Source of the DNA: a virus
Taxonomy: Duplodnaviria > Heunggongvirae > Uroviricota > Caudoviricetes
Reading direction: 5' to 3' (one strand)
IMG/VR virus record: IMGVR_UViG_3300029605_000001
Length of the DNA: 64,000 bases
Numbering within the stretch: position 1 is the first letter of the stretch; every line of letters starts with the position of its first letter. A program made the translations under genes and the position numbers. Positions 1 through 64,000 of the stretch are shown here, one piece after another. The notes beneath the pieces were generated by a model that saw nothing but the letters and a program-made list of their open reading frames with translations, was not told the origin of the DNA and did no database searches.

Positions 1-315
1 ACCAAAATACTCTATATATTTGTTAATTACTTCTTGGTCTTTAGAGAATAATGATACCTTGTAATTTCTAGTTTTAGTATCATATTCTATATTACCATCA
101 GCACATATAAAGCCTAACCAATATTGAGTTATAGGGGAATCTAAATCTTTAAATTTAGATATATCCTTATTTCTATTAGCTTTTTTAACTCGCTTCGGTA
201 TTTCATATAGATCTAAAATTTTAGAGATTGTATTAGTACTACAACAATATTTTTTTGTTAATTCTTTAATCTTTACCCCATTTTGATAATCCTTAATTAA
301 TTCCTCTACATTCAT
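1..315 (-). CDS. LAGLIDADG homing endonuclease, 5' portion (runs off window start); intron-encoded
   Basis: Minus-strand ORF from ATG at 313-315: MNVEELIKDYQNGVKIKELTKKYCCSTNTISKILDLYEIPKR... then LGFICADGNIEYD (LAGLIDADG motif). N-terminal HTH-like segment. Not in ORF track because truncated. Confidence 0.6.
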   Translation of the reverse strand, partial: MNVEELIKDYQNGVKIKELTKKYCCSTNTISKILDLYEIPKRVKKANRNKDISKFKDLDSPITQYWLGFICADGNIEYDTKTRNYKVSLFSKDQEVINKYIEYFG

Positions 316-423
316 ATATATAATTTTTAAAATTAAACAATACAAATATGAAGTAATTTTATTTAAAATCAAAATTAATTTAAGGCAAATTTTAAAGTAA
401 ACTATAAAGTATGATATAAAGGA
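1..423 (-). mobile_element. group I-type intron (partial) interrupting the DNA polymerase gene inside motif B
   Basis: Polymerase ORF stops immediately after ...RKKAKGYEFAFNY where motif B (RxxAKxxxFxxxYG) needs a G. A separate endonuclease ORF follows. Downstream exon lies beyond the window. Confidence 0.5.
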
Positions 424-1914
424 TTAATAGTTAAATGCAAACTCATATCCTTTTGCTTTCTTACGATAGTCGTGATATTCTTTCTTAACCTCATCGGCAG
501 ACATATCCTTTGGAATTTCTGGATAAACTATTTTAGCAGTTAGAGTATGTAAATCTTTTTCTCCTTCCATAAGTTCATGAATCATAGCCTTATCATTAGC
601 TATTGAAGCCATTAAGAACGATTCTTGACCTTTATAATCCATACTAATCCATTTATTACCTTCTTCAGCGATAAAACAACTTCTGGTAAAACTATCCCCA
701 GGTATATTTAATAAATTTATATACTTAAGTCCGTTTTGCTCTTTACCCCCAGAAGATACTCTAAAAGTATCAGTGCCTTTTACATTATACTTAGAATACA
801 ATCGACCATCTTCTCTAACTTGTTTTCTAACATTGTCCCCATAAGTTCCGACAAGTTTCTTTTTCTCCTTATATTCTAAGTACAATGGAATTAAACTACA
901 CTGATCTTTTTGAGGTTTTAAACTTTTGGCATTAATAGATTCAGAGGTATCATCTCCAGATTCAACTTCAACTTTAACACCTAGAGATTTAAATAGTGGT
1001 ATAACTTGTTTAGGAGAATTCCAATTAATAATAACTTCAGGTCTAGTATTAAATCCGTCAAATAAACTTCCTTGACGATTAATTTTTACATATTTAGAAT
1101 CAGGACAATTATTGACAAGCCATTCATTCATCTTTTCTAAAGTAGCTTGTAAATCTTGTAAATCTCTTTTAATTTTCTTATCCCATTTTTCTAAATCAAG
1201 CTTAACCCCGCAAAATTCTGCGTATGCAACATGAAAAGTAGATCTATTGAGTAAATCAACAGCTTTCTCCAAGTTCTTCTCACGTAATTTTTCTAGCTGC
1301 TTCTCCTTTAGTTGGCTCATATATTTTACATCATCTGCAGCATACTTAACTACAGATAAATCTGATAATCCTTTCCATATTATTTGTCCTCTAATAGACT
1401 TATCTAACTCTATACCCAAATATAATTTGGATATTGTCTTTAGACTTGTGGAAAGTAAATAATGAGCCTTTTTATTTTTACCTTCTGCTTCTACATATTG
1501 ATATCGGTCACATTTTATTTTGTAATATGTTTCAGGAGTAATAATAATTGGATATCCATTCCAGAGACATAATTCTCCCATATAAGTATCATATATTCTT
1601 TGAGGGACTATATGGTATAAGTACAGCCATTTTAAATCAAACTTTAAATTATGACCAATAAATAGCCTATCAGACATTAAATAATCTTTATATAGAAGTA
1701 TATCTATAGTACTACAATCTATTACTACTTGAAAATCATAACATCCTAATTGGACAGATAATAGCTTACCACTATGGCAGTCAAGACTAGAAGTCTCTGT
1801 ATCCAATCCAACCTCTACTAAGGGATCTAATAACTCTAAACTTTCTTTTACAGAAATTATTTTATATATATTATTATCAAATAATTCCTTATTCTTTGTT
1901 ACTAGATATATCAT
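424..1914 (-). CDS. polA: DNA polymerase I (family A), exon 1: 3'-5' exonuclease domain plus polymerase motifs A and most of B
   Basis: Exo I DTETSSLD, Exo II FIGHNLKFDLKWL, Exo III YAADDVKY. Motif A ISMDYKGQESFLMA. Motif B RKKAKGYEFAFNY truncated by stop. Confidence 0.85.
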   Translation of the reverse strand: MIYLVTKNKELFDNNIYKIISVKESLELLDPLVEVGLDTETSSLDCHSGKLLSVQLGCYDFQVVIDCSTIDILLYKDYLMSDRLFIGHNLKFDLKWLYLYHIVPQRIYDTYMGELCLWNGYPIIITPETYYKIKCDRYQYVEAEGKNKKAHYLLSTSLKTISKLYLGIELDKSIRGQIIWKGLSDLSVVKYAADDVKYMSQLKEKQLEKLREKNLEKAVDLLNRSTFHVAYAEFCGVKLDLEKWDKKIKRDLQDLQATLEKMNEWLVNNCPDSKYVKINRQGSLFDGFNTRPEVIINWNSPKQVIPLFKSLGVKVEVESGDDTSESINAKSLKPQKDQCSLIPLYLEYKEKKKLVGTYGDNVRKQVREDGRLYSKYNVKGTDTFRVSSGGKEQNGLKYINLLNIPGDSFTRSCFIAEEGNKWISMDYKGQESFLMASIANDKAMIHELMEGEKDLHTLTAKIVYPEIPKDMSADEVKKEYHDYRKKAKGYEFAFNY

Positions 1915-2155
1915 ATTTGTCTACGTTATCCCATAATATTTTGTTATCTTCACTATATATTTCAACTGTGGGATAATCTGAGTTGTCATATGGCTCTAAG
2001 TCCTCTATGCAGTCTAAATCTGTATCATAAGTGCATTGACTCTCTTCATTTATGATTTTATCTACAGCTTCTTTTAAAGTATTAGCTTCTATTTTGTAAT
2101 ATTGTCTATACCAATTAGTAAATTTTTTGTCTCTGTATAAATTATATACATTCAT
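1889..2155 (-). CDS. hypothetical protein
   Basis: 88-aa minus-strand ORF in a co-directional array; no recognisable motif. Confidence 0.3.
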   Translation of the reverse strand: MNVYNLYRDKKFTNWYRQYYKIEANTLKEAVDKIINEESQCTYDTDLDCIEDLEPYDNSDYPTVEIYSEDNKILWDNVDKYDISSNKE

Positions 2156-2753
2156 AATATAATAACGTTGGGTTATTTTTATGAATATCTATATTATTTA
2201 AGTTACTAGATTTAATCTTATTATTAAACTGATTTGAATCAAATCCATTACATACTAAATGAAACCCATGAACTGTTGGGATTTGATAAATAGTAAACTC
2301 AGGATTATGTCTACATGATTTTATGATATCAATAACCTGATTAATATTGTCTGGTTCATCAACATCTACTACCCATAAAGCTTTATATCCTCTAGCTCTA
2401 GAGCTTCCACATACACTATCCCATACATTATTACCCATGAAGGAATTATTATTTAATACTAAATCAGTATATCTTTTAATACATTCAAGAGATACTTCTT
2501 GTGCATTCCTAACATTCATATTAATGTATGCTCTAGCATTGTTACTTCTACATAACTCCTTTATTCTATTTTCTAGTTTATTAAAATCATCTACACTATA
2601 TATATAGTATGATTTAATTAACCTATATCCATTTCTTACATGAAGGCCTTCATTTCCATCTTTCTTTCTTTGTATAATTTGAATAAAATAAAACTCATTC
2701 TTATTATTGAATAAGAGATGAGGTCTAATCACATTAAAATTATCTACAGTCAT
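2142..2753 (-). CDS. hypothetical protein; possible archaeo-eukaryotic primase-like fold
   Basis: WVVDVDEPD (DxD-like) and TVHGFHLV (H motif) resemble AEP primase-polymerase motifs I and II. The assignment is weak. Confidence 0.3.
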   Translation of the reverse strand: MTVDNFNVIRPHLLFNNKNEFYFIQIIQRKKDGNEGLHVRNGYRLIKSYYIYSVDDFNKLENRIKELCRSNNARAYINMNVRNAQEVSLECIKRYTDLVLNNNSFMGNNVWDSVCGSSRARGYKALWVVDVDEPDNINQVIDIIKSCRHNPEFTIYQIPTVHGFHLVCNGFDSNQFNNKIKSSNLNNIDIHKNNPTLLYYECI

Positions 2754-3221
2754 AAATTATACATTCTTTTATATTTATTATATATTTCTCTGATAGCGGG
2801 TTCTCCAATAGGATTTTCTCTAAGAGAATCTCTATGAATGCACTCCTCTAGGGGAGTGAAAAAGTCTTTAAATTCTAATTCATATTTAAAATCATCTTCA
2901 GGGCGTAACTTACCTTCATTTCGAAGTTCTTCAACAACCTGATTATGAGCATCTACTAACAAAGTATAATATTTAACTTCTTTTGGATTTAGATTCATAT
3001 TATCTATAACAATATCCTCTCTTCATAGAAGTTGCAGTAAATTGTTTTTTAATAGCCTCTACCAAAGTTTCTCTACTAGGTACCCAATACTTACCCAACA
3101 TATTTCGAATATCATCATTGTTAAATCTTACTCTACTATTTGGATTTTCTAATACCCAATTCTTAGCCCATGTAGATTTCCCACTTGCAGGAATACCTCT
3201 ACATATAATAATTTTAGCCAT
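2750..3221 (-). pseudogene. P-loop polynucleotide/nucleoside kinase-like gene, apparently frameshifted (ORFs 3000..3221 and 2750..2998)
   Basis: Walker A GIPASGKSTW in the first ORF resembles T4 Pnk GCPGSGKSTWA. LLVDAHNQ (cf. VIISDTNL) lies in the abutting second ORF, which is in a different frame (3221 mod 3 differs from 2998 mod 3). Confidence 0.4.
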
Positions 3222-3301
3222 ATTTTTTAATTAAATGATTTTTATTAGATATTTAAATTTTTAGTTATCCTAAAAGCTTATCAGGAATATTTTATTAATA
3301 G

Positions 3302-4156
3302 TTATAATAAGTCTTTTAGTCCATCTGAATAATTTTTTCTTATGTAGTTTATGGCGCTATGCTGAATCTGTCTTACTCTTTCTCCTCCTATACCAAATCT
3401 ATTAGCAATTTCATCATTAGACATAGGGTCCATTCCTATTCCAAAAGACATTCTTAGGATATCTCTATCTCTGCATGATAATTTAGATAAAACTCTTTCT
3501 ATTTCGTTAGAAAGATCACTCTCATTAGTATTTATATCTGTAGGAGCAGAATTTTCATTTGGAATAATATCTATTAGACAATTACTATCTTCATCTTTTA
3601 TAGGATTATCAAGGGATACAGATCTGGATACAGAAGATAGAGCAGTATTAATCTTACTTTGGTCTAAATTAGTTTCATTTTCAAGTTCTTGTATAGACGG
3701 TTTTCTTCCATTTAGTTGCTCAAATTTCTCAGATACTTTATTAATTTTATTTATGTATACAACTTGACTCATAGGAATCCTAACAGTCCTACATTGATCT
3801 GATAAAGCTTTCATAATTGCTTGCCTTATCCACCATACTGCATATGAAATAAACTTGAATCCTTTATCAGGATCAAATAATTTAGCTGCTTGTATCATTC
3901 CTAAATTACCTTCCTGTATTAAGTCCACTAGTGGTAGACCTTTTCCTTGATATTGCTTTGCTACAGATATAACAAATCTTAAATTTGATTTGATTAATTT
4001 ATCCATAGCATCTGAATTACCTTCTTTTACTTTTCTAGTAAGCTCTACTTCTTCTTCCTGACTAAGAATAGGCTGTTTAGATACATCTTTGAAATATAAT
4101 CCCAAAGATGCATCTTGCCTGTCAGTAATAGATTGAGTTATTTTTAGACTTTTCAT
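3302..4156 (-). CDS. sigma-70 family RNA polymerase sigma factor (regions 1.2, 2, 3, 4)
   Basis: Region 2 DLIQEGNLGMIQAAKLFDPDKGFKFISYAVWWIRQAI. Region 4 MSNDEIANRFGIGGERVRQIQHSAINYIRK. Confidence 0.85.
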   Translation of the reverse strand: MKSLKITQSITDRQDASLGLYFKDVSKQPILSQEEEVELTRKVKEGNSDAMDKLIKSNLRFVISVAKQYQGKGLPLVDLIQEGNLGMIQAAKLFDPDKGFKFISYAVWWIRQAIMKALSDQCRTVRIPMSQVVYINKINKVSEKFEQLNGRKPSIQELENETNLDQSKINTALSSVSRSVSLDNPIKDEDSNCLIDIIPNENSAPTDINTNESDLSNEIERVLSKLSCRDRDILRMSFGIGMDPMSNDEIANRFGIGGERVRQIQHSAINYIRKNYSDGLKDLL

Positions 4157-5286
4157 TAGGACTCATCCTCAATGTTACTTTCTCCTTTATCAAGGAGTTC
4201 TTGTTCTTTATTAAGAAATCTAAAACATTTTAATTTAAAAGCTCTAGTAACTCCGTCATCAATTTTAATTACTAATCCCTCATGAGGAACCTTATTTATA
4301 CAATGAGGTGAATCCATTTCCATATAGAAACTAGGATCATTAGAAAGATTATCAATAAAGTTTTCATTCCAATGATTTGAAATATCAAGCTCAGGATATA
4401 GATCCTTAGCCAGACCACAGTAGCATTCTTCAACTGGAGTAAGTCCTACACTGGAACACCACTGTTGTACTTGATGTGGAGTATACTCATATACTTTACC
4501 ATCTACATTAGTATATGTGACTCTGTAAATTCTTACTTTGAAATGTTTTTCTGGAGTATACTTTTCTCCGTCCTTTGGAGGAGTACACCCATAATCATAC
4601 TTTTTTTGAATATATTTCCCATTAGGAAGATATCCAATAATCTCATAATAAGCAGTCTGCCCCTTTGCTAAGCAAGGTCTAACAATATTATCAGCTTCTG
4701 CCCATACATCAACACCATAGAAACCACTACCAACATTACGATTATAATACTTATTCTTTATAACTGTTCTAGAAGCGTAAATATAATCATACCTATTGAA
4801 TTCTTCTCCAGTAAGCCATTTAGCTATCTTTTGTTTCCAGTTCAAAGGCTGTCTACATAACACATATGCCGCATCGAATTCAATACCCTCTTTGACATTT
4901 TCTAATTCCTTATTAGTTACTGATATAATATAATTTTCTAAAATAGTCATCGGAAGAATAAATCCTTCAGATAATTCTCCTCTAAGTTTTATAGCCTTAA
5001 CCCTTCCATTATCATCAAACATTCCAGACTGTTCTGGATCCTTATTTAATTCTTTATGTCTATATAAATTAGCATAACTTAAGAAATCTCCATTTATGCA
5101 AGACAATGCTGGGAAATATACATATAGTCCAGGCTCAGAATCAATACCAGTAATAATATTAAATCCATCAATAGTACAGCACTTAAGTCTATTAACGTCA
5201 GGATCAGAATGTTTTCTGAATGTAGAAATATTTACAATTTTAGATAAATAATTCTCACTTGCTTTCTTACTTTTAATTAATTCCAT
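4156..5286 (-). CDS. ATP-dependent RNA/DNA ligase-family nucleotidyltransferase (RNA ligase-like)
   Basis: C-terminal HEGLVIKIDDG (motif IV EGhVhK) and KLKCFRF (motif V KxK). Motif I is not clearly identified. Confidence 0.45.
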   Translation of the reverse strand: MELIKSKKASENYLSKIVNISTFRKHSDPDVNRLKCCTIDGFNIITGIDSEPGLYVYFPALSCINGDFLSYANLYRHKELNKDPEQSGMFDDNGRVKAIKLRGELSEGFILPMTILENYIISVTNKELENVKEGIEFDAAYVLCRQPLNWKQKIAKWLTGEEFNRYDYIYASRTVIKNKYYNRNVGSGFYGVDVWAEADNIVRPCLAKGQTAYYEIIGYLPNGKYIQKKYDYGCTPPKDGEKYTPEKHFKVRIYRVTYTNVDGKVYEYTPHQVQQWCSSVGLTPVEECYCGLAKDLYPELDISNHWNENFIDNLSNDPSFYMEMDSPHCINKVPHEGLVIKIDDGVTRAFKLKCFRFLNKEQELLDKGESNIEDES

Positions 5287-5317
5287 TTTTACTATTAATC
5301 TAATTAAATTTTATAAC

Positions 5318-5623
5318 TTATTCATATACAGCACTATCCTGAAATTCTCTCATAAAATTTGCATAGCATTGAGCCTCAGCCTCATAGTATTTATTGTCAA
5401 AGAATTGTTGAAAGGCATGGAAAACTTCATGCCAAAATGTATTAAAAATCTGTTCATCTTTTAATTCAATTCCATCTATAGTTCTTGCAATTTTAATTGT
5501 ATTAGTAACTGAATTATAATTTCCGTATACTTCTTCTCCATCCCTTCCAGTTACTTGGTCTACCACTTGAACTATAATCTTAGTATTAGCTATTTTAAAT
5601 TCTTTAGGTATTTTCATTTTCAA
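5318..5623 (-). CDS. hypothetical protein with HExxH (WHEVFHAF) motif
   Basis: 101-aa minus-strand ORF; possible small zinc metallopeptidase-like motif. Confidence 0.3.
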   Translation of the reverse strand: MKMKIPKEFKIANTKIIVQVVDQVTGRDGEEVYGNYNSVTNTIKIARTIDGIELKDEQIFNTFWHEVFHAFQQFFDNKYYEAEAQCYANFMREFQDSAVYE

Positions 5624-5744
5624 AGATTAAATTGAGTTGTAAAAAAGTTTATATTACCTTTTCCAATAATATGGGCATCTCCGCACTCGTCTATATGGTA
5701 TTGAATATCTCCGTCAAAATTTAATTCCTCGTACTAATTCATAA

Positions 5745-6101
5745 TTAGATTATATCATAGTATTCTTCTTGATTCAAATAATTATTACTAGACAAAATGT
5801 CAATAATCTGTGAGATAAATTCTTGGCCATCCTCTCTACTAAAAAACTTACTTAATACTAAATATTCTGTTTCAATTAGTGGAGTAGCTAATTTAATAAT
5901 ATTATATAGTTCTGAAGGTTTATATGATATATATTCATTTGTTCCAAAGTAGAGATCTATTTCAGAATCTTCTAGATCTTTAGAGTATTTTAATAAAGCA
6001 TCTAGAAGTAATTTTCTTTGTTTATGAGTAAGAATATTTATCCCAAAGATATCAAATTCATCTGCCCAATTGGCATGCCAAGTGATTAAATAATTGTTCA
6101 T
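5745..6101 (-). CDS. hypothetical protein
   Basis: 118-aa minus-strand ORF in the gene array. Confidence 0.3.
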   Translation of the reverse strand: MNNYLITWHANWADEFDIFGINILTHKQRKLLLDALLKYSKDLEDSEIDLYFGTNEYISYKPSELYNIIKLATPLIETEYLVLSKFFSREDGQEFISQIIDILSSNNYLNQEEYYDII

Positions 6102-6103
6102 TA

Positions 6104-6487
6104 TTACTTAATTTCAGATTCATCAACTTTAGTAATTATTGTTCTACCAATTACATGATTATGTACAAGTTGATAAATGTGATTATCAAACTCATATTTA
6201 CACCTAAAGTGCTTATCATTATTAGAACCTTCGAATGGCTTCCATCCTAATTCATCTAAAACCTCTAACGTTAGATTAAGACTAACCTGTCCAAAATTAA
6301 AGTAATCTAGATTATTGGATAATATTTCTTTTAAATCCTCTTTTATGCTTTTTAAAGCTAAGGTTAAGTTTTCATGTGGATTTTTGCTTTCTATATATTG
6401 TGCAATGGTACTTCCTGCAAATACTATATTATCTCTATCCACATCCTGTTTTATCAGCTTCTCTGTTTCATCATTTAATACTATCAT
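6104..6487 (-). CDS. hypothetical protein
   Basis: 127-aa minus-strand ORF in the gene array. Confidence 0.3.
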   Translation of the reverse strand: MIVLNDETEKLIKQDVDRDNIVFAGSTIAQYIESKNPHENLTLALKSIKEDLKEILSNNLDYFNFGQVSLNLTLEVLDELGWKPFEGSNNDKHFRCKYEFDNHIYQLVHNHVIGRTIITKVDESEIK

Positions 6488-6722
6488 AGTCCTCCATTGG
6501 ATTATTTATTTCGACATTCTTATAATCAAATCCATACTGTCCTACCCAACTTCTCGCAACTATAGCTGAAATAGAAGAATAGAAATGCATGGCTTCATTA
6601 GGATTATCTGTAATCCAATAGCACATTAGTCCAGTTACAGGATAAAATAAATCATCTATAGTCTCTAGACAGAAATCCTTAAGGTATTCACCTTTTTTAT
6701 TTTGAAGCACTTTAACTATCAT
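6471..6722 (-). CDS. hypothetical protein
   Basis: 83-aa minus-strand ORF overlapping its neighbours by a few nt, typical of phage operons. Confidence 0.25.
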   Translation of the reverse strand: MIVKVLQNKKGEYLKDFCLETIDDLFYPVTGLMCYWITDNPNEAMHFYSSISAIVARSWVGQYGFDYKNVEINNPMEDYDSIK

Positions 6723-7504
6723 TCTAAATCAAATCGAAATATTCTAGCTTTAGGTTGAGTGGGCTTACCTTCATCTGAGTAATTAAAGAATGTACATTCT
6801 ACCTTATGTCCAAGATACTTTTCATTAAAATTCTCAACATATTCTGCTTTAGTTTCCCTATCACCTACAGGCATAGCTTTGAATGTTCTACCATCCTCCA
6901 ATTCACAAATAAAAGTCATATCCTCAGAACCTCTTAATCCTAATTCATATCCTACAACTTTAAAGTCTTCAGATTTGTATTGCTTAATTTTAATTAATTG
7001 ATTTCCTCTAGAACCAGGTTTATAAGGTTTATCAGGATCAGTAATACAAGCTCCTTCAAATCCTTCTGATACATACTGATTATGAGCTTGTATTATATTG
7101 TCCCATCCTTCTACAGTATCATGTACTAGTATTTTTATAGGCTCATTTTTCTCATCCTCACTAATTCCAGAATATAAAAAGAATGCAGAGTTCTCAAGTA
7201 AGAATACATATCTATCTATTGCTGTCATTTCTGGTTTATCAATAAAATAGCAATCATATATCCAGTATTCAAGCCAATCACAGTCATATGCATTTTTCTC
7301 CATTCTAGCTGCTCCACTTATTTGCTGAAGTGACTTCCCTCTTTTAAAGAGTTCTCCATCTAAAATTACATTTGGATTTCTAGAGAAAAAGTATAATAAT
7401 TCTGGATTAGTCCTTAAATGAGTAGTAGCTGCATCATAATTTTCTCCCCCTCTAGATGCAGTATGAATTTCTCCATCCTTATAATAGAATAATGCTTTAA
7501 CCAT
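6719..7504 (-). CDS. ATP-dependent DNA ligase, exon 2 (motifs III, IV, V and OB domain; lacks motif I)
   Basis: NVILDGELF (motif III), EGFEGACITDP (motif IV), QLIKIKQYK (motif V). No KxDGxR upstream of the first Met. Confidence 0.75.
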   Translation of the reverse strand: MVKALFYYKDGEIHTASRGGENYDAATTHLRTNPELLYFFSRNPNVILDGELFKRGKSLQQISGAARMEKNAYDCDWLEYWIYDCYFIDKPEMTAIDRYVFLLENSAFFLYSGISEDEKNEPIKILVHDTVEGWDNIIQAHNQYVSEGFEGACITDPDKPYKPGSRGNQLIKIKQYKSEDFKVVGYELGLRGSEDMTFICELEDGRTFKAMPVGDRETKAEYVENFNEKYLGHKVECTFFNYSDEGKPTQPKARIFRFDLE

Positions 7505-8428
7505 TTATTACCCTAAAGGCTCTTTATCCTTTAGTTCCATAGATTCATTATTCTCTATGGTTTGGACTATATCTTCACCATCTAAATAATTGAATATATT
7601 TTTACAAAAAACTTCAATTTGTTTTCTTGTTGCAGAAGATTTCATCATATTCGCTAAGGTAGAAATAAAAGCAACGTTTCCTTTTACATATCCTTTTTTA
7701 GGATTAATTCTGTCTAAAGCAGGAGTATCTTCAGCTCTGCCTCCTTCATCTTTAGGGTTATACCAATTAAGTTCTATACCTAAAATAGGACAAACTGGAG
7801 TATATATTTCCTTTAAATCGTCTAAAGTCAAATTAAATGGAACTGCTTTTAATTTAGCTCTACATTTTACTCTTGCTAAGGTATCTTTTAACTTCTCATC
7901 TAAAGACTTTGATGCTTCTTTATTTTGATACCAATTTGCCTTTCGTTCTATTACTTCTGGACGATTATTATATTCCATTGCTTTGATTCTAATCTCTTCT
8001 CTATGAGCCTCTTTATATTTAGCAGAGGCTAACTTCTTTTTTCTCTAATACTCTGGATCAGATTTAATCCTTTCGTATCTCTCGCGCATTTTACGATTTT
8101 TACACTCTTTACATTCACGAAAATGACCATCCTTACTTCTTCTGTCTTTTGTAAATTCCGATAATGGTTTTTCCTATTTACAACAGGTACAAATTTTTGT
8201 TAATTCTTCCATACTAAATAGCTTTTAAGTTATGACTAAATATAACTAAAATTCTTAAACCATCAAAACATATTTTTAGAAGGTGTCCAGTGTTCTTGGA
8301 GTATTTTATTTTCCTAAAAGTTTTTAGGAATCAACTCTAGTCTCTGCGCATTTATAACTATTACTAGTTAGTTTAGCTCAGGATTCCCATCTCAGGGTTC
8401 CCTGAATTAGCTGGATTTAATGACGGCA
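7505..8428 (-). mobile_element. group I-type intron in the DNA ligase gene carrying an HNH endonuclease ORF
   Basis: Ligase motif I (RKLDG) ends ORF 8429..8860. Motifs III-V resume at 7504. The GC-rich segment 8290-8428 contrasts with the AT-rich surroundings. Confidence 0.5.
7508..8212 (-). CDS. HNH-family homing endonuclease with N-terminal zinc ribbon, containing two in-frame TAG codons
   Basis: From ATG 8210-8212: MEELTKICTCCK-TAG-EKPLSEFTKDRRSKDGHFRECKECKNRKMRERYERIKSDPEY-TAG-RKKKLASAKYKEAHREEIRIKA, in frame with ORF 7508..7978. C-terminus LDRINPKKGYVKGNVAFISTLAN matches ORF 46234..46980. TAG complements at plus 8174-8176 and 8045-8047. Confidence 0.6.
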
Positions 8429-8860
8429 TTAAAGCTTACCGTCAAGCTTTCGGCTAATCATCCACTTTTTATTGTAGATTTTAGGATTAGTAACTTTTTC
8501 ACTCTGCTTAGCAAGCTGAGGTTTTATTACACCATATTGATTAGTCTTAACATCCCCGAAGATTTCTTCTAAACTATCAAGACTATAATTATTAGGATGC
8601 TTATCTACTTCTATATAACCTTTATCTTTAAATTTTTTAACTTCACTATTATACTGTAAAGCTAATTGTTCTTTCCAAGTCCTTTTCTGCTTAGTTTTAT
8701 CTATTATTATAGTAGGAGATAAGGTTGTCTTACCTCCTACTTGTCCATAACTTCTTTGTATAATATAACCATGTTCTGGTTCATGCCACTGTTCATCGGA
8801 CTCTACAATTGCAAATCTGAACTTACCAGTAGATGCCTTTCCTAAAAGATATGTAATCAT
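8429..8860 (-). CDS. ATP-dependent DNA ligase, exon 1 (N-terminal region ending in motif I KxDG)
   Basis: ORF ends ...KKWMISRKLDGKL then stop. KLDG matches ligase motif I KxDGxR. Confidence 0.6.
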   Translation of the reverse strand: MITYLLGKASTGKFRFAIVESDEQWHEPEHGYIIQRSYGQVGGKTTLSPTIIIDKTKQKRTWKEQLALQYNSEVKKFKDKGYIEVDKHPNNYSLDSLEEIFGDVKTNQYGVIKPQLAKQSEKVTNPKIYNKKWMISRKLDGKL

Positions 8861-9169
8861 TTATTTACGAAAATCCTTAACAATATTCCATAGATCTTCT
8901 ATAGTTTCTGTTGGGATCTCATTTCCTTCTTCATCCCACATAGTTGCTCCTGGAGGTAATGTGGGTTTCTCAACTAACCACCAGTAGATAGTATAAGCTG
9001 CATCCTCGCCAAAAAGAATTACGATAAGATTATTAAACAAACGTTCTCCATATTCTACCCAATCAATTTCAAGAGGATTACAGTTTAGAACTCTTCCAAC
9101 TTCTTTTAGTTGATTATACCATTTATTTTGCTCTAAAATTAATTTAGTGAATTCTTCTTTAGTAATCAT
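8861..9169 (-). CDS. hypothetical protein
   Basis: 102-aa minus-strand ORF. Confidence 0.3.
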   Translation of the reverse strand: MITKEEFTKLILEQNKWYNQLKEVGRVLNCNPLEIDWVEYGERLFNNLIVILFGEDAAYTIYWWLVEKPTLPPGATMWDEEGNEIPTETIEDLWNIVKDFRK

Positions 9170-9171
9170 AA

Positions 9172-9534
9172 CTAATCCCTAATTTCCAGATAAATATTTT
9201 CGTTACTATCTAGATTATTAAATTCAAGTAATAAAACTTTTAAAAGGTATTCTTTTACATTTCCAATCTCTTTAAAGTAACTATCATTATATGGGTTACT
9301 TTCAAAAGAGAACTCATCTACTATTGGTAATAATTTAGGTGCCAGTAGATGATTTGATAATACCTGATTACACCTAGAAATTAAAATTTCAATATCTTCT
9401 TTACTTATTAGGAATGGAGTTTTATCTTCGGTATCAAATCCTAAATCAGAAAAGTATTTAATTAAAAAGTTTACTTTTCTGAAACTACTTAATTCTAAAG
9501 TTTTCCTTTTTACAAAAACTATACCTAGATTCAT
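9172..9534 (-). CDS. hypothetical protein
   Basis: 120-aa minus-strand ORF. Confidence 0.3.
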   Translation of the reverse strand: MNLGIVFVKRKTLELSSFRKVNFLIKYFSDLGFDTEDKTPFLISKEDIEILISRCNQVLSNHLLAPKLLPIVDEFSFESNPYNDSYFKEIGNVKEYLLKVLLLEFNNLDSNENIYLEIRD

Positions 9535-10055
9535 TATTTAGAATTACTATGTCCAAATCCGCCACCTCTATCTACTCCAAAACTAGTAATATCTTCTAAA
9601 CTTCTAACATTATCCCACTCAATGTGTTCAATCTTATTTAATACAGCTTGAGCTATTCTTTCTCCATCCTCAATCCATATAGTTTCAAATCCTAAATTAA
9701 TAACAGGAATTCCCCATTCTCCTCTATATCCTACATCAATAGTTCCAGGAGTATTTACTACAGATAATCCTTTCTTAATTGCCAGACCACTTCTAGGTCT
9801 AATCTGAACTTCATATCCATCTGGAATAGCTGTAAATATACCAGTAGGAATAATTATTCTAGACATTGGCTCCAATCTAAGCATAGCCAATGAATGACCT
9901 TCTCCTGCAAATATAATACCTCCATCTCCATATATCTTTGGAATGTTATTAGGAGATAGTCTACTAAAATCTGCTCTTAAATCAGCCCCAGCATCTGTAG
10001 GATTATAATATTGTGGATTTGGATTATTAGAATTATTATAAATTTTTACTTTCAT
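9534..10055 (-). CDS. dut: dUTP diphosphatase (trimeric dUTPase)
   Basis: Motifs [40 protein letters not shown]. Confidence 0.85.
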
Positions 10056-10224
10056 AGATAGGAATATTAGTAATTTTATTAAATGTATCTCTAGGTATAA
10101 TTAATTTTTCATCTTCAGTCAACTCATCATAACTATTTACATCTCTAATTGAATAATTAAAGTGATCTATTAACATAAATAATATGTCTTTTGTTAAATC
10201 ATCAGCCTGTAAATTAGTTTTCAT
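10036..10224 (-). CDS. hypothetical protein
   Basis: 62-aa minus-strand ORF. Confidence 0.2.
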
Positions 10225-10724
10225 GCTTGTAGAACTTTAGGAATAAAATTCCCATCTTCAATTACAAGGTAATTCTTATATCCAAGAGAATCACATAACC
10301 ATATATTTTGATTTCCTAATGTAGCTGCTTTCATATTAACTATTTTACTAGTTGTTGTATGCCCTACAACCTGATCATACCCTTTAATATTACAACTACA
10401 TAATGTACCAGGCCTAATCCAAGTTGGAGGTTGAGTTTCTGAATCTCCATAATAATCCAACGGACTATCAGGTGTAAATCCAAATTCTTCTCTTAGGCCA
10501 TAGTCATTAATGTTATGAACATCAGACTCCTTTAAGATTTTCTCCAGCCATACCTTAGATACTCCAGCGTGAGAAAATATAGTTTTTAATTCATCATCTA
10601 TATATACCCAATCGGTTAGTTTAGTAAATCTCATTAGAAACTCAGCACTACTCATTCCAAATGCAACCTCCCTATCATAACCACTACACTCTGCCCAATA
10701 ATATCCTAGATGCTGTGTATCCTT
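10221..10724 (-). CDS. Ser/Thr protein phosphatase (calcineurin-like metallophosphatase), exon 2
   Basis: IFSHAG, PPTWIRPG, GYDQVVGHTTT match the C-terminal half of lambda-PPase/PrpE-type phosphatases. The frame stays open upstream of the listed Met to a TAA at about 10725. Confidence 0.6.
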   Translation of the reverse strand, partial: KDTQHLGYYWAECSGYDREVAFGMSSAEFLMRFTKLTDWVYIDDELKTIFSHAGVSKVWLEKILKESDVHNINDYGLREEFGFTPDSPLDYYGDSETQPPTWIRPGTLCSCNIKGYDQVVGHTTTSKIVNMKAATLGNQNIWLCDSLGYKNYLVIEDGNFIPKVLQA

Positions 10725-11769
10725 TTATGTTTATATTAGTTCGTTAAGCTAATATCAATAGGGTAGTTCATACCCATAGCTCATACTTCCTTATTCGTAT
10801 GAGAACTGACTATCTCACACCCTCGACTTTACTCGTTAGGGGCCGCGCATTTCGAACCACTTGATTCTACTCCCATTTCAGGGATAGTCGATGAGCCTTC
10901 CTCTAATACAGAGGCTTGGTTGACGATTGGCATCTCAGCCGTCTCCTCAGTTAACACGGTTTCGACAGATGATTTCTCATCTGAAGCACAAAATATTTCT
11001 TCAAACTTTAATCTTTTTTCATTACACCAAATAGGAGATTTAGAATACATATACTCGTAAAGACTTCTAGCCTAACCTCTTCCAGAATATTCCATAGTAC
11101 ATACTTTGTTACAGGTAGGAGTATTTAGATTTTTGGCTTTAGAGTAATTTAGTTTAGTCTTTCTTTTTACTATTCCCTTGCTTACAAGAAACTCTTGAAG
11201 TGGTTCAATGAAAGAAATGCATCCAGTAAATGTAAATTTTACGTTATGGACTATTCTTTCCCTCATCTCTCCTGGCTTCTTTTCGTTCTTAACCCACATT
11301 TTCTTTCTTTTACCATTCCAAATACATCCGTCTCCATCAAAATATCCTAATATAAAGGATGACATAAGTTCGCCCGGTATAAACTATGGAAAATTAAGTA
11401 ATAAAGATTTGTTTCTTGGTACTCCTAGATTAACTAAATCCTAACATAATTTTTTGCTATTGATACTTAGTCTGTACACGCCAGGGCTATATGTTCTAAT
11501 AGGGTAATTAGAATCTAGTGCTTTGTTAATTTTCTCTAGTATATCAACTCTTTCTTCTATTTGGTCTAATTCTAGGCAATCCTATCTATTATACCCGTCT
11601 GCGTATATAAACCCCAATATATACGCCTATTCGTGAGTTTTTAACTCACTAAAGTAGTTTTCGTTAAAATCATATTTTCTATACATACAATTAAATAATT
11701 TTGTTTATAGGTAAATATAGTATGATTTCCTCAGATTACCAAATTAAAGTTTGTAATTTTATGATTGCC
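10725..11769 (-). mobile_element. group I-type intron in the phosphatase gene carrying a LAGLIDADG ORF
   Basis: N-terminal phosphatase motifs at 11770-11858 and C-terminal half at 10221-10724 are separated by about 1 kb. That segment holds a GC-rich core (about 10750-10960) and a LAGLIDADG ORF. Confidence 0.45.
11072..11365 (-). CDS. LAGLIDADG homing endonuclease (single-motif)
   Basis: MSSFILGYFDGDGCIW. An upstream in-frame TAG-containing extension exists, but its coding status is unclear. Confidence 0.6.
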   Translation of the reverse strand: MSSFILGYFDGDGCIWNGKRKKMWVKNEKKPGEMRERIVHNVKFTFTGCISFIEPLQEFLVSKGIVKRKTKLNYSKAKNLNTPTCNKVCTMEYSGRG

Positions 11770-11858
11770 ACGTAATAGAATTACCTTGTCAGGGTTTTCT
11801 ATAATATCATTCCATATTAAACGACCATGGATATCTCCTAGTACTACTATTTTCATAT
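11770..11858 (-). CDS. Ser/Thr protein phosphatase, exon 1 (GDxHG motif)
   Basis: From ATG 11856-11858: MKIVVLGDIHGRLIWNDIIENPDKVILL... The exact 3' end of the exon is uncertain. Confidence 0.5.
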
Positions 11859-12038
11859 ATCTTTATCTTTTAATCTAGAGTATTTAACACTCTTAATTTT
11901 CCTATTCTTATAAATTAGTGTGGAATTAGCTATATCTTCATATTTATTATCTGTAATATTAACTTTTAGCTTAAGATCTCCAGAATTTATCAATGACTTA
12001 AGTAAGTCTACTATTTCTTTGTCAGTAAATTTATTCAT
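11853..12038 (-). CDS. hypothetical protein
   Basis: 61-aa minus-strand ORF. Confidence 0.2.
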   Translation of the reverse strand: MNKFTDKEIVDLLKSLINSGDLKLKVNITDNKYEDIANSTLIYKNRKIKSVKYSRLKDKDI

Positions 12039-12318
12039 TTATATATGATAATAAATTAGTTATTACACTTTCAGATTCAGTATAGAAAGCTTTTATTGGT
12101 CTATCTTTGTCAAATACTATAGCAAAAGGATCTAGCTTAGCTCCCCAATAAGACTTAAGTTTAAATGCTTGTTTCCTACTCTTATTAGATGATGTATCAA
12201 GCAAATGTACCTTTATATCTTCAAGTTTATCATTGTTAATAAATTCCTTAACTTGCTCAGGATCATTATATGTAATAAATATATCTGTGATCATAATAAT
12301 ATAATATAAAATCCGCAA
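12031..12318 (-). CDS. hypothetical protein
   Basis: 95-aa minus-strand ORF. Confidence 0.3.
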   Translation of the reverse strand: MRILYYIIMITDIFITYNDPEQVKEFINNDKLEDIKVHLLDTSSNKSRKQAFKLKSYWGAKLDPFAIVFDKDRPIKAFYTESESVITNLLSYINE

Positions 12319-12485
12319 ATAATTCCAACTAAGATATCTGGAATCCCTATTAATAAAAATAGAGTATTTGCCTTATATTTATCATAAGGCAAAATACTCT
12401 TTTCTTCAAAATATCTCTGTACTATTATCCATATAATAGATTTAATTAAGCATATAAATAATAATAAATATCCAATTATTACCAT
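12291..12485 (-). CDS. small predicted membrane protein
   Basis: 64 aa, two hydrophobic helices (VIIGYLLLFICLIKSIIWIIV..., LFLLIGIPDILVGIICGFYIILL). Confidence 0.3.
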   Translation of the reverse strand: MVIIGYLLLFICLIKSIIWIIVQRYFEEKSILPYDKYKANTLFLLIGIPDILVGIICGFYIILL

Positions 12486-12488
12486 AAA

Positions 12489-14288
12489 TTAATCACACTT
12501 ACTATAGGAGCAATTATTACACTGTATACATCCTCCTGTATGAATAAGAGTTTTTTCATGACAGTTTGGACACTCTTCTAGATCTATTACTTCTCTAGTT
12601 GTTAACTCGGTATTAGAAGTTTTATCACTATCAATAATACTTAGTACCTTATTATGCATTTCCTTTAATGCTTTACCTACAGCTACAGGACAACAAGAAC
12701 CAGGAGAGGTATCCTTTTTAGTAGCAGTTCTAACTGCGTAAGAAGGACATACACCACAAGATTTTAGTTGATCAAGAATATCATCAATCTTAATACCTCC
12801 TCTAGCAGATAATGAGATTAATCTAGAAAGACCAATCATAAAATTCTGGCATCCTCCTAATGAACCTTTACTCAAGTAACACTCTCTGAGTTCTCCATTA
12901 GATGGTTCGAAATAAGCACAACAATGTAATGTACCACATCCAGTCATTAAAGTACTTTTGAGTCCTATCCAGTTATTTCCAGCTTTTATAATCTCTCCCC
13001 TACCTAAGGATTTTGGCTGATGTTTTTCTTCTATCTTATCTGCTGGTTTTTCTGTAGTAAGAATACCCTCTCTCATACACCCACTTCTATATATTGTAAT
13101 TCCTTTCAACCCATATTTCCAAGCTTTAACATATATATTATATACATCTTCAACAGTGGCAGAGTTAGGAAGATTTATAGTAGAACTAATAGAAGCGTCA
13201 GTATACTCCTGTAAAATACTTTGCACCTTAATCCTATCAACTGGATTAATATCTTTTGACTCAATAAAATAACTAGGTAATTTACTATCCTTACTAGGAT
13301 CAACTCTAGAATAATAATCATCTACTATTTTAAGATTAACTTCATAGAAGGTATCTTCACCGTTAAGGGTTTGAGTTTTTCTAGTATATTTAAGTGCAAA
13401 ATTTGGTTCAACTCCTGTACTTACTTGTAGCATAGTAGCTATACTACCAGTAGGAGCACAGGTTAATAATTGACTATTATATAATCCATACTGCTTTATC
13501 TCTTTTATTAGATTTCCATCACACACAGCTTTAATAAATGAAGAATTAGATACTAGCTCTTTATTACACATAGGATATGGTCCATATATCTTTGCCAAAT
13601 CTATAGATGCCTTTATGGCAGATACTGCAATACATTTATATACATCATTAAGTAATGCTAATGATTTTTCAGAACCATATGTTAATCCTAACTTAATTAG
13701 CATATCAGCCATACCCATTGTCCCAAGACCAATTTGTCTCCAAGTTCTAACAGAATCTCTTTGTTCTCTTAAAGGATGTAATTCAATACCCTCATTAAGT
13801 ACATCATTTAATCCCTTGACTACTATTATAACTGCATTAGATAAATCCTTGTAATCTACTGACGCTAATGGAGTAAACGCATCCTTAACAAATTCACTCA
13901 AATTTATACTGCCTAGTAAGCAACTACCTCCAGCAGGTAAGGGCTCTTCAGCACAAGGATTTACTCCAGCATAAGAGAAAAATTCATTATTATCTAGCAT
14001 ATTATACTGAGAGATTCTATCCCAATATAAAAGCCCGGGTTCAGCCCATTCCCAATTACGTTTAGCAAGTAATTTAAGTAGATATTTAGCTTTAAAAGTC
14101 CTAGAAATAGTTCCAGTCTTAGGGCTAGTATAAGTAGCTACCCAATCTTCATCATTGATGGCAGCTTTCATAAATTCATCGGTAACTCTAATACTTATAT
14201 TAGCCTTTTCACATACTCCTTGTTGAGTTTTTAAATTAATAAAATCCTCAATATCAGGATGAGAGCAGTTAATACTAATCATCAATGC
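12489..14288 (-). CDS. nrdJ: ribonucleotide reductase class II (adenosylcobalamin-dependent), exon 2
   Basis: Begins ALMISINCSHPDIEDFI, continuing the GRRG end of exon 1. C-terminal Cys-rich tail with CPNCHEKTLIHTGGCIQCNNC. Confidence 0.85.
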   Translation of the reverse strand, partial: ALMISINCSHPDIEDFINLKTQQGVCEKANISIRVTDEFMKAAINDEDWVATYTSPKTGTISRTFKAKYLLKLLAKRNWEWAEPGLLYWDRISQYNMLDNNEFFSYAGVNPCAEEPLPAGGSCLLGSINLSEFVKDAFTPLASVDYKDLSNAVIIVVKGLNDVLNEGIELHPLREQRDSVRTWRQIGLGTMGMADMLIKLGLTYGSEKSLALLNDVYKCIAVSAIKASIDLAKIYGPYPMCNKELVSNSSFIKAVCDGNLIKEIKQYGLYNSQLLTCAPTGSIATMLQVSTGVEPNFALKYTRKTQTLNGEDTFYEVNLKIVDDYYSRVDPSKDSKLPSYFIESKDINPVDRIKVQSILQEYTDASISSTINLPNSATVEDVYNIYVKAWKYGLKGITIYRSGCMREGILTTEKPADKIEEKHQPKSLGRGEIIKAGNNWIGLKSTLMTGCGTLHCCAYFEPSNGELRECYLSKGSLGGCQNFMIGLSRLISLSARGGIKIDDILDQLKSCGVCPSYAVRTATKKDTSPGSCCPVAVGKALKEMHNKVLSIIDSDKTSNTELTTREVIDLEECPNCHEKTLIHTGGCIQCNNCSYSKCD

Positions 14289-15115
14289 CATATCAATAAT
14301 TTGATATTAGACTATCTCTTAGTAGAAAACTATGCTTTTCTACCCTGTGCACTTCCATAGGAGAATTTCACTCCTTATGTACTCTACTCGGTTCTTCACT
14401 AGTAGCTGTACTAGTTACCCTTTCGATAGTCGTTACACTTTCATCTGTAAATTCTATTTTATAACCCTTAAATTTTCCTCTATTCGGAGAATACGGACTT
14501 GACTTAACTAACCAATGTTGAAAAGTAGTTGGGTTTTTATAGCCATAAAATCTAGAAGCCTCACTCATATTTGGAAATATAATTATATTTCCATCTGGGT
14601 CAGTTACTTTAATTCGTTTTATAGCAGCATAAGTACAATTATCATATCCATGTTGTGTATTATAACTAACTGTACACCATTCTAAATTTTCAACTGTGTT
14701 ATTTTTCTTATTTAAGTCTTTATGATTGACTACAGTACATCCTTCTACTTCAGGAATATATTTTAGAGCAACTAGTCTGTGTACTCTAAACGGATGTCTA
14801 TCCCCGTTTTCATTATAAATTAATGATACATCATAGTAACCATCCTTATCTTCTCTAAATTTTAAGTATCTACTTGTATAAGGACTATAAACTTTACCAT
14901 CTCTAGAGATGTCATAATGTTCCAAGACATATTTTTCTTTTTCAGTCATATTTGTAATATTTTATATTTAACATTACAAATTTAAACATTATGATTTAGA
15001 ATTACAAATGTTTAGCACGGTATTTTATTTCAAAAATAATTCACCGTTAGCAACCTAAAATGGTCACACCCTATATTTATAGGTTCACACAGTTACGAGG
15101 CACATTTTAAGGCTT
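14289..15115 (-). mobile_element. group I intron in the class II RNR gene carrying an HNH endonuclease
   Basis: Exon 1 ends ...SGRRG (ggt, ending in U). The intron ends ...gatatG just before gca ttg atg (ALM). The in-frame stop follows 2 codons after RRG. Confidence 0.7.
14368..14949 (-). CDS. HNH homing endonuclease (intron-encoded)
   Basis: HNH motif HRLVALKYIPEVEGCTVVNHKDLNKKNNTVENLEWCTVSYNTQHG. Confidence 0.75.
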   Translation of the reverse strand: MTEKEKYVLEHYDISRDGKVYSPYTSRYLKFREDKDGYYDVSLIYNENGDRHPFRVHRLVALKYIPEVEGCTVVNHKDLNKKNNTVENLEWCTVSYNTQHGYDNCTYAAIKRIKVTDPDGNIIIFPNMSEASRFYGYKNPTTFQHWLVKSSPYSPNRGKFKGYKIEFTDESVTTIERVTSTATSEEPSRVHKE

Positions 15116-15559
15116 ACCTCGGCGGCCACTCTGGCCAATTAATCCAGTAATGTAACTATAAAAGTCCATAAAACTTACAGCTCCTGAAGTACTTTTAGCC
15201 GCATTGTGAACAATTGCCCCCTTAGGTCTTAAGTTACTTATATCTATTCCACATCCTCCTCCATAGCTATATGTTCTAGCTAATTTACTTCCAGTTTCAA
15301 AAATTGACTCTATACTATCTTCAGGTGGGGAAATAACATAACAGTTACTATATGTAACTTTTCTATCTTTTAGCCCTCTACTTGCTAAAATTCTCCCCCC
15401 ATATAAAAATTTCTTATTTAAAATTAAGTTTTTAATCTCTGGAGTTTTATTACTTATTCTATCTACCCATTCATCAAAAGTCTCATTATTCTGTTGATAT
15501 TTTTTATGCCAAATATCAAGAGCTAACTGATTATTTTCAAGCCATTTTTCTACTGTCAT
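15107..15559 (-). CDS. nrdJ: ribonucleotide reductase class II, exon 1 (N-terminal 147 aa; exon ends near 15116)
   Basis: KFLYGGRILAS, SNCYVI, SYGGGCGIDISNLRPKGA, TSGAVSFMDF, GQSGRRG. Confidence 0.85.
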   Translation of the reverse strand: MTVEKWLENNQLALDIWHKKYQQNNETFDEWVDRISNKTPEIKNLILNKKFLYGGRILASRGLKDRKVTYSNCYVISPPEDSIESIFETGSKLARTYSYGGGCGIDISNLRPKGAIVHNAAKSTSGAVSFMDFYSYITGLIGQSGRRGKP

Positions 15560-15620
15560 AAGTAATTATTTATTAAGGTTAGAATGTAAATATAATAAAA
15601 AATATTTACATTACAAAATA

Positions 15621-16403
15621 TTATTGTAACTGTAATATATCTCTTAATAATAATATCTTCTCTGCCTTATTTATTATATCTCTAGTGTCAGAATTACTTA
15701 TAATTTCAGTAAATGCATTATATACATTAAACATGGAAGTAGGCTTTCCTTGCGGAACATAGTATTTAGAATCAGGATTTACGTATAGCAACTTATAAGC
15801 ATCTATAGCTGCACTTGTCGCCAGTTTAACTTTTCCATATCCAGTATCATATGATACTTTTATAGCATTTCGTACCCATACTCCTAGATTGTTATTTATA
15901 ATATCTTCATCGTAAGGAACCTCTATATTAGTTAGTTTATCTAACCATGATTTAATATCTGAGGTTTGTTCCATTATACGACCTATACAATCATAGTTTA
16001 CTGGTTTTTCAGGTTCTATACTTTTTACGTCTAAGAAAGTAGGATTAAATATACATAAATTCAAGCATGCCATATTAAGAGCACCTCTATATATCTTTAT
16101 GATAGGTTTACGAACATCTAATCCATATACCATACCAATCACCTCTTTGTGATTGTGAAAACTAAGTTCCTCAGGTAAAATAGCCTGTATCCAGACACGA
16201 TTAAATATTGTATCTTCTTGATTTTTATCTTCGTGTTTAGTTAAACTTAACTGATTAGATTCTCTAGCTTGAATTACAAAATCACTTGTAAAACGAGACA
16301 TTCTTTCTAAAAATGGAGTAACATAAGCTTCTGTACTTAAATACTCACTCCCTTTAATAATAGTAGCTTTTCCTTTTAATAACTCATTAAGAGTTAAATT
16401 CAT
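15621..16403 (-). CDS. hypothetical protein
   Basis: 260-aa minus-strand ORF; no confident motif. Confidence 0.35.
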   Translation of the reverse strand: MNLTLNELLKGKATIIKGSEYLSTEAYVTPFLERMSRFTSDFVIQARESNQLSLTKHEDKNQEDTIFNRVWIQAILPEELSFHNHKEVIGMVYGLDVRKPIIKIYRGALNMACLNLCIFNPTFLDVKSIEPEKPVNYDCIGRIMEQTSDIKSWLDKLTNIEVPYDEDIINNNLGVWVRNAIKVSYDTGYGKVKLATSAAIDAYKLLYVNPDSKYYVPQGKPTSMFNVYNAFTEIISNSDTRDIINKAEKILLLRDILQLQ

Positions 16404-16458
16404 ATTATATAGTACTTATTAGGTTAAATTTATAGCATAGTACACTATGCTATTTAAT

Positions 16459-18075
16459 CTACACATTCTCAAAGGTACCTCTTAATAAATTATCTCCAAT
16501 GAATAAATCGTAAGACATTCCATATGAATTTCTACTGAAGTTGTAATTAGAATAGTCTGAAGCTCCAAATAGACTCAAAACATTTCTGTAATCTAACCTT
16601 TTACAGGAATTAAGAGAGTTAGAATGTAAATCTCCTTTAATAAAATGAACTCCATTTCCATGAATATTCATTTCATGCAGCCATTCATAAAGCATTACTT
16701 TTGATTTATCATCTAAGTTAAGAGGCAAACCCTTCTTCATATATTGATCGTCTTTACCATGACAACATATAAATACATGATCATTCTGATTAAATACTCC
16801 AAAGAATTCTTCCCACAGTACAGTATTAATGTCAGGATACTTAGCATTTACTATACTTAGTAGAGTTTTATTACACATATATTCCATAATTCCTCCATGA
16901 TTCCCAGTCGGAACAGAATATATATTAACACTTGAACTTACTTTATTGATAACTATGGAGTCAATGAACCACAACATTATACTAATAAAACTGTTAGCTT
17001 GTTCCCTTGCATCCATATTTTCTGGCATTACATGATCAAGTCTAGCAGTTTTCCCAGTAACTCCGCAACAGTCTACATTATCTCCCATTAAGACTAGATT
17101 CATAGTATCAAATGTTCCTACTTGCTGCAGTTTGTTAAGTATAACTGTCAATCTTCTTTTTATTTCATTGATTCCATATTCTGAGTTCTCTTTATATAGA
17201 ACACCTGAAGTTACCTTAGCACCTATATGCATATCAGATATATAGAGATTTATTGACTTTCCAGTTCTGTCATTTTTAGAAAGTCTAATAGGATTTATAT
17301 TATCAGGAATATTTATTGAGAAATTTGATAAATTTCGTAATTCATTCTTTAACTCTATATTTTCTTGAGCATATTTCTTTAAAAGTTTCTCGTTATTTCT
17401 TATTTGATCCTCTTCAGCTTTTCTCAGGAAACTATTTTCCTTTTCCCTTAACTGAATTTCTCTCAGTTCATCTTCTGTACACTCCTCAATCATATGAGGT
17501 GCAAATGGAGCTGAAGCTTTAGTAATATTAAATGCACGAAGTATCCTTTTAAAATCAATTAAAGATAGATCACCAAAGTGTCTAGATATAACTCTTTGAG
17601 TTAATGAATCTCCATAATAAGAATATAACCTATGAATTGTATTCATTTCTTCTCTAGTAAGATTGCCTACTAAAGATGGTTTATTTCTTCTATATATTTG
17701 ATAATGATAAGACGAAATCTTTCCTGTTTCATCCCTTATAAAAGCAACCTTGGATTTATCATCTGTATCAAGTATTTCCTTAGAATTTAACTTATGACAG
17801 GTTACTTCATTATATAATTTTATAAGTTCCTCTATTTCTCTAGATTCTTCATTATTTTGTTTCTTTAAAGTAGATATAGTACTTACTATATTATTGTAAC
17901 TTAAGTTATTTTCAGCACAATATTTACTTAATTTTTTTCCACTAGCTTTTACATCTAGTAGTATTTTAGCGTATTTTACAATAGTTGATTGTTTCATATT
18001 TTTAATTGATTTATTCAAACTTAAATTAAGGTAGTTACACCGAAAAATAAAAAAAACGGCCACCATATTATACAA
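16459..18075 (-). CDS. calcineurin-like metallophosphoesterase domain protein (possible Mre11/SbcD-type nuclease) with N-terminal DNA-binding-like region
   Basis: YISDMHIG, LMGDNVD, TGNHG, ICCHGKDD phosphoesterase motifs. Confidence 0.5.
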   Translation of the reverse strand: MYNMVAVFFIFRCNYLNLSLNKSIKNMKQSTIVKYAKILLDVKASGKKLSKYCAENNLSYNNIVSTISTLKKQNNEESREIEELIKLYNEVTCHKLNSKEILDTDDKSKVAFIRDETGKISSYHYQIYRRNKPSLVGNLTREEMNTIHRLYSYYGDSLTQRVISRHFGDLSLIDFKRILRAFNITKASAPFAPHMIEECTEDELREIQLREKENSFLRKAEEDQIRNNEKLLKKYAQENIELKNELRNLSNFSINIPDNINPIRLSKNDRTGKSINLYISDMHIGAKVTSGVLYKENSEYGINEIKRRLTVILNKLQQVGTFDTMNLVLMGDNVDCCGVTGKTARLDHVMPENMDAREQANSFISIMLWFIDSIVINKVSSSVNIYSVPTGNHGGIMEYMCNKTLLSIVNAKYPDINTVLWEEFFGVFNQNDHVFICCHGKDDQYMKKGLPLNLDDKSKVMLYEWLHEMNIHGNGVHFIKGDLHSNSLNSCKRLDYRNVLSLFGASDYSNYNFSRNSYGMSYDLFIGDNLLRGTFENV

Positions 18076-18088
18076 TATGGCAGCCGTC
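18043..18088 (-). terminator. intrinsic terminator downstream of gene 18110..18691
   Basis: On the minus strand: hairpin ACGGCTGCCATATTGTATAATATGGTGGCCGT followed by a run of eight or more T. Confidence 0.5.
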
Positions 18089-18109
18089 TTATAGTAAAGT
18101 AATTAAGAA

Positions 18110-18691
18110 TTATCCTCTTTCAATTCCGAAGACAATATAGCTTCCAATTCTTGAGCTTTTAGATGGAGTATAAGTAACCTCAAATGCAGTAGGTTCTCCA
18201 TCAACAACTTGTTTAGTATAGGTACATTTCAAATTACCTTTGAAGCCGTATTCTGTGTAAAGTTCTTTAGCTAATTCCTTAGCTTTAGCTTTAGTTTGAT
18301 CAGTATGAGCAAGAACTGCTCCGGTTTCCTCATCAATTAATTGATAAGTAGTTTTATACTTACGGGCCCCAGATACATTTTTAACATCATCAATACGATA
18401 AGGACGCTCACGAGTATCAGCTATAGCTGCTTCTTGGGTAATTACAAATCCAACACCAGAAACATTCTTAGATTTCTTAGCTAAATAATCCATCATAAAC
18501 CGTTTCTTATCAGCTTCTGTAATAGCCTGAGTTTGTTTCTTTTTCCAGATTTTGTATGCTTGAGTTGCATCACCCATAATATCAAATGGAGCCTTAGCAA
18601 GAGCTTCTTCTTTAGTAGATCCAGTTACTTCAATAGCTTTAAAATTCAAAAATTGTGTCATAATAAAATAAAATTTAAGTTTAAAATTCAA
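18110..18691 (-). CDS. hypothetical protein
   Basis: 193-aa minus-strand ORF. Confidence 0.35.
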   Translation of the reverse strand: MNFKLKFYFIMTQFLNFKAIEVTGSTKEEALAKAPFDIMGDATQAYKIWKKKQTQAITEADKKRFMMDYLAKKSKNVSGVGFVITQEAAIADTRERPYRIDDVKNVSGARKYKTTYQLIDEETGAVLAHTDQTKAKAKELAKELYTEYGFKGNLKCTYTKQVVDGEPTAFEVTYTPSKSSRIGSYIVFGIERG

Positions 18692-18912
18692 AAAACATTA
18701 ATTCGTATTGTCATCTAACATCTAACACTACAAAGTTAATAATTTGCATTTAAAATGTAAAATGAATAACTCTATAATTTATCTTAAACTCTAAATTTTA
18801 TCTAGTTTTTACCTAAAATTAGTACTGCAAATATAACAAATAAGTAATGCTATAAAAAAAGATATATGTTACAAATCTGTTAATTTGTGTTAACTAACTA
18901 TATACTCCAAAT

Positions 18913-19239
18913 TTAAAATGGAGTCCATCCTGACATAATTTCTTTTACCTTTGCTGGGATTTCACTATCTGTTAATCCAAAAGTTAGGAATGAAGAACAC
19001 CCATATGCAAAATCAGAACAAACTATAGATAATCCTACTATAACTTTTTCTGGAACAATATCATTTAGAAGCTTTTTAATTACTTGATAATGACTAGCAT
19101 TTGGGTTTTTTTCTTTTACTTTATGAGTTAGATAGCATAATAATGAAATAACTGCAAATTTGGAATTAATATCAGTACCTAAATAAGATAATGAAAAGTA
19201 TTTAGAATATACTTCTTCTAGTTTTTGATACGAAGACAT
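18913..19239 (-). CDS. hypothetical protein
   Basis: 108-aa minus-strand ORF. Confidence 0.3.
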   Translation of the reverse strand: MSSYQKLEEVYSKYFSLSYLGTDINSKFAVISLLCYLTHKVKEKNPNASHYQVIKKLLNDIVPEKVIVGLSIVCSDFAYGCSSFLTFGLTDSEIPAKVKEIMSGWTPF

Positions 19240-19250
19240 ATATAATATTT

Positions 19251-20140
19251 TTATAGAAATCTATACCCTTCATTATAATAATAAGCAGCTAGTCTAATTA
19301 AGTAAGTAAATTCATTCCATCCATCAATAAAGTCTTTTTTGGTTACTTTATAGACCTTAGTATAATAGTTTGGAATAGTGGATACAACTAAACAATTAGA
19401 TCTTACTAGGCATTTACTCATATTGTAATACTTACTAGCAACTAAACTCAGTAACCAGCTATATATAGCTAGTTCTCTACTATAATGAAACTTAGAGAAA
19501 TTATTTTCAAATTCCGGAAGAATTTTCCCTATAGTTTTAACATCATTTACAGTTATTGTATTGCATTCAGTATCTATGCTATAGTTATCCAGTTTAGCTT
19601 TAATTTTAAAAATAAATGAATTCTCTCCAGGAATTTTTATGTTTAGATCAAGTAATATAGCCTGTTCATTCCCATATATTGGATTAATAAACATTCCTTT
19701 TGGATATAACAAGTCACTTATAGCTTTGTTAGTATTTAAAGCATTTACACATCGTAACACTCTATCCCTACTTTTAGAGTCCAAGTAAATTTGACTTAAA
19801 CCAGTATTAGAAAGAGAGTCTTCATAGGATTTTCTACTACTCCAGTAAGGAGTACATAAACTAATAATGTTATCTATGCGCTCCTTATTAAGCTTTCCTT
19901 TATAGTAGTCTATCTCATTAGATGCTTTAATTATTAATGATTCTGTAATATTTTCTGTTACATAATCATTGTATAAATAATCAGCTATAAATCCTAGTTT
20001 AGCTGTAGGTCTATCAACAGATGTTACTAATTCAAATAATTCAGGTTGTAGCACAAGTTCATGAACTGCACTCTTACCCCTATAGTTTTCACTACTACTA
20101 AGCTTACGTGCACAAGTTTGCTGTTTATCTATATACGATC
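19251..20140 (-). CDS. hypothetical protein (frame open upstream of listed start to about 20140; possibly the downstream exon of a split gene)
   Basis: ORF 19251..20054 starts at a GTG. The same frame is open for about 28 more codons (...SYIDKQQTCARKLSSSENYRGKSAVHELV...). Confidence 0.3.
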
Positions 20141-20363
20141 AACCTCGCCTAGTCATAAACTCGCCTGCACTTCTTAACTTAATATTTGTGGTCTGGACTA
20201 TGTCTTCATCCTATAATAGGATGCACCTGCATCTAGTCTCTGAGGCTGAATCTATTATTATATTCTTCACAAATAAATAATAGCCTATGCCTCCTCAAGT
20301 TAGCATATCAATTTCTTGACTTAGCTTCCGAGGATATTCAGGCGTAATAATAAAAGTAATTAC

Positions 20364-21263
20364 TTACTTAGACGGCAGTATTTCATTAATAATTGCCTAA
20401 ATTCTTTCAAGTTTATTTTCATTGTATTTAATTATAAAGAGCTTTATATTATTTTCTTTACAGTAGTCAGAAAGGGCATTATCTCTTTTTACCTGTTCTT
20501 CATAGTGAATCTATCCTCCAAAATATTCAACAGGCATATAGTGCTACTCTCCATTTACTTCAATAATATATTCTTTCCCATTTAAATTAATGTAAAAATC
20601 AACTAAAACTTTTTTATATAACTGAAAATACTTTTCCTTCTCGAATGGGATTTTACTTTCTTCTAACGCTAAACGAACTAGTTCTTCTCCAGCAGACTCT
20701 CTGCACTTCTAGCAGTTATGTCCAGATAAATGTTTGCCAGCACATTGCCAAAATTCGCCATGCTTGGGACAAATTACACATACTGGAGTGTTCCAAGAAA
20801 TATATTCAACTTTCGAGTAATCATATCTAGATCCATGAACTTCTTTAGCTCTAGTTATAAACTCTTCTATTGTTAATTTTCTTGGTTCATTTTGTTTAAT
20901 GCTTGCACAAGATTTACATCCAAATCTTAGAATATTATCAGCAGTAGTATGTCTAATATTACCACACTTTTTACACTTGACTGTAACATCCTAATAACTT
21001 TTATACTCAATAAAATCATATTTACTAGTATCAAGTTTAGATAAGAAAATCTTTTTAGCCTAAGACGTTCTAGAGCTTTTAACTCCACATTTAGGACATC
21101 CACATTTTGAATTAATTACTGATCGTGGAACTACTTTCCATTCATAACCACAATCTGTACATTTTACAGTTATCTTTTCGTTAGCTCCTTTATAATCTTC
21201 TACTAAAACTAAATTTTTAAATTTTTCAGAAAGTTTATCCTAAATTTCTTTTGTTGTTTTCAT
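20364..21263 (-). CDS. Vsr/DUF559-like (PD-(D/E)xK) endonuclease-family gene with zinc ribbons, containing eight in-frame TAG codons
   Basis: From ATG 21261-21263 a single frame of about 300 codons ends at TAA and is interrupted only by 8 TAG codons: MKTTKEI-TAG-DKLSEKF...CTDCGYEWKVV...CGCPKCG...IIEVNGE-TAG-HYMPVEYFGG-TAG-IHYEEQVKRDNALSDYCKENNIKLFIIKYNE... No TAA or TGA and no frameshift. Confidence 0.65.
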
Positions 21264-21279
21264 AAATATTTCATTTAAT

Positions 21280-21576
21280 TTATACACGCAAATGTAATGA
21301 AAAATCTGTTAAAAACAAATAAACATGAAATAATTTTACAATTAAGATTCTACCAAAAATCAATGCATCGCTATACTTATTATGCTTACCTAACCCCTCA
21401 AAGAAAGCTTCTGGATTATTTTCTTGAGCAGGATTTAAAAGTGATAATCTAGAATTACTAATGTATTGAGTAAATTTATCCCCAAAATATTCTGAATCAT
21501 CTATTTTTAAAATTTTAAGTGACTCCATAATTGGGGATACTTCTATCTTATTTAAGTTTTCATCGCTTAAAATCAT
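21280..21576 (-). CDS. hypothetical protein (possibly the 5' exon of a gene split by the 20141-21279 insertion)
   Basis: 98-aa ORF whose C-terminus runs into the AT-rich upstream region of the endonuclease gene. Confidence 0.25.
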   Translation of the reverse strand: MILSDENLNKIEVSPIMESLKILKIDDSEYFGDKFTQYISNSRLSLLNPAQENNPEAFFEGLGKHNKYSDALIFGRILIVKLFHVYLFLTDFSLHLRV

Positions 21577-22102
21577 TTAATAGTTCGTTAAAGTGAGGAA
21601 ACATTGTAGCTATAAACAAGTTATAACAATCGTATACCTCATCTTTATCTAAACTATAAATTCTGCCAACAGGACCCCATGATTGATTAGACTCATTATC
21701 CATTAATAAACATGGGATCCCTTTAGAATTACAGTCTATAAAAACTGATAAGGAATCATCAATATGGACATCACATCCTCCCATTTTTATCTTAGGAACC
21801 TTACTCAGGCAATGAGAGAATAATTGATACACAGGTGCTTCAGGCATATTAGTTCCTTTTAGGTAGTCCTTAATCCACCTTTTAGGTATACATCTAGCAG
21901 TTGTATACTGCCGTACCTCAAAATCAGGTCTATTAATTACAGGAAGTGAAAGCCAGAACTCTCTATCTTTCCTTAACGGACCAATTACATTTTTTGTTAT
22001 ATCAGAATCCCTCTTAGGAATTCCAAACTTGTTTATATATGGTGTATAAAAGTCACATATACATCCATCTATATCTAATGATACTTTTAACTTACAGTTC
22101 AT
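21560..22102 (-). CDS. HAD-family 5'(3')-deoxyribonucleotidase-like protein
   Basis: VSLDIDGCICDF (HAD motif I DxDG) and DVHIDDS. Confidence 0.5.
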   Translation of the reverse strand: MNCKLKVSLDIDGCICDFYTPYINKFGIPKRDSDITKNVIGPLRKDREFWLSLPVINRPDFEVRQYTTARCIPKRWIKDYLKGTNMPEAPVYQLFSHCLSKVPKIKMGGCDVHIDDSLSVFIDCNSKGIPCLLMDNESNQSWGPVGRIYSLDKDEVYDCYNLFIATMFPHFNELLNDFKR

Positions 22103-22301
22103 TTATATCTGAAATTTCTCCAAGTAAAATATCCTGACTGTCTAGGTCATTCTTAAATGTATTCCAATCGTCAGAGTCTGAATAATCAGAAAAATATTCC
22201 ATTATCTTTCCTTGACAATGTCTATAACTTCTAGCTACAAACTTTTTATTGTATACTTTAGATTTACCTATTTCACAGACAGGAATGATATACTCATTCA
22301 T
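22092..22301 (-). CDS. hypothetical protein
   Basis: 69-aa ORF; its ATG overlaps the upstream TGA (ATGA). Confidence 0.3.
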   Translation of the reverse strand: MNEYIIPVCEIGKSKVYNKKFVARSYRHCQGKIMEYFSDYSDSDDWNTFKNDLDSQDILLGEISDINEL

Positions 22302-22851
22302 TGTGATACTTATTTAATAGTTTATAAAAGAAATCTACATCTATAATTGCTACAGTACCTTTACTAATCTCTCCAGCCTTAGAAGATTTTTTCCATATCA
22401 GTACGAATTCTCTAGGATCTGTACAAGAATCTCTAATATCAAAATAATTAGGAAATTTAGCATAATGTTTAGCTTGTATAGCTACATCTAATTCCCCAGA
22501 GGGGTCTGCAATATCAACTTTATTATTATCAAGATTTTTAGATTCTCCAGCTGATCTGCATACATTTGAGTAACCAATACTTTTTAATTTTTCTACTATT
22601 TCATATTCAAGATCTCTTCCTTTAGATTTAGATTTCTTAGCCCTAAAATGTCTGGCTGTGTGCTCATTTAGCCACTGAAACTCAGTATTATCTTTACCCT
22701 TAGTTCCAGGCTTATTGCATCTAATTTTGATAGCTGCAATAGAAATTCCTGTGTAAGCACTAGCTTCTTCTATAGATGAGAACTCCTTGACTGTTCCATC
22801 TTTAAATATAGCCTTACAAGAAGTGTCTAACTCATTCTAACTCTTTTTCAT
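22294..22851 (-). CDS. hypothetical protein (HTH-like N-terminus) whose only start lies upstream of an in-frame TAG
   Basis: ATG 22849-22851: MKKS-TAG-NELDTSCKAIFKDGTVKEFSSIEEASAYTGISIAAIKIRC... 178 open codons follow the TAG with no ATG, GTG or TTG in frame. The ORF track misses it. Confidence 0.5.
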
Positions 22852-22872
22852 TTTTCTATAATATTTTAAAGG

Positions 22873-23883
22873 TTATTTTTCAATTTGTTTTAACTTATTA
22901 GTATAGGTATTAATCAGATTTAATGTAAATTCCCTTCCGTACTTTGCATAAAAATCAGAAAAATCTTTAGCATCATATTTTCTAGGAATAAAAAAATAAT
23001 GGAGTTCTGGATGCTTCTTTTTTATTTTATTCATATTAGCAATTCCAGGCTTATCATTATCATAAAATACAACTATATACTTAAATCTCTTTTTAAGATC
23101 ATCAAGCACTGTATCAGATATAAATAGATTTTCACTATTAGGTGCACAAGCTGTTATACCACAAGAGTACATAGACATGCAGTCCTTCATTGACTTAGTA
23201 ATAACTAATAAATCTCCAGATTTTGGTAGTTGATCAAAACCTTGAATTTTTTTACTTGGCCAATTAGTAATAAATCTAAATGATGTCCTTTTTGGGAAAT
23301 AGCATCTCCATAACTCTATACCTTGATACTTCTTTCCATAATATCCAAAAATTGGACAATGTTGCTGAGATTTAGCAACTAATTGGCCATTAAGGAATAA
23401 ATGTTTACATGAATAAACATTAAAATGTTTAAGAATATCAATTGTAATACCATATTTTTTCCAATACTTTAATTCTAGTTCAGTAAAATCTTGGATTTCT
23501 ACTTGTATCTTAGAAGATTTTTTAATTTCAAGTTTTACTGGATTTTCATTTAGCTTTCCATGATTTTTCTTGAAGACATTTGATGTTAATATTCCAAAAT
23601 CATTAGCTATTATCTTTAAAGAATCAAAGTAATTACAATTAAACATACATTGAACTACTCCAAACACATCTAGATATTGTCCAGTAGCAAAATCCTTAAA
23701 AATTAAAGTTCCAGAGTTATTTCTATAGAAACTACATGTTGGTTTCTTATCTTCTCTTAATGGAGATCTAAATAATCCCTTTTTTACAGGGACATTTAGA
23801 TAATACTCCATTAATTGTTCTTCAGAAAACCTAGATAAAATAAGCTCTTTTGTTAACTTATTAGGTTCAAACGAGAAATTCAT
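22873..23883 (-). CDS. DNA primase (zinc-ribbon plus TOPRIM)
   Basis: FRSPLREDKKPTCSFY resembles the CHC2 zinc-ribbon primase motif. YIVVFYDNDKPG is TOPRIM-like. Confidence 0.65.
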   Translation of the reverse strand: MNFSFEPNKLTKELILSRFSEEQLMEYYLNVPVKKGLFRSPLREDKKPTCSFYRNNSGTLIFKDFATGQYLDVFGVVQCMFNCNYFDSLKIIANDFGILTSNVFKKNHGKLNENPVKLEIKKSSKIQVEIQDFTELELKYWKKYGITIDILKHFNVYSCKHLFLNGQLVAKSQQHCPIFGYYGKKYQGIELWRCYFPKRTSFRFITNWPSKKIQGFDQLPKSGDLLVITKSMKDCMSMYSCGITACAPNSENLFISDTVLDDLKKRFKYIVVFYDNDKPGIANMNKIKKKHPELHYFFIPRKYDAKDFSDFYAKYGREFTLNLINTYTNKLKQIEK

Positions 23884-24005
23884 ACTTTATAACTTTACAT
23901 ATCCATTTATAGACTTAAAATATAAAAATAATAAATTTCCTGAATAAAACCAAAAAAAAATTATTTACTTACTAAAAATTACTAAGCTTATAGCAACTTT
24001 TAATA

Positions 24006-24725
24006 TTACAAACTTCCTCCAAGTAAATCATTAAAATCTATATCCTCAGAGCCATATCCAGGCTTATCGGTATTAGTTAGAGGATCAGTTTGTTTATCAG
24101 GCATAGGAGTTGGTTTAGCATTCTCATACTCTGCCTTCTTAGACTCTTCATAAGCTGAGAAGAATAATTTATCCCCAATAAAGTTATCACAGGTAAACTT
24201 CTCTCCATCCTTATTGATAGCTACAAACTTAGGAAGACTAGCTACAATGCTACCATTTTGGTTTCTTCCTACTAATTTAAGCTTAGTCTCCTTACCTTTT
24301 ACTGGGTTAGTTACTGCAATAAAGGCTTTGACTACATCATCAAAGGATTTAAATACGGAACTAGCTTTTTGCATTTTCTTAAATCCTTCAGGATTAAGTA
24401 CTTCTGCTACTTGCGCAATAAATGTCATAGTTCTATCAAATGAAGAAGCCCCAAGATATTCATGGCCATCCTTACTTACATAGACAGGACGTTTATCATC
24501 CCCATCTTTAGGATAGAATATAGACTCTTCGTAAAATCCATTGTCACCATCAAATCGTACCTTCAAAATATCATAAGTGGCATCAGGGTCTTTTCTGCCT
24601 TTAATTGTTTCTTTTCTAGCTCCTGAGAATTTTACATCATATATTCCCCAGGGTTTAAGACGTTGTTGTATGTTAGAAGTTGCTTGAGTTGTTGCTAATG
24701 ATCCAAAGTCGAATTTTTGTTCCAT
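24006..24725 (-). CDS. putative ssDNA-binding protein (acidic C-terminal tail)
   Basis: Position next to primase and helicase. C-terminus ...GSEDIDFNDLLGGSL resembles the acidic tails of SSBs. Confidence 0.35.
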   Translation of the reverse strand: MEQKFDFGSLATTQATSNIQQRLKPWGIYDVKFSGARKETIKGRKDPDATYDILKVRFDGDNGFYEESIFYPKDGDDKRPVYVSKDGHEYLGASSFDRTMTFIAQVAEVLNPEGFKKMQKASSVFKSFDDVVKAFIAVTNPVKGKETKLKLVGRNQNGSIVASLPKFVAINKDGEKFTCDNFIGDKLFFSAYEESKKAEYENAKPTPMPDKQTDPLTNTDKPGYGSEDIDFNDLLGGSL

Positions 24726-24741
24726 ACTAAATATTTGTTTT

Positions 24742-25353
24742 TTAAAGTCTAAATAAACTAGAATCTATTTCACTAATATTTGTATCTTGATCATCTATTA
24801 CTTCATCTATATTTAGATCAAATGGGAGATCTAAATCCTCATTATCATCTATTTTTACATTTTTATCTTCAGTCTCTACTTCTCTCTTTTCGGAAGTAGA
24901 TACTAATCTAAATAACCCTTCTTTAGAAGGATGTGGAATTAAAACAAAGTCAGTTCCATAACGTGCTAATTCATCATGATTACTACCACGACATGCAACA
25001 GTATTTGATTTACTTAGTTTATTACCAGAACTAACACCAAAGGCAATATTCGTCCCTATTACTGGTATTGTACCAGATTTGTTTTCCTCATATTTTATAA
25101 CTAACTTAGAGGATTCATTTAATTGCATTAATGAAATAGCGGACGTAGATAGTCTATATTTATTATCCTCTAAGACTAATTTAGGTTCACCATTATCATC
25201 TATGCTTAATTGATTTTTTGTATGTTTTAAATCAGACTTACCTATATTTCTATCTATAAGTCTTGTTTCAAGTATTTCTCCTGTGTCTATATTAACTGAC
25301 ATTTCATAGGTCAGTACTATAGTAAAAGTCTCTTTTTTAATTGTATCAGCCAT
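24742..25353 (-). CDS. hypothetical protein (acidic C-terminus)
   Basis: 203-aa minus-strand ORF. Confidence 0.3.
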   Translation of the reverse strand: MADTIKKETFTIVLTYEMSVNIDTGEILETRLIDRNIGKSDLKHTKNQLSIDDNGEPKLVLEDNKYRLSTSAISLMQLNESSKLVIKYEENKSGTIPVIGTNIAFGVSSGNKLSKSNTVACRGSNHDELARYGTDFVLIPHPSKEGLFRLVSTSEKREVETEDKNVKIDDNEDLDLPFDLNIDEVIDDQDTNISEIDSSLFRL

Positions 25354-25571
25354 TAGTCTTCCTCATTATATTCCTTTATTCTTTTAATAACAGCATCTAA
25401 ATCATTATCTATAAGAATATCAGAAAATAATCCCATTGGAGTCTTAGCTGTACAGGTCCCATCAGAATTGGTTACAAATTTATAAGATGGTTCATTATTT
25501 TCATTTAATACCACTCTAGTAAACAATACATAAGTAAATAATCCCTCAAGAGTGATAACAGAATCAAGCAT
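25353..25571 (-). CDS. hypothetical protein; possibly the 3' exon of the P-loop ATPase gene 26755..27231
   Basis: 72-aa ORF immediately downstream of an intron-like segment that carries a GIY-YIG ORF. Confidence 0.3.
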   Translation of the reverse strand: MLDSVITLEGLFTYVLFTRVVLNENNEPSYKFVTNSDGTCTAKTPMGLFSDILIDNDLDAVIKRIKEYNEED

Positions 25572-26754
25572 TTTCGTATAACTACATAAATTAGCAAGTA
25601 GTAATCATCTACTCAATTTATGCCAACCGTGTTTCCACGGGAACTGACTAAGTATTCATAAATTCTTAAAATCCTTATATTTCATAAAAACAAACCCTTT
25701 AACACTATCAATCTTCCCATTACAGCAATGGGATATACTTTGTGTTGATACTCCTGTTGCCTTACTAGCAAGTATTGCTGTTCTGTAGATAGCTATTAAA
25801 TTGTTCTTTAAGTCAAACTGACAAACACTATTTGGGGCATAATTAACAACTGGAGTATTATCATTTTTATATCTCCAAATGTAACCCCCCGCTGTATTAT
25901 GATTTGGTCTATGAGCACAACAGTGTCCAATATTCGCTCTGTCTATACCTAGAACTCTAGCAGCTTCAGATATTGAAGGCCATTCCTTTATTAATTCTCC
26001 ATTTTTGGAGAACTGCTTAATATATTCACCTTGTAATTCGGTTATTGAATCTTTGACTTTCTTCTTAGTTTCTTTAGAGCGTTTTATTCCTTTTAATCCT
26101 TCTGAGATTTTTTTTCTGGTCACTTCGTCTCTAGGTACGCCTCTGATCTTGGAAGCTCTTAGCTCAATACTTTCTTTACTGAAGTGCTGATTACCGTCAC
26201 CTCCATCAGTTAGGTTAGTTAGATTGAATCCCCACACTTTCATCTGGGAAATCCAATACTGTTCAAACCATTTCCAGTCCTCATTATCATCAAATTGAAG
26301 TGAGTCTAACTCCTCTATAATAATAGAATATCCCTCATCTAATTCATGATTAATCCAATTATAGTTATGGTTTTTATAATTACCTAACTTTTTGGCTTTC
26401 CTTGCATCACATAAGTGACCTTGTAATCTCCTCTTTAGTGTTTGTTTTGTTTTTCCTATATACCTAATATTATTTAGGTCCCTAGTCGAGCTCAATGTGT
26501 AAATCTTAATTTCCATATCAGTAATATTTAATATTACAAATATAGATTAATTATTTTACACATCAAAGGATTTTTAAAAAATTTACATCCCCATTTCAAA
26601 AACAGGCGATTAACTCTGTTTCTTACGTAGCCGATCCGCTACTAGTCAATACACGCGCCCGGAATTACTTCCTGCTTGGCTCGGCATTAGCATACATTTA
26701 GTCTCACGACTCAAGCTCCAGCCTTCACCGAATTAGGGGTTATACAGGCAATTA
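25572..26754 (-). mobile_element. group I-type intron-like element carrying a GIY-YIG endonuclease ORF
   Basis: GC-rich structured segment 26600-26750 (much higher GC than surroundings). GNRA-capped hairpin CCGTG-GAAA-CACGG at 25615-25627. The GIY-YIG ORF is looped between them, as in T4 td/I-TevI. Confidence 0.45.
25656..26516 (-). CDS. GIY-YIG homing endonuclease (I-TevI-like) with NUMOD-type HTH repeats; no in-frame TAG
   Basis: IYTLSSTRDLNNIRYIGKT (GIY...YIG), RRLQGH, EQYWISQ, NLTDGGDG. Two HTH repeats ISEAARVLGIDRANIGHCC and ILASKATGVSTQSISHCC. Confidence 0.8.
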   Translation of the reverse strand: MEIKIYTLSSTRDLNNIRYIGKTKQTLKRRLQGHLCDARKAKKLGNYKNHNYNWINHELDEGYSIIIEELDSLQFDDNEDWKWFEQYWISQMKVWGFNLTNLTDGGDGNQHFSKESIELRASKIRGVPRDEVTRKKISEGLKGIKRSKETKKKVKDSITELQGEYIKQFSKNGELIKEWPSISEAARVLGIDRANIGHCCAHRPNHNTAGGYIWRYKNDNTPVVNYAPNSVCQFDLKNNLIAIYRTAILASKATGVSTQSISHCCNGKIDSVKGFVFMKYKDFKNL

Positions 26755-27231
26755 TTAATTACCTTGAGTTTTTATTTTATAATATGGATTAATGTTATCC
26801 CCTGTATTCTCACTATGAGTCAGTACACATACTACTAAATCATCTCTCATTCCCATTGCTGCTTTAAGAGCTTCATAAGCATGTTTAGCCATATCAGTAA
26901 ATTTTCCATACCCCTTTTCATCTACTCTAGCCATTGCTTCAAAAGCCTGAAGATACTGATAATCATCAATTATCAATGTCTTTATATAGGTTAGCTTCTT
27001 ATCAACAATAGCCATCATTTTCTTAATGTTATCTATATTAGAAGTAGTATAAAAATTACCAGTTATTCCACTTCCAGTTATTTCAACATCAGGATACTTC
27101 TTTCTAGCTCCTTTTATACCAGGTCTTTTTCCAGTAGTACTAATAATAAAAGTTTCACTAGGGTTTAAATTCCTAATACTTGTAGTTTTTCCACTTCCAC
27201 TCTCTCCAACAATTGCAATTAATTCTGCCAT
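26755..27231 (-). CDS. P-loop ATPase (AAA_24/Sak4-like RecA-fold), probably exon 1 of a split gene
   Basis: Walker A GESGSGKTT. Walker B TLIIDDYQ. Ends ...KIKTQGN immediately before the GC-rich intron-like segment. Confidence 0.5.
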   Translation of the reverse strand: MAELIAIVGESGSGKTTSIRNLNPSETFIISTTGKRPGIKGARKKYPDVEITGSGITGNFYTTSNIDNIKKMMAIVDKKLTYIKTLIIDDYQYLQAFEAMARVDEKGYGKFTDMAKHAYEALKAAMGMRDDLVVCVLTHSENTGDNINPYYKIKTQGN

Positions 27232-28322
27232 TATAATATAAATTTAGAATTTTGATCATTATGATTATCATCTTCTATCTCTATATTATCTTTACCATCT
27301 ATATACCATCTTGGGTTATTGAATATTCCATAATCATTAATAGAACTAGCTGGAGGCATTTCTACCCACTTATTACACTTACCATCGTAATACAGAAAAT
27401 CCTCAACATTTGACTCTCCATATCTAGATTTCAATACAAAAATACTTCTAAAGGAATCACCTAATTGCTTTATGTCATATCCTCTATGAGAATTAAGTTT
27501 AGATTTATCAGGTGAAAATATTGCTAAAATAATCTCAGCATCCTCTACAGTACTATTAGTATCCTTAAGATCTGAAGTTAACGGAATAACCATTCCCTCT
27601 TTTCTTCTGTCCATACTCTGAATACCTCTATTCATTTGCTGAATAACAATAGGACTAATACCACATCTATTCTTTAAAGAATATAAATATTTGCTAGTTA
27701 AGTCCATTTCTTGTTTAAGTGTATTGCCAGGAGAACAAAATACTCTAGCTAAGTGATCTATGATTACTATATGAACTAAGTCTGGATCATCAGGATAATA
27801 AATTTTTCTATTTTCAGTTTCTTTAAAATGCCCTCTATTCTCAAGTTCTTTTAGCAAATTACTATATATTGAGTTAGCTGTCGCACTTTTATCATATATA
27901 GTGAGAATAGATTCTACTTTTTTCATCCATGGGACGCATTCTTTAACAATAGAATAGCAGCTATCATTAAGAATAAATCCTTTTTGCACAGATAATAATT
28001 GTTTTATACTCAATCTTATACCATAGGTTTCAAAAATATAAGTAGATAACAATTTAGCTAATATTTTATCTGCACTCATTTCTAGACTAAACAAACTTAT
28101 TTTAAACTTACCATCATCAAGATGATCCATTATAGGACGATAGATATATGAATATAGCATAAAACTAGATTTACCTACACCAGATTCAGCCGCAATTAAA
28201 GTATATACTCCTTTGCATACCCCGTCTATAACTTGCTCTAATTTTGGTAAACCAATACTATACCCTTGCTCCTTACCTTCTCGTCCTCTATCGATAGCCT
28301 GCAACAGAGACTCAGTAATCAT
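27231..28322 (-). CDS. DnaB-like replicative DNA helicase (RecA-fold C-terminal domain)
   Basis: Walker A GVYTLIAAESGVGKSS. Walker B HIVIIDHLARV. IQQMNRG resembles DnaB motif H4. Confidence 0.65.
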   Translation of the reverse strand: MITESLLQAIDRGREGKEQGYSIGLPKLEQVIDGVCKGVYTLIAAESGVGKSSFMLYSYIYRPIMDHLDDGKFKISLFSLEMSADKILAKLLSTYIFETYGIRLSIKQLLSVQKGFILNDSCYSIVKECVPWMKKVESILTIYDKSATANSIYSNLLKELENRGHFKETENRKIYYPDDPDLVHIVIIDHLARVFCSPGNTLKQEMDLTSKYLYSLKNRCGISPIVIQQMNRGIQSMDRRKEGMVIPLTSDLKDTNSTVEDAEIILAIFSPDKSKLNSHRGYDIKQLGDSFRSIFVLKSRYGESNVEDFLYYDGKCNKWVEMPPASSINDYGIFNNPRWYIDGKDNIEIEDDNHNDQNSKFIL

Positions 28323-28936
28323 AAAGCTTTTATATTGTCAAAGTTATAATTACATGTATCTCCATTTCTAATTGCATCTAAATCTAGCCAAGCATTATTT
28401 ATTACAAAACTGGATAAGGATTGTTTTATTAAATCTTTATCCTTAGCCCATCTAACTAGATCCATTATTTGATTATGTCTCTCTAAATTCCATCCAATAT
28501 TTTTCCCATATCTAAAATAGCAATCTTCAAGAGAATTAAAATGTTTAGAAACACCCCTTAAAGTTGTTATACACCCATTAATAATTGTCATTTGTGGGTA
28601 TTCCATAAATAACTCTTTTCCAAGTTCAAAAGAGCTCTTATAAAGAGTTTTTATAAAGTTCTTATTAAATGGAATAGAATAAGGGTCAAATCTTTCTCCT
28701 TCATTAGGAACCTTATATGACTTTAGAATTATGTCCTTGTTTTGTAAGGATAAAAGTACATCTCTTAATTTAATATTACATGAATACAGAGTTTCTATGT
28801 ATATCTTAAATAATTCCTCATTATGCTCATCTTGAAGAATTAATAATGTTTTAATTAACATTAATTCATTAGGTGTAATTCTATACTTACTAAGGACTGA
28901 GACTTCTTCGTCTAAGTTTAAGACTAAATTTTTCAA
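28319..28936 (-). CDS. hypothetical protein (possible helicase accessory or loader by position)
   Basis: 205-aa ORF overlapping the helicase start by 4 nt. Confidence 0.25.
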   Translation of the reverse strand: MKNLVLNLDEEVSVLSKYRITPNELMLIKTLLILQDEHNEELFKIYIETLYSCNIKLRDVLLSLQNKDIILKSYKVPNEGERFDPYSIPFNKNFIKTLYKSSFELGKELFMEYPQMTIINGCITTLRGVSKHFNSLEDCYFRYGKNIGWNLERHNQIMDLVRWAKDKDLIKQSLSSFVINNAWLDLDAIRNGDTCNYNFDNIKAL

Positions 28937-29185
28937 AATTGGTTTATAATTAAAGCAAATAAATGATTTAATCTAAACCAAAATAATTTAACTCTCTTTC
29001 GAGGTGGAATCAATTTTGTACTGTCTGAGAAATTCTACTACGAGATCATTGAGCCTCTATCTTATTAGTGTCATAAATTGATCCATTATATTTCAAAGTC
29101 TGTGATTGCCTATCGTATATTAAGAAATTGTTAAGTAGTTGTATTAGAACGAGAAGCTCTATCATTTTTTCATTAATCATAGTAA

Positions 29186-30496
29186 TTAATATCTAAATGT
29201 GAAATCATTAATCTTCTTAACATATAATCTTGGCTCTTTTCCCTCTAAAACATCTTCTAATCCTTTCTCATCTATTGTTATATAATGACTATTTTGATGA
29301 GAGTTTTGAAACCACTTAGTTTCAGTAGTTTGATCTATTACTATATTAAAGATTTCAGCTATTTTATTTTCCTCTTTTCTTATAGCTCTTCCTCTTCTCT
29401 GTACAGACTTAGTCTCAGATGAGTCTAATCCTAATATAATGGCTACAGATAATCCCTTTATATCTGCTCCTTCATTTAACTTTGCACAAGAATTTATAAC
29501 TCCTGTCTCCTGTAAATTGAAGTTATCTAAGTCTTCTTGGGATTTCTTTTTAGATTTAGTCTTTCCAGTATAAACAATTCCATACCCTATTGACTTAGCC
29601 ATTTGAACATTACTCGAGAAGGTTATGATTTTTGCATTCTGCCTAGCTTGAATAATTTTTCTAGCTATTTCTATTTTCTTTGGATGATTACTTATAAACT
29701 TTTTTCTATCTTGTATAGCCCTAATAAATCCAATAGCGTGAATAGTTATTTGCTTAAATACATTTTTCTTTTCCTCATTAGAAGCATTAGGATTACATAT
29801 TGCATCTCTATACCTAGCTCTGTTTATAAATCCATATTTTCCAATCATAGATTTAGCTAGATCAAAATCATAATTAAAAAATTCAAAATGCTCGATGAAC
29901 TTAGCATTAAGTGCTTTATATTCATCTATATCATCAACAGTTATCAACACTTGATATTCCTTAAATTCTGATAACCATTTATTTTTTACAGCTTCTTCAA
30001 CCGTAACAACATCTATGACTGGACAGTACTTAGCAATTAATTCATGCTTTCCATCCAGTCTTTTAAATGTCGCAGTAAGACCTAATATATACCTATATTT
30101 AACATTGGTAAATATGTGCTGAAACTTATCAGAAGCATATCTATGTGCTTCATCAATAACTAAAATATCACATACCCACGATCTAGTAATTATAGTGTTT
30201 ATTATTTGTACACTGCAGTTTAGTCCAAGTTGAAAATTATCAATATATTGATTCCATTGCTTTTCTAGATTTTCAGTTGGTACAACAATTAACACTTTAA
30301 ATCTTGGATACTTATTAATTACAGATTTAATACACTTAATAGCTGTGAAGGTTTTCCCAAAACCCGTTGCAAATTCAAATGTGCCAACACATTTATTCTT
30401 AATCCACTTTACTCTAGCTATTTCCTGCCTCTCATCTCTAGACATCGTTTTAAATAAAGTATTCTCCATAGGTAAACATAATATATAGTAAAGCAC
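29186..30496 (-). CDS. superfamily 2 DEAD/DEAH-box helicase (UvsW/Res-subunit-like)
   Basis: Motif I FATGFGKTF. Ia VVPTENL. II LVIDEAHRY. III GLTATF. VI QRRGRAIR. Confidence 0.75.
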   Translation of the reverse strand: MLYYILCLPMENTLFKTMSRDERQEIARVKWIKNKCVGTFEFATGFGKTFTAIKCIKSVINKYPRFKVLIVVPTENLEKQWNQYIDNFQLGLNCSVQIINTIITRSWVCDILVIDEAHRYASDKFQHIFTNVKYRYILGLTATFKRLDGKHELIAKYCPVIDVVTVEEAVKNKWLSEFKEYQVLITVDDIDEYKALNAKFIEHFEFFNYDFDLAKSMIGKYGFINRARYRDAICNPNASNEEKKNVFKQITIHAIGFIRAIQDRKKFISNHPKKIEIARKIIQARQNAKIITFSSNVQMAKSIGYGIVYTGKTKSKKKSQEDLDNFNLQETGVINSCAKLNEGADIKGLSVAIILGLDSSETKSVQRRGRAIRKEENKIAEIFNIVIDQTTETKWFQNSHQNSHYITIDEKGLEDVLEGKEPRLYVKKINDFTFRY

Positions 30497-30565
30497 ATAT
30501 ATTATCTATACCAATTAAATTAGAGTACTTTAGTAGGTTAACTATGTATAGAATGGTTCTTACCA

Positions 30566-31435
30566 TTATTCTTCTAATGTTATCCCTCTACTTTCTGCTA
30601 CTAGCTTTAATTGTCTTATTCTTTCTTCCCATTGTTCAATGTGAAATAATACTTCGTTTTCTAACCTAAACAATACTTTATTTCTTAATACAGTTAATTG
30701 GTCTGTAGTAAGTTCTGAATATTTCTTAGGCTTAAGATTAATCATTGCTCTTAATTCATTAAAATTAAGACCAGTAGGCTTAACTACTAATTCAACAGAT
30801 GGTTTTAACCCTAATCTTTCTTTAATAAGTTCTGGTTTCTTTCTCGGATTACCATCAGAATCCTTTTCATCAAATTCCTTAAGTTCAGATGGAGTAAGAT
30901 ATACACCCATATTAAGTATGAAACTAAAAGTTATGTGTTTATTATCAAACCATCCTAGTTGATCCAATCCTCCATCTAGAACATCTTCAATAGAAATTCT
31001 TCCAAATTCTCTTGGAAGACCTCCAGATATAGAAGAAATACTAATATTCTTAAGTTCATTAGAAGGAAATTCATTCTTATGGGCATTCATATAAGCTCTA
31101 ATATCCTGTATATATAAATGTCTAGGATAAGGTTTATTGTCTGCACAAATAGATCCTGACTCTAACTTTCTTAAAAATAGTTCAACGTTACATTTATTAC
31201 GTTGTTCTTCTATAATTTTCAATAGAACATATCTGCCTGGATTTAACTTATCAGTGCTATATAGCATGGATTTACAATGCTTATAAAATTGATTTAATTG
31301 CTCAGGAGTAGTATCAACTAATTTAATTTCTTCCTGGGTTCCATCAGATTTTCTAGCAAGTTTCCAAACAAATGATTTAATATCATTATTCTTTGCTTCT
31401 ATAGCTTCCATAAGTTTTTCTTTCATTACTGTCAT
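30566..31435 (-). CDS. hypothetical protein
   Basis: 289-aa minus-strand ORF. Confidence 0.35.
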   Translation of the reverse strand: MTVMKEKLMEAIEAKNNDIKSFVWKLARKSDGTQEEIKLVDTTPEQLNQFYKHCKSMLYSTDKLNPGRYVLLKIIEEQRNKCNVELFLRKLESGSICADNKPYPRHLYIQDIRAYMNAHKNEFPSNELKNISISSISGGLPREFGRISIEDVLDGGLDQLGWFDNKHITFSFILNMGVYLTPSELKEFDEKDSDGNPRKKPELIKERLGLKPSVELVVKPTGLNFNELRAMINLKPKKYSELTTDQLTVLRNKVLFRLENEVLFHIEQWEERIRQLKLVAESRGITLEE

Positions 31436-31470
31436 ATATAAATTCTCATACTAATTAAAAATTTAAAAGG

Positions 31471-31779
31471 TTATCTAATTATAAACTCGTGATTATCAGA
31501 ATTTGTTTTTTGAATAAATTTTATAAACTGAACTGCATTATAATTATATGGTATCATATTACTACCATCAAACCATTTATCAATCCCGGCTCTAACTTCT
31601 TCAAAATTCAAATATCCTACTTCACCTATCTGTATTATTCTATGATTCCAATTAGGATATCTAGTACACATAATATACTTAGTGGACTTGATTATTTCCT
31701 CATCTAAACATTTAAATACATATGTAGTATAACCAAGTGTGTCAGATTCTTTAGCTACAAGCTCTGCAAGAACTGTCAT
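31471..31779 (-). CDS. hypothetical protein
   Basis: 102-aa ORF. Confidence 0.3.
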   Translation of the reverse strand: MTVLAELVAKESDTLGYTTYVFKCLDEEIIKSTKYIMCTRYPNWNHRIIQIGEVGYLNFEEVRAGIDKWFDGSNMIPYNYNAVQFIKFIQKTNSDNHEFIIR

Positions 31780-31782
31780 ACA

Positions 31783-31998
31783 TTACTTGTTATTTTTTGA
31801 TTCGTAATAAATACATCCATATGCAGCAAAGTTAGATGCACATTTATCTATATTAGCAAAACAAGGATATCTAATACATTGTTTGCAGGTCCTATTTGGA
31901 AACTTTAATTTTACACCATACTCATCTTTCTCTATATTTATTTTAGTAAAAGCCATACTATTAGCCCAGCACAGACTGTTATTCCTCCAATTTTCCAA
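31783..31998 (-). CDS. small Cys-rich protein
   Basis: 71 aa with CxxC...C...C spacing (CKQCIRYPCFANIDKC). Confidence 0.25.
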   Translation of the reverse strand: MENWRNNSLCWANSMAFTKINIEKDEYGVKLKFPNRTCKQCIRYPCFANIDKCASNFAAYGCIYYESKNNK

Positions 31999-32342
31999 AC
32001 TACTAAGGAAGTATTTTTGGATTTTATATCCTTGTTAAGATCCTTAATTTTATCCTCGTAAAAGGAGGTAAGAGATTTATAAGTATCAAGTTGGATACTC
32101 TTTATAGAATCAGACCTTAATAATAAATTATTATCTTCCTTGTAATTATTTACTTGTTCAGTAAGAAGTAAATTATCTTTTAGTAGTCTACTATGCTCAA
32201 GAAAAATGATATTTGCCTCTTTTAATTGTTTAGAAGTTATTGATACTATCGTATCTTGAGAAGTAATTCTTGAGGTAGTCTGAGAAAAAGATATAGTCGT
32301 CTGTGACAGAGTTATTAATAATAATATTAAGATCTTCTTCAT
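31938..32342 (-). CDS. hypothetical secreted or membrane protein
   Basis: N-terminal hydrophobic segment MKKILILLLITLSQ and C-terminal transmembrane helix. Confidence 0.3.
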   Translation of the reverse strand: MKKILILLLITLSQTTISFSQTTSRITSQDTIVSITSKQLKEANIIFLEHSRLLKDNLLLTEQVNNYKEDNNLLLRSDSIKSIQLDTYKSLTSFYEDKIKDLNKDIKSKNTSLVVWKIGGITVCAGLIVWLLLK

Positions 32343-32565
32343 ACTGTAATTTATTCTCTTTTAAGTTTATATATACAGTATCTATTCTATCTCTTAATGA
32401 ATCTCTGTAATTTTTTATAATGGTTAAACTAGATTCTAGTGAATCTATTTTATTAATATACTCACTAGAATCTATAGTTGTGTTATTAGGACTAAGTAAT
32501 AAATAACCTAATACTATATTAGCAATAATAGAAATTATGAGAGTAATTCTTATTGCTTTTTGCAT
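32230..32565 (-). CDS. hypothetical membrane protein
   Basis: N-terminal transmembrane helix IRITLIISIIANIVLGYLLL. Confidence 0.3.
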   Translation of the reverse strand: MQKAIRITLIISIIANIVLGYLLLSPNNTTIDSSEYINKIDSLESSLTIIKNYRDSLRDRIDTVYINLKENKLQYEEDLNIIINNSVTDDYIFFSDYLKNYFSRYDSINNF

Positions 32566-33107
32566 TTATTACCTTTTCTATTTCTAATCCATGTAAGGTA
32601 CTTCATTGCGTTATCAAGGAATGTAGGATTATTCTTCAATTCCTCAACTACTGCTTTTTCCAGACCTCCCATATTCTTTTCAATCTCTTTCATCTCAAGA
32701 TTCTTATTATAGGTATCCCTAGAGTCTGCATACCCTTTAATATATTTTTCAGGATTATTCTTCAGATATTCAGCTTCTTGCTTAAGGAATCCTCTAACTA
32801 CAGTAGTATTTATTTGTCCTTTATCATGAGCAAATAAGACAAAGTCAGAGTTATTTGCTCTAGCAGTAGCTTTAAGTATTCCCTTCTCCTCATTGTACTT
32901 ATCCTCAGGATTACAGATTGCAACTCCGAGCTTAACTCCCTTAGTTACGGTTTGCATAGGGATTGCTGTATTTTCACTCACAAATAATACAGATACTTCC
33001 CCATCCTCATAAATGAGTGGTTCACTAATAGCAACCATAATAAAGTGATGGGTCTTGCCAGCGTAGTCAACAAATGAATCCTTTAATACTTCAATACGTT
33101 GTTTCAT
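32550..33107 (-). CDS. hypothetical protein
   Basis: 185-aa ORF. Confidence 0.3.
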   Translation of the reverse strand: MKQRIEVLKDSFVDYAGKTHHFIMVAISEPLIYEDGEVSVLFVSENTAIPMQTVTKGVKLGVAICNPEDKYNEEKGILKATARANNSDFVLFAHDKGQINTTVVRGFLKQEAEYLKNNPEKYIKGYADSRDTYNKNLEMKEIEKNMGGLEKAVVEELKNNPTFLDNAMKYLTWIRNRKGNKCKKQ

Positions 33108-33409
33108 TTTTTCTTTTTCTTTTTAGGTTGATATATACTAAGATTATATTCTTTAATAAATGATTCTGGTGCACCTAGTAAGGTAATTTCTTTTTCTATA
33201 ACAGTATTATTTCTTTTTACTGCCTTCCTAAACCTAATAAATTTGTTTGATTTAAAGAATCTACTCTTAATCTGAGAATATCCATTTTTCCAGTATTTAT
33301 TTATAGACACTTCATACAAAAAATATGGAAGCTTCTCAATAGTAGATCCTTCATATACATACAGGTTATTCCCAGAATGGGGTTTCTCCTGGTAAATATG
33401 TTTTCCCAT
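33104..33409 (-). CDS. hypothetical protein
   Basis: 101-aa ORF. Confidence 0.25.
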   Translation of the reverse strand: MGKHIYQEKPHSGNNLYVYEGSTIEKLPYFLYEVSINKYWKNGYSQIKSRFFKSNKFIRFRKAVKRNNTVIEKEITLLGAPESFIKEYNLSIYQPKKKKKK

Positions 33410-33803
33410 TATAGCTATACTTATTTACCAAACTTTCAGAAAAACCAGTAGTTTGATTAATTTGAGTATACTTAGCAAGTATACTTCCTATATCATGCAT
33501 CCAGCAAGTAGTAGAGTAAGTACTCTTTTGAAATTTACTATTTGGTTTCAGTTGAATAACTAACTTAGCAATCACTGGAATACTCTTTCTCGGCATAGAG
33601 CTTGCTCTCATTTCTGCTTTAAAGAAATGTCTGAGACTTTTTAAGAACTTACGTTCGCTCGAAGTTTTAGTCCATACACTAGGATCTCTTGGTTCAAGAT
33701 CGGGCTGATGAATTCCTAATTGAATCATAAGGTCTTCATCATGGATATCTACCCATTCAATATCGGCAGATTTACTTACATTTTTAGGATTTTCTTGTTT
33801 CAT
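33366..33803 (-). CDS. hypothetical protein
   Basis: 145-aa ORF. Confidence 0.3.
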   Translation of the reverse strand: MKQENPKNVSKSADIEWVDIHDEDLMIQLGIHQPDLEPRDPSVWTKTSSERKFLKSLRHFFKAEMRASSMPRKSIPVIAKLVIQLKPNSKFQKSTYSTTCWMHDIGSILAKYTQINQTTGFSESLVNKYSYNGKTYLPGETPFWE

Positions 33804-33923
33804 ACATGTATATTATTACATTTCGTACACTTATAAGCTTTAATTTTATAGTCATATAAAACTTGACTAGCTATACATCTACAACACGGACATCTAGCTA
33901 TTTTTACTGAAGAATAAGTTACT

Positions 33924-34391
33924 TTATTCATACTGCTTAAAAAATATACTAATGATTTTACTTACACTTTTATTGTTTTTGGAATTGTATGTGTTATTCC
34001 ACATACCATTTCTATATATATATTTAATATCAGAGGATGATATTCCATCTATAATGCATTGGAATGCCTGATCATCAATATTACAATTATTAATAATTCC
34101 ACCTCCTTCTATGTACAAGCAGTAATGATTACAAGTGTACTCTCCAGTAACTGAGGATTTAGGATTATTAGAATTTACTTTATGAATTATTTCATAATGA
34201 GTAAGATCGATTTGTTTTTTAGTATAGTCATATATTACCAACTTGTATTTGACTCCAATCCTATCAAGATGTTTTGATATTAAGTATGCTACATAGCAAC
34301 ATCCTCCATTATTTATATTATATAGATTGTCTAGAAACCAACATAGACTATTTAGAAGTTTCTTAAGCTTATGAGCATTTATATTTTGCAT
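33924..34391 (-). CDS. hypothetical protein
   Basis: 155-aa ORF. Confidence 0.3.
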   Translation of the reverse strand: MQNINAHKLKKLLNSLCWFLDNLYNINNGGCCYVAYLISKHLDRIGVKYKLVIYDYTKKQIDLTHYEIIHKVNSNNPKSSVTGEYTCNHYCLYIEGGGIINNCNIDDQAFQCIIDGISSSDIKYIYRNGMWNNTYNSKNNKSVSKIISIFFKQYE

Positions 34392-34654
34392 AAGTTAGTT
34401 AAAGAGTTCAGTTCATTTTTGTATTCAGTGAAATAAGTCATTAAGCTAATAGCTTCATTTTTATGATTACAGTTCACTCTATACTGTGCTACTAACTTTA
34501 ATGCATACTCTAAACTAACTCCATAAGCTACATTTTTAAATTCAAGTCTTGATTCCTTTCCTCTAGGTTGAATTACATACAGTAACTCAACGTCATACTT
34601 TAGAGATTCCTCACTTACAGGAGTCAATCTAAAGTCCTTTTCTTCAATTATCAT
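34379..34654 (-). CDS. hypothetical protein
   Basis: 91-aa ORF. Confidence 0.25.
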   Translation of the reverse strand: MIIEEKDFRLTPVSEESLKYDVELLYVIQPRGKESRLEFKNVAYGVSLEYALKLVAQYRVNCNHKNEAISLMTYFTEYKNELNSLTNLCKI

Positions 34655-34842
34655 TTTTTGTTACCAGTAATAATTCTTTGTTTAATACTTCCAGGACGAG
34701 TGGTAGCACTTTTAAATCACTGATCTTGTCTATCCCACCAAGCTTGTGCAGCCTTCAAATTTTCTAATTTCTTTCTGTATTTCATACTACTTTAATTATT
34801 AGATTATAGACTAGAAAAAGATAAATTTTTATAGTAAATTCT

Positions 34843-35145
34843 TTATTCTTCTTCTTTCACTTCAGACTCCAAATCATTCCGAATTTCTTCAATTACTTTC
34901 TTTGTGGATTCTCCGTCCGCAATAGTTTGCTTTCTATTAATTAAATCATTGATTACTTTTACATAATCCACATCATCGTCAGCAAGTTTAACTAACAGAT
35001 TTTCATAATCAATAGTAGCCTGTTCTTGTTGCTTTTCGATATTATCTAAAGCACCATCAAGTGCTCTTTTGATACTTCTCTTTTTTATTTCAAGAAGTTT
35101 CTCAGTAAATTTCTTACCTTTTACTATAGCTTCAATTTTCTTCAT
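34843..35145 (-). CDS. hypothetical coiled-coil protein
   Basis: 100 aa, charged heptad-like sequence. Confidence 0.25.
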   Translation of the reverse strand: MKKIEAIVKGKKFTEKLLEIKKRSIKRALDGALDNIEKQQEQATIDYENLLVKLADDDVDYVKVINDLINRKQTIADGESTKKVIEEIRNDLESEVKEEE

Positions 35146-35340
35146 GTTACAAAAAATTTATTTATTAGACACTAGTTATTAATAATGTTTTCTTAGATCT
35201 AATTAACTTAATATCTTCACTTTTATTAACTTTACTACCTGCTCTAGTTATATCAGTTACTAGTGAATTAGAATAGTACTCCACCGGAGTGTTTACTGAA
35301 AGTAGGTATGAATATTCATAAAACATACTATTAAATAAAT

Positions 35341-35748
35341 TTAATTCCACCAATGTCTCATCTTTAATTCTCTTAATCTATTATATAGATGCCAAGCTTT
35401 TTCTATTCTTAAAGCATCTTTAATTATAGGAGAGGAAAAATCAAGCTTATAATCCGGAATAAACCTATATGCATTTTTAGTATTAACATATTTTATGCTA
35501 TGAAATTTCCCTGGAAATGAATAAGTATATGAATTATCTATTTCCAAAATTATATCTAGCAGTTTTATCGCTAAGTTTAAATCCTTAGCTACTTCTTTGT
35601 CACTTACAGATATATTAGAATTAGAGAAATAATCCTTCATACAAATTAGAGCTTGTTTCTCTATAGCTAGTAGGTAACCATGATCATATGCATTAAATTC
35701 TAATACAGACTTTATAAGATTCTTGTATTTACTTTTTCTTAATTTCAT
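35341..35748 (-). CDS. hypothetical protein
   Basis: 135-aa ORF. Confidence 0.3.
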   Translation of the reverse strand: MKLRKSKYKNLIKSVLEFNAYDHGYLLAIEKQALICMKDYFSNSNISVSDKEVAKDLNLAIKLLDIILEIDNSYTYSFPGKFHSIKYVNTKNAYRFIPDYKLDFSSPIIKDALRIEKAWHLYNRLRELKMRHWWN

Positions 35749-36161
35749 AGTAGTTGAGTTGCATTAGAAGCTAATTTATCACAATATTCATTCCATTTGT
35801 CTCCTGTATGCCCTTTGACATGTTTAAATTTAATATCAGGACATAATTGTTTTACTCTAGAAAATTGTTTGTCAAATTCTTCCCAGAGTTTTACATTTTT
35901 CTTACGCTTCCATCCTAAGGTAGCACAACCAATGACATACATAGAGTCAGACACTATAGTGAGAGAGTCTATAGGACTTTTAATAAATCTTAATCCTAAT
36001 ATTACTGCACCTAACTCCATTTGATTATTAGTTACCCCCTTAAATGATTTAGAATATTCCAATATCTTTTCATCTTCGCGTAAAAATACTATTCCTACAC
36101 CTCCCTGGTCTCTTATTGGAGAATAAGCCCCATCGGTTATTAAAGTATAGTTTGTATTCAT
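35745..36161 (-). CDS. rnhA: ribonuclease H (type 1)
   Basis: TDGAYSP...GGVGIV (catalytic D), TNNQMELGAVILGL (E), IVSDSMYV (D), KGHTGDKWNEYCDKLA (H/D). Confidence 0.8.
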   Translation of the reverse strand: MNTNYTLITDGAYSPIRDQGGVGIVFLREDEKILEYSKSFKGVTNNQMELGAVILGLRFIKSPIDSLTIVSDSMYVIGCATLGWKRKKNVKLWEEFDKQFSRVKQLCPDIKFKHVKGHTGDKWNEYCDKLASNATQLL

Positions 36162-36224
36162 AATACTGTATATAAATAATCAAAAAAGTCCTATAAGAGT
36201 AAAAACTCTAAAGGACTCCAAATA

Positions 36225-36854
36225 TTAAGACTTAAGGTAATCAATTACTTTTTGTAATTTGCCTACATCTTCTTTTCTAAGTAAGAAATTATCAAAGTCA
36301 CCAAAACGACTTCGATGTCCGAGTATATATTTAACTGCATTCTTAATGCGTTGAAATATACTACTTTCAGGTCTTAAGTAAATAGACACTTCACGATCTT
36401 CATCATCGGGGAAGTATGAGAAGATCATCTGGTGCTCGGTATTTTCACACTGACAAATAAATAGTACACAGGGACAAGATATATTTGCAATAAAATTATC
36501 TAAACCAGGATAAGGATTATTAATGAGAATTACAGGTAATTCTGTCATATTCGCAATAATCTTTGCAGTAATAGTTTTACCAGTACCTTTAACTCCATTA
36601 AACAATATACCAAGATTTCCAGTAGTATTATTAAATGTTTTTATTATATGTTCAATTAACTTTGATTCCATACCATAAATTTTAAAATCAAAGTTAAATT
36701 TATCAGCATAATCTTCAAGAAAAATTTCACGTCGATCAGGATCAAAATTCATGTTATAAATTCTCCTAGGGAGATTATCTATAACTTTAATTCCATTTTC
36801 AACCTGCTTAAAAATTCTCCCATTTTTAAGCCAAACAGTACTTAAATTTTCCAT
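36225..36854 (-). CDS. P-loop NTPase (AAA-like)
   Basis: Walker A GVKGTGKTITAK. Hydrophobic stretch plus D/E (VLFICQCENTEH) as Walker B. Confidence 0.45.
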   Translation of the reverse strand: MENLSTVWLKNGRIFKQVENGIKVIDNLPRRIYNMNFDPDRREIFLEDYADKFNFDFKIYGMESKLIEHIIKTFNNTTGNLGILFNGVKGTGKTITAKIIANMTELPVILINNPYPGLDNFIANISCPCVLFICQCENTEHQMIFSYFPDDEDREVSIYLRPESSIFQRIKNAVKYILGHRSRFGDFDNFLLRKEDVGKLQKVIDYLKS

Positions 36855-36959
36855 TTAAATAATCTTTTAATTAAGAACTTAATAAATTTTCATAAGTTCT
36901 TAAAATACTCTACTAACAATTTCATCTCTTTACATTATAGTTTTTACTTAAAAAATGTA

Positions 36960-37046
36960 CGCCAAGAGGGATTCGAACCCTCACGCTACTGTTACTTCGC
37001 CCATGATTCTAAGTCATGGATGTCTACCAGTTCCAACATTGGCGCA
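36960..37046 (-). tRNA. tRNA-Leu (anticodon UAG), type II
   Basis: Hand-folded. T-arm GAGGGTTCGAATCCCTC. Anticodon stem CATGA/TCATG with loop CTTAGAA. Long variable arm. Confidence 0.6.
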
Positions 37047-37265
37047 TACACATTTGATAATCAGAACACTTTCTCTAATTAAGATATTTAATTCCCCTAA
37101 TAATTAGAGCAGATAATTATTAACCAATCAAATTATCAGTTAGGAGTATATTAACCTTCAATACTATTGGACTAGTCCAGCTAGTTTCTAATTTAACATA
37201 ATATACAAATGCTATAGAAAAAATTGCTGTAAGTGTTCTTTTATAAAATTATGACAAAAACTTAT

Positions 37266-37553
37266 TTATTCATTAAATCCATATCCAAATCCTAACTTAG
37301 TTACTATATGCTTTCCTACTTGACCTATTTTCTTTCTAAGTCTTGACACTGTAGTATCAACAGCTCTTAATGATACTTCAGTATCCCATACATTTTGCAT
37401 AATCTCTCTCCTAGTGTAAACTTTATTTCTATTATTTAATAGAAAAACTAATAAATTATATTCAGTCTTTGTAAGACTAACTTCCTTACCATCTAAAGAA
37501 CATTCCTTCTTGTCAAGGTCTACTATTAGAGTTTCAAATTCAATTCTATTCAT
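37266..37553 (-). CDS. stand-alone OmpR/PhoB-type winged-helix DNA-binding domain protein
   Basis: LTKTEYNLLVFLLNNRNKVYTRREIMQNVWDTEVSLRAVDTTVSRLRKKI matches the trans_reg_C signature. No receiver domain. Confidence 0.7.
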   Translation of the reverse strand: MNRIEFETLIVDLDKKECSLDGKEVSLTKTEYNLLVFLLNNRNKVYTRREIMQNVWDTEVSLRAVDTTVSRLRKKIGQVGKHIVTKLGFGYGFNE

Positions 37554-37559
37554 ATTTTT

Positions 37560-37630
37560 AATATTTTGTCTCTCCTTCCAGATTCGAACTGGAATTATCT
37601 GTTTAGAAGACAGAGGTTCTCTCCATTGAA
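37560..37630 (-). tRNA. tRNA-Arg (anticodon UCU)
   Basis: Acceptor TCTCCTT/AAGGAGA. Anticodon stem TCTGT/ACAGA with loop CTTCTAA. T-arm TCCAGTTCGAATCTGGA. Confidence 0.6.
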
Positions 37631-37736
37631 CTAAGGAGAGGAAAAGGACAATTTAGTTTTAGGGTTATTCTAGACTCACTATAAAAGGTTATATAGTAAT
37701 ATAAATTACAACTACTTGTCCTTTTTAGCAGAACAC

Positions 37737-37806
37737 TTACTTTTAAGGATTCGAACCTCTCCTCTCAATTAGGAATTGAGTGCGCTACTATTACGCTATA
37801 TGTTCT
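37737..37806 (-). tRNA. tRNA-like gene, probable Arg (anticodon CCU); acceptor stem not resolved
   Basis: D-stem GCGT/GCGC. Anticodon stem CTCAA/TTGAG with loop TTCCTAA. T-loop GGTTCGAATCC. Confidence 0.35.
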
Positions 37807-37911
37807 ATAAATGGCGAACAAAGAAAGTAAAATTTTGCTGTATGTGTTCTTATAGCTTGTAAATATAAGTCCTAACTAATTAAAGTTAATAAAAGTTAAG
37901 GAACTTAAGCA

Positions 37912-39825
37912 TTACTTAACCTCCTCAAAGGGCTCATCGAATACTTGTTTGTCTCCTTTAGAACTGTCTGTAGCTTTCTTGCCGATCAATTGCTTAATTG
38001 TATCAGCAAAAGGAATAGACCGCAAGAGTTCAAATGCTGGGTTGAGATTCTCAGCTGTCTTAGCCATAAAGTTACCAGCGGTATTCTCATTTCCATAAAC
38101 AGTAACACTGCCAAGATGAATATGTTCAAACATCTGAGCGGAAGCATCTGCAATATTCTTAAGCTGATCAACTGTTTTATAGTTAACCACCATCTCTGGA
38201 GTAAGGCCTGATTCAATCATTTTCTCAACTGCCAACGCAGGAGCAAGTTCAATAGCTTGAACTTTATCCGCCTCAGCCATTAAAGACGCTCTTTTACCCT
38301 CAGCTTCTGCAAGAAGTTTTTTACGAGTACCTTCAGCCTCAGCCTCTAATTGCAATCTTGTAGCATTAGCTCTAGCCTCAGCCTCTTTAGTAATTTCAGC
38401 AGCTTTAGCCTCTGCTTCAAGAATAGCTTTCTGCTTAATTGCTTCTGCCTCAATTGTAATTTTTTCCTTTTGTGTCTGTGCTGGAACAATAACTTCTGCA
38501 GTTAATTGAGCTCTAGCAGCTAAAGCTGCTGCTTCATTAACTTCAATTTGTCTCTCTTGCTTAGTTTTTTCAATAGCCATTTGTGCCTCTACTTTAGAAG
38601 TACCTGCTATCTTTTCAGCTTCTGCTTCGGCTTGGGCAGCTTCTCCTCTTGCCTTTGATACCTCAATGGTAGCTTTCTGTTCAGCTACTCCAGCAGCTTT
38701 ATCAGCCTCAGCAGCTCTTTGACGCTTTTGTGATTCATATTCAGCTACTTTAGCTTCCTGCTCATTGATAGCTTTTTGAGTTTCGGCTTCCTGTTCTTGC
38801 TCAGCTTTAGCTACACGAATTTGCTTCTGAGCCTCTGCTTCTGCTTGAGCTGAAGCTGCCTCTGCTTCAGATTTAGCTACAGATGCTACTGCTTCTGCCT
38901 TACGAGCTGCTGTAGCTGCCTCTGCTTCGGCCTGTGCCTTAGCTACATTAGCTGCCTTCTCAGCCTGCTGATTTGCTACACCAGATTCCTTAACCTTGTC
39001 AGCCTCTGCCAACTTGATTTCTTTCTCCTGATTAATTTCAGCCACACGTACTTCTTGTTGCTGCTTAGTTTCTGCAACTTTAGTTGCTCTTTCTTTCTCA
39101 GCATCAGCAACTGCTATTTGACGCTCCTTCTCAGTTTCAGCTATTTGTACATCACCTTTCTTTTTCTCCTCAGCTATATCCGCAAGAGCTTGGGCTTCAG
39201 CCTTGGTAGCAGCTTTCTTACCCAAATTCCTGATATAATTAGCGTCATCAGTGATATCTGCATTATTAATATTGATAATACTGAATCCAACCTTATTGAG
39301 CTCAGTTTCAATATTTTCCTTAGCCTTACCAAGAAATTTTACTCTATCAGCATTGATTTCCTCAATAGTCATTGTAGCCATGAGACTACGCATTTCTCCT
39401 ATTAGGATATCTCTAATTTGTTCAGATATTTCAGTAGAAGAAGCAGTCAAGAAGCGACTAGCTGCATTCTGCATTAGGACATTAGAAGTTCCAATACCAG
39501 TAGTTAATGTTACTGGAATAGAGACTTTAATCATTTGACTAGAAACTCCAACCACTGAGGTCTGTATTTGAATAGGTTTAAGAGACATCTTTCTCCAATC
39601 CTGTATAATTGGAAATACAAAGGTTCCACCTCCATGTATAATCTTAGAGGGTAAGATTATAGTCTCTTTCTTACCAGTTTCTGGATTAACCTTAGTAGTC
39701 TTTCCAGCTTTACCAAACACTACTAGAATCTCGTCACTTGCACATCTTCTGTAACGTGACATAAGACCAATGATAGTCAATATTACTAAAATAATGACTA
39801 CCCCTGCAAAAATTAAATTAACCAT
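37912..39825 (-). CDS. SPFH/band-7 (flotillin-like) protein with a long Ala/Glu/Lys-rich coiled-coil
   Basis: N-terminal transmembrane helix. SPFH-like region. About 300 aa of AEAEA/KAEA repeats. Confidence 0.6.
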   Translation of the reverse strand: MVNLIFAGVVIILVILTIIGLMSRYRRCASDEILVVFGKAGKTTKVNPETGKKETIILPSKIIHGGGTFVFPIIQDWRKMSLKPIQIQTSVVGVSSQMIKVSIPVTLTTGIGTSNVLMQNAASRFLTASSTEISEQIRDILIGEMRSLMATMTIEEINADRVKFLGKAKENIETELNKVGFSIININNADITDDANYIRNLGKKAATKAEAQALADIAEEKKKGDVQIAETEKERQIAVADAEKERATKVAETKQQQEVRVAEINQEKEIKLAEADKVKESGVANQQAEKAANVAKAQAEAEAATAARKAEAVASVAKSEAEAASAQAEAEAQKQIRVAKAEQEQEAETQKAINEQEAKVAEYESQKRQRAAEADKAAGVAEQKATIEVSKARGEAAQAEAEAEKIAGTSKVEAQMAIEKTKQERQIEVNEAAALAARAQLTAEVIVPAQTQKEKITIEAEAIKQKAILEAEAKAAEITKEAEARANATRLQLEAEAEGTRKKLLAEAEGKRASLMAEADKVQAIELAPALAVEKMIESGLTPEMVVNYKTVDQLKNIADASAQMFEHIHLGSVTVYGNENTAGNFMAKTAENLNPAFELLRSIPFADTIKQLIGKKATDSSKGDKQVFDEPFEEVK

Positions 39826-39828
39826 ACT

Positions 39829-40338
39829 TTAGTTTTTTGATATATAATATATTCCGTTATTGTAATTACATATTTTTACTTTATCTCCGGGGACTATATC
39901 ACCTGGAGAATAACTGTAACTGCAACTAATTTCTCTACCATCCTTAAGTCCACAAATACATGTAAACTTTTGATAATTAGGAACGTACACAGTTGCTATT
40001 TCTCCTATTAATTCAGTGCTATCTTTAACTGTAGGTTCTGATTTAAATTTCATACATAGAATATATACAAAATAAAGAACTATAACCATAGCAATTCCCA
40101 TTACTATAGCAACAATTACAGAGACGGTAGTTACTTTATTATATAACATTAACCATCCCGAAAACCCCATTAAGAAGTGAATTAATCCTTTAAATGAGAC
40201 TAAATCACTAACACTAAAGTCAACTTCTCCATCAAAATCAATATCTAAGTCTGTATCTACCAGTCCTAAGTTTGATAAGATGAATTGTATAATAAATATA
40301 CCATAGGAGATAATCCCTAAAATATGATACCATTCCAT
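39829..40338 (-). CDS. NfeD-like membrane protein (partner of SPFH proteins)
   Basis: Three N-terminal transmembrane helices then a C-terminal OB-like soluble domain. Immediately upstream of the SPFH gene. Confidence 0.45.
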   Translation of the reverse strand: MEWYHILGIISYGIFIIQFILSNLGLVDTDLDIDFDGEVDFSVSDLVSFKGLIHFLMGFSGWLMLYNKVTTVSVIVAIVMGIAMVIVLYFVYILCMKFKSEPTVKDSTELIGEIATVYVPNYQKFTCICGLKDGREISCSYSYSPGDIVPGDKVKICNYNNGIYYISKN

Positions 40339-40350
40339 ATCTTATTCTTT

Positions 40351-41580
40351 TTAAAGATCAAAATTAGAGTATAAGGGTTCTTCCATTGAAGTATTATTTC
40401 CAATGTAATCTTCATCTCTTACTTGAATATTACGTTGAACCATAAGACCTCCAATTCCAGTCATAACTAACTCATAGATAGATTCTGGATACACTGCCTT
40501 AATAATAGTTTCAAGAGTAACCATACACTCATCTATTGACGTTGCTTTCTCCGCATAAGACAAAATGGCATTAAATATGTAAAGCCATATTAAGATCTTG
40601 TTAAAACAATATGTTGGTCTAAGAAACCTAAATTCTACAGTCTTATTGACATTATAGCAGAGAAGGTTAATGAAGTTTACTGCATAATAACGGGTAGGAA
40701 TTCTCCACTTAGCTTCTCTATTAAGGTCCAGAGGATGAGGCTGAGTAAAACTTCCAAAGAATCTTCTACCAACTAGATGTTCATACATCTGGTCAAAAGA
40801 TCTATAGGAACCTAGCAATTTACAGTAATCCTTTCCATTGGCTTTATATTCAGAAGTTCTGAAAGTTTTAGGCGGAACCAAATCTTCCAGTTCTTCTTCT
40901 ATATGTTTACATATTTTGTATAAGAAATAAATCTTATTACTATCTAATGGAAATCCTCCAATATGTATATGTAAAGAACACTCCTTGTTAAAACTAGTAT
41001 ATCTCTTTAGAGTTTCTATTTGTTGGTTAAGTAAAGATAGTCCCTCATTACCGTTTAAAATCACAGTAGAATACTCAATCCCGGAGATTGATCCGTCTCT
41101 TAACGGAATAAGTCCATCTCTAAAACAAATATCCTCAGGAATATATCCTTGAGAAGTTTCAAACTCTAATCCGAAACTATATTTTAAGAAATTACCTAAT
41201 TTGTATTCCCTTTTATTGATTACTCTTTGCTTTCCACTAAATATATTAAAGCTCTCAATTGCTTCATATCTTTTAGGAAAAAAATAAGGAAATTCTCCAG
41301 TTCCCATTTCATGTTCTTCGACAAACCTAAGACTAGAAGGAACATCCACTGTAGAGAAATAACAGCCTCTTCTATTACTAAAAGATAATATATCCTTTAC
41401 ATAGTCAAATAGAGCCGGCATGCTGACAAAGTTACCATCTACAAAAAACATACAATATTGTACATTTTCTGTATGAGACGTAAATCCAGTAATTACCTGA
41501 CCTGGAATATGACCAACAACTACTTTTGTAGCATTGTATTGGGAGATAGGTCTCCTAGTTATTTCATCAATGACTTGCAT
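40351..41580 (-). CDS. putative amidoligase (Amidoligase_2 / glutamine-synthetase-like family), copy 1
   Basis: ECSLHIHIGGFPLD motif. Gene context with a class II amidotransferase and a C26 peptidase. Confidence 0.45.
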   Translation of the reverse strand: MQVIDEITRRPISQYNATKVVVGHIPGQVITGFTSHTENVQYCMFFVDGNFVSMPALFDYVKDILSFSNRRGCYFSTVDVPSSLRFVEEHEMGTGEFPYFFPKRYEAIESFNIFSGKQRVINKREYKLGNFLKYSFGLEFETSQGYIPEDICFRDGLIPLRDGSISGIEYSTVILNGNEGLSLLNQQIETLKRYTSFNKECSLHIHIGGFPLDSNKIYFLYKICKHIEEELEDLVPPKTFRTSEYKANGKDYCKLLGSYRSFDQMYEHLVGRRFFGSFTQPHPLDLNREAKWRIPTRYYAVNFINLLCYNVNKTVEFRFLRPTYCFNKILIWLYIFNAILSYAEKATSIDECMVTLETIIKAVYPESIYELVMTGIGGLMVQRNIQVRDEDYIGNNTSMEEPLYSNFDL

Positions 41581-42839
41581 AACCTCTCAATAGATTTAAA
41601 GTTAATGTCTCTCTCCAAAGTTGGGTCTACGTCACCAAATCCTGAATAAATAGAAGATATTTTTCTTCCATTATTAATGGTTATCTTGTACTGAGTTGTG
41701 ATGGGATGTATAGATCCATTATACGGTATATAAGTTAAAGGAGTAATTGCTTTTACCCATGCTTCATTCGTATAATAAGCTTGATCAATGCTTAAAAACC
41801 TAATAAGATTCTCAAACATAGAACAAAACTTCTCTAGGGTCAATCCTAACTTCTTTTGGAGATCAGACAAGAATTTAAAATATTTTGCATTATAGAGTAA
41901 TACTCCATTAAAAAAGTATAACTCATTCATATGAACTCCTTTAATAGGATATTCATAAATTACTCCAAATTTACTAAGCAATACTTTACCATGCAATTTC
42001 TTACCGTTGTTAATATAGGTGTTATTAAGTAGGTCTACAGTAACATAAGCAGAATATACACTATAATAGTTTGATTTAACTACTTCTTTAGTCTGTAACA
42101 TATTATCCCTACTATATTTTTGTACCACCTTTAAAGTATTTCCGGCAAACTCAAGTAAAGTATTACTAGGAAATGAATAAGTATCGCACTCTGGTCTTAA
42201 AGCCATCAAATATGGATATATCGAAGAGAATATTAATTCCTCATTTTCCTTGTCTAAACAATAGTATAAAGGTCTTTCCTCTTCCTTATCCTTAGATGTT
42301 TTATATTTCTTTGAGGCACCTTTAAAGAATAAAACCTTAGGAGTACCTCCCCTATAATCCACCACTACAAAGGCTGCCCCGCCATTATATTCAGACAAAA
42401 CATTATATCCACAATTATAGAATATATGTGCCATAACCTGAGAATCCGTCATTCCCTTTATATCAATTTCAGGAATATACTTATCGGCTAATTCTTCATA
42501 GTTATAAATGGTACCATTATGCAATGTTACAAACTCTACTTCTCCCTTTTCATTTTTAATAATAACAGGTTGAGCAGTTTGTTCACTAATATTTCCAACA
42601 GATGCCTTTCTACAGTGTAAAAGAGCAATACTACTATACTCAATACTAGAGAGTAGGTTACTATCAGGGAAATAATCCTGAAAATACTTGTTTGCATCTA
42701 CTCCATATTCATACTTTCCATCGATAAAGACTCCACATGAATCCCCACCTCTTGAATCATTAGCTATTCCTAATACACAAAATGAAGAGTAGTCAAATGG
42801 TAAGGAGTCCTTACTTATAATTCCAGCTAGTCCACACAT
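41559..42839 (-). CDS. class II (Ntn-type) glutamine amidotransferase domain protein
   Basis: N-terminal MCGLAGII: the catalytic Cys directly after the initiator Met is the Ntn GATase hallmark. Confidence 0.6.
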   Translation of the reverse strand: MCGLAGIISKDSLPFDYSSFCVLGIANDSRGGDSCGVFIDGKYEYGVDANKYFQDYFPDSNLLSSIEYSSIALLHCRKASVGNISEQTAQPVIIKNEKGEVEFVTLHNGTIYNYEELADKYIPEIDIKGMTDSQVMAHIFYNCGYNVLSEYNGGAAFVVVDYRGGTPKVLFFKGASKKYKTSKDKEEERPLYYCLDKENEELIFSSIYPYLMALRPECDTYSFPSNTLLEFAGNTLKVVQKYSRDNMLQTKEVVKSNYYSVYSAYVTVDLLNNTYINNGKKLHGKVLLSKFGVIYEYPIKGVHMNELYFFNGVLLYNAKYFKFLSDLQKKLGLTLEKFCSMFENLIRFLSIDQAYYTNEAWVKAITPLTYIPYNGSIHPITTQYKITINNGRKISSIYSGFGDVDPTLERDINFKSIERLCKSLMK

Positions 42840-43306
42840 ACTTTAATACCTAATTCGTTAACTAATCTCTGTGCTATAGCTGCGTCACTGTTATTTATAG
42901 CACTTATTATTAGCTTAGTATAAGAGCTAATAGAATACCCAGAGGATAATGCTTTAAGAGCATTTTGAACACAGTTAATAGTAAAACTGATACGCTCAGT
43001 AGTACTCATCATAGCACTACTAAGTACTCTATACTCCACCATCTAGGTTCTCTCCTAGATAAGACTTTCTCTTCACCTCCACCATTACGTGCTGAGGGGA
43101 TCCTATAAAGTCGTTACACCTTCCTCATTAGAGGCTTGGCTCGGGATTCCTGATGCTAGTTCCCCGAATTTAGGATCTTTCCAACTATTATTTCTAATAG
43201 CCCTGGCATTATAATACTTTCTATTCATAAAAGTATTAGCATCGTTATAAATATTATCTATAAACTGAATTATTCCCTCTTTATTATATATCTCAAAATC
43301 GTACAT
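42827..43306 (-). CDS. probable 3' exon region of the second amidoligase gene (ORFs 43103..43306 and 42827..43042)
   Basis: Two short ORFs follow the LAGLIDADG-containing insertion and are separated by a GC-rich patch (43040-43160). Assignment is by position and weak similarity to the amidoligase copy 1 C-terminus. Confidence 0.25.
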
Positions 43307-43381
43307 TTTTGTACCTTTGGGAGTGGTCTTTTCTCTTAAGAGACAATTAATTCCGTGAGCTTTAACAAAGTCATAAATAAT

Positions 43382-43957
43382 CTATATATGCTCTTTACAA
43401 GCACTAGTAATATTTACTTCTTTTATAGATTCCCAGCGGAAGTAGCCATCTCCTTCAAATACTCCTCGTATATAATCCCAAGTTATATTAAAGTTAGGAA
43501 CAAAGTTAAAGGTCTTATTATTTCCAAATCCTAGGATTAATAGAAAGTCTGTAATTTCTTTATTTCTAAATGAAACAGAAACCATTTCAAACTTACCATG
43601 ATGAATAGTATGTTTAATAACTAATTTCTTGGAAACAAAATCTCTAAATTTTTCTATTACATCAATATCTTTTATAGATAGAGATAAAGTAACTCTAGTT
43701 TCTTTATGAGATATGCATCCATCGGTCGCTAACCATCCTAACCAGTATAATACATCAGGATTTGAAAGATCAGCAAAAGGATTATTACACACTTTCTTTC
43801 TTCTAAAATCTGGATATTCTATACCGACTTCAGAACACATTCTTTTAAAAGTTCTGTAATCAGTTCTTAGCTCTTGTTTTACAAAACGAGCTTTTGGAAC
43901 CTAATTTTTAAGATTCTCTTTAACTAATTCGATTTCTTCTTCAGTAAAATGTCTCAT
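43382..43957 (-). CDS. LAGLIDADG homing endonuclease (double-motif) with N-terminal HTH; one in-frame TAG
   Basis: ATG 43955-43957: MRHFTEEEIELVKENLKN-TAG-VPKARFVKQELRTDYRTFKR, in frame with ORF 43382..43840. Motifs LGWLATDGCIS and IRGVFEGDGYF. TAG complement at plus 43901-43903. Confidence 0.6.
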
Positions 43958-44058
43958 ATTATTAATATTTATACTATTCCCTTTGTTGGGAGTAGATACA
44001 ATAATATAAAATATTTTTAAATAAACCAAAGAATTTAGATAATATTTATAGAGTTTTA

Positions 44059-44360
44059 TTATAGTTTACCATAAGGAGTAAGTCTAAAGCACCCAGCCTT
44101 TCCATATAACGATCTTCTGTTTTTATCATTATCAAGTAAAACAGATGGTACTCCAAGGAAAGCATCTAGATATTTCACTATAAGTAGAGAAGTATCTATA
44201 TTATTGTTATCATATCCCAAATGAATATGAAATCCACAACTCCTTAAGTTAGTACTATTACCCTTAGGTTTAGGATTTGGTTCTTCAGTGTAAACATTAT
44301 AGTCTACATCACACAATATGTTATCATGAAGCTTTTTATCTTCATTTCTATATCTATGCT
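44059..44360 (-). CDS. amidoligase family, copy 2, internal exon
   Basis: SCGFHIHLGYDN parallels ECSLHIHIGGFP of copy 1. The frame is bounded by TAA upstream and contains one TAG. Confidence 0.35.
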
Positions 44361-44577
44361 AGATTTTGATATAGTTCGGCGTACATTTTCTTCCTTATAA
44401 TAAGGAAGAGGACACTCTTGGAGAGATTATATTTATTCACTCTCTACGCTCTACAATACCCAGCAGCCTTTCGCAATCTTCTGGGTTATCACGGTATTTA
44501 AACAATAAATAACTTAACATCTTACTTTGTTTCCTCTCTAAAAAGAAATGTTTATTAAAATATAACTTGTTATACAA

Positions 44578-45205
44578 CTAATCTATAAACTTTTTACGAT
44601 TATATCCTGAACTAAATCTTAGAGTATAAAGAATCATCTTACTCTTTTGTACTCCTTCTACTCTTTTCTCTACACCAAATTCTTGCTCAAACAATTTTCC
44701 TAATTTTGTCATAAACTCTTTAGATGTCCCATATAAAGCAAACGTCATTTGATGAGTTTTTTCAGAATAGGAAATTTGTCCGTCTCCATCAAAAAATCCT
44801 CTAATGAAATCCCACACAAATTCTTTAGGAACCTTGTCAAAAGGAAATTGGAAAGAAGTATCACAAGTCTTCTTTGGAGTAATATTATAGAGTTCTAAGT
44901 CTTTGTTCATTATACTAGATGTCCATATTAAATTGTAAGATCCTTTATGATTTGTGCCATTCTTGTCAGTAAATGGAGCTTTATATACAGGCTCCTTTTC
45001 TGGAACAATAAAATCTCTAAACCAATTAATAACACTAATATCACTTTCTTGCAAATGAACAGAAAATCTATATGATTCAGTACATCTAGCCCCTAATCCA
45101 TAGGTTCCATCAGCTAAGAAGAAACCTAATAGATAAGCCTTCTATTCAGAGTCAATTACTCTGAAAAAATCGTCGTTAACATTATATTTTCTTTTCATAA
45201 TTACT
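44578..45205 (-). CDS. LAGLIDADG homing endonuclease (double-motif); one in-frame TAG
   Basis: ATG about 45203-45205: MKRKYNVNDDFFRVIDSE-TAG-KAYLLGFFLADGTYGL..., in frame with ORF 44578..45054 (IRGFFDGDGQIS). TAG complement at plus 45143-45145. Confidence 0.6.
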
Positions 45206-45337
45206 ATATTTTAATAATCAGTTAATTATACAAATAATTATGAATTAATCAAAGTAATAGTCAAATTATTTTCTAACTTTTATTCACCGTTTTTGCCCTA
45301 TTGTCATATTACATTACTGTAATAAGTGGCTGTGTTA

Positions 45338-45688
45338 TCAACCAAAGAGTTTAGCTTGAGGACTCTGAAGCTGATCCTCATCGACAAATTCAGAAGCAGA
45401 GCATTTGATTCCTAATTCTGGATTAATATCCTTAACAAATCTATCCAGATAATTCTTCATATACTCAATGTTATTAACGAAAGCTTCTGTAGTAGTAGCT
45501 GGGGGAATATTAAATTCAGCTACAATATTATCAGTTTCCATTCCAAATCCAGCAGGCATATCATCTGCTACATACGGATTTCCTTTTTCACCAGGAATCA
45601 ACCCTACAGCTGATACCACTTTTCCAGTCTCTTCATTTATAATGAAAAGTTCAGGATCAGCTCCAACAGTAACATTTCTTAATATCAT
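45338..45688 (-). CDS. amidoligase family, copy 2, exon 1
   Basis: N-terminal TVGADPELFII resembles amidoligase family openings. Followed by two LAGLIDADG-bearing insertions and the internal exon. Confidence 0.3.
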   Translation of the reverse strand: MILRNVTVGADPELFIINEETGKVVSAVGLIPGEKGNPYVADDMPAGFGMETDNIVAEFNIPPATTTEAFVNNIEYMKNYLDRFVKDINPELGIKCSASEFVDEDQLQSPQAKLFG

Positions 45689-46065
45689 TTAGTCAATTTT
45701 TTTATAAGGTTATTCAACATACTAGATACAGGAGAATTTGGCATCATCTCAGGATGTCCTTGAATAGCTAGACACTTTGGAAGACCTTCTTTATGATACA
45801 AAACAATCTCAGGGTTTCCTTTACTATATATAACCTCATCATTCACACCATCCCCCTGAATAATAGTACTCTTTGCACTATGACTTATGAATAATATATC
45901 ATAATCAGAATCAGGAAGATTGAAGGGATACTGCATCTGATGATGAGTTGATGTTATTGTATAGATAGTTTTACCATTGGTTATAGTGTGACAGTGCCCA
46001 GTTGCATGGTTATTACAATGCTGAACTAGAATTCCTCCATTCATGACACACAAGAATTGTGTATT
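45685..46065 (-). CDS. C26-family peptidase / class I glutamine amidotransferase-like (gamma-glutamyl hydrolase-type), exon 2
   Basis: TQFLCVMNGGILVQH parallels QLLNVALGGTLYQD of C26 enzymes. QGHPE active-site His motif. The listed start is a TTG; the frame is open upstream to about 46065. Confidence 0.55.
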   Translation of the reverse strand, partial: NTQFLCVMNGGILVQHCNNHATGHCHTITNGKTIYTITSTHHQMQYPFNLPDSDYDILFISHSAKSTIIQGDGVNDEVIYSKGNPEIVLYHKEGLPKCLAIQGHPEMMPNSPVSSMLNNLIKKLTK

Positions 46066-47075
46066 TATGTTATCGTAGAGTTCTTTATCTCTACTTCTGC
46101 ATGTTCTTGTTCCATGCAGATCGGACTATATCTTCATCATTTGTTGTAATTTACAAAAATTGTATAACTAAATTTCACATTCCAAATTATTTGTAATATT
46201 TTTGTATAGAATCCACAGATAAATTAATAATCAATGACTAAAATTACTAAATCTATGAATGTAGAAAGCATAATACAGGATTACAAAAACGGAATGAAAA
46301 TGGCAGAAATTGCTAGAAAAAATCATGTTGCTAATAGCACTATAAGTGGGTATATTAGACCACTTAATCTTCCAACTAGTAAAGTTATAAATAGCATTAA
46401 TAACTGGGAAGGATTTAAAGAATTTTTTATAGAAACTTATAACTCTACAGATTCAATGCAAGAGATTTATGACAAATTATTACAACATCCTTATTTCAAG
46501 AGAACTACAAGAAAATCTATTTCTCAAAGAGTAACTGAAATAAGAAATTTGTTTGGATTATCTCCAAAAGTGCCAGAAAATACTTACAACACTGAATATG
46601 ATAGAATCAGAGGTTACATGATAAGAAATTCTAAATATTGTGCTAAAAGAAGAGGAATATATTTTAACTTAAAATACACTGATTTTGAGCTTCCAGAATA
46701 CTGTCCTATCCTAGGAATAAAAATAGAATATGAAGGAGATGGAAACTCTCCCAATCACGCTACTTTGGACAGAATAGATAATTCAAAAGGATATATTCCA
46801 GGAAATGTTATGGTCATTTCTAGACTTGCTAATGCTATGAAAAACGAAGCTACTTTTGAGCAGCTTCAATCTTTTATAACTAATTATACTTATTTAATAA
46901 ACTACATGAATGAGCACGGCACTCTTGGGAATATTACTGACATATTTCCTCATTGGAAGAAACTTAGTCTCGATTCCTAGTCTCTGAACCCACTCCAATC
47001 TTTAGACTGAAGCTCGGCTGCTGATTACCATCTCAGGCGTCCCAGCAATTCACCGTGTTTAAAGAGAGCCACAAC
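46066..47075 (-). mobile_element. about 1 kb insertion splitting the C26 peptidase gene; carries an HNH endonuclease gene on the opposite strand
   Basis: Exon 1 ends at the nucleophile motif GICRG (47059..47322). Exon 2 resumes with QFLCVMNGG. GC-rich segment 46980-47058. Confidence 0.5.
46234..46980 (+). CDS. HNH-family homing endonuclease with N-terminal HTH (only sizeable plus-strand gene)
   Basis: IAEIARKNHVANSTISGY (HTH). C-terminal CPILGIKIEYEGDGNSPNHATLDRIDNSKGYIPGNVMVISRLAN, paralogous to 7508..7978. Confidence 0.75.
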   Translation: MTKITKSMNVESIIQDYKNGMKMAEIARKNHVANSTISGYIRPLNLPTSKVINSINNWEGFKEFFIETYNSTDSMQEIYDKLLQHPYFKRTTRKSISQRVTEIRNLFGLSPKVPENTYNTEYDRIRGYMIRNSKYCAKRRGIYFNLKYTDFELPEYCPILGIKIEYEGDGNSPNHATLDRIDNSKGYIPGNVMVISRLANAMKNEATFEQLQSFITNYTYLINYMNEHGTLGNITDIFPHWKKLSLDS

Positions 47076-47322
47076 TTAACCCTCTACATATACCGACACA
47101 TAATTGTGTTGGTTTAACTTGTTCGAAGATAGACTTTTCATATAAATCTCTATCTAGATTAGACATAGTATATGTATGCTTAGTCTTATTATACAAAGAC
47201 GGATCAACGTCTTCTCCTCCAGTAAATAATACTATATCTGCTTCTTCTAGAGAATCAGTTATGGTGGCATTTTTTATAAAGGAGGTATAGCCAACACTAC
47301 CCCCAACTACATAAATTTTCAT
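47059..47322 (-). CDS. C26-family peptidase / GATase-like, exon 1
   Basis: MKIYVVGG...DIVLFTGGEDVDPSLY...LCVGICRGL. The nucleophile Cys motif GICRG is directly followed by out-of-context residues and a stop. Confidence 0.55.
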   Translation of the reverse strand: MKIYVVGGSVGYTSFIKNATITDSLEEADIVLFTGGEDVDPSLYNKTKHTYTMSNLDRDLYEKSIFEQVKPTQLCVGICRGLSCGSL

Positions 47323-48059
47323 TTTATTCCTTTATTAATCTTATAATTCTGTAGATATATATTCTTTCTTTTATCAAATCCTTTATTCCAATACTCTATA
47401 TCTTTAATAGAGTATTTACCATATTTACTACTTATTCTAGTAGAATTTCCATTTAATACCTTATAGATATCATTAAGAAGTCCTACTCTATTAAGTTTAG
47501 CTTTAAGCTGAGAAATAGTTAATGGACTAGTTAATCCATTACGAGGAACTTGATGTACACTTCTTAAATCAGAACAATAACTTCCTAGTACTACATTAAA
47601 TATATTTGAGATAGATTCAAATCTAAATGTAGGATCTTTTTTGAGTTCATACGCATCCCTTAAAAGAACATTATACGGGTATTCATACAAGTACCGAATC
47701 CAAGTTAATGCATATCTATGGAAGTTTAAGGAACACTTAGATATAGTGATTCTAATCCTTACTCTGTTATAGTCAGCATTATTATCATTCATAATTCTAT
47801 AGCTGAAATTAAGCATAGATTTGAGAATCTTAAGATGTCTACGAATTCCTTTTTTGTCAAAGAGACAAGCATTAGAGCATTGCCTGTCTTTAGAAAGTTT
47901 AGTACCCATATAAAGTACTATTTCATAAGTTACAGTACTTTCTTCGTTAATACCTGAATAAAATACATACCCAAAGCAAACTTCATCAGATAATTTTTTA
48001 ACTAAGTCTCCAGTACAGGAATATACAGTATGATAATTTAATAATCTAAATTCATTCAT
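47319..48059 (-). CDS. hypothetical protein
   Basis: 246-aa ORF. Confidence 0.3.
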   Translation of the reverse strand: MNEFRLLNYHTVYSCTGDLVKKLSDEVCFGYVFYSGINEESTVTYEIVLYMGTKLSKDRQCSNACLFDKKGIRRHLKILKSMLNFSYRIMNDNNADYNRVRIRITISKCSLNFHRYALTWIRYLYEYPYNVLLRDAYELKKDPTFRFESISNIFNVVLGSYCSDLRSVHQVPRNGLTSPLTISQLKAKLNRVGLLNDIYKVLNGNSTRISSKYGKYSIKDIEYWNKGFDKRKNIYLQNYKINKGIK

Positions 48060-48139
48060 AGGAATCTAAAAAATAGTGCCATTCAATAGTGAAAAACACT
48101 AAAGAATGGCACTTGCAAAAAAGATAATTTTTTATTTAC

Positions 48140-49132
48140 TTATTCCTGAGGATCCTGTTTTGGTTCTTTTTCAGGTGCGTTTTTTCTGTGTTTAGGCTTC
48201 TTTTGATTACCCTCAATAGGTGTAACAGCAGGGGAACCAAAGAGACCTTGCATTCCGTTAGCACACATTGAGGCCAGGAGTATATCCTTCATGCCAAGCT
48301 CACCGTCTCCACACATAGCATACAGCATCATGGGATTCATACCGAGAGCTCCTCCATTCTGTGTCATCATAAGAAGAGGGAGCATAGCTGATTTCTTATC
48401 GTCTTTATCGGACAATGCGAGCAGCATCATAGGATTGATTTGCCCTCCAAGATTGCCGACGAGAGAGACAACAACACGAACCATAGTTTGATTGAACAAG
48501 AAGTCCTTTATGGTGTGAATAGTCTTTCCTGTGCCAGTATAACCGATAGCAGTGATTTTATCGCCATCAATTCTTGTAATTTTAGCATAGCTACGATCTA
48601 AAGCAATAACGTCGCCAACAACCAACTGTTCCTTAGGCTTACTAATAACAAATACAGGCAAGCCAAGGGTAAGTTCCTCAGGATACGATACTAAATTATT
48701 GTTAGCGTCTATAGCTACGTATCCTTGATTAGTAGCAACGCAGATATTACCATCGGTTGCTATACGGACGCCTTCTGCTTCAGAAGGCATAAACATTTGT
48801 TTCAGTCGGTCAGAGATGTTTTTGATTGATGTGTTACTTTTCATTGTTTTAGGGTTTGAGTTTTCAGATTTTGAGAAAGGATAGTCAACGCTTATCATTT
48901 CTGTGATATTACATTTCTTTGCGAAATCATATTCATAGTCAGAGGTGTCAAGCACATAGATATGATTACCCTTTGCTGTGATAACATGTGCTCCTACTTT
49001 GAGACTTCCTTTTTTGGAGTTAGGATCTGCTAAGCAAGTGTAATATTTGCCGTTTTGTTCAGCAAATTTTGCCACTTGGTCTAAACTTGTAGGAACAAAG
49101 TTTGGATTGGATGTATACAAAATATTTACCAT
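48140..49132 (-). CDS. hypothetical protein (Gly/Met-rich C-terminal region)
   Basis: 330-aa ORF; locally higher GC. Confidence 0.35.
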   Translation of the reverse strand: MVNILYTSNPNFVPTSLDQVAKFAEQNGKYYTCLADPNSKKGSLKVGAHVITAKGNHIYVLDTSDYEYDFAKKCNITEMISVDYPFSKSENSNPKTMKSNTSIKNISDRLKQMFMPSEAEGVRIATDGNICVATNQGYVAIDANNNLVSYPEELTLGLPVFVISKPKEQLVVGDVIALDRSYAKITRIDGDKITAIGYTGTGKTIHTIKDFLFNQTMVRVVVSLVGNLGGQINPMMLLALSDKDDKKSAMLPLLMMTQNGGALGMNPMMLYAMCGDGELGMKDILLASMCANGMQGLFGSPAVTPIEGNQKKPKHRKNAPEKEPKQDPQE

Positions 49133-49199
49133 AAAAAATAAATGATTTAAAAATGTTATAAAATATTTCCTTTTCAGGATGTTACTAAAATCAAAGTTA

Positions 49200-49460
49200 T
49201 TACTTTATAGGGGACTTTTTCAATAGTACCATTCCAAATTGATACCTAGTATATACAAGAAATGTATCTTCTTTGGATATTATCTCGATAAGTGTACTAT
49301 ATGGAAGATCAATCATTCTTTGTTTATATCCAGAAATTGTAGGAATGGCAGGAGGTAAAATACCTTCCTCTAAATTTCTCTCTACTTGTATTTCTCCACT
49401 ACATGAAAAAAGCGTTAATAGTAAAATAACTATCAACGCTTTAATAAATTTATTTATCAT
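49200..49460 (-). CDS. putative lipoprotein
   Basis: Signal peptide with lipobox LTLFSCSG. Confidence 0.35.
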   Translation of the reverse strand: MINKFIKALIVILLLTLFSCSGEIQVERNLEEGILPPAIPTISGYKQRMIDLPYSTLIEIISKEDTFLVYTRYQFGMVLLKKSPIK

Positions 49461-49639
49461 ACTTTTAAATAATTAAATTAATTGAAAAAAAATATAGTAG
49501 GATCATTAAATGTGCATTCATTCTCCCCTACTTAAACATACCTTTTTTCGTTAGCAGCCAATCAACCCCTAGTCAATTTAACGTTCTTGAAACTAGAAGT
49601 GTATAGACAAGGTAAGATGCATTATTTAATATATATTTA

Positions 49640-49714
49640 GGTGTCTAATGGGAGTTGAACCCATACTACTTTGATCCACAATCAAAGGCTCTAAACCAAT
49701 TAAGCTATAGACAC
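49640..49714 (-). tRNA. tRNA-His (GUG)
   Basis: Acceptor GTGTCTA/TAGACAC. Anticodon stem TTTGA/TCAAA with loop TTGTGGA. T-loop GGTTCAACTCC. Confidence 0.6.
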
Positions 49715-49716
49715 AG

Positions 49717-49781
49717 TTCTGATGAGTAGACTCGAACTACTGCCTTATGAGAGCAGTCTTCTGTCGTTGAAGTACATCAGA
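49717..49781 (-). tRNA. tRNA with CAU anticodon (Met, fMet or Ile2), copy 1
   Basis: Acceptor TCTGATG/CATCAGA. Anticodon loop CTCATAA. T-arm GTAGTTCGAGTCTAC. Confidence 0.55.
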
Positions 49782-49787
49782 ATATAG

Positions 49788-49859
49788 TTGGGTTACTAGG
49801 AATTGAACCTAGATTACTTGAGTATCAGTCAAGCCTCCTGACCATTAGAGGATAACCCA
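49788..49859 (-). tRNA. tRNA-Ile (GAU)
   Basis: Anticodon stem CTTGA/TCAAG with loop CTGATAC. T-arm CTAGGTTCAATTCCTAG. Confidence 0.55.
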
Positions 49860-49871
49860 ATTTATTATTTG

Positions 49872-49942
49872 CATACCCTGAAGGACTCGAACCTCCAACG
49901 ACGGTTTTGGAGACCGGCATGTTACCATTACACCAAGGATAC
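49872..49942 (-). tRNA. tRNA-Trp (CCA)
   Basis: Acceptor GTATCCT/AGGGTAT (two G-U pairs). Anticodon loop CTCCAAA. T-arm GGAGGTTCGAGTCCTTC. Confidence 0.55.
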
Positions 49943-50120
49943 ATAATTAGCAGAGTTTCTTTTATGTCTAACTCTGTCACTAAAAGACATACTATATAAC
50001 CCACATCTGTATAGCTCAGACAATTAAGATACGCTTAATACAAGGGCTAAACTTACATGAACCTGTCAAAGCCTTGGTGTTACGTTGTATTCACTCGTGC
50101 ACAAGCAATACTTCCTATAG

Positions 50121-50193
50121 TGGAAGAGAGCAGATTTGAACTGCTGACCACCAGATTTTCAGTCTGGCACTCTACCAACTGAGTTACTCTTCC
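50121..50193 (-). tRNA. tRNA-Phe (GAA)
   Basis: Acceptor GGAAGAG/CTCTTCC. Anticodon stem CCAGA/TCTGG with loop CTGAAAA. T-arm CAGCAGTTCAAATCTGCTG. Confidence 0.65.
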
Positions 50194-50386
50194 AATAAGT
50201 TAAAAAAATAGTAGACACTCTGCATACCGTCCCGCAGAATTACAGCTTTATTAAAGTTTTACGTGCGCACAGCTGAGGAACTACGTCTTTCATATTCTTA
50301 TCTAAGTGATCAACTTAGGAAATATAGAGATTTTTCTTATACGTAAATTGAAAAATCACAAGATTCGCATGTCTACTATTTTATTG

Positions 50387-50474
50387 AGGAGGATATAGGA
50401 GTCGAACCTATTCAACGGCTGATTACGTTGCCTCTGATTTCAAGTCAGGCCCATTACCGTTCTGGCAATCCTCC
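50387..50474 (-). tRNA. tRNA-Ser (UGA), type II
   Basis: Acceptor GGAGGAT/ATCCTCC. Anticodon loop CTTGAAA. Long variable arm. T-arm ATAGGTTCGACTCCTAT. Confidence 0.55.
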
Positions 50475-50478
50475 AGAA

Positions 50479-50574
50479 TTATTTATTGCGGAGATGTAGG
50501 GATCCGACCCCTATTCGTATAAACGAACGCTTGGTTTAGCAAACCAGCCCTACTCCTTGCAGATTACTATCTCC
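50479..50574 (-). tRNA. tRNA-Ser (GCU), type II
   Basis: Anticodon stem CTGGT/ACCAG with loop TTGCTAA. Long variable arm. G73. Confidence 0.5.
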
Positions 50575-50595
50575 AATAAATTATTTATCTAATTT

Positions 50596-50662
50596 GGGGT
50601 ACATACTGGACTCGAACCAATATTATCTACGCAACATTCTAACCGATTGAAATAATGTACCC
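50596..50662 (-). tRNA. atypical tRNA-like gene (67 nt; shares its acceptor with tRNA-Asp; 8-nt anticodon-position loop GCGUAGAU)
   Basis: Acceptor GGTACAT/ATGTACC. T-arm ATTGGTTCGAGTCCAGT. Stem ATGTT/AATAT enclosing GCGTAGAT. No canonical 7-nt loop fits. Confidence 0.35.
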
Positions 50663-50671
50663 TTTTGTTGC

Positions 50672-50745
50672 AGAGTCGAACCGAAATTTCTGAGGTTATG
50701 TACCTCAGCTGGTTACCATGCGCAATACACTCTGCTAAGTTGCGG
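50672..50745 (-). tRNA. tRNA-like gene, probable CAU anticodon, copy 2; T-arm not resolved
   Basis: Acceptor GCAGAGT/ACTCTGC perfect. Hairpin CTGAGG-TACATAA-CCTCAG. Contains GGTTCGA. Confidence 0.35.
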
Positions 50746-50823
50746 GAGGAGGATTCGAACCTCCACAAGCAAGTACTGTCTTTAGGTTATGAGCCTAAAA
50801 TGTTACCATTACACTATCCCACA
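50740..50823 (-). tRNA. tRNA with CAU anticodon and an unusually long variable arm, copy 3
   Basis: Acceptor TGTGGGA/TCCCGCA. D-arm GTGT-AATGGTA-ACAT. Anticodon stem TTAGG/CCTAA with loop CTCATAA. T-arm GGAGGTTCGAATCCTCC. Confidence 0.5.
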
Positions 50824-51018
50824 ATAGTAGGGTGTATCGTGCCCTAGACGAAGGATTTTTATTGCCACCTTAGCTCCATTAAGTTGATCAGACATTAATG
50901 TTTAATAAGCTATTACGCCGTTAATACAACACCACCTACCTGTAAACATCACCGATTTAAAACTTAGGACTGTAGTGTAGTAAAGGTAAAATTACGGGTT
51001 ATTACCTTCTCATAATTT

Positions 51019-51090
51019 AGTTTCTATGCGGTACATATGGGAATCGAACCCATACCCCGTGATAGACAGTCACGTATCCTAGCCACTAGA
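51019..51090 (-). tRNA. tRNA-Asp (GUC)
   Basis: Acceptor GGTACAT/ATGTACC. Anticodon stem CGTGA/TCACG with loop CTGTCTA (U at position 37). T-arm ATGGGTTCGATTCCCAT. Confidence 0.55.
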
Positions 51091-51099
51091 CCAATGTAC

Positions 51100-51660
51100 C
51101 AAAAGATCAAGAGATTCTTTATAAATTGCACTAATTCTATTCCTGTAATTTTTTATTTTTTGCTGAAAATCTCTTTGTGTTAACTTTTTACACAAAGCTA
51201 AAAATAGGTGTGCTGTTACACCAAATGCTCTAAGGGCGGTTATTGACATTGAACGTATGTGTGCAGGGACTTAACATACACACTAGCTTACTTTCGTTTT
51301 CCTACTAAAAGCTAAGGATATCTCGTATCCTCCCAATCTTAATTCCAGGCTCCTCTCGTACTATTGGAACTTATCAATAACGGACTCCGACACTTAATAT
51401 CACATCGAGCAACGTATAGGAACCCTCGTCATTTCAGACTTGGAATACTACTCTCCGAGATTAATGCTTACGCCTCCCTGTGGTTCTACGGAAGGACCAG
51501 TAAGTTCTATACCTTCACGCTTGTCAACATTGTACTAGCTACGTACAACTTAATGGATATACCAATAACTTCCACTTGCAACTCTTTAAATGACTAAAAT
51601 ATTATAATTCTAGCAAGGTTTTAACCTTGTGGCTACTCTTAAGCCTACATCCCTATTTCT
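51100..51660. ncRNA. ORF-free, relatively GC-rich (about 42% by eye) region, probably a structured RNA of unknown class
   Basis: No ORF of 60 aa or more on the gene strand. Contains hairpins and, on the minus strand, AATAGTACGAGAGGAGCCTGG, which resembles the 23S rRNA sarcin-ricin loop core AGUACGAGAGGACC. Confidence 0.3.
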
Positions 51661-51690
51661 TAGCTTTAGATTTACAAATATACAATTCAA

Positions 51691-51951
51691 TTAATTTAAT
51701 CCAAAATCAGATCTGAAATCAGATTTCAAACCAGACGAATGTACTATATTGTACAGTTCTACTGAGCCTTTTACAAGCTGAGCTAACTGCTCATTGTTTT
51801 CCATTGCATTTACCATTAAATTTAATATGTTTTTTGGGTTACCCGCAATGGCAGCTGTACACTTATCTCCTTCTTCAAGAAGACAAAATACGGAATCTAC
51901 TTTTTCTACAGATGAAAGTGCTTCCTCTACGACGTTTTTTAAATCTATCAT
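51691..51951 (-). CDS. hypothetical protein
   Basis: 86-aa ORF. Confidence 0.3.
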   Translation of the reverse strand: MIDLKNVVEEALSSVEKVDSVFCLLEEGDKCTAAIAGNPKNILNLMVNAMENNEQLAQLVKGSVELYNIVHSSGLKSDFRSDFGLN

Positions 51952-51974
51952 AATAAACTATATAAAAAGTTAAT

Positions 51975-52045
51975 ATTGAGGCTAGAGCTAGACTCGAACT
52001 ACCAACCCAAAGATCCCATTATAAGAATTATGTTCTCTTGCTGTT
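51975..52045 (-). tRNA. tRNA-like element (T-arm GGTAGTTCGAGTCTAGC; only about 61 nt foldable)
   Basis: Acceptor-like GCAAGAG/CTCTAGC with one mismatch. Could not fold a canonical cloverleaf. Confidence 0.2.
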
Positions 52046-52091
52046 AGACTTCTTATAAAATATTTTTAAAATTTAGTCAGCATAAAGACTA

Positions 52092-53531
52092 TCATGCAAA
52101 CCGTTCAATGCTCTCGTCACAATGATCTTCCATCATTTTGATGAAGGCTGTTAACTTTTTGTCATTGAGATTAATGCCAAATACTTCCTTAGCGGCATCA
52201 ACAAATTTCTTCTCAGGAGTTACAGACATATCCTTAGTCTTAGACAATTCAACTTGTCTCAGATAAGATTGTACTGAATACCGAATGTCTTCAGCTTTAA
52301 CCTCACATTGATTTGCAAGAACCATCATTGATTTAACTTTCTCAATGATTTCAGCCATAAATGCTGGAGCAATGTGACTCTCTTCAATATACTTGCATAC
52401 TTCTGTAAGATCGTCCAGGATAGTATAACATCCTATTTCGAAAGACTTACGAATAAACTGCTTAGCAGTTACTGTGTTCAACGGACCCATGGAAATAATA
52501 GTACCTACACGCTTACCTCTTAAGAAAGTAGGCTCAATCAACTCAATATGATTAGTGGTGAACAAAGTAATAACATTCATGTCCTTTGTATCACCGCCAT
52601 CAAGAGTGTTCAGAATATCCTGCATGGCAGAGTCACGATTACCACGAGTTACTTGATCAATGTCTTCAACAAAGACAAGGACTCCATGACCGGACTGATC
52701 AATGATTTTAGACATTCTCAAAGCCTCAGCCAACAATTTTGGATCTTTCAAGTAAACAAACATCCAATTATTGGCAACTGCTTGGCGTGCAAGCTTAAAG
52801 GCAAGGAGAGTTTTTCCAGTGCCATATCCGCCTTCCAGTAAAGCTCCAAACTTCAAAGGAATTCCTTTCTCGACACACATTTCAGGGTTAAGGAGCCTAG
52901 CATAAATAGGACGTAATGCATATTCAGTCTCTTTACTGAGTACCATAAGTTGATTATCAATGCTACTCAAATCCAGTATTTTAGGAGCGTTGATGTCTGA
53001 TATCTCAAGAGCTTGACCCTTATATATGGAATTCGTACGAATATTTTGTTTCGTAGCTTCCATAATATCGTCCATGATAGATGAGAACCTGAACTGACAT
53101 TTGCCAGTAACGATTAATTCATGAGTCTCATTATTATAGTTAATGTTGATACATGAACCTTCTCCAAGACCACCAAGAGAAATATCTCCATACGGAGCTT
53201 TCACTCTTGTTCCATCAGCCAGAGTAATGTCCACAGTCTGAATGCTTTGATCGCCAGAAGGACTATTATTTTCCTTGGATACTACAGACCCAAATACTTG
53301 AGATATAGCCTGATTCAGCTGGTAAATACCATCATCTCTAAAGCATCTGAGACGATAATTAATTTTAGCAATCTTTTTTGACTGCTTAATTTCTCCCTCA
53401 ATGTAATCCAAGCAGTCAGCATACTTAGTGCCAGGAATTTGCATTACTTCAATGAAACGTTGTTTCATTGACTCTTCATACTGGTTTACCTTGCTTTCCA
53501 ACAAGGAACTTTTTGATTTCTTTTCAGTCAT
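52092..53531 (-). CDS. AAA+ ATPase
   Basis: Walker A GGYGTGKTLLAFKLA. Walker B GVLVFVEDIDQV. Sensor TLFTTNH. Confidence 0.65.
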   Translation of the reverse strand: MTEKKSKSSLLESKVNQYEESMKQRFIEVMQIPGTKYADCLDYIEGEIKQSKKIAKINYRLRCFRDDGIYQLNQAISQVFGSVVSKENNSPSGDQSIQTVDITLADGTRVKAPYGDISLGGLGEGSCININYNNETHELIVTGKCQFRFSSIMDDIMEATKQNIRTNSIYKGQALEISDINAPKILDLSSIDNQLMVLSKETEYALRPIYARLLNPEMCVEKGIPLKFGALLEGGYGTGKTLLAFKLARQAVANNWMFVYLKDPKLLAEALRMSKIIDQSGHGVLVFVEDIDQVTRGNRDSAMQDILNTLDGGDTKDMNVITLFTTNHIELIEPTFLRGKRVGTIISMGPLNTVTAKQFIRKSFEIGCYTILDDLTEVCKYIEESHIAPAFMAEIIEKVKSMMVLANQCEVKAEDIRYSVQSYLRQVELSKTKDMSVTPEKKFVDAAKEVFGINLNDKKLTAFIKMMEDHCDESIERFA

Positions 53532-53543
53532 TACAAAAATTTT

Positions 53544-53888
53544 TTAGTGTATCTTTCTTATTTCTTTTTTTATTGCTTTGCAATTTTCTATAGTGGTGGT
53601 TAAGCACCCGAAGTGAATAATATCATTATCCTTAATTATTTCAAGATTTTTTTCTGGAATTTCTTCCTTCTGATTAGAACTCTTAAGGATATTTTCTATA
53701 TCACTATATCTTACTATTGTATTCTTACAGAATAACAAACTTCTATCTGGGATATAAATGACATCGTATCCTTGTATTTCCCCTACTTTTATTTTTTTAT
53801 CCATGCTGCTATTATTAGTATTAAAATGATAAGTACTACAACAACGAAAGTAAATGGAATCCAGAAAGGAGATAAAACCCATGGCCAA
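53544..53888 (-). CDS. hypothetical protein
   Basis: 114-aa ORF. Confidence 0.3.
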   Translation of the reverse strand: MAMGFISFLDSIYFRCCSTYHFNTNNSSMDKKIKVGEIQGYDVIYIPDRSLLFCKNTIVRYSDIENILKSSNQKEEIPEKNLEIIKDNDIIHFGCLTTTIENCKAIKKEIRKIH

Positions 53889-53994
53889 TCAATAAAATTA
53901 GCCAATTTGAGTAAAACAAACATTAAGCCAAGTATTGTAAAAAAACTTGGACCACTATAAATTTCTCTATTACTCATATTGTATTCTCTTATAG

Positions 53995-54056
53995 AGCATC
54001 CACTCAGATTCGAACTGAGAAATCCGCATTACAAGTGCGGTGTTTTACCATTAAAA
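53995..54056 (-). tRNA. tRNA-Thr (UGU)
   Basis: Acceptor GCATCCA/TGGATGC. Anticodon stem CCGCA/TGCGG with loop CTTGTAA. T-arm CTCAGTTCGAATCTGAG. Confidence 0.6.
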
Positions 54057-54094
54057 CTATGGATGCAATATAGTAGGGTAATAAACCCTACTAC

Positions 54095-55807
54095 TTAATC
54101 TATTACCTTTAACATATTAAGTAATTCTTGGTTCATAGCTGCCTCAAATAGTTCTTCTGCATTTCTTGGAGTGGGTTTAGAAGAATCTGTTCCAAGTATG
54201 AAAGCTATGGCAGAAGGATCATACCCAGATAAATAATAGAAATTAGGCGCATCTGCAAAGTCTTCAAACTTAACAGAATTATTTCCATAATATCTATTAG
54301 GGATATCCCATGAGATTATTTTGAACTTAGAGACATATTCATCACTAAATCCAGCTTCACGTAGACGTCTAATTGCCAATTGAAAATTAGTACTATCATT
54401 AGATAATTCTCCACGCCATCCCATTTTAGCAGGATTTAACTCACCATCGCTAATTAGAAGCAATCCAGTTGGAAAGTCTTCCTCCTTAACTCCTCTTTGT
54501 TTAAGATTGATAAACAAATCTATAACAGATTGGAAGTTAGTTCCACCATAGGCTTCACATCTATCGTTGATATACTTATCAACTGGTGTGTTACCTTTCC
54601 ACTGATGTAACTTACATTTGTCTGCAAATTCTGCAAATGAATTAGCAAAAGGACCCTTTAAGAAAGAAGAGAAGTATAAAGCCATAGATTTTCCTATATC
54701 ATATGATGATACATTACATCCTAAGACAGTACTGGTCATAGACGAAGAAGTATCTCGTACAACAAGTAAAGTGGAATTAACTCCTTCTTTTCCAGTTTTC
54801 ACAAGTTGTTCAAATTGAGCGTTTATAGTATACTCCTTGTAATTCTCTACGTGAAAACAGCGATATCCAGAACCTAGAGGACTAAATAGTTCGTGTACAT
54901 ATCCAGTATATTTAGCAACTGGCTGACTCTTAATCCATTCAAAATACTTTTCTTCCAATCCATGATTCCTCAAAAAGTTTGAACCAACCAGAATTGCTAA
55001 TGCTCTACCGGCTATAGTATTAAAGTTTATGTCTTGGTATAAGCTATTAGAAATAGCTTGTTGCCACTTATGTGCTTGACCTTCAGTCTTTATTTTTCTA
55101 TAGCATTTATATGCAGATTCTTTCCCTAAATTAGGGAACAGCTTTCTAGCTACCCATCTACCAATAATAGTATCAGCTTGAGCTTCAAGAGTTTTGCAAT
55201 TTTTATTAGTCCTAATAGTAGGCATATACTTTCGAACTAAATTCGTTGTCTCCTCATTAGCAAGACCTGCTGAGATTATCGACATAAAGAATTTCCAATT
55301 AAGCTTTCTATGTTCCCATCCATTATACTGCAAGTCTATGGATAACATCTGGAAAATGTCTTTCCAAGAACCTGCGGCAATGAAATAAGGAATATTAGCC
55401 TTAAAAGTATTAGGATGATTGATTGCCAGCCACATCATTCTCATAATACCTTCATGTTTGAGTCCTTGTCCTCTTTGGACTCCAAGTTCTTCAGCTACTC
55501 CTTCAGAATTTACCACTACTGATTTTCTAGTAATAAGTCTTATATATACTGTAAGTCTTAAACACAATTCAGGATTTTGACTCCACAGTAAATCCATAGT
55601 TCTGGATATCTCACTATAAGAACGTGGTTCCTTATAGTGTGAAACAGAAGCAAAATCATCTACGAAATCATTTCCTGAAGTAGAATATTTTTTTGCCCCA
55701 TTTCCAGAAGAAGTTACAGAAGTTTCTTTCAATCCTTCTTTCAGAAATTGATTTTCAGTTCCCTTTTCTACATTCATAAGAGAACTAAGTTTCTTCTCAA
55801 ATGCCAT
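54095..55807 (-). CDS. large protein with C-terminal von Willebrand factor A-like domain (DUF2828-like)
   Basis: LLVVRDTSSSM resembles the MIDAS DxSxS motif. Overall architecture resembles phage vWA proteins. Confidence 0.45.
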   Translation of the reverse strand: MAFEKKLSSLMNVEKGTENQFLKEGLKETSVTSSGNGAKKYSTSGNDFVDDFASVSHYKEPRSYSEISRTMDLLWSQNPELCLRLTVYIRLITRKSVVVNSEGVAEELGVQRGQGLKHEGIMRMMWLAINHPNTFKANIPYFIAAGSWKDIFQMLSIDLQYNGWEHRKLNWKFFMSIISAGLANEETTNLVRKYMPTIRTNKNCKTLEAQADTIIGRWVARKLFPNLGKESAYKCYRKIKTEGQAHKWQQAISNSLYQDINFNTIAGRALAILVGSNFLRNHGLEEKYFEWIKSQPVAKYTGYVHELFSPLGSGYRCFHVENYKEYTINAQFEQLVKTGKEGVNSTLLVVRDTSSSMTSTVLGCNVSSYDIGKSMALYFSSFLKGPFANSFAEFADKCKLHQWKGNTPVDKYINDRCEAYGGTNFQSVIDLFINLKQRGVKEEDFPTGLLLISDGELNPAKMGWRGELSNDSTNFQLAIRRLREAGFSDEYVSKFKIISWDIPNRYYGNNSVKFEDFADAPNFYYLSGYDPSAIAFILGTDSSKPTPRNAEELFEAAMNQELLNMLKVID

Positions 55808-55977
55808 TTCTATTTTACTTTAATTAGTTTATAATTTCATTATTTTTTCTTAAACGCTTCTACTATTGAAGTAATTCCTTCAAATACAATATATAGAATC
55901 GCAATAAATCCTAATAAATGTCCGACGTCTCCAAGTATATACTCTATAATTTCCATATTAACTAAATTAGAAAGATG

Positions 55978-56582
55978 TTAGGAATTATGATACTTCCACT
56001 TATATCTATAAGCCGATTTTCTTTTACCAGAACAAACCAGAGAAATGGCACTATGTCCAGTCTTACAATCAATAATTCCGTGATTAACTAACCACTAATA
56101 AGCAGAATCAAATGACTAAAAAGTCTATATGTAATTTCCAGCCATATCATATTGATCTACTTTTTTGCATTTAGTTAATTTTACTCCAGATGCCTTTAAT
56201 ACTTTGCGTACTGTAGAAGCATCACATTTCATTTTACTGGCTATATTATTTGGAGAATATCCTAAATTATATAAGTCTATGATTTCTCTATGATCATACA
56301 GAATAGAGCCATCACCTCCTTTGGTAGCATTATAACCATAGGTTTGTAGCTCACGTATCCAGTAGATTTCTCTTTCAGATAATTTATCATTATCTACTAC
56401 TTCTATACTTTAAAATTTTCAACCCCATACTTTCTCATAGCATCATAAAGAGGTCTCTTTTCACATCTCTCTTTGAAAGCATCACAACAATGCTATTTAA
56501 ATCTTTCCTCAATATTGGAAGTAGTTTTTCCAATATATTTCTTACTATTAATCAGATTCGTTATACAATAAATACATCCCAT
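55978..56582 (-). CDS. I-TevI-like GIY-YIG homing endonuclease with four in-frame TAG codons and an apparent frameshift
   Basis: ATG 56580-56582: MGCIYCITNLINSKKYIGKTTSNIEERFK-TAG-HCCDAFKERCEKRPLYDAMRKYGVENFKV. The frame then changes at AATTTTAAAGTA to SIEVVDNDKLSEREIYWIRELQTYGYNATKGGDG...IASKMKCDASTVRKVLKASG...GNYI-TAG-TF-TAG-SFDSAY-TAG-WLVNHGIIDCKTGHSAISLVCSGKRKSAYRYKWKY, ending at TAA. The tail parallels I-TevI. Confidence 0.55.
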
Positions 56583-57035
56583 AATTATTACTTTATGTCT
56601 ACATTAGCGTTACCCAGAATATACCACATGGAGGTTGTAGACTTATATTCCTAAATAAACCATTCACCCTTAGCCGCAGAATATTCTCCCATTGAGAATA
56701 TTCTTAAAATTTTATACATTATTTCCTAATTATAGGAATCATACAACTAGGTGTTAAGACTTTGCTTTGTAACACTTTCTTAATACATAACTTAAAGATT
56801 CTTATCATAACTTTACAAATTTAGTTAATAAATATATAATCTAAAATTCTAATTATGCAAATGAAGAAATTTTCAGTTAAAACGTAAGGATTTTAATTTA
56901 GGAATTACCCCAACCTATAATTAAAATCCATACGTGTTACTACAAGAGCCTCCCAGTTTATTTAGGTGATGTTGCACCTCAGCAGTTTCTTGTTGAAACT
57001 CTTTCAAAGTCACTGGTTTATAGATTACCAAGAAA

Positions 57036-57224
57036 CTAGGGTATTATTTTTTCTTCTAAGTGTATATCCCTTGTTCCTAACTCTTTGTTTAACTTGCTTG
57101 CAAGACTCCTTGCAAATGCTTCTGTTTCCCATACAGCAGCTTCCTCTTCTTTAGAGGAAATTACTAATTCTCCGCCTTTATAAGATTTTACGTAAGAATT
57201 ACTACCTACTTTTAATATGTACAT
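57036..57224 (-). CDS. hypothetical protein
   Basis: 62-aa ORF. Confidence 0.2.
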   Translation of the reverse strand: MYILKVGSNSYVKSYKGGELVISSKEEEAAVWETEAFARSLASKLNKELGTRDIHLEEKIIP

Positions 57225-57581
57225 AAATTTAATTTAAAATTAATAGTTGGGTTACTAACTGATTTTATATAAGTAAGTTGTCCCAGAGGAGTACGATTCC
57301 CCAATTTCAGGATCAAAACCTGACGTGTTACCAATTACACCATGAGACAATAATCTGATTACTCTTCTGGATTAGATTTATAATAGTCTATCCAGTAATT
57401 GGCCTCCATATCTTCGGCGATTTCTTTCATTTCTTCATCAGATAAATTTTCATAAGGATCATTCTTTTCCTCTTCTTATTCAGAAATTTACTATAAAAAG
57501 GCTTTTCCTTGATTTTTATATCAGGAATTTTCATCATTTCCTTCAGTTCTTCTGGAAATCTAAGTGGTATGCTAGAACCTT

Positions 57582-57764
57582 TCATATCTCCCAAAAGTTA
57601 ATAAGGTTTACTCTGTCTCTGTAAGGCATCTCACTCTCTAATGCTCTCACACACTCTAATATAGAAATAGGATTTCCATCACATTCCACAATAGCATTAT
57701 AGAAACTTGTACCTAATGAAAACTCTATACAGTAGCTAACTAAATATTTTTTTAATTCCTTCAT
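57582..57764 (-). CDS. hypothetical protein
   Basis: 60-aa ORF. Confidence 0.2.
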   Translation of the reverse strand: MKELKKYLVSYCIEFSLGTSFYNAIVECDGNPISILECVRALESEMPYRDRVNLINFWEI

Positions 57765-58189
57765 ATCTCTAAATCTCTTTCTATACGCTTTACTTTCTTA
57801 ATATACAGAGAATCCTCTGCATATCCTATTCTTTCTAAAAAATCGTAATAATTTTCTCCTTCTTTTAGCTTATACTCTACTAGTTTCTTATAAGCAATTA
57901 TACATTGAGTCCAATGCTCAAATTCGTAGTAGTCTTTTTTCCTACTATTATATAGTCCAAGAAAATTATTCTTAGTTTTATATATAAAAGAAGTATAATT
58001 ACCACTTTCTAATTTAGCCTGGGCTAATACACTCTTTGGATATTTAACTTCATAATGTATAAGTGCATCATATAAAATAGAATCATTTATTTCATGTTCG
58101 TAATAAGGATTTCTATTTATATTAGATGGGGCAGAAGTAATAAATATCCCAAACAGGAATACAATAATTAACACTATTATTTTATTCAT
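57761..58189 (-). CDS. secreted glucosaminidase-like peptidoglycan hydrolase (FlgJ/mannosyl-glycoprotein endo-beta-N-acetylglucosaminidase family)
   Basis: Signal peptide. LAQAKLESGNYTS resembles the glucosaminidase active-site region LAQAALESGWG. Confidence 0.45.
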   Translation of the reverse strand: MNKIIVLIIVFLFGIFITSAPSNINRNPYYEHEINDSILYDALIHYEVKYPKSVLAQAKLESGNYTSFIYKTKNNFLGLYNSRKKDYYEFEHWTQCIIAYKKLVEYKLKEGENYYDFLERIGYAEDSLYIKKVKRIERDLEI

Positions 58190-58287
58190 ATCAATTTAGA
58201 AGTAAATTAAAGTATAGGGTATTTCACGATAGCCTATACTTATGGGTATTTATTTTTAATTATAGATAGCCACAGCAGACGGCACTG

Positions 58288-58363
58288 TGGGAGTAGAAGG
58301 ACTTGAACCTCCAGTCTCCGAAGAGAACAGATTTACAGTCTGCGCGGCTACCGATTACACTCC
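58288..58363 (-). tRNA. tRNA-Tyr (GUA)-like, long variable arm, shortened D-arm
   Basis: Anticodon stem GCAGA/TCTGT with loop CTGTAAA. Variable arm TCTCTTCGGAGAC. T-arm GGAGGTTCAAGTCCTTC. Acceptor imperfect. Confidence 0.45.
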
Positions 58364-58430
58364 AAAAAAAAATTTAAATACTGCTATCTTCACAGACTGT
58401 AGTATTCTCTAAATAATATTTACTACGCAG

Positions 58431-58502
58431 TGGAACCACCGAGATTCGAACTCGGGTGACTAGCTTGCAAAGCTAGCATAATAGCCTCTATATGATGGCC
58501 CC
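58431..58502 (-). tRNA. tRNA-Ala (UGC)
   Basis: Acceptor GGGGCCA/TGGTTCC (two G-U). Anticodon stem CTAGC/GCTAG with loop TTTGCAA. T-arm CCGAGTTCGAATCTCGG. Confidence 0.55.
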
Positions 58503-58534
58503 ATATTAAGTAGGGTAGACAGGATTCGAACATA

Positions 58535-59024
58535 TTATAGTAATTTTCTACTGTCTTTAATTTCCTATGTAATTTCAAGACTGCCTCTATGTACTTTTGA
58601 ATGGTGATTAGCACATAACACTATTAGATTATCAACATCATTGTTGTTATGATTATAATCAATATGATGTACTTCTAGTACATATAGTGCATTCTTTTAT
58701 ATAAGTCCTATAAGCTGCTATTATGTGTGTATTATTTCCTACTCGTCCTCCTTTCCAATTAGGATTATTTTCTCTAGTTCTAAAGTGAGAATTGTTGTAA
58801 GAACATGATTTATCACAAAAAACATTTCCAGTTTTACTCTTTGCTATTTCAGAAGGAGTTTTTAATAATTCCTTTCCACAATTAGCACAAGTACATTTTA
58901 TTTTCTTTGACTTAGATCTACATTCCTAAGAACAATACATCTTCCATCCTTTTTTCAATGATTCATTTACCTTATTTGTGGGCTTGTCGAATTCTTTTCC
59001 ACAATAATCACATTTTATTATCAT
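58535..59024 (-). CDS. HNH endonuclease with zinc ribbons, one or two in-frame TAG codons and an apparent +1 frameshift
   Basis: ATG 59022-59024: MIIKCDYCGKEFDKPTNKVNESLKKGWKMYCS-TAG-ECRSKSKKIKCTCANCGKE...RTYIKECTICT. The frame then shifts to ...LEVHHIDYNHNNNDVDNLIVLCANHHSKVHRGSLEIT-TAG-EIKDSRKLL, ending at TAA. Confidence 0.5.
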
Positions 59025-59039
59025 ATTCAAAATTTTTAG

Positions 59040-59111
59040 TCGAGAATGTGCGACTCGAACGCCTCCTCGAAGTCCCAAACTTCGTGTGCTACCCATTACA
59101 CTACATTCTCG
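59040..59111 (-). tRNA. tRNA-Pro (UGG)
   Basis: Acceptor CGAGAAT/ATTCTCG. Anticodon stem CGAAG/CTTCG with loop TTTGGGA. Confidence 0.5.
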
Positions 59112-59171
59112 ATTTACAGTAGAAATTGTGCTCCCAAAGCACGCATCATAGACCTACTACCCTAAATAATG

Positions 59172-59256
59172 TGAATCCACTGGGACTCGAACCCAGACTC
59201 TTCGGATTAAAAGTCCGAGGCTTTCGACCTAAGTCTACCAATTAAGCTATGGATTC
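59172..59256 (-). tRNA. tRNA-Lys (UUU) with an enlarged D-loop (about 20 nt, containing an extra hairpin)
   Basis: Acceptor GAATCCA/TGGATTC. D-stem GCTT/AAGC enclosing AATTGGTAGACTTAGGTCGA. Anticodon stem TCGGA/TCCGA with loop CTTTTAA. T-arm CTGGGTTCGAGTCCCAG. Confidence 0.5.
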
Positions 59257-59263
59257 ATCTATG

Positions 59264-59342
59264 CGTACACGGTAGGAATCGAACCTACGTTGGGGACTTC
59301 TCCACGGCGGGTTAACGGCCCGCTGCCATCGACCACATGTAC
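59264..59342 (-). tRNA. tRNA, probable Asn (GUU) but with C33 and a long extra arm; noncanonical
   Basis: Acceptor GTACATG/CGTGTAC. Hairpin GCGGG-CCGTTAA-CCCGC. T-arm GTAGGTTCGATTCCTAC. D region short. Confidence 0.35.
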
Positions 59343-59817
59343 AGTTTGCTGCCTATTAATTAAGCAAAGGATATCTCCCATAATACCAATATTAATTAAT
59401 TACAGCTGAGTTATTTTTATTACCAATTCAATAACTAAAGGTAAGAGTATCATGCCCTAGAACTCTCAAATAGGTATCCATTTTAGGATGAATAAGCCTG
59501 GTTATCTTCAGGATAACCTCCGTGGGATTAATAGATGTTGGCTGTTTCTATCCTATCATTGCGTTGCCAACTAACTACTTGTCAATAGGAGCATAAAGTG
59601 AATAGCAGATACATTTTTCAGTATCACTTTAAATGCGGAGGACTCTGCTATATTTCATACAGTTAAATGTTTGTCGCAACCTCACATACTAGCGATTGCA
59701 CCTGACTATTTATATTCACAAATACAGAGCACAGTTTACTAGAGTTTCATTTTTACCAATATACTAGAAATTTTGCTGTCTGTGCTTTTATAATTTACTA
59801 TCATAAGTATTTAATTG

Positions 59818-59890
59818 AGCGGGTAGAGGGAGTTAAACCCTCGTCCTTAGGTTGGAGGCCTAATATAATAATCGCTATACGATACCCGCG
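59818..59890 (-). tRNA. tRNA-Gly (UCC), C at position 33
   Basis: Acceptor GCGGGTA/TACCCGC. Anticodon stem TTAGG/CCTAA with loop CCTCCAA. T-arm GAGGGTTTAACTCCCTC. Confidence 0.5.
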
Positions 59891-60103
59891 TGATTATCTT
59901 ACTCTTTTATCGACTCTAGTACAATTTCTGTTTCTAGATCCAAAGTTCTCTGTTAAAGAATGGCAGTTAGGGCACAACAACTGAAGATTCTCCTCTTTAT
60001 TGTTTGTACAATCACCGTCTATGTGATGGATCTACAATGGAACTAACCCAGTATAAGGATTTACTTCATGCCATCCGCATTTTTGACAAGAATTATTATG
60101 TGT

Positions 60104-60583
60104 TTCAAACAAGTATCTTCTAACATGGTTAGAAACATCGGTCGAACACTTTGTTCTACTAACTTCATTGTTTTTCCACTTGTTTATGTAATCCTTATAT
60201 TCACCCTAACATTTATTAGAGCAATATTTTCTGACAGAAGGTATTTCCTTACCACAATTTAAGCAATATGAATGTTCTGAAAACATGACTCTATTACCTA
60301 CATTATTAAATGTAGCAGCACAAGAGTGACTACAGAAATCATTTTGTCTTTTCTCATAAGGTATAACCTCATTACAGTATTTACACCTTTTAGGATTCAA
60401 CTCATACTTACTTCGAGTAGTCTTAGATTTAATATGAGAAGTATTAATCTCATTTTCTTCTATAAACTCTCTAAGTTTCTTTCTGTTAGAGGTGTTATCA
60501 TGTACCCCGAGCATTTGTAATACCTATCCAAGATATTCTACTTCTTGTATAGCCTCTATCAATTCGTCCTTAGTTATTTCACT
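60104..60583 (-). CDS. Cys-rich zinc-finger protein; reading frame continues through TAG at both ends of ORF 60206..60514
   Basis: ATG about 60581-60583: MRKFSEITKDELIEAIQEVEYLG-TAG-VLQMLGVHDN..., in frame with the listed ORF. Listed ORF stops at TAG (complement at 60206-60208). The frame stays open for 34 more codons to a TGA near 60104. Multiple CxxC pairs. Confidence 0.35.
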
Positions 60584-60679
60584 AAATTTTCTCATAGTTC
60601 ATAAACAATTTCAATGTAAAGGTAATAATAACCTCTAAATATCTAAACCAATTGAGTTACACCTGCATATAAAATTGTA

Positions 60680-60718
60680 TTTGGAAGGCAGACGCACTAG
60701 CCATTGTGCTATACCCGC
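60680..60718 (-). tRNA. tRNA 5'-half fragment (Gly-like acceptor GCGGGTA, D-arm, anticodon stem and loop CTTCCAA), no 3' half
   Basis: Minus-strand sense GCGGGTATAGCACAATGGCTAGTGCGTCTGCCTTCCAA, then no complementary 3' stem or T-arm. Confidence 0.35.
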
Positions 60719-60837
60719 ATAGTTTTATTTTGGATAAAGTATTGCAAATGTAGTAACTATAAGTATATAGACAAAAACCAAAATGTTAAAAATGTTTAAC
60801 AGCTAGGAATTAGTCTATATACTTATAGGTTAAACTA

Positions 60838-61215
60838 CTAATTCTTGGATACTGTGTATCCCATTTTATTTAGAAACGATACACACAGCCTTATTTGTTC
60901 TCTCATAAATTCATCCTTTGAGTTTTTCTTAGAGTTATATCTATTCACTCTCCTCTTATAGGAAGTGTACACTTCCTGCAGTTTAGAAAAATGGATAGGA
61001 CCCTTACTAGAAAAACTTATTTTACCTGAGCTGCAGGTAATAATATTAAATATTCTCAGCTCAGATAAAAACATGTGATTTTGCGGGATTCCAGAAAGCT
61101 TTAAGGCTTTCTTAAACTCAGATTCAGAGAGAGATATGTTATCTCTCTCCATCTGAGCTTTTAATCCATTCAATTCCGCAATATGATCTAATGGATTAAA
61201 TTTCTTCCTGGCCAT
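60838..61215 (-). CDS. hypothetical protein
   Basis: 125-aa ORF. Confidence 0.3.
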   Translation of the reverse strand: MARKKFNPLDHIAELNGLKAQMERDNISLSESEFKKALKLSGIPQNHMFLSELRIFNIITCSSGKISFSSKGPIHFSKLQEVYTSYKRRVNRYNSKKNSKDEFMREQIRLCVSFLNKMGYTVSKN

Positions 61216-61541
61216 TAGTTCATAATTTCATAGAGAACGTTGGACAAGTGAATTCTTGTTGTCTCCGAGGACAGGGGACGTCCTCTAAAGACAGATAGAA
61301 TCTGGGACCTGACCGCATTCAGGTCCTTCATATAAGACCTGTAGGTGTACATAGCCTCTTTGTAAGCCTTCATAGATTCCTTAGTCGGCTTGAGAGGCTT
61401 GATGGGCTGAGTGAGAGTCTTTGGAAGAATAATATCACATATTCCTCCATTCTTGTCCGCCTGAACTCTAACAGTAACGGAGTCTTTTTTTGCTTTAAGA
61501 GCAACAATAAAGTTTTTAACGATAGACTTTCTTCCTATCAT
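61215..61541 (-). CDS. hypothetical protein
   Basis: 108-aa ORF. Confidence 0.3.
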   Translation of the reverse strand: MIGRKSIVKNFIVALKAKKDSVTVRVQADKNGGICDIILPKTLTQPIKPLKPTKESMKAYKEAMYTYRSYMKDLNAVRSQILSVFRGRPLSSETTRIHLSNVLYEIMN

Positions 61542-61671
61542 AATTTTTTACCCTCTAGCAGGATTTATTAGTGCTAGAATTAATTTCCAGTTACTTTCAA
61601 CTGGCAATGTCAATCAAGTTTAACCACATGTTACTATTCTTCGCACGAGCTTGATGAAGGTTATAAATTGT

Positions 61672-61738
61672 TGGGAGTGCAGGATTTGAACCTGCGAGCT
61701 CTGGGTATGAACCCAGCGAGATAGTCCACTTCTCCAAC
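61672..61738 (-). tRNA. tRNA with CAU anticodon, copy 4
   Basis: Anticodon stem CTGGG/CCCAG with loop TTCATAC. T-arm CGCAGGTTCAAATCCTGCA. Acceptor GGGAGTT/CACTCCC. Confidence 0.5.
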
Positions 61739-61803
61739 TCCCATAGACTATTACATTACCTAGGCTATAATAGTCTATCTTAATTACCTTCCGGTAATTA
61801 TGG

Positions 61804-61877
61804 CCGACTGAATAGGATTCGAACCTATACATACTCAACGCACAATTGAGCCCTTCTACCATTAAAGGTACCAGTCG
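61804..61877 (-). tRNA. tRNA, anticodon uncertain (loop TTGTGCG; GUG-like)
   Basis: Acceptor CGACTGG/TCAGTCG. D-stem CCTT/AAGG. Anticodon stem CTCAA/TTGAG. T-arm ATAGGTTCGAATCCTAT. Confidence 0.4.
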
Positions 61878-61959
61878 AGATACTCCCTAACTAAGGGAGC
61901 TTAGTACTTAATAATTAGTACCAAAGTTCTGGAATATAATCAACTCCGTACATAAATTA

Positions 61960-62220
61960 TTAGTTTTTATATTCTGAACTTAATTTGTTAATTAAATCAA
62001 GCAGTTCTTTTCGTTCAGAGACAGTTTTTTCTACTTCTTTTGCAGCAAGTACTGAGGTCATAACAACCTTAAGAACTTCTTGGGGAAGCTTCTTTTCATA
62101 TTCTTCTCCCCATTTTCTGTCAAGTATACCTATTAATGAGGTACAGGCCATGTGAACTGCATCTCTTACGATCTCAAGAGTATACAATTTCTGTTCTTGT
62201 TTCTTCTCTTTTTCTTTCAT
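61960..62220 (-). CDS. hypothetical protein
   Basis: 86-aa ORF. Confidence 0.3.
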   Translation of the reverse strand: MKEKEKKQEQKLYTLEIVRDAVHMACTSLIGILDRKWGEEYEKKLPQEVLKVVMTSVLAAKEVEKTVSERKELLDLINKLSSEYKN

Positions 62221-62223
62221 AAT

Positions 62224-62424
62224 TTATTTTGTAAAGGTTAATTTTTTAACTTCGTTCTCACTAATAGCTCTTCTACAGGAAGCTACTAGTAAAATTTCTA
62301 CTCCAATAAAGGGTAAAAATAACCCTTGATCATAGATGGAATCCACTCCCATCATAAAGATAAGAGTGAAAAAGAATGTTATATATAATAACACTCCTTT
62401 TAAAACTAGAATTACTTTACTCAT
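62224..62424 (-). CDS. small membrane protein
   Basis: 66 aa, two hydrophobic helices. Confidence 0.25.
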   Translation of the reverse strand: MSKVILVLKGVLLYITFFFTLIFMMGVDSIYDQGLFLPFIGVEILLVASCRRAISENEVKKLTFTK

Positions 62425-62493
62425 ATGTTAAAATGTTTTTCGAGTTCTCTTTTCCATTTCATTGTAGACTCTGATACTCTCTCAAATGTCCAG

Positions 62494-62763
62494 TCACTCA
62501 TCTCCAAAATGTAGCGTATCAAATCCTACACAGATGTATTTGGAGTAATCAGGATGTTCCAAATGATTATCTGGAATCCACCATGTCTCAATTCCCTCAA
62601 TAAATCTAGAAATCTTTTCAGCCTCAAAAGTTATCCCACCATGAGGTTGAGGAATGTCTTCCTCTAAGTTGAGTCCAGCTATTAACTCTCTAGAGATTAA
62701 TACATATCCATTGTACTGTCCTCCATCTTTATATAGAGAAACAAAAGAAGGAGTTCTTTTCAA
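62494..62763 (-). CDS. hypothetical protein
   Basis: 89-aa ORF. Confidence 0.3.
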   Translation of the reverse strand: MKRTPSFVSLYKDGGQYNGYVLISRELIAGLNLEEDIPQPHGGITFEAEKISRFIEGIETWWIPDNHLEHPDYSKYICVGFDTLHFGDE

Positions 62764-62897
62764 GAAAGGAATTATCTTTATTTTTATTGTGTTTTACACC
62801 TGAAACTTATATCGCACGTAGTATATTCGTCCTCGCATGCGTAACCTATAAGAAACTGGTGCCCTCAATGGGAAAATTTTAGTTTTTGAATTATTCG

Positions 62898-62975
62898 GAC
62901 TCCTGGAGAGATTCGAACTCTCGATAACTCTAAAGTATCTACACTTTAGGACTTTTCCACTAAGTTATCAGAAGT
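62898..62975 (-). tRNA. atypical tRNA-like gene with 8-nt anticodon-position loop UGUAGAUA
   Basis: Acceptor ACTTCTG/CAGGAGT. D-arm ACTT-AGTGGAA-AAGT. Hairpin CTAAAG-TGTAGATA-CTTTAG. T-arm GAGAGTTCGAATCTCTC. Confidence 0.35.
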
Positions 62976-63335
62976 CGTGAAGCTAATCTCTAAAAGACTG
63001 AATAAAAGATTGCCGCTTTCTTACAACCTTTATAGGATTAGAGTTCCTATCCTCACAACTAGCTAAATCTTACGCGTTAATAGATTAAGCTATTATTACT
63101 GTTATGGTAATGAGATTAGAAATAAAGTACGAGATACAACAGTCAACTATCTCTGAAAAATCCATGGTTTTCTCACTTAATTTCTAGGCAATTTCAAGTT
63201 TGCCAAACTTATTTTATTCTTTTTAATGTTACTAGAGAATCTACCCTCACTAAAATAAAATCATAAAAATACTCCTACTTTCACAAGCAAGAGTATTTAC
63301 ACTAAACAACTAAACATTTGTCTCACATGGCTGTC

Positions 63336-63410
63336 CTGTAGAAAGGAATCGAACCCTTCAATCTATAATACTAATTGGACCCTACTAATTTAACTGGGTT
63401 GTACACAACC
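63336..63410 (-). tRNA. tRNA-like gene (T-arm AAGGGTTCGATTCCTTT), anticodon not resolved
   Basis: A clear T-arm on the minus strand. The remainder could not be folded confidently by hand. Confidence 0.25.
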
Positions 63411-63952
63411 ATAGGTAATTAACTCGTAAACTTTCGAAATTAAGTCTAAATATTACTATTTAGAAAAATCCAATGTTCCTATCGCATTTCCTATTACAGG
63501 GAAAAATCAAAAGAGTGAGAAGATGCTCGCCATGCCACTCTTTTAAATAAAATACTTATCGGCACTATATAATCAATAGCTTCCTCAAACCTTCTAATTC
63601 TCACAGTAACAATACGAAGCTATCTCCATAAAAATACTAGCATACTCTAATCCTACGGAATTGTTACGTCACCGCATAGCTGAAGAGTCCAGCTTCAATA
63701 AGTTGTTGCTAGTCACAACTATTAAGTCCTTGTTATTTTTTATACAGAAATAGCTAAGCAACATAAACTGGGAATTTTTTAGATGTAATTACCAATCATC
63801 AGCAATTTAAGTTATTGCTATACTCTCCGTTTAAGACTTTCAAGTGAGTTTCGAATTCCATAAAGCCCTTTTCAGGTGGTAAACTTCTCACCAATTAAAG
63901 ACTCTACTTGCTCTAAACAGAAATTTATTATTATTAACTCAAAAAACGTGTA

Positions 63953-64000
63953 CCCGAAGGGGGACTTGAACCCCCACAGCTGCAATAGCCAAAGGATTTT
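63953..64000 (-). tRNA. tRNA, 3' portion only (runs off the window end)
   Basis: T-arm GGGGGTTCAAGTCCCCC plus acceptor 3' strand TTCGGGT on the minus strand. Confidence 0.4.

Follow-up and report, generated by a model that had tools for sequence, protein, structure and literature searches.

The translation of T4 intron endonucleases, e.g., I-TevI, is delayed by late promoters and by RBS sequestration in early transcripts. For phages of the Zeta group, genomes of 145-192 kb with up to 14 introns per genome and with suppressor tRNAs were described (Yutin 2021, Nat Commun 12:1044, PMC7886860), together with reassignment of TAG to Gln or of TGA to Trp, chiefly in late genes (PMC7886860), and there is metaproteomic evidence from crAss-like phages that TAG is read as Gln (Peters 2022, PMC9523058). 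Borges et al. proposed that recoded stops delay a group I intron endonuclease residing in an early gene until late (10.1101/2021.08.26.457843; Nat Microbiol 2022); the idea that recoded stops gate an intron endonuclease thus predates this analysis.

The stretch of DNA analyzed here (the window, 64 kb) belongs to a phage whose PolA shares 59% identity with crAss001/cr128_1 and whose relatives have genomes or contigs of 150-197 kb. It is a human-gut crAss-like phage, most likely of the large-genome type published as the 'Zeta' group, for which the recoding of TAG to Gln, suppressor tRNAs and a high intron density are already on record. The content of the window is an early block (replication, nucleotide metabolism and tRNA genes). 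We consider it highly probable that TAG is read as Gln in this phage by means of a phage-borne suppressor tRNA, and that the nucleases of the early block are gated by a TAG close to the start codon. Nine TAG-bearing nuclease genes of five folds, with one to seven TAG each, are found in the window (LAGLIDADG, HNH/EndoVII, GIY-YIG and DUF723 endonucleases, some encoded in introns and some free-standing, and one conserved Hjc-like nuclease), and two nuclease ORFs are free of TAG; these are given below with the neighboring genes (start codons are predicted, and codon numbers count from them):

6719..7504, minus strand: DNA ligase exon 2, TAG-free (PF01068 profile positions 38-204)
7508..8212, minus strand: EndoVII/HNH-like endonuclease, 234 aa, TAG at codons 13 and 56 (phrog_1035 endonuclease VII, 3.8e-25, aa 5-219)
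8429..8860, minus strand: DNA ligase exon 1, TAG-free, its C-terminal ...SRKLDGKL being motif I
10829..11686, minus strand: LAGLIDADG endonuclease, 285 aa, 5 TAG, the first at codon 20
20364..21263, minus strand: 299-aa nuclease combining DUF723 zinc-ribbon repeats with a PD-(D/E)XK-like domain; 7 TAG, starting at codon 8 (DUF723 1.6e-12; phrog_559 6e-56)
22294..22851, minus strand: nuclease with NUMOD-like HTH and Hjc-like PD-(D/E)XK domain, 185 aa (phrog_244)
22873..23883, minus strand: primase (Toprim), TAG-free, immediately upstream of the Hjc-like nuclease gene
25656..26516, minus strand: GIY-YIG/NUMOD1 endonuclease, 0 TAG, a counter-example
43085..43957, minus strand: LAGLIDADG endonuclease, 290 aa, TAG at codons 19, 192 and 285
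44437..45198, minus strand: LAGLIDADG endonuclease, 253 aa, TAG at codons 19 and 207 (LAGLIDADG_3 3.2e-11)
46234..46980, plus strand: EndoVII-like endonuclease, TAG-free (phrog_3322 2.7e-28), enclosed by weak group I intron matches (RF00028, 32.3 bits, 46843-47117)
55978..56582, minus strand: GIY-YIG endonuclease in two frames, 4 TAG, -1 shift near 56400 (GIY-YIG 1.5e-8)
58535..59024, minus strand: HNH endonuclease in two frames, 2 TAG, +1 shift near 58680 (phrog_1271), flanked by tRNA-Pro and tRNA-Ala
59894..60595, minus strand: zinc-ribbon and C-terminal HNH endonuclease, 233 aa, TAG at codons 24, 130 and 188 (HNH 7.4e-5; DUF2116 6e-8)

Seven genes that need TAG as a sense codon had been named in the original prediction, and all of them are present on the minus strand, with translations that confirm this need, which two more genes share (10829-11686, with 5 TAG, and 20364-21263, with 7). 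The HNH gene with two TAG does lie in the sequence that separates exons 1 and 2 of the DNA ligase gene, and the gene at 22294..22851 does need readthrough of its sole TAG at codon 5 (MKKS-TAG-NELDTSCK), since under code 11 the gap around it is without any ORF of at least 60 aa. For three of the seven the recoding stood while the extent and count had to be corrected: the LAGLIDADG genes placed at 43382..43957 and 44578..45205 with one TAG each are truly 43085-43957 with three and 44437-45198 with two, and the zinc-finger gene placed at 60104..60583 is 59894-60595, with three TAG and an HNH domain. In the remaining two there are four TAG, as stated (55978..56582), and two, given as one or two (58535..59024), but TAG as sense is insufficient, as one frameshift each is needed in addition.

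The seven intact nuclease ORFs, 1,779 codons in all, have 23 TAG, 0 TAA and 0 TGA in-frame, while TAG makes up 27% of the off-frame stops of the same ORFs (P = 1.2e-13 for all 23 being TAG, versus random stops). The conserved domains expected in the recoded frames are complete in both Pfam and PHROG and span the TAGs; for example, the LAGLIDADG_3 match of 43085..43957 (3.9e-12) extends across the TAG at 43384, the codon-188 TAG of 59894..60595 falls inside the HNH motif (PL-TAG-IHHIDGD), and the codon-20 TAG of 10829..11686 directly precedes the first LAGLIDADG motif. Reading TAG as sense raises the minus-strand coding density of the window to 82.7% from 74.4% under code 11, as against 77.9% with TAA and 77.7% with TGA as sense, where the gains are merely short ORFs within tRNA or intergenic DNA. 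Amber reassignment or suppression, as first suggested, is supported by these densities and domains and by the tRNA(CUA) and the TAG-dense non-mobile genes described below.

It is known that homing endonuclease genes decay once fixed, and the TAG-bearing ORFs could be decaying pseudogenes whose in-frame stops are inactivating mutations. Two of the nine (55978-56582 and 58535-59024) would fit such a view, as they carry real frameshifts common to two assemblies, both recurring in an independent JGI assembly; the GIY-YIG gene is probably in decay, and both frameshifted ORFs may be dead. For the seven intact ORFs, decay is effectively refuted by stops that are TAG only, by domains intact across the TAGs, by a cognate suppressor tRNA on the same contig and by the same pattern in diverged relatives, and one TAG even occupies a near-invariant Gln site, so we hold decay to be very improbable.

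The recoding stops short of the core genes of the early block: 54 of these (polymerase, RNR, sigma factor, helicases, primase, ligase exons and others) hold 0 TAG in 12,763 codons, where the TAG share of the nuclease genes would predict about 182. The stops at 424, 3302 and 12489 are TAA, as had been noted. Some early ORFs terminate in TAG, at a distance to the next in-frame TAA that is no different from control:

16459..18075, minus strand: early gene ORF, next in-frame TAA at +17 codons
9172-9534, 42827-43042 and 60838-61215: ORFs with the next in-frame TAA at +1, +3 and +4 codons, respectively

The claim that core genes are TAG-free holds only for the early core genes covered by the window. 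The contig L003 is the window's own (12,787 aligned bases, one gap), and the following non-nuclease ORFs are found on it past the window:

L003:9-227: ORF with 4 TAG
L003:1469-1819: protease-like ORF with 5 TAG (phrog_15610, 3.9e-40)
L003:2025-2441: ORF with 11 TAG in 139 codons

A relative, L084, has its own tRNA(CUA) and carries 20 TAG in TerL, at least five in the portal gene and 10 in the lysin gene. In the genes just outside the window and in the packaging and lysis genes of this relative, TAG makes up more than half of the Gln-type codons, late-gene recoding being based here on about 2.4 kb of the phage's own contig and one relative. Genome-wide TAG use therefore extends beyond accessory and selfish genes, to which it seemed restricted because the window is the early block. 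In two other relatives (contigs L085 and L086, 160 and 168 kb), the helicase, DnaB, primase and NrdD genes hold 0 TAG and the DUF723 nuclease gene four.

The CUA tRNA that the original prediction proposed to look for is present on the same contig, about 4.3 kb past the window on its right (upstream) side and in the orientation of the tRNA cluster:

L003:3173-3245: canonical tRNA, anticodon CUA (ARAGORN; Rfam tRNA 63.3 bits, E=2.7e-12, loop CUCUAAA)
49871..49942, minus strand: phage tRNA-Trp(CCA), anticodon stem-loop one anticodon base off that of the suppressor
57277..57349, minus strand: phage tRNA-Gln(UUG), similar to the suppressor in its D arm, its acceptor stem (U1-A72, G2-C71) and A73

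The suppressor shares 67% identity with tRNA-Trp and just as much with tRNA-Gln. Its anticodon stem-loop and that of tRNA-Trp (GGUCUCUAAAACC and GGUCUCCAAAACC) differ by a single base, which would speak for Trp as the amino acid inserted, and ARAGORN labels it 'tRNA-Pyl', from the anticodon alone, which would speak for pyrrolysine. Its acceptor stem and discriminator are those of the phage tRNA-Gln, and about 85 kb of sequence showed no pyl genes. The alignments point the same way, as the codon-240 TAG of the DUF723 nuclease, inside the conserved QGxQH motif, stands opposite Q in 90 of 99 distant homologues, with W absent from the residues listed. Q is also found in 5 of 13 pairs of TAG with a non-TAG codon in the L084 paralogue, and orthologues swap TAG for CAR-encoded Gln (GMGI#TG versus GMGIQSG; MAKK#V versus MAKKQV). 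CAA and CAG make up 3.10% of core-gene codons and 1.52% of those in the nuclease ORFs, a deficit that TAG fills (2.81% when added). From these alignments we infer that TAG is decoded as Gln, the Trp-like anticodon arm notwithstanding; any other amino acid seems highly unlikely and would also be at odds with crAss-like phage proteomics (PMC9523058).

The first TAG falls at codon 5-24 in all seven intact nuclease ORFs, earlier than expected in permutations (P = 2.5e-5 with the maximum and P = 1.7e-4 with the sum as the statistic), also when labels are permuted among Gln-type codons (P = 0.004) and when the first 25 codons are compared with the rest (Fisher P = 0.017). Late genes show no such bias (8/14 versus 71/123, P = 1). 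To hypothesize otherwise, the recoding may be real and the TAGs of the early-block nucleases a product of neutral drift (e.g., CAG to TAG in an AT-rich genome), with no gating. The nuclease ORFs hold 5 CAG against 23 TAG, as C-to-T drift predicts, the late genes are TAG-rich throughout without positional bias, two nuclease ORFs of the window lack TAG, and a phage can dispense with homing endonucleases. Drift does not predict the codon 5-24 placement in all seven ORFs, nor the lone start-proximal TAG seen in 33 of 39 orthologues of the Hjc-like nuclease, in which Gln-type codons elsewhere in the gene are CAA or CAG (137/143), and we regard it as an unlikely, if serious, possibility.

This Hjc-like gene was compared across 39 diverged relatives (representatives at <85% identity), of which 33 carry a TAG at codon 3-9 and six do not. 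Its first 10 codons hold 33 TAG and 1 CAA among Gln-type codons, and the remainder 6 TAG and 137 CAR (Fisher P = 1.5e-28, which overstates independence because the relatives share phylogeny), while the position of the TAG (3-9) and the flanking residues differ among the relatives. The primase gene has 25 TAG among 766 Gln-type codons in 70 relatives, and in core genes neighboring the nuclease TAG makes up 0-6% of the Gln-type codons in 60-70 IMG/VR relatives. Pfam recovers PDDEXK_15 in 16 of 18 and Hjc in 8 of 18 of the proteins, and the PDB Hjc chains 1hh1, 2eo0 and 4tkd match the C-terminal domain weakly (E~1e-3). This domain resembles archaeal Hjc and phage PD-(D/E)XK Holliday-junction resolvases, by weak matches; unlike Hjc, the protein adds an N-terminal NUMOD-like HTH, typical of homing endonucleases. 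Resolvases in phages are usually late-acting functions. The gene is syntenic among relatives and encodes a predicted Hjc-like nuclease; it is not a mobile element, in contrast to the original classing with accessory and selfish genes.

The endonuclease TAGs could also have been brought in by horizontal acquisition from other TAG-recoded phages, so that the mismatch with the core genes would reflect origin and not regulation. Close homologues of the DUF723 nuclease, at 60-87% identity, are indeed found on further contigs (160-175 kb) from gut phages, and near-identical Zeta phages differ in homing endonuclease content (PMC12386605). Acquisition leaves unexplained the N-terminal placement of TAG and its conservation in the non-mobile, syntenic Hjc-like gene; it can stand alongside suppressor decoding and gating and does not compete with the decoding mechanism, and as the explanation of the pattern we consider it quite improbable.

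A TAG within the first codons of nuclease genes amid TAG-free replication genes looks like a translational timer. Core genes required before the suppressor becomes available would stay TAG-free; while the suppressor is scarce, host RF1 would stop the nuclease ORFs within a few codons, and as it builds up full-length nuclease would be produced. Early-block nucleases would therefore be transcribed with early genes and translated on a late schedule, a timing that is wholly inferred. Gating of endonuclease expression, as originally suggested, is plausible and gains comparative support here from the start-proximal TAG, although the idea itself was already published by Borges et al.

Like the Zeta group (PMC7886860, PMC12386605), this phage is from the human gut, has a crAss-like PolA and relatives of 150-197 kb, carries many tRNAs including a suppressor, uses TAG in late and not in early genes, and is very densely packed with introns and endonuclease ORFs. 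Intron ORFs, too, contain the recoded stop, TGA being used in the PolB example of Yutin (PMC7886860). In the excerpts of PMC7886860 and PMC12386605 that we compared, neither a start-proximal bias of the recoded codon nor an Hjc-like nuclease with one conserved TAG near its N-terminus is described, and the latter is possibly new.

With the phages of Borges et al. the locus shares early genes in the standard code, a suppressor tRNA encoded by the phage, and recoding in late and lysis genes. Their example concerns one endonuclease family in TGA-recoded Agate phages (10.1101/2021.08.26.457843), whereas here TAG is recoded in a crAss-like phage, and the 64 kb contain nine affected nuclease genes, of five folds. 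A term search of the preprint (10.1101/2021.08.26.457843) found no positional analysis. The codon 5-24 placement and the cross-clade conservation are evidence that goes beyond that work. As in T4, endonucleases of introns in early genes are proposed to be held untranslated until late; the delay in T4 comes from RNA structure and promoter choice, whereas here it would come from a suppressor-tRNA-dependent switch of code.

When the minus strand was translated with TAA and TGA as the sole stops, fragments called under the standard code (code 11) merged into seven intact ORFs of 185–299 aa in which TAG is the only in-frame "stop", and two further nuclease genes were found that carry TAG together with a frameshift:

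7508-8212, minus strand, endonuclease ORF between the ligase exons, 2 TAG
10829-11686, minus strand, nuclease ORF, 5 TAG
20364-21263, minus strand, DUF723 nuclease, 7 TAG
22294-22851, minus strand, nuclease downstream of the primase gene, 1 TAG
43085-43957, minus strand, LAGLIDADG endonuclease, 3 TAG
44437-45198, minus strand, LAGLIDADG endonuclease, 2 TAG
59894-60595, minus strand, nuclease ORF, 3 TAG
55978-56582, minus strand, GIY-YIG endonuclease, 4 TAG and one frameshift
58535-59024, minus strand, HNH endonuclease, 2 TAG and one frameshift

The seven intact ORFs contain 23 TAG, 0 TAA and 0 TGA in 1,779 codons, while the share of TAG among the stops in their off-frames is 27% (P = 1.2e-13), and 54 early core genes contain 0 TAG in 12,763 codons. 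The two LAGLIDADG genes do require TAG as sense, as the original prediction had it; the ends that it gave them fall at a TAG, and the ORFs extend to 43085 and 44437. LAGLIDADG, HNH/EndoVII and DUF723 nuclease domains run across the TAGs in Pfam and PHROG matches, so the recoded frames hold conserved domains, with the catalytic-domain signatures LAGLIDADG_3, HNH, GIY-YIG and DUF723 in Pfam and endonuclease families in PHROG. Coding density on the minus strand of the window, another check that had been proposed, increased from 74.4% under code 11 to 82.7% with TAG as sense, which is above both controls (TAA as sense 77.9%, TGA as sense 77.7%), where the gain consisted only of short ORFs in tRNA and intergenic DNA. 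Two nuclease ORFs in the window are without any TAG.

The frameshifts in the GIY-YIG and HNH genes are identical in two independent assemblies, and both genes are therefore probably decaying copies; unexplained frameshifts are also described for genes of the Zeta group of crAss-like phages (Yutin et al., PMC7886860). Programmed frameshifting is not proposed, since at the GIY-YIG gene the classical -1 slippery heptamer is out of register with the zero frame.

The ligase gene is clearly split around 7508-8212: exon 1 (8429-8860) terminates in motif I (KLDG), exon 2 (6719-7504) begins at Pfam profile position 38, and the endonuclease ORF sits between them, as predicted for the HNH gene of a ligase intron. 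PolA is split at the left edge of the window by a LAGLIDADG ORF (424-1914 and L002:11543-13377), with the C-terminal PolA exon outside the window; the sole TAG of this ORF lies 13 codons before a TGA and is either its stop or the start of a short extension. Rfam matches to group I introns were found only at 46097-47117, below the gathering score. They flank a plus-strand, TAG-free EndoVII-like ORF (46234-46980), which is unusual as an endonuclease on the strand opposite its host gene, and the gene that they apparently interrupt is glutamine-amidotransferase-like (45685-46053 and 47059-47322). In a related phage (L086:16527-19847), the anaerobic ribonucleotide reductase NrdD is a 1,106-aa TAG-free ORF with a LAGLIDADG-containing intein; a selfish element in frame within an early gene thus stays TAG-free, as the host protein needs its translation.

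A suppressor tRNA of the phage is present on the contig. Locus L003 aligns with the window across 12,787 bases, with a single gap, and continues the contig past the right end of the window. It has a canonical tRNA with anticodon CUA (loop CUCUAAA) at L003:3173-3245 (ARAGORN; Rfam 63.3 bits), which places it about 4.3 kb beyond position 64000, on the same strand. The CUA tRNA that had been suggested as a check therefore exists outside the window; inside it, tRNA searches, with doubtful cases read by hand, gave no tRNA with this anticodon. Read by hand, the odd ARAGORN calls with anticodons "ca" and "taga" proved not to be CUA tRNAs: the anticodon at 61670-61743 is CAU, and at 62897-62975 the loop is 8 nt long and contains UAGA, with an Rfam score under the threshold. 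The acceptor stem (U1-A72, G2-C71) and A73 discriminator of the suppressor match the phage tRNA-Gln(UUG) at 57277-57349, and its anticodon stem-loop differs by a single anticodon base from that of the phage tRNA-Trp(CCA) at 49871-49942. The molecule thus looks chimeric, with a Gln-like acceptor stem and discriminator and a Trp-like anticodon arm, which makes its origin ambiguous.

Other atypical or borderline tRNA-like elements of the window include a 65-nt one at 50597-50661 where a clear anticodon arm is absent, a tRNA-Gly(UCC) with C33 at 59818-59889 that was missed by ARAGORN, a tRNA-Tyr(GUA) under the Rfam threshold at 58288-58364, and a truncated element with a CCU anticodon at 37745-37798. 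Theta ribozymes are known to accompany suppressor tRNAs (PMC10879173); a weak HDV-like Rfam match at 56597-56651 has no adjacent tRNA and a folding z-score of 0.14, and was treated as chance. A RAGATH-1 hammerhead ribozyme match (59.7 bits, Rfam gathering score 56.3) is present at L003:4666-4740, about 2.8 kb past the right end of the window, on the gene strand, in a stretch rich in tRNAs that separates the suppressor tRNA from the window.

Despite the ambiguous origin of the tRNA, the decoding evidence favours glutamine. CAA and CAG make up 3.10% of the codons in core genes and 1.52% in the TAG-bearing ORFs, a share that becomes 2.81% when TAG is added. One TAG of the DUF723 nuclease falls in the QGxQH motif, at a position occupied by Q in 90 of the 99 distant homologues, the other six lying in variable columns; compared with a paralogue in the related locus L084, Q is found in 5 of 13 TAG/non-TAG pairs, and in orthologues TAG and glutamine encoded by CAA or CAG exchange directly. 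Taken together, these codon and alignment patterns point to TAG as a Gln codon here. Gln at TAG was predicted for crAss-like phages (PMC7886860), and its incorporation was reported from metaproteomics of other crAss-like phages (PMC9523058).

The original prediction had confined TAG to accessory and selfish genes, with core genes free of it; the second part holds for the early core genes, and the first does not, as late genes are recoded in the clade. Further upstream than the suppressor tRNA, L003 has three non-nuclease ORFs rich in TAG: a 73-codon C-terminal fragment (4 TAG), a protease-like gene (5 TAG; phrog_15610, 3.9e-40) and a 139-codon gene (11 TAG). The orthologous region of L084 has its own tRNA(CUA) and a lysin with 10 TAG, and divergently on the opposite strand TerL (20 TAG) and a portal gene (at least 5), the latter two matching PHROGs. 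For the genome of the window phage itself, late-gene recoding is read from L003:1-2441, and the TerL, portal and lysin data are those of the relative. In late genes, TAG accounts for about 58% of Gln-type codons (CAA, CAG and TAG), and positional bias is absent. These TAG-dense genes and the tRNA(CUA) of L084 indicate that amber is reassigned genome-wide in the clade and that the window represents a TAG-free early block: early core genes avoid TAG, and late genes and the early-block nucleases use it. "Backup stops" downstream of TAG-terminated early genes (1, 17, 4, 3 and 5 codons away) are indistinguishable from those of the control, where the median is 8 and 39% are no more than 5 codons away.

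The first TAG of every one of the seven intact ORFs lies at codon 5–24 of the predicted reading frame (positions 13, 20, 8, 5, 19, 19 and 24). Under random placement of TAGs, the maximum of these positions has P = 2.5e-5 and their sum P = 1.7e-4; P is 0.004 when labels are permuted among Gln-type codons, and 0.017 when the first 25 codons are compared with the remainder in a Fisher test. In each of the seven, the N-terminal segment is within the homologous domain or an alternative start codon is absent.

The single TAG of gene 22294-22851 can be followed through a whole clade. Although listed among the accessory and selfish genes, it is not a mobile element: synteny around it extends to more than 80 relatives, and it directly follows the primase gene in L085, L086 and 80 IMG/VR contigs. 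The protein combines a NUMOD-like HTH with a PD-(D/E)XK domain resembling the archaeal Holliday junction resolvase Hjc; a profile of 18 orthologues gave weak matches to Hjc chains (E ~8e-4 to 1e-3), and Pfam Hjc was matched in 8 and PDDEXK_15 in 16 of the 18, all under curated cut-offs. Judging by these similarities, the product is a probable DNA-structure nuclease. A TAG at codon 3–9, just before a conserved (E/D)LNTSC segment, is found in 33 of 39 representatives that share <85% identity. The first ten codons of the gene hold 33 TAG and 1 CAA as Gln-type codons and the rest 6 TAG and 137 CAA/CAG (Fisher P = 1.5e-28, with counts that ignore phylogenetic kinship), while in neighbouring core genes of the same loci TAG is 0–6% of Gln-type codons. 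Since the flanking residues and the exact position vary, it is the codon rather than a structural glutamine that appears to be conserved.

The alternative to be weighed here is neutral: genes whose products are not required early may drift towards TAG. It accounts for the presence of TAG in early-block nucleases; however, it leaves both the start-proximal placement and its conservation unaccounted for. As for the timing, before the suppressor accumulates, RF1 would stop the nuclease ORFs within a few codons, and once it has accumulated they would be completed, so that homing endonucleases and the probable DNA-structure nuclease would be late-scheduled despite their early transcription units. 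It is quite possible, though we stop just short of calling it probable, that a single start-proximal amber (M-x2-7-TAG) serves as a translational switch that is under selection and depends on the suppressor tRNA, putting early-operon nucleases (the Hjc-like one and most of the endonucleases, whether intron-encoded or free-standing) on the late schedule and forming a class distinct from the dense TAG of structural genes, which is independent of position. If true, this would be the first comparative, selection-based evidence for a phage code switch as a gene-specific timer.

The window has a GC content of about 30%, nearly all genes on the minus strand and about 20 tRNA genes. A Pfam search showed the N-terminal part of a family A DNA polymerase, a sigma-70-type factor, the large subunit of ribonucleotide reductase (RNR), DnaB-like and SNF2-like helicases, a Toprim primase, an ATP-dependent ligase fragment, an SPFH protein, and amidoligase and GATase genes. 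The sigma-70-family factor (3302-4156) is full-length, with regions 1.2, 2, 3 and 4, in a crAss-like phage, a group noted for its own unusual RNA polymerase. The SPFH/Band-7 gene (37912-39825, 637 aa) lies in the 2-kb bin of highest GC (0.39, compared with ~0.30 elsewhere). The RNR large-subunit ORF (12489-14291) begins at position 79 of the Pfam profile; 76 nt upstream is an ORF of 193 aa (14368-14949), which could point to a further split gene or to an N-terminal domain encoded separately. Compared with the otherwise identical ENA and Logan assemblies, the window has an additional 54-nt in-frame stretch (10423-10476, in gene 10221-10655), which does not form a tandem repeat.

Human-gut metagenome contigs of 74,938, 140,069 and 161,785 bp carry identical or near-identical sequence; the latter two are contigs of the window phage, and relatives with the window gene order, like those with the syntenic nuclease, have genomes of 150–197 kb. 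The Zeta group was described as large-genome (145–192 kb), intron-rich crAss-like phages (PMC7886860), and its density of introns, inteins and endonucleases is matched here by 11 nuclease ORFs in 64 kb and by the splitting of the ligase and PolA genes. The PolA fragment, the only gene compared, shares 59% identity with its counterparts in the crAss-like phages cr128_1 and crAss001, in a group where the polymerase type is reported to switch (PMC7886860). PolA and the relatives fit the Zeta group, a probable placement for the window phage. A megablast search of GenBank phages with 8 kb of the window gave no match, and GenBank phage relatives were found at the protein level only (≤59% identity). 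An exact 41-mer from the contig was absent from the IMG/VR search, one scan of a metagenome contig collection with the L003 HNH protein returned unrelated HNH genes only, and the window phage was not visibly among the matches listed for the best 120 of 3,116 members of a relative's PD-(D/E)XK exonuclease family.

In practical terms, a standard code-11 pass loses or truncates nine nuclease genes here and leaves about 8% of the strand seemingly non-coding, so the region and its clade call for code-15-aware gene calling (TAG as Gln), even where core genes look standard. One genome shows three classes of TAG usage, with none in early core genes, dense use in late genes and start-proximal use in early-block nucleases, and one non-mobile nuclease keeps a lone N-terminal TAG across a broad clade. 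Gene 22294-22851 would make a compact, testable reporter for the timing and mode of the code switch.

TAG-to-Gln recoding, suppressor tRNAs, an early/late code split and dense introns were all published for Zeta crAss-like phages, together with recoded stops within intron ORFs, where the Zeta PolB example is TGA (PMC7886860). Borges et al. (10.1101/2021.08.26.457843) proposed that in-frame recoded stops delay an intron homing endonuclease inside an early gene; their example is from TGA-recoded Agate phages, whereas here it is TAG in a crAss-like phage. The positional bias and the clade-wide single start-proximal amber in a non-mobile nuclease were not found in the portions of PMC7886860, PMC12386605 and the Borges preprint at hand. 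As recoding is already published and endonuclease gating already proposed, our finding correctly rediscovers a system of a known type, and adds a clean, quantifiable case to the hypothesis of stop-codon recoding as a timing device.

Follow-up and report, generated by a model that had tools for sequence, protein, structure and literature searches.

A probable mobile IA2-like group I intron with an HNH endonuclease gene in the gene for the class II ribonucleotide reductase of a metagenomic phage

How can a phage encode a complete ribonucleotide reductase (RNR) if the gene is interrupted by the open reading frame of a putative homing endonuclease? In the window, i.e. the whole 64,000-nucleotide stretch of phage DNA analysed here, gene callers run on three assemblies annotated three separate genes at this locus, with products of 150, 193 and 600 amino acids. 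We read them as one 747-aa NrdJ and an intron-encoded endonuclease, and conclude that the locus is very probably a mobile IA2-type group I intron in the nrdJ gene of a large, low-GC phage from metagenomes. The 3,071-nt arrangement recurs without any change in three independent metagenome assemblies and is therefore not an artefact; as these copies are identical to the window, they hold no polymorphism data on the helices. A megablast search of the locus against GenBank phages gave no match.

The coding sequence on both sides of the insert belongs together. Exon 1 comprises 444 nt, which places the junction between Gly148 and Ala149; this numbering is the sole correction that we make to the first-pass annotation. 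The minus-strand reading frame 15559..15107 carries GQSGRRG at the end of the exon, as claimed there, followed by KP and a stop. Exon 2, which opens with GCA TTG ATG at 14288, restores the conserved segment RRGA(L/M)M, also claimed there, as RRGALM. The predicted ligated exons read ...GGCCGCCGAGGU^GCAUUGAUG... (^ marks the junction), or in the longer form ...GGCCGCCGAGGU^GCAUUGAUGAUU.... Joined in this way, the protein matches TIGR02504 (NrdJ_Z), the curated NrdJ equivalog model, in a single stretch across the junction (residues 14-554; 452.2 bits, cut-off 399.95). It also aligns with Thermotoga maritima NrdJ (PDB 1XJE) without a gap across RRGALM and with the catalytic Cys, Asn and Glu aligned: YSNC, NPCAEE and GGSC correspond to LSAC, NPCGEI and YEAC, and the cysteine of YSNCYVI in exon 1 falls on Cys134, while exon 2 holds the NPCAEE active site and the C-terminal TSCPD/Cys-rich domain. 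In the T. maritima structure, these residues are the active-site Cys pair, the thiyl-radical Cys, the Asn and the Glu. These alignments support the class II identity of the predicted spliced product, as first proposed.

Do alleles without the insert exist? Indeed, nrdJ is uninterrupted at this site in Bacteroides phage BS-TP1, in C. difficile phage LIBA6276 and in about 39 nrdJ genes of IMG/VR. The predicted spliced NrdJ aligns gap-free with the intron-less phage alleles, whose junctions read RRG^ATM and RRA^ALM. Judged from the alignments, the continuity of the exons across the predicted junction is far beyond chance.

Table 1. Coordinates of the nrdJ exons, the intron and its structural elements in the window
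Feature	Position	Strand	Description
nrdJ exon 1	15116..15559	-	148 codons, closing in ...GQSGRRG with U15116 as the final nucleotide
P1 5' strand, exon tail CGAGGU	15116..15121	-	its last U provides the U.G wobble of the 5' splice site
Group I intron, IA2-like	14289..15115	-	827 nt; ribozyme of ~287 nt and ORF-holding P6 loop of 540 nt
In-frame UAA stop	15107..15109	-	7-9 nt into the intron
Internal guide sequence, AAUGU then GCCUCG	15096..15106	-	duplex folding and sequence
P3 5' strand CUGUGUG	15086..15092	-	pairs with UGCACAG 14351-14345; family covariation, MFE
Family-specific pair of hairpins between P3 and P4	15053..15083	-	CCUAU/AUAGG 15083-15070; ACC/GGU 15064-15053
P4 (ACGGUG with UACCGU) enclosing P5	15017..15047	-	P/Q-like conserved elements GCUAACGG, CCGUGCUAA
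P6 5' strand AUUUGUAAUUCUA	14997..15009	-	folding; P6 covaries in relatives
Intron ORF, I-HmuI-like HNH endonuclease	14368..14949	-	193 aa, full length; starts in the P6 loop
P6 3' strand UAGAAUUUACAGAU	14443..14456	-	within the HNH coding sequence; folding
P7 5' strand GACUA, R element UAACGACUAUCG	14427..14431	-	pairs with 14314-14310
P7.1 region	14390..14426	-	inner hairpin P7.1a ACUAGUA/UACUAGU, 14415-14398
Conserved linker GAGUAGAGUAC after P7.1	14379..14389	-	contains G-U-A
P7.2 hairpin, conserved loop GUGAAAUUC	14357..14378	-	family alignment, covariation
P3 3' strand UGCACAG	14345..14351	-	conserved GGAAG just before
P8 hairpin GUAGAAAA/UUUUCUAC	14322..14343	-	covariance-model alignments, MFE
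J8/7 and P7 3' strand	14310..14321	-	S element UAAGAGAUAGUC; UAGUC = 14314-14310
P9 hairpin AUAUCAA/UUGAUAU	14289..14307	-	omega-G 14289 directly after
nrdJ exon 2	12489..14288	-	starts GCA UUG AUG = ALM; stop codon at 12489

The boundaries of the intron follow from its pairing with both exons. The first-pass annotation had placed the junction to the nucleotide, with U as the last nucleotide of exon 1 and G as the last of the intron; we find the same nucleotides, U15116 and omega-G14289 (..GATATG^GCA). P1 consists of exon CGAGGU (15121-15116) and GCCUCG (15101-15096), six base pairs with an energy of -9.3 kcal/mol that also appear in the unconstrained minimum free energy (MFE) structure, and P10 is formed by five base pairs between AAUGU (15106-15102) and exon 2 GCAUU (14288-14284), adjoining P1 on the guide. 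A P1 that ends in U.G together with a contiguous P10 fixes the junction at RRG^ALM, the very position given before. The UAA stop terminates exon-1 translation upstream of the guide sequence.

When the ORF was excised, the unconstrained fold of the intron had an MFE of -86.9 kcal/mol (z = -5.4) and reproduced the family consensus, with P1, P3, P4/5, P6, P7.1/7.1a, P7.2, P8 and P9 all recovered. Of the P1-P9 fold expected on first reading, the core helices were found, but the intron is not a plain P1-P9 ribozyme: it lacks P2, it carries P7.1/P7.1a and P7.2, and between P3 and P4 it has two extra hairpins, joined by a conserved GGUGU. Its 3' end is minimal, with one P9 hairpin and neither P9.1 nor P9.2. 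Folding and covariance models support a group I intron with a complete conserved core, made up of P4-P6, P3-P8, the P3/P7 pseudoknot and the R and S elements.

Is this fold recognized by covariance models, as the first-pass annotation proposed to check? The generic group I model of Rfam (RF00028) reached only 15.4 bits on this copy (E = 0.38; 3' core only, relaxed filters) against a gathering cut-off of 50 bits, which is a detection threshold and not a defining property, and the whole window gave no group I match to Rfam at gathering level. The low score can be explained by the 540-nt P6 loop, which contains most of the ORF, and by the family-specific extra hairpins. In contrast, two covariance half-models, split at the P6 loop and built from 30 relatives among phage introns to the exclusion of the window, matched both halves of the ribozyme, with 67.4 bits (E = 1.4e-13) for the 5' half, 15100-15011, and 75.2 bits (E = 1.7e-14) for the 3' half, 14445-14306. 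As the family-specific models succeed, we do not read the failure of RF00028 as the absence of a group I intron, and the identification made at first reading is borne out by models of relatives alone. Bacillus phage DNA-polymerase introns, none of which had entered the models, reach comparable scores.

The family fold itself covaries strongly, with 96.3% of the cells paired compared with 37-45% when the partners are slid, and RNAalifold independently gave the same structure. Compensatory changes were found in 39 of the 53 pairs (covariation score 0.69 versus about 0.1), each of four P3 positions occurs with four types of pair in the family, and P7 varies as GAUCA/UGAUC, GAUUA/UAAUC and GACCA/UGGUC; because the relatives were collected partly by P3/P7 complementarity, the covariation figures are partly circular for these two helices, the other helices not having been selected for.

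To which subgroup does the intron belong? In IA2 introns, a short single-stranded J3/4 joins P3 to P4. Here, two covarying hairpins occupy this interval, for which a literature search for named P3.1/P3.2 helices found no earlier naming, and we therefore use the label IA2-like rather than IA2. The hallmark of the subgroup, extra helices P7.1 and P7.2 (or P7.1a) linked by G-U-A (PMC3428280), is present, as P7.1/P7.1a and P7.2 lie between P7 and P3' with a G-U-A linker and both covary in the family. The two-hairpin variant, whose P3-P4 arrangement is common to more than 120 IMG/VR viral loci in partial scans, includes the Bacillus Herelleviridae DNA-polymerase introns.

The HNH ORF lies inside the intron, as had been claimed, and its product passes the Pfam model HNH_3 (38.5 bits, cut-off 24.8), is homologous to I-HmuI (PDB 1U3E, E = 1.2e-15) and matches PHROG 59 (E = 8e-34). 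His76, Asn88 and Asn97 correspond to His75, Asn87 and Asn96 of I-HmuI, while the metal ligand Asp74 is replaced by Asn75, an exchange that is the norm among the ORFs of this intron family. Homologous ORFs are present in many introns of the family, the closest of those sampled being at most about 42% identical. The last 89 nt of the ORF (14456-14368) also encode P6', J6/7, P7, P7.1 and half of P7.2, and its UGA stop is placed within the conserved P7.2 loop. A hairpin just upstream of the start codon has a z-score of -1.8, which is weak, and we claim no regulatory role for it.

Based on this anatomy, we infer that the pre-mRNA would fold into the ribozyme and that its guide would pair with both exons, i.e. 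with the end of exon 1, where the U.G pair marks the site of cleavage, and with the first nucleotides of exon 2. From its binding site in P7, an external guanosine would attack after U15116, the freed 3'-OH of exon 1 would in turn attack after omega-G14289, and ligation would give ...CGAGGU^GCAUUG..., thereby restoring the conserved RRGALM loop and the 747-aa NrdJ. The 193-aa HNH protein, as a relative of the nicking endonuclease I-HmuI, should cut intron-less nrdJ near the conserved site, and repair of the cut allele would copy the intron in, i.e. homing.

Could the intron be a relic? Both exons are intact over 747 codons and every catalytic residue is present, divided between exon 1 and exon 2, which speaks against a former group I intron that no longer splices and has left nrdJ as a pseudogene. 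Such a loss would agree with the low generic Rfam score, with the minimal 3' end and with the decayed endonuclease ORF of another probable intron in the same window; we nevertheless regard it as very unlikely, given that all core helices are intact, that the R, S, J8/7 and P7.2-loop sequences agree with the family consensus, that the HNH ORF is full length and that the intron and the DNA-polymerase introns of Bacillus phages obtain equal scores with the family models.

The locus could also be a gene in pieces, split by the HNH gene into halves that are translated separately and assemble without RNA splicing. Three separately annotated genes are in keeping with this, and the intron ends in an AUG that is in frame with exon 2 and opens the 600-aa ORF, but judged by eye no Shine-Dalgarno-like sequence precedes this AUG at 14291. 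Likewise, the exon-1 frame stops 9 nt into the insert; however, phage group I introns typically carry an in-frame stop shortly after their first nucleotide, which is no argument against splicing. A documented precedent exists in the nrdA-a/nrdA-b genes of Aeromonas phage Aeh1 with mobE (PMC3653736, PMC3045599). At the nrdJ locus, however, the ORF is flanked by a ribozyme core that is complete and fits a covarying family, and P1 and P10 pair exactly with both exon ends, which makes separate translation of the halves most unlikely. An intein or another protein-level insertion, although RNR genes, nrdJ among them, commonly contain inteins (PMC3653736), is rejected by the reading frames, as the insert is out of frame, with a stop two codons beyond exon 1, and the ORF, which begins with a start codon of its own, matches HNH_3 rather than Hint domains.

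With a group I intron that is able to splice as the preferred reading, how recently might it have moved? An exact search with the ligated-junction 26-mer GGCCGCCGAGGTGCATTGATGATTAG gave zero matches in viral contigs or metagenome contigs, i.e. no intron-less allele of the same phage was found there, so that any recent mobility is hypothetical. Of about 240 loci of the family, not one has this intron at this position of nrdJ.

For annotation, the consequence is that the standard Rfam group I model misses the present intron and most of its relatives: it detects the two-hairpin variant about one third of the time, and 4 of 14 ORF-less family members pass its gathering score (52-64 bits). Many unannotated introns of this type are probably present in phage genomes and metagenomes, and the window seems to hold at least one further example. 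With this locus, class II RNR joins the list of well-supported phage intron targets. The biology follows the textbook, in that a selfish intron equipped with a homing endonuclease sits in a conserved gene of nucleotide metabolism, and leaves the general understanding unchanged.

Is the conserved RRGALM loop targeted by this intron only? We found that two IMG/VR contigs (L321 and L322), whose exon 1 protein is 68-70% identical to that of the present nrdJ, carry a LAGLIDADG-encoding group I intron in nrdJ at RR^GALM, only 3 nt from the RRG^ALM site. This second intron is of an unrelated lineage, its R and S elements (GUAGAGACUAC and AAGAAAUAGUCC) differ from those of the present intron, it shows a weak 3'-core match and no 5' match to the family models, and its endonuclease belongs to a different family from the HNH enzyme described here. 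Taken jointly, we put forward as a tentative and rather doubtful proposal that a large phage-borne group of two-hairpin IA2 variants may never have been formally described and that the RRGALM codons are a convergent target of two unrelated intron/endonuclease pairs, one HNH and one LAGLIDADG. A survey of phage RNR genes from 2013 listed only two split nrdJ genes, and the one that it describes, from Thermus phage phiYS40, is not split by an intron (PMC3653736).

Among known systems, the DNA-polymerase introns of SPO1-like and Bastille-like Bacillus phages (I-HmuI, I-HmuII, I-BasI) belong to the same RNA family as the nrdJ intron. Those of phages DIGNKC and SBSphiJ4, which represent them here, score 65-83 bits with the 3' half-model (R1) and 69-84 bits with the 5' half-model (R2), compared with 75 and 67 bits for the nrdJ intron. 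Both have the same layout, i.e. no P2, then P3, two hairpins, P4, an HNH ORF in the P6 loop and P7.1/P7.2, and their endonucleases are homologous (I-HmuI). They differ in the host gene, which is nrdJ here and a family A DNA polymerase in the Bacillus phages, in the ORF, which enters the ribozyme core by 89 nt here whereas that of DIGNKC ends before P6', and in the 3' end, which is shorter in the nrdJ intron, with a single P9 followed by omega-G. We also take the 3' core of the nrdJ intron to resemble that of T4 td (UAACGACUAUC...GAGUAG...AGAUAUAGUC).

A similar overlap of ORF and ribozyme is found in the IA2 intron of the DNA-polymerase gene of cyanophage Pf-WMP3, which encodes the nicking HNH enzyme I-PfoP3I and for which splicing and nicking were shown experimentally (PMC3428280). 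By its published description, this intron lacks P2, has a short P10 and joins P7.1 to P7.2 by G-U-A, and its ORF begins in P6a and spans P6, P7, P7.1 and P7.2 (PMC3428280). It resides in another host gene and phage, and what was observed there by experiment we infer for the nrdJ intron.

RNR genes are the phage genes most frequently interrupted by introns (PMC3653736). Known cases are T4 nrdB (I-TevIII), T4 nrdD (I-TevII), Twort nrdE (I-TwoI), SPbeta bnrdE and bnrdF, and nrdE and nrdF of the Bacillus cereus group (PMC3653736, PMC2248736, PMC3984707). As predicted for the nrdJ intron, these phage introns combine self-splicing with a homing-endonuclease gene and lie in highly conserved, functionally important stretches of the reductase; the host genes in T4, Twort, SPbeta and the B. 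cereus group encode class I and class III enzymes, whereas the intron described here interrupts a class II RNR.

On sequence grounds, the two nrdJ halves on the minus strand are one class II ribonucleotide reductase (RNR). Joining 15116 to 14288 yields a 747-aa protein that matches NCBIfam TIGR02504 (NrdJ_Z) with 452 bits (cut-off 400 bits) in one stretch, residues 14-554, spanning the junction, and that aligns gap-free to Thermotoga maritima NrdJ (PDB 1XJE) through 'RRGALM', which bears out the class II RNR in two halves recognized in the first-pass annotation. The active-site motifs are conserved, YSNC being encoded by exon 1 and both NPCAEE and GGSC by exon 2, and therefore the catalytic residues flank the interruption on both sides. 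Past exon 1, the N-terminal frame continues for two further codons to a stop (…GQSGRRG-KP*), and since exon 1 is 444 nt long, the junction lies between Gly148 and Ala149. Among GenBank phages, the closest nrdJ genes belong to Bacteroides phage BS-TP1 (overall identity 59%) and Clostridioides phage LIBA6276 (49%). Neither is interrupted, and both can be aligned codon by codon across the junction (RRG/ATM and RRA/ALM, respectively); about 39 further IMG/VR nrdJ genes are also uninterrupted.

The first-pass annotation had placed the junction to the nucleotide; its coordinates, end sequences and junction nucleotides (last exon-1 base T at 15116, last intron base G at 14289) are all correct. The exon-1 tail CGAGGU forms with GCCUCG (15101-15096) a 6-bp P1 of -9.3 kcal/mol, with the terminal U opposite G, and AAUGU (15106-15102), immediately 5′ of GCCUCG, pairs with the first exon-2 bases GCAUU as P10. 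The two intron strands are contiguous, and thus one guide sequence aligns both exons. Only at this pair of splice sites do canonical chemistry and the reading frame agree, and joining there restores the conserved RRGALM. By a rough estimate, a 6-bp P1 within the first 30 nt and an adjoining 5-bp P10 would occur by chance well below 1 time in 1,000. The in-frame UAA at the start of the intron would stop ribosomes upstream of the guide sequence.

Features of the interrupted nrdJ locus
Feature	Coordinates	Strand	Evidence
N-terminal nrdJ ORF	15559-15107	minus	148 RNR-barrel residues, Pfam Ribonuc_red_lgC profile positions 1-76
In-frame UAA (intron positions 7-9)	15109-15107	minus	sequence
HNH ORF, 193 aa	14949-14368	minus	passes Pfam HNH_3
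C-terminal nrdJ ORF	14291-12489	minus	remaining barrel (profile positions 79-523) and TSCPD domain (Pfam)

Does the intervening sequence contain a group I ribozyme? At gathering level, Rfam gave no group I match in the whole window; with relaxed filters, RF00028 reached 15.4 bits (E=0.38) on the intron, covering P8, J8/7, P7′ and P9. In distant blastn searches, intron positions ~650-770 were similar to an unannotated stretch that separates the two DNA-polymerase halves in Bacillus Herelleviridae phages and lies immediately downstream of a gene annotated as an HNH homing endonuclease. They were also similar to DNA within nrdD, itself split, in Fusobacterium phage phiKSUM. Motif scans of IMG/VR found the R-element motif at at least 120 loci and the 5′ motif likewise at at least 120; among the matches listed, 117 non-redundant family members were extracted (51 compact and ORF-less). 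We aligned 30 compact relatives, leaving the window sequence out, and built two covariance half-models, both of which had not seen the window, split at the P6 loop where its intron carries the ORF. The 5′ half-model matches 15100-15011 (67.4 bits, E=1.4e-13) and the 3′ half-model 14445-14306 (75.2 bits, E=1.7e-14), each being the top match when both strands of the 64-kb window are considered. Hence the covariance search envisaged in the first-pass annotation stayed below gathering with the generic Rfam model and succeeded with the family-built ones. Bacillus phage DNA-polymerase introns, likewise outside model building, score 65-84 bits, and because the scores are alike, the window intron is as good a family member as these.

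Of 14 IMG/VR loci searched, each with a compact family intron, RF00028 reached its gathering score in 4, at the same coordinates as the family intron (64.1 bits in L193, 57.0 in L155, 53.1 in L219 and 51.9 in L136). These four relatives formally tie the family to group I introns, and the same fraction means that Rfam sees only about a third of the subfamily; RF00028 also missed both nrdD introns of phiKSUM. Standard annotation will under-call introns of this subfamily. In phiKSUM (OR492276.1), nrdD is annotated as three separate CDS, and the gaps (about 3385-3708 and 3985-4290) hold two ORF-less introns, neither annotated, the first belonging to the window intron's family and the second having the shared 3′ core and a divergent 5′ half.

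For the 30 relatives, RNAalifold predicts P3 around two hairpins, then P4, P6, P7.1, P7.2 and P8, with compensatory changes in 37 of 48 pairs. With P7 included as a pseudoknot, the number of pairs rises to 53 and 96.3% of cells are paired, versus 37-45% after the partners are shifted by 1-3 columns. Both sides change in 39 of the 53, and the covariation score is 0.69 versus about 0.1 (0 of 500 shuffles reached the observed values), a signal that is partly circular for P3 and P7, because the collection script demanded their complementarity, and unselected for the two hairpins, P4, P6, P7.1, P7.2 and P8. The unconstrained MFE fold of the ORF-excised window intron, in which GAAA replaces the 540-nt P6 loop, has -86.9 kcal/mol (z=-5.4; equally stable shuffles, 0 of 100) and recovers P1, P3, both hairpins, P4/P5, P6, P7.1/P7.1a, P7.2, P8 and P9.

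Between P7 and P3′ lie P7.1 (with an inner hairpin, P7.1a) and P7.2, with G-U-A in the linker, and P7.1 and P7.2 joined via G-U-A are a criterion for subgroup IA2 (PMC3428280). P2 is absent, as it is from the Pf-WMP3 intron (PMC3428280). Two covarying hairpins separate the P3 5′ strand from P4 (15083-15053, minus strand) and are common to the whole subfamily, the Bacillus phage DNA-polymerase introns included. Since these hairpins are not known to belong to the standard IA2 diagram, and a literature search found no earlier name for them, we label the intron 'IA2-like'.

The HNH ORF reported inside the intron is indeed there, and its product is full length and shows no decay. Residues 1-176 match PHROG 59 (HNH endonuclease, E=8e-34) and residues 10-111 match I-HmuI (PDB 1U3E, E=1.2e-15). 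His76, Asn88 and Asn97 align to I-HmuI His75, Asn87 and Asn96, and Asn75 aligns to Asp74, Asn-His being the usual form at this position among ORFs of the same intron family. Enzymes of the I-HmuI type make a single-strand nick close to where the intron inserts in the cognate gene (PMC3428280), and by this analogy the window protein would be expected to nick one strand near the nrdJ site. The 9-mer AUUUGUAAU occurs twice on the minus strand, where the P6 5′ strand begins (15009-15001) and at 14981-14973, and either copy can form a perfect pairing with AUUACAAAU (14958-14950), immediately next to the HNH start codon. The local hairpin is only weakly better than shuffles (z=-1.8); the pairing could link translation of the HNH ORF to P6 folding.

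The separate gene calls, and the AUG that the three final bases of the intron provide in frame with exon 2, suggest a gene in pieces, as Aeh1 nrdA with mobE, but this would leave unexplained a complete, family-matching ribozyme with a guide sequence paired to both exon ends. A dead intron that has lost splicing is unlikely, given that the ORF, both exons, the core helices and the conserved sequences at the junctions are intact. The reading frames exclude an intein. The observation is confirmed, and its interpretation as a group I intron with an HNH ORF in nrdJ is supported.

Is this position of RNR genes a recurrent target? Intron-less nrdJ alleles are present in related phages; the exact ligated-junction 26-mer expected of an intron-less copy of the same phage was absent from viral and metagenome contigs. 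Over 3,071 nt, the three metagenome contigs with the gene show no difference from the window. In related nrdJ genes, interruptions recur at at least three places, near residues 73 (as in L256 and L270), 148 and 261, the last at NPC/AEE beside the NPC active site in about 30 loci. In the nrdJ of L321/L322 (about 1619-2592; exon 1 with 68-70% protein identity to ours), another group I intron, which has a LAGLIDADG ORF, sits at RR/GALM, one codon (3 nt) upstream of the window intron's site; its R and S elements are different, and it gives only weak 3′ matches on the half-models. The class I RNR large subunit of L074 (about 1169-2850, IMG/VR) is interrupted after ...ANQLG by a group I intron, which lies six codons upstream from the homologous position, and has a second, td-like intron beside the SNLC active site; the ...ANQLG intron is missing from the related contig L025 (minus strand). 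The insertions in nrdJ and L074 thus mark the conserved loop as a repeated target, in line with the known tendency of homing endonucleases to target coding sequence that is conserved (PMC3984707).

Elsewhere in the window, a metallophosphatase-like gene (minus strand; exon 1 11856-11761, exon 2 from 10721) is split at GNH/D by an insert at 10722-11760, with T as last exon base and G as last intron base. At 10903-10804, its 3′ core is matched by the family model (37.3 bits, E=4e-6); the match of RF00028 is weak (23.6 bits, E=0.002). The insert carries a decayed LAGLIDADG ORF in two pieces, 97 aa (11365-11072) and 73 aa (11050-10829), whereas in one metagenome copy (L245) the ORF at this place is intact, with 285 aa. 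From these signatures, the insert is probably a second group I intron. A third, weaker 3′-core match (43059-43126, minus strand; 27.9 bits, E=5e-4) adjoins two LAGLIDADG ORFs (43840-43382 and 45054-44578; Pfam LAGLIDADG_3, about 1e-8), beside a phiEco32-like COOH-NH2 ligase gene fragment (44316-44059). Rfam gave no match at 43059-43126 or 43380-45060, around which further introns possibly lie. A marginal 5′ half-model match at 26675-26776 (minus strand; 13.5 bits, E=0.5) may be due to chance. Nineteen tRNA matches within 36958-61877, all on the minus strand, are consistent with a large, low-GC phage genome; the same sequence is present on metagenome contigs of 75-163 kb, of which one bears the label XIEH16-1_SAMEA3449197.

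In summary, the element belongs to a well-known kind, that of phage group I introns which sit in RNR genes and carry an HNH homing endonuclease. Mildly notable are the class II host gene, the P3-P4 hairpin variant, which is widespread but poorly detected, and the unrelated intron inserted at a neighbouring position in homologous genes. The HNH ORF starts in the P6 loop, its final 89 nt (14456-14368) double as P6′, J6/7, P7, P7.1 and half of P7.2, and its UGA stop falls within the conserved P7.2 loop GUGAAAUUC; an overlap of like kind between ORF and core has been described in the Pf-WMP3 intron and in a Bacillus thuringiensis nrdF intron (PMC3428280, PMC2248736, PMC3984707).

Follow-up and report, generated by a model that had tools for sequence, protein, structure and literature searches.

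The window analysed here, i.e., the whole stretch of 64,000 nucleotides of viral DNA, carries on its minus strand an ORF for a putative homing endonuclease. Based on sequence comparisons, this ORF is carried in a group I intron, for which self-splicing is predicted and which splits the gene of a RecE-like exonuclease. The features of the locus, in window coordinates, are as follows.

21352 to 21576, minus strand: exon 1 of the RecE/exonuclease VIII-like host gene
20073 to 21351, minus strand: group I intron of 1279 nt (88 nt on the 5′ side, the 900-nt ORF and a 291-nt 3′ core)
20364 to 21263, minus strand: homing-endonuclease ORF (ATG at 21261-21263, 299 sense codons, TAA at 20364-20366)
21240-42, 21060-62, 20991-93, 20709-11, 20544-46, 20511-13 and 20397-99, minus strand: in-frame TAG codons of the ORF
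20697 to 21263, minus strand: N-terminal zinc-ribbon region of ~190 residues with repeated CxxC modules (DUF723/DUF4379), boundary approximate
20367 to 20696, minus strand: C-terminal Vsr-like (EDxHD-type) nuclease domain of ~110 residues, boundary approximate
20173 to 20378, minus strand: catalytic core of the group I intron (RF00028, 32.2 bits)
19251 to 20072, minus strand: exon 2 of the RecE/exonuclease VIII-like host gene, with no ATG at its 5′ end

The frame of the endonuclease ORF contains seven TAG codons, at codons 8, 68, 91, 185, 240, 251 and 289, and neither an internal TAA or TGA nor a frame break was found across its 299 codons. Because TAA and TGA together make up 6.2% of the codon positions in the three minus-strand reading frames, the chance of finding 299 codons without either of them is ~4e-9. 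A previous reading of this locus, made from the sequence only, had placed the coordinates, strand, ATG and TAA of the frame correctly but had counted eight TAG codons, one more than are present. Its statement that no stop besides TAG and no frameshift occurs holds codon by codon, and the peptide blocks that it quoted match the translation exactly. An exact-match scan of IMG/VR with a 44-mer from the ORF returned no match.

The boundaries of the intron were located by comparison of the host gene with uninterrupted homologs. The two exons abut exactly (ALIFG/SAVHELV, the slash marking the junction) on the homologs in MT836281.1 and MT835492.1, and the joined exons gave a single-piece tblastn match over residues 8-358 in two phage records, as well as a match to phrog_412, 'exonuclease VIII', at 1.6e-14. 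The 5′ exon ends in T (…TTTGGT/AGAATC…), while the intron ends in G (…GGGGTAAG/AGTGCA…, i.e., ...GTAAG/). The same insertion site is used in the relative L002, whose protein has 65% identity. As regards the RNA itself, the Intron_gpI model RF00028 matched with 32.2 bits and an E value of 1.2e-6 in a 361-nt search only, the gathering score of the model being 50; the intron was not detected by Rfam searches of the whole window at gathering thresholds or of 2.6 kb at E <= 1, nor did Rfam searches of the Kolpuevirus and cr112_1 loci detect an intron there. At the nucleotide level, the ~200-nt intron core is 81-84% identical to two segments. One belongs to Kolpuevirus 'frurule', where it follows an endonuclease ORF and precedes a downstream CDS of the DnaB helicase, which is annotated there as two CDS; the other is its counterpart in cr112_1, located upstream of the CDS for the helicase. 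A megablast comparison of 20 kb of the window with GenBank phages returned only this intron-core match of ~160-200 nt.

Translated with TAG as Gln, the ORF was matched in Pfam by DUF723 (3.6e-14, in two stretches) and by DUF4379, both in the N-terminal region, and in PHROG by families annotated as 'intron encoded nuclease' or 'homing endonuclease'. The domain search proposed in the sequence-only reading was thus productive, and the CxxC zinc ribbons that it described correspond to these DUF723/DUF4379 matches, with cysteines that are invariant in 58 homologs. The zinc ribbons presumably constitute the DNA-binding part of the protein. Regarding the C-terminal domain, the matches listed by Pfam at E values up to 1 include neither the Vsr nor the DUF559 model, and a profile search of PDB sequences returned only retroviral zinc-knuckle noise; it is therefore from the predicted fold that this domain is assigned as a nuclease. 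In the predicted structure of a homolog with 89% identity (mean pLDDT of 92), the top three fold matches in the PDB are Vsr, I-Bth0305I and a DUF559-type protein, and on this model the C-terminal domain is assigned the Vsr/I-Bth0305I fold. The Vsr/DUF559-like block of the previous reading is accordingly recovered by fold and not by the Pfam models of these families.

Across 58 sequences, residues E193, D222, E235, H241 and D261 do not vary. Position 237, that of the motif Asp, is Asn in the clade of the window protein (motif EVNGEQH), and catalytic competence with Asn in place of this Asp is assumed here. I-Bth0305I, a known counterpart by fold, is an EDxHD homing endonuclease from a group I intron of a Bacillus phage (PDB 3r3p). 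Compared with I-Bth0305I and with Vsr/DUF559 proteins, the window protein differs in its N-terminal DUF723/treble-clef zinc ribbons and in the E-V-N-G-E-Q-H motif of its clade, and its activity and target site are predicted only.

Full-length relatives of the TAG-as-Gln protein, with up to 88-89% identity, are present in the protein database. These entries had themselves been called with TAG as a sense codon, and their DNA was therefore inspected. The relatives L001, L002/L003 and L007 have 4-6 in-frame TAG codons apiece, and interruption by TAG only is repeated in homologs at 65-89% identity. Considering the aligned codons, TAG exchanges with CAA or CAG at columns 8, 68, 214, 251 and 289. At column 8, TAG is found in the window and in L001, CAA in L002 and CAG in L007; at column 251, TAG is found in the window and in L002, CAA in L001 and Lys in L007; at column 289, the TAG of the window and L001 is matched by CAA in L002 and L010; and at column 214, the window has CAG versus TAG in L001. 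Farther away, 14 distant IMG/VR homologs are without any TAG, and in 12 of them column 240 is a CAA or CAG Gln codon. This column, encoded by TAG in the window, is the Q of the NGE-Q-H motif of the nuclease domain and is Gln in 58 of the 58 members of the wider alignment, in agreement with the earlier proposal of a family Gln at the position of the TAG that comes first in the nuclease-like block. Columns 68, 91, 185 and 251 are variable among distant homologs. Almost all relatives have Pro (CCN) at column 185, whose TAG therefore represents a substitution and not a conserved Gln.

These comparisons indicate that TAG in the endonuclease ORF is glutamine. Decoding as another residue, i.e., pyrrolysine, Tyr, Trp or Leu, would be compatible with the four variable columns, with the isotype of the CUA tRNA described below not being fixed by sequence similarity and with the label 'Pyl' that ARAGORN gives to this tRNA as a default. 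Nevertheless, the sense replacements in close homologs are mostly CAA or CAG (CAG and TAG being one step apart), with exceptions at column 185 (Pro) and, in L007, at column 251 (Lys); homologs that use the standard code have Gln at the invariant column 240; Gln at TAG has been confirmed by metaproteomics in crAss-like phages (Peters et al. 2022, PMC9523058); and the stretches that were read showed no pyrrolysine genes. We consider a residue other than Gln highly improbable.

With TAG treated as Gln, dN/dS is 0.08-0.09 at a dS of ~0.6 against L001 and L007. The endonuclease ORF is under purifying selection, and this ratio excludes a decaying pseudogene. The view that the TAG codons are true nonsense and that no full-length protein is made could draw on the frequent decay of homing-endonuclease genes, on the frame break of a GIY-YIG ORF in the same window and on a TAG at a Trp column in L007, which is possibly a plain nonsense mutation. 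Besides the dN/dS ratio, this view is opposed by the lack of TAA, TGA and indels over 299 codons (P ~4e-9), by the recurrence of the TAG-only pattern in the homologs and by a genome with a suppressor tRNA and TAG-rich essential late genes, and it is scarcely credible. Nor are the homologs fragmented pseudogenes, an outcome that the sequence-only reading had considered: they are full length, are under purifying selection and swap TAG with CAA and CAG. Its central claim, that TAG is decoded as an amino acid, is supported by these exchanges, by the dN/dS ratio and by the tRNA(CUA).

The genome to which the window belongs is also represented by other contigs, and ~25 kb of it was read outside the window. 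The ENA contig ERZ918344 k127_105108 (161,785 bp) is 100% identical to the window in the fetched overlaps (window positions 1-12814 and 60201-64000), barring one 54-nt indel, and a 140-kb JGI contig is 99.99% identical over positions 51214-64000. A tRNA gene with anticodon CUA and a canonical 7-nt anticodon loop is located ~4.3 kb past the high end of the window (equivalent position ~68.3 kb). It was found at 3173-3245 of contig L006 and, as the same gene, at 12699-12771 of contig L022, both of which are 99.99-100% identical to the window. On one side of the gene is a TAG-saturated block, with terminase and endolysin, and on the other is the replication block, which occupies the window and is TAG-free; the gene lies exactly at their border. 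The window itself contains about twenty tRNA genes, none of them with a CTA anticodon. In pairwise comparisons of the tRNA(CUA) with the tRNAs of the window, Gln ranked fourth (71% identity), and a 39-mer of this tRNA had no exact match in a scan of IMG/VR.

Other suppressor candidates were rejected on the basis of their anticodon loops, which read Gly(UCC) in the extra tRNA reported by Rfam at 59818-59889 and Arg(CCU)-like in the partial tRNA at 37745-37798. Two tRNA-like genes of the minus strand have unusual loops. The gene at 61670-61743 has an abnormal 6-nt anticodon loop, TTCATA, which is CAT-like, and scores 52 bits with the Rfam tRNA model. The gene at 62897-62975 has an 8-nt loop, TGTAGATA, is assigned a 4-base anticodon, 'taga', by ARAGORN and is unreported by the Rfam tRNA model. 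Both were found by ARAGORN in the JGI contig too.

With respect to the differences among assemblies, a 54-nt in-frame segment at 10423-10476, within the minus-strand gene 10221-10655, is flanked by the 7-nt direct repeat AATCCAA. The window contains it, whereas the ENA and Logan contigs, identical otherwise, lack it. Because the JGI contig ends at about this place, according to coordinate arithmetic, the data suggest a strain polymorphism that breaks assemblies.

The use of TAG differs between the two blocks of the genome. In the late genes, TAG accounts for ~75-90% of the Gln codons: TAG outnumbers CAA/CAG by 12 to 1 and by 16 to 4 in the two exons of the terminase (28 to 5 in total) and by 13 to 4 in the NlpC/P60-type endolysin. 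All of these reading frames stop at TAA or TGA. In the early genes, the share is 0%, the 76 ordinary ORFs of the window having no TAG among their 435 Gln codons. Additionally, five of these 76 genes have TAG as their apparent terminator, with a second stop (TAA or TGA) 1-17 codons farther on.

16459 to 18066, minus strand: ordinary early gene ending in TAG, followed 17 codons later by a backup TAA; its L002 homolog has TAA at the position of the TAG
60838-61215, 57036-57224, 42827-43042 and 9172-9534, minus strand: four more early genes ending in TAG

One of the five ends in TAG-TAG. In the first gene, TAG is a true terminator, the stop at this position being TAA in the L002 homolog. TAG as the terminator of intact genes, which the sequence-only reading had named as evidence against a reassigned TAG, is thus absent from the late genes examined but apparent in 5/76 early genes. 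On account of these five genes, the genome is dual-coded and not uniformly code 15. It also follows from them that suppression is incomplete from the start of infection or that those proteins receive short extensions; where the suppressor is active, the five TAG-ended early proteins would gain short tails.

Two further genes were noted in the course of this survey. A PD-(D/E)XK nuclease gene of the same genome (L022 5727-6629) has no TAG and 13 CAA/CAG codons and forms a standard-coded island in the TAG-saturated block. The minus-strand gene 3302-4156, in the replication block, encodes a sigma-70 family protein with Pfam matches to regions 1.2, 2, 3 and 4.

Within the window, in-frame TAG codons are concentrated in endonuclease-type ORFs, eight of which, belonging to five types, carry them. 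Besides the intron-borne ORF described above, they are the following.

59894 to 60595, minus strand: HNH endonuclease ORF, 3 TAGs
58659 to 59024, minus strand: HNH endonuclease-like fragment, 1 TAG (phrog_1271, 'HNH endonuclease', at 2.3e-7)
55978 to 56582, minus strand: GIY-YIG endonuclease ORF, 4-5 TAGs plus one frame change
44437 to 45198, minus strand: LAGLIDADG endonuclease ORF, 2 TAGs
43085 to 43957, minus strand: LAGLIDADG endonuclease ORF, 3 TAGs
10829 to 11686, minus strand: LAGLIDADG endonuclease ORF, 5 TAGs (a 285-aa protein according to the ENA gene caller)
7508 to 8212, minus strand: endonuclease VII-like (HNH-type) ORF, 2 TAGs (phrog_1035 at 3.8e-25)

Together, the eight ORFs have 28 TAG versus 27 CAA/CAG codons, so that TAG makes up ~51% of their Gln codons, against 0 versus 435 in the 76 other ORFs (Fisher P ~1e-30). 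Counted by gene, at least one TAG is found in 8/8 endonuclease-type ORFs versus 1/77 other ORFs. A strict restriction of in-frame TAG to endonucleases is ruled out by the RusA-like gene 22294-22851 and by the TAG-full non-endonuclease genes outside the window. The RusA-like gene (minus strand) encodes a Holliday-junction resolvase and is the only non-endonuclease ORF of the window with a TAG, which is codon 5 and follows the sole ATG. The L002 ORF 8355-8951, at the matching position, has one TAG too.

Several of these and related ORFs have features of their own. In the GIY-YIG ORF 55978-56582, the frame changes near 56400-56410, in an A/T run (…ENFKV / SIEVVDNDK…). This region belongs to the part of the window shared at 99.99% identity with the independent JGI contig, and the ORF may be a decayed copy or contain a real frameshift. 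In the region 43085-45210 (minus strand), a short ORF without an ATG (44059-44394) has a LAGLIDADG ORF on each side and resembles an exon from a host gene that two introns interrupt. The gene of the family A DNA polymerase (424-1914, minus strand) halts at 424 and continues outside the window, ~1.1 kb farther downstream, on the other side of a LAGLIDADG ORF (L005 12439-14216 region) whose sole TAG is 13 codons before its end. The large terminase gene (L022 1-3248) is also split by a LAGLIDADG ORF. This ORF has 1 TAG versus 6 CAA/CAG, compared with 28 versus 5 in the TAG-rich exons around it, a contrast opposite to that of the early block. In the relative L002, two endonuclease genes are without TAG.

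Based on these analyses, we propose, with a probability of about 0.88, that the ORF at 20364-21263 encodes a functional intron-borne homing endonuclease whose 7 TAG codons would be read as Gln via the phage tRNA(CUA), in a crAss-like phage of ~162 kb. In the proposed mechanism, the phage-encoded amber-suppressor tRNA, with anticodon CUA, would insert Gln at each of the seven TAG codons. Because the first TAG is codon 8, production of the endonuclease would probably have to await an active suppressor tRNA. It would then depend on the same condition as the expression of the late genes, even though the host gene lies in the block compatible with the standard code.

Whether this dependence has a regulatory meaning is a separate question. 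TAG may be read as Gln and the TAG load may nevertheless have no regulatory significance, late gating being a side effect. Such a load could arise by drift from CAG to TAG where the protein is not needed before the tRNA is active, or the element could have arrived already laden with TAG from a code-15 phage. The gating may thus be a neutral by-product and not a regulatory device, because the two endonuclease genes of L002 are without TAG and the LAGLIDADG ORF of the terminase gene has 1 TAG versus 6 CAA/CAG. A neutral origin would likewise fit the intermediate use of TAG in endonuclease ORFs (~51%, between the 0% of early genes and the ~75-90% of late genes), the presence of endonuclease ORFs with 0 or 1 TAG in the window genome and in L002, and the location of TAG mostly at variable columns, with positions that differ among relatives. 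Opposed to it are the presence of TAG in 8/8 endonuclease ORFs of the window versus 1/77 others and the statistical demonstration that a family of intron endonucleases in an early gene is preferentially recoded (Borges et al., 10.1101/2021.08.26.457843). We regard the neutral explanation as a serious possibility, although one that falls somewhat short of even odds.

Regarding the placement of the phage, the sole evidence is PolA, which is 58-59% identical to the proteins of crAss001 and cr128_1 and places the window near crAss001-type phages; the ribonucleotide reductase gene was of no use for this purpose. The crAss-like phages, especially those of the Zeta group, have genomes of 145-192 kb with dense group I introns and inteins and with suppressor tRNAs (Yutin et al. 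2021, PMC7886860). Reassignment of TAG to Gln or of TGA to Trp occurs mostly in their late genes, and the published examples include recoded intron ORFs (PMC7886860). The dual-coded arrangement has already been described for crAss-like phages (PMC7886860, PMC12386605), and a study of the Zeta group reported that a TAG at the end of an ORF is closely trailed by another stop (PMC12386605).

The genome studied here resembles the code-15 crAss-like phages in its size (~162 kb versus 145-192 kb), in its block of tRNA genes, roughly 20 or more, which includes a CUA suppressor, in the concentration of TAG in late genes next to a replication block compatible with the standard code, in its many group I introns and homing-endonuclease ORFs, and in the second stop close behind an ORF-ending TAG. 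No essential difference from these phages was found. In the crAss-like recoding literature examined, no description of the endonuclease family of the window or of its intron site was found.

In the TGA-recoded Agate phages, the endonuclease of a group I intron in an early gene is preferentially recoded, and its late production has been proposed (Borges et al., 10.1101/2021.08.26.457843). The window endonuclease shares with it an early, standard-coded host gene, an ORF enriched in the reassigned stop and a proposed late-only production. The two cases differ in that TGA is Trp in the Agate phages, which belong to another clade, whereas in the window TAG is Gln and eight endonuclease ORFs of five types are found in one 64-kb stretch. 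The Agate study reportedly was published in Nat Microbiol in 2022. TAG-to-Gln recoding, dual-coded genomes, dense introns and recoded endonucleases in the introns of early genes have thus all been published already for crAss-like or related gut phages, and the present case leaves the knowledge of genetic-code reassignment in gut phages unchanged.

In practical terms, the window is to be annotated with TAG as Gln for the ORFs of mobile elements and for late genes and with the standard code for early genes. Under the wrong code, eight endonuclease genes are lost from the gene calls, or false extensions are added to the TAG-terminated early genes. For the biology of these phages, the locus is a clear added example of the published idea that recoded stops delay the synthesis of homing endonucleases to late infection. 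It differs from the published case in its code (TAG = Gln) and phage lineage, and several unrelated endonuclease types in one genome share the pattern. A broader proposal, prompted by the TAG codons in all eight endonuclease-type ORFs of the early block and in our view less likely than not, is that stop-codon recoding acts as a general leash on selfish endonuclease genes, both as a timing device and as a barrier to the spread of introns. If true, no homing endonuclease would be translated before the suppressor tRNA becomes active, and none would function after a jump into a standard-code phage. Such a leash could also explain the apparently unused CUA suppressor of some Zeta-group phages (PMC12386605).
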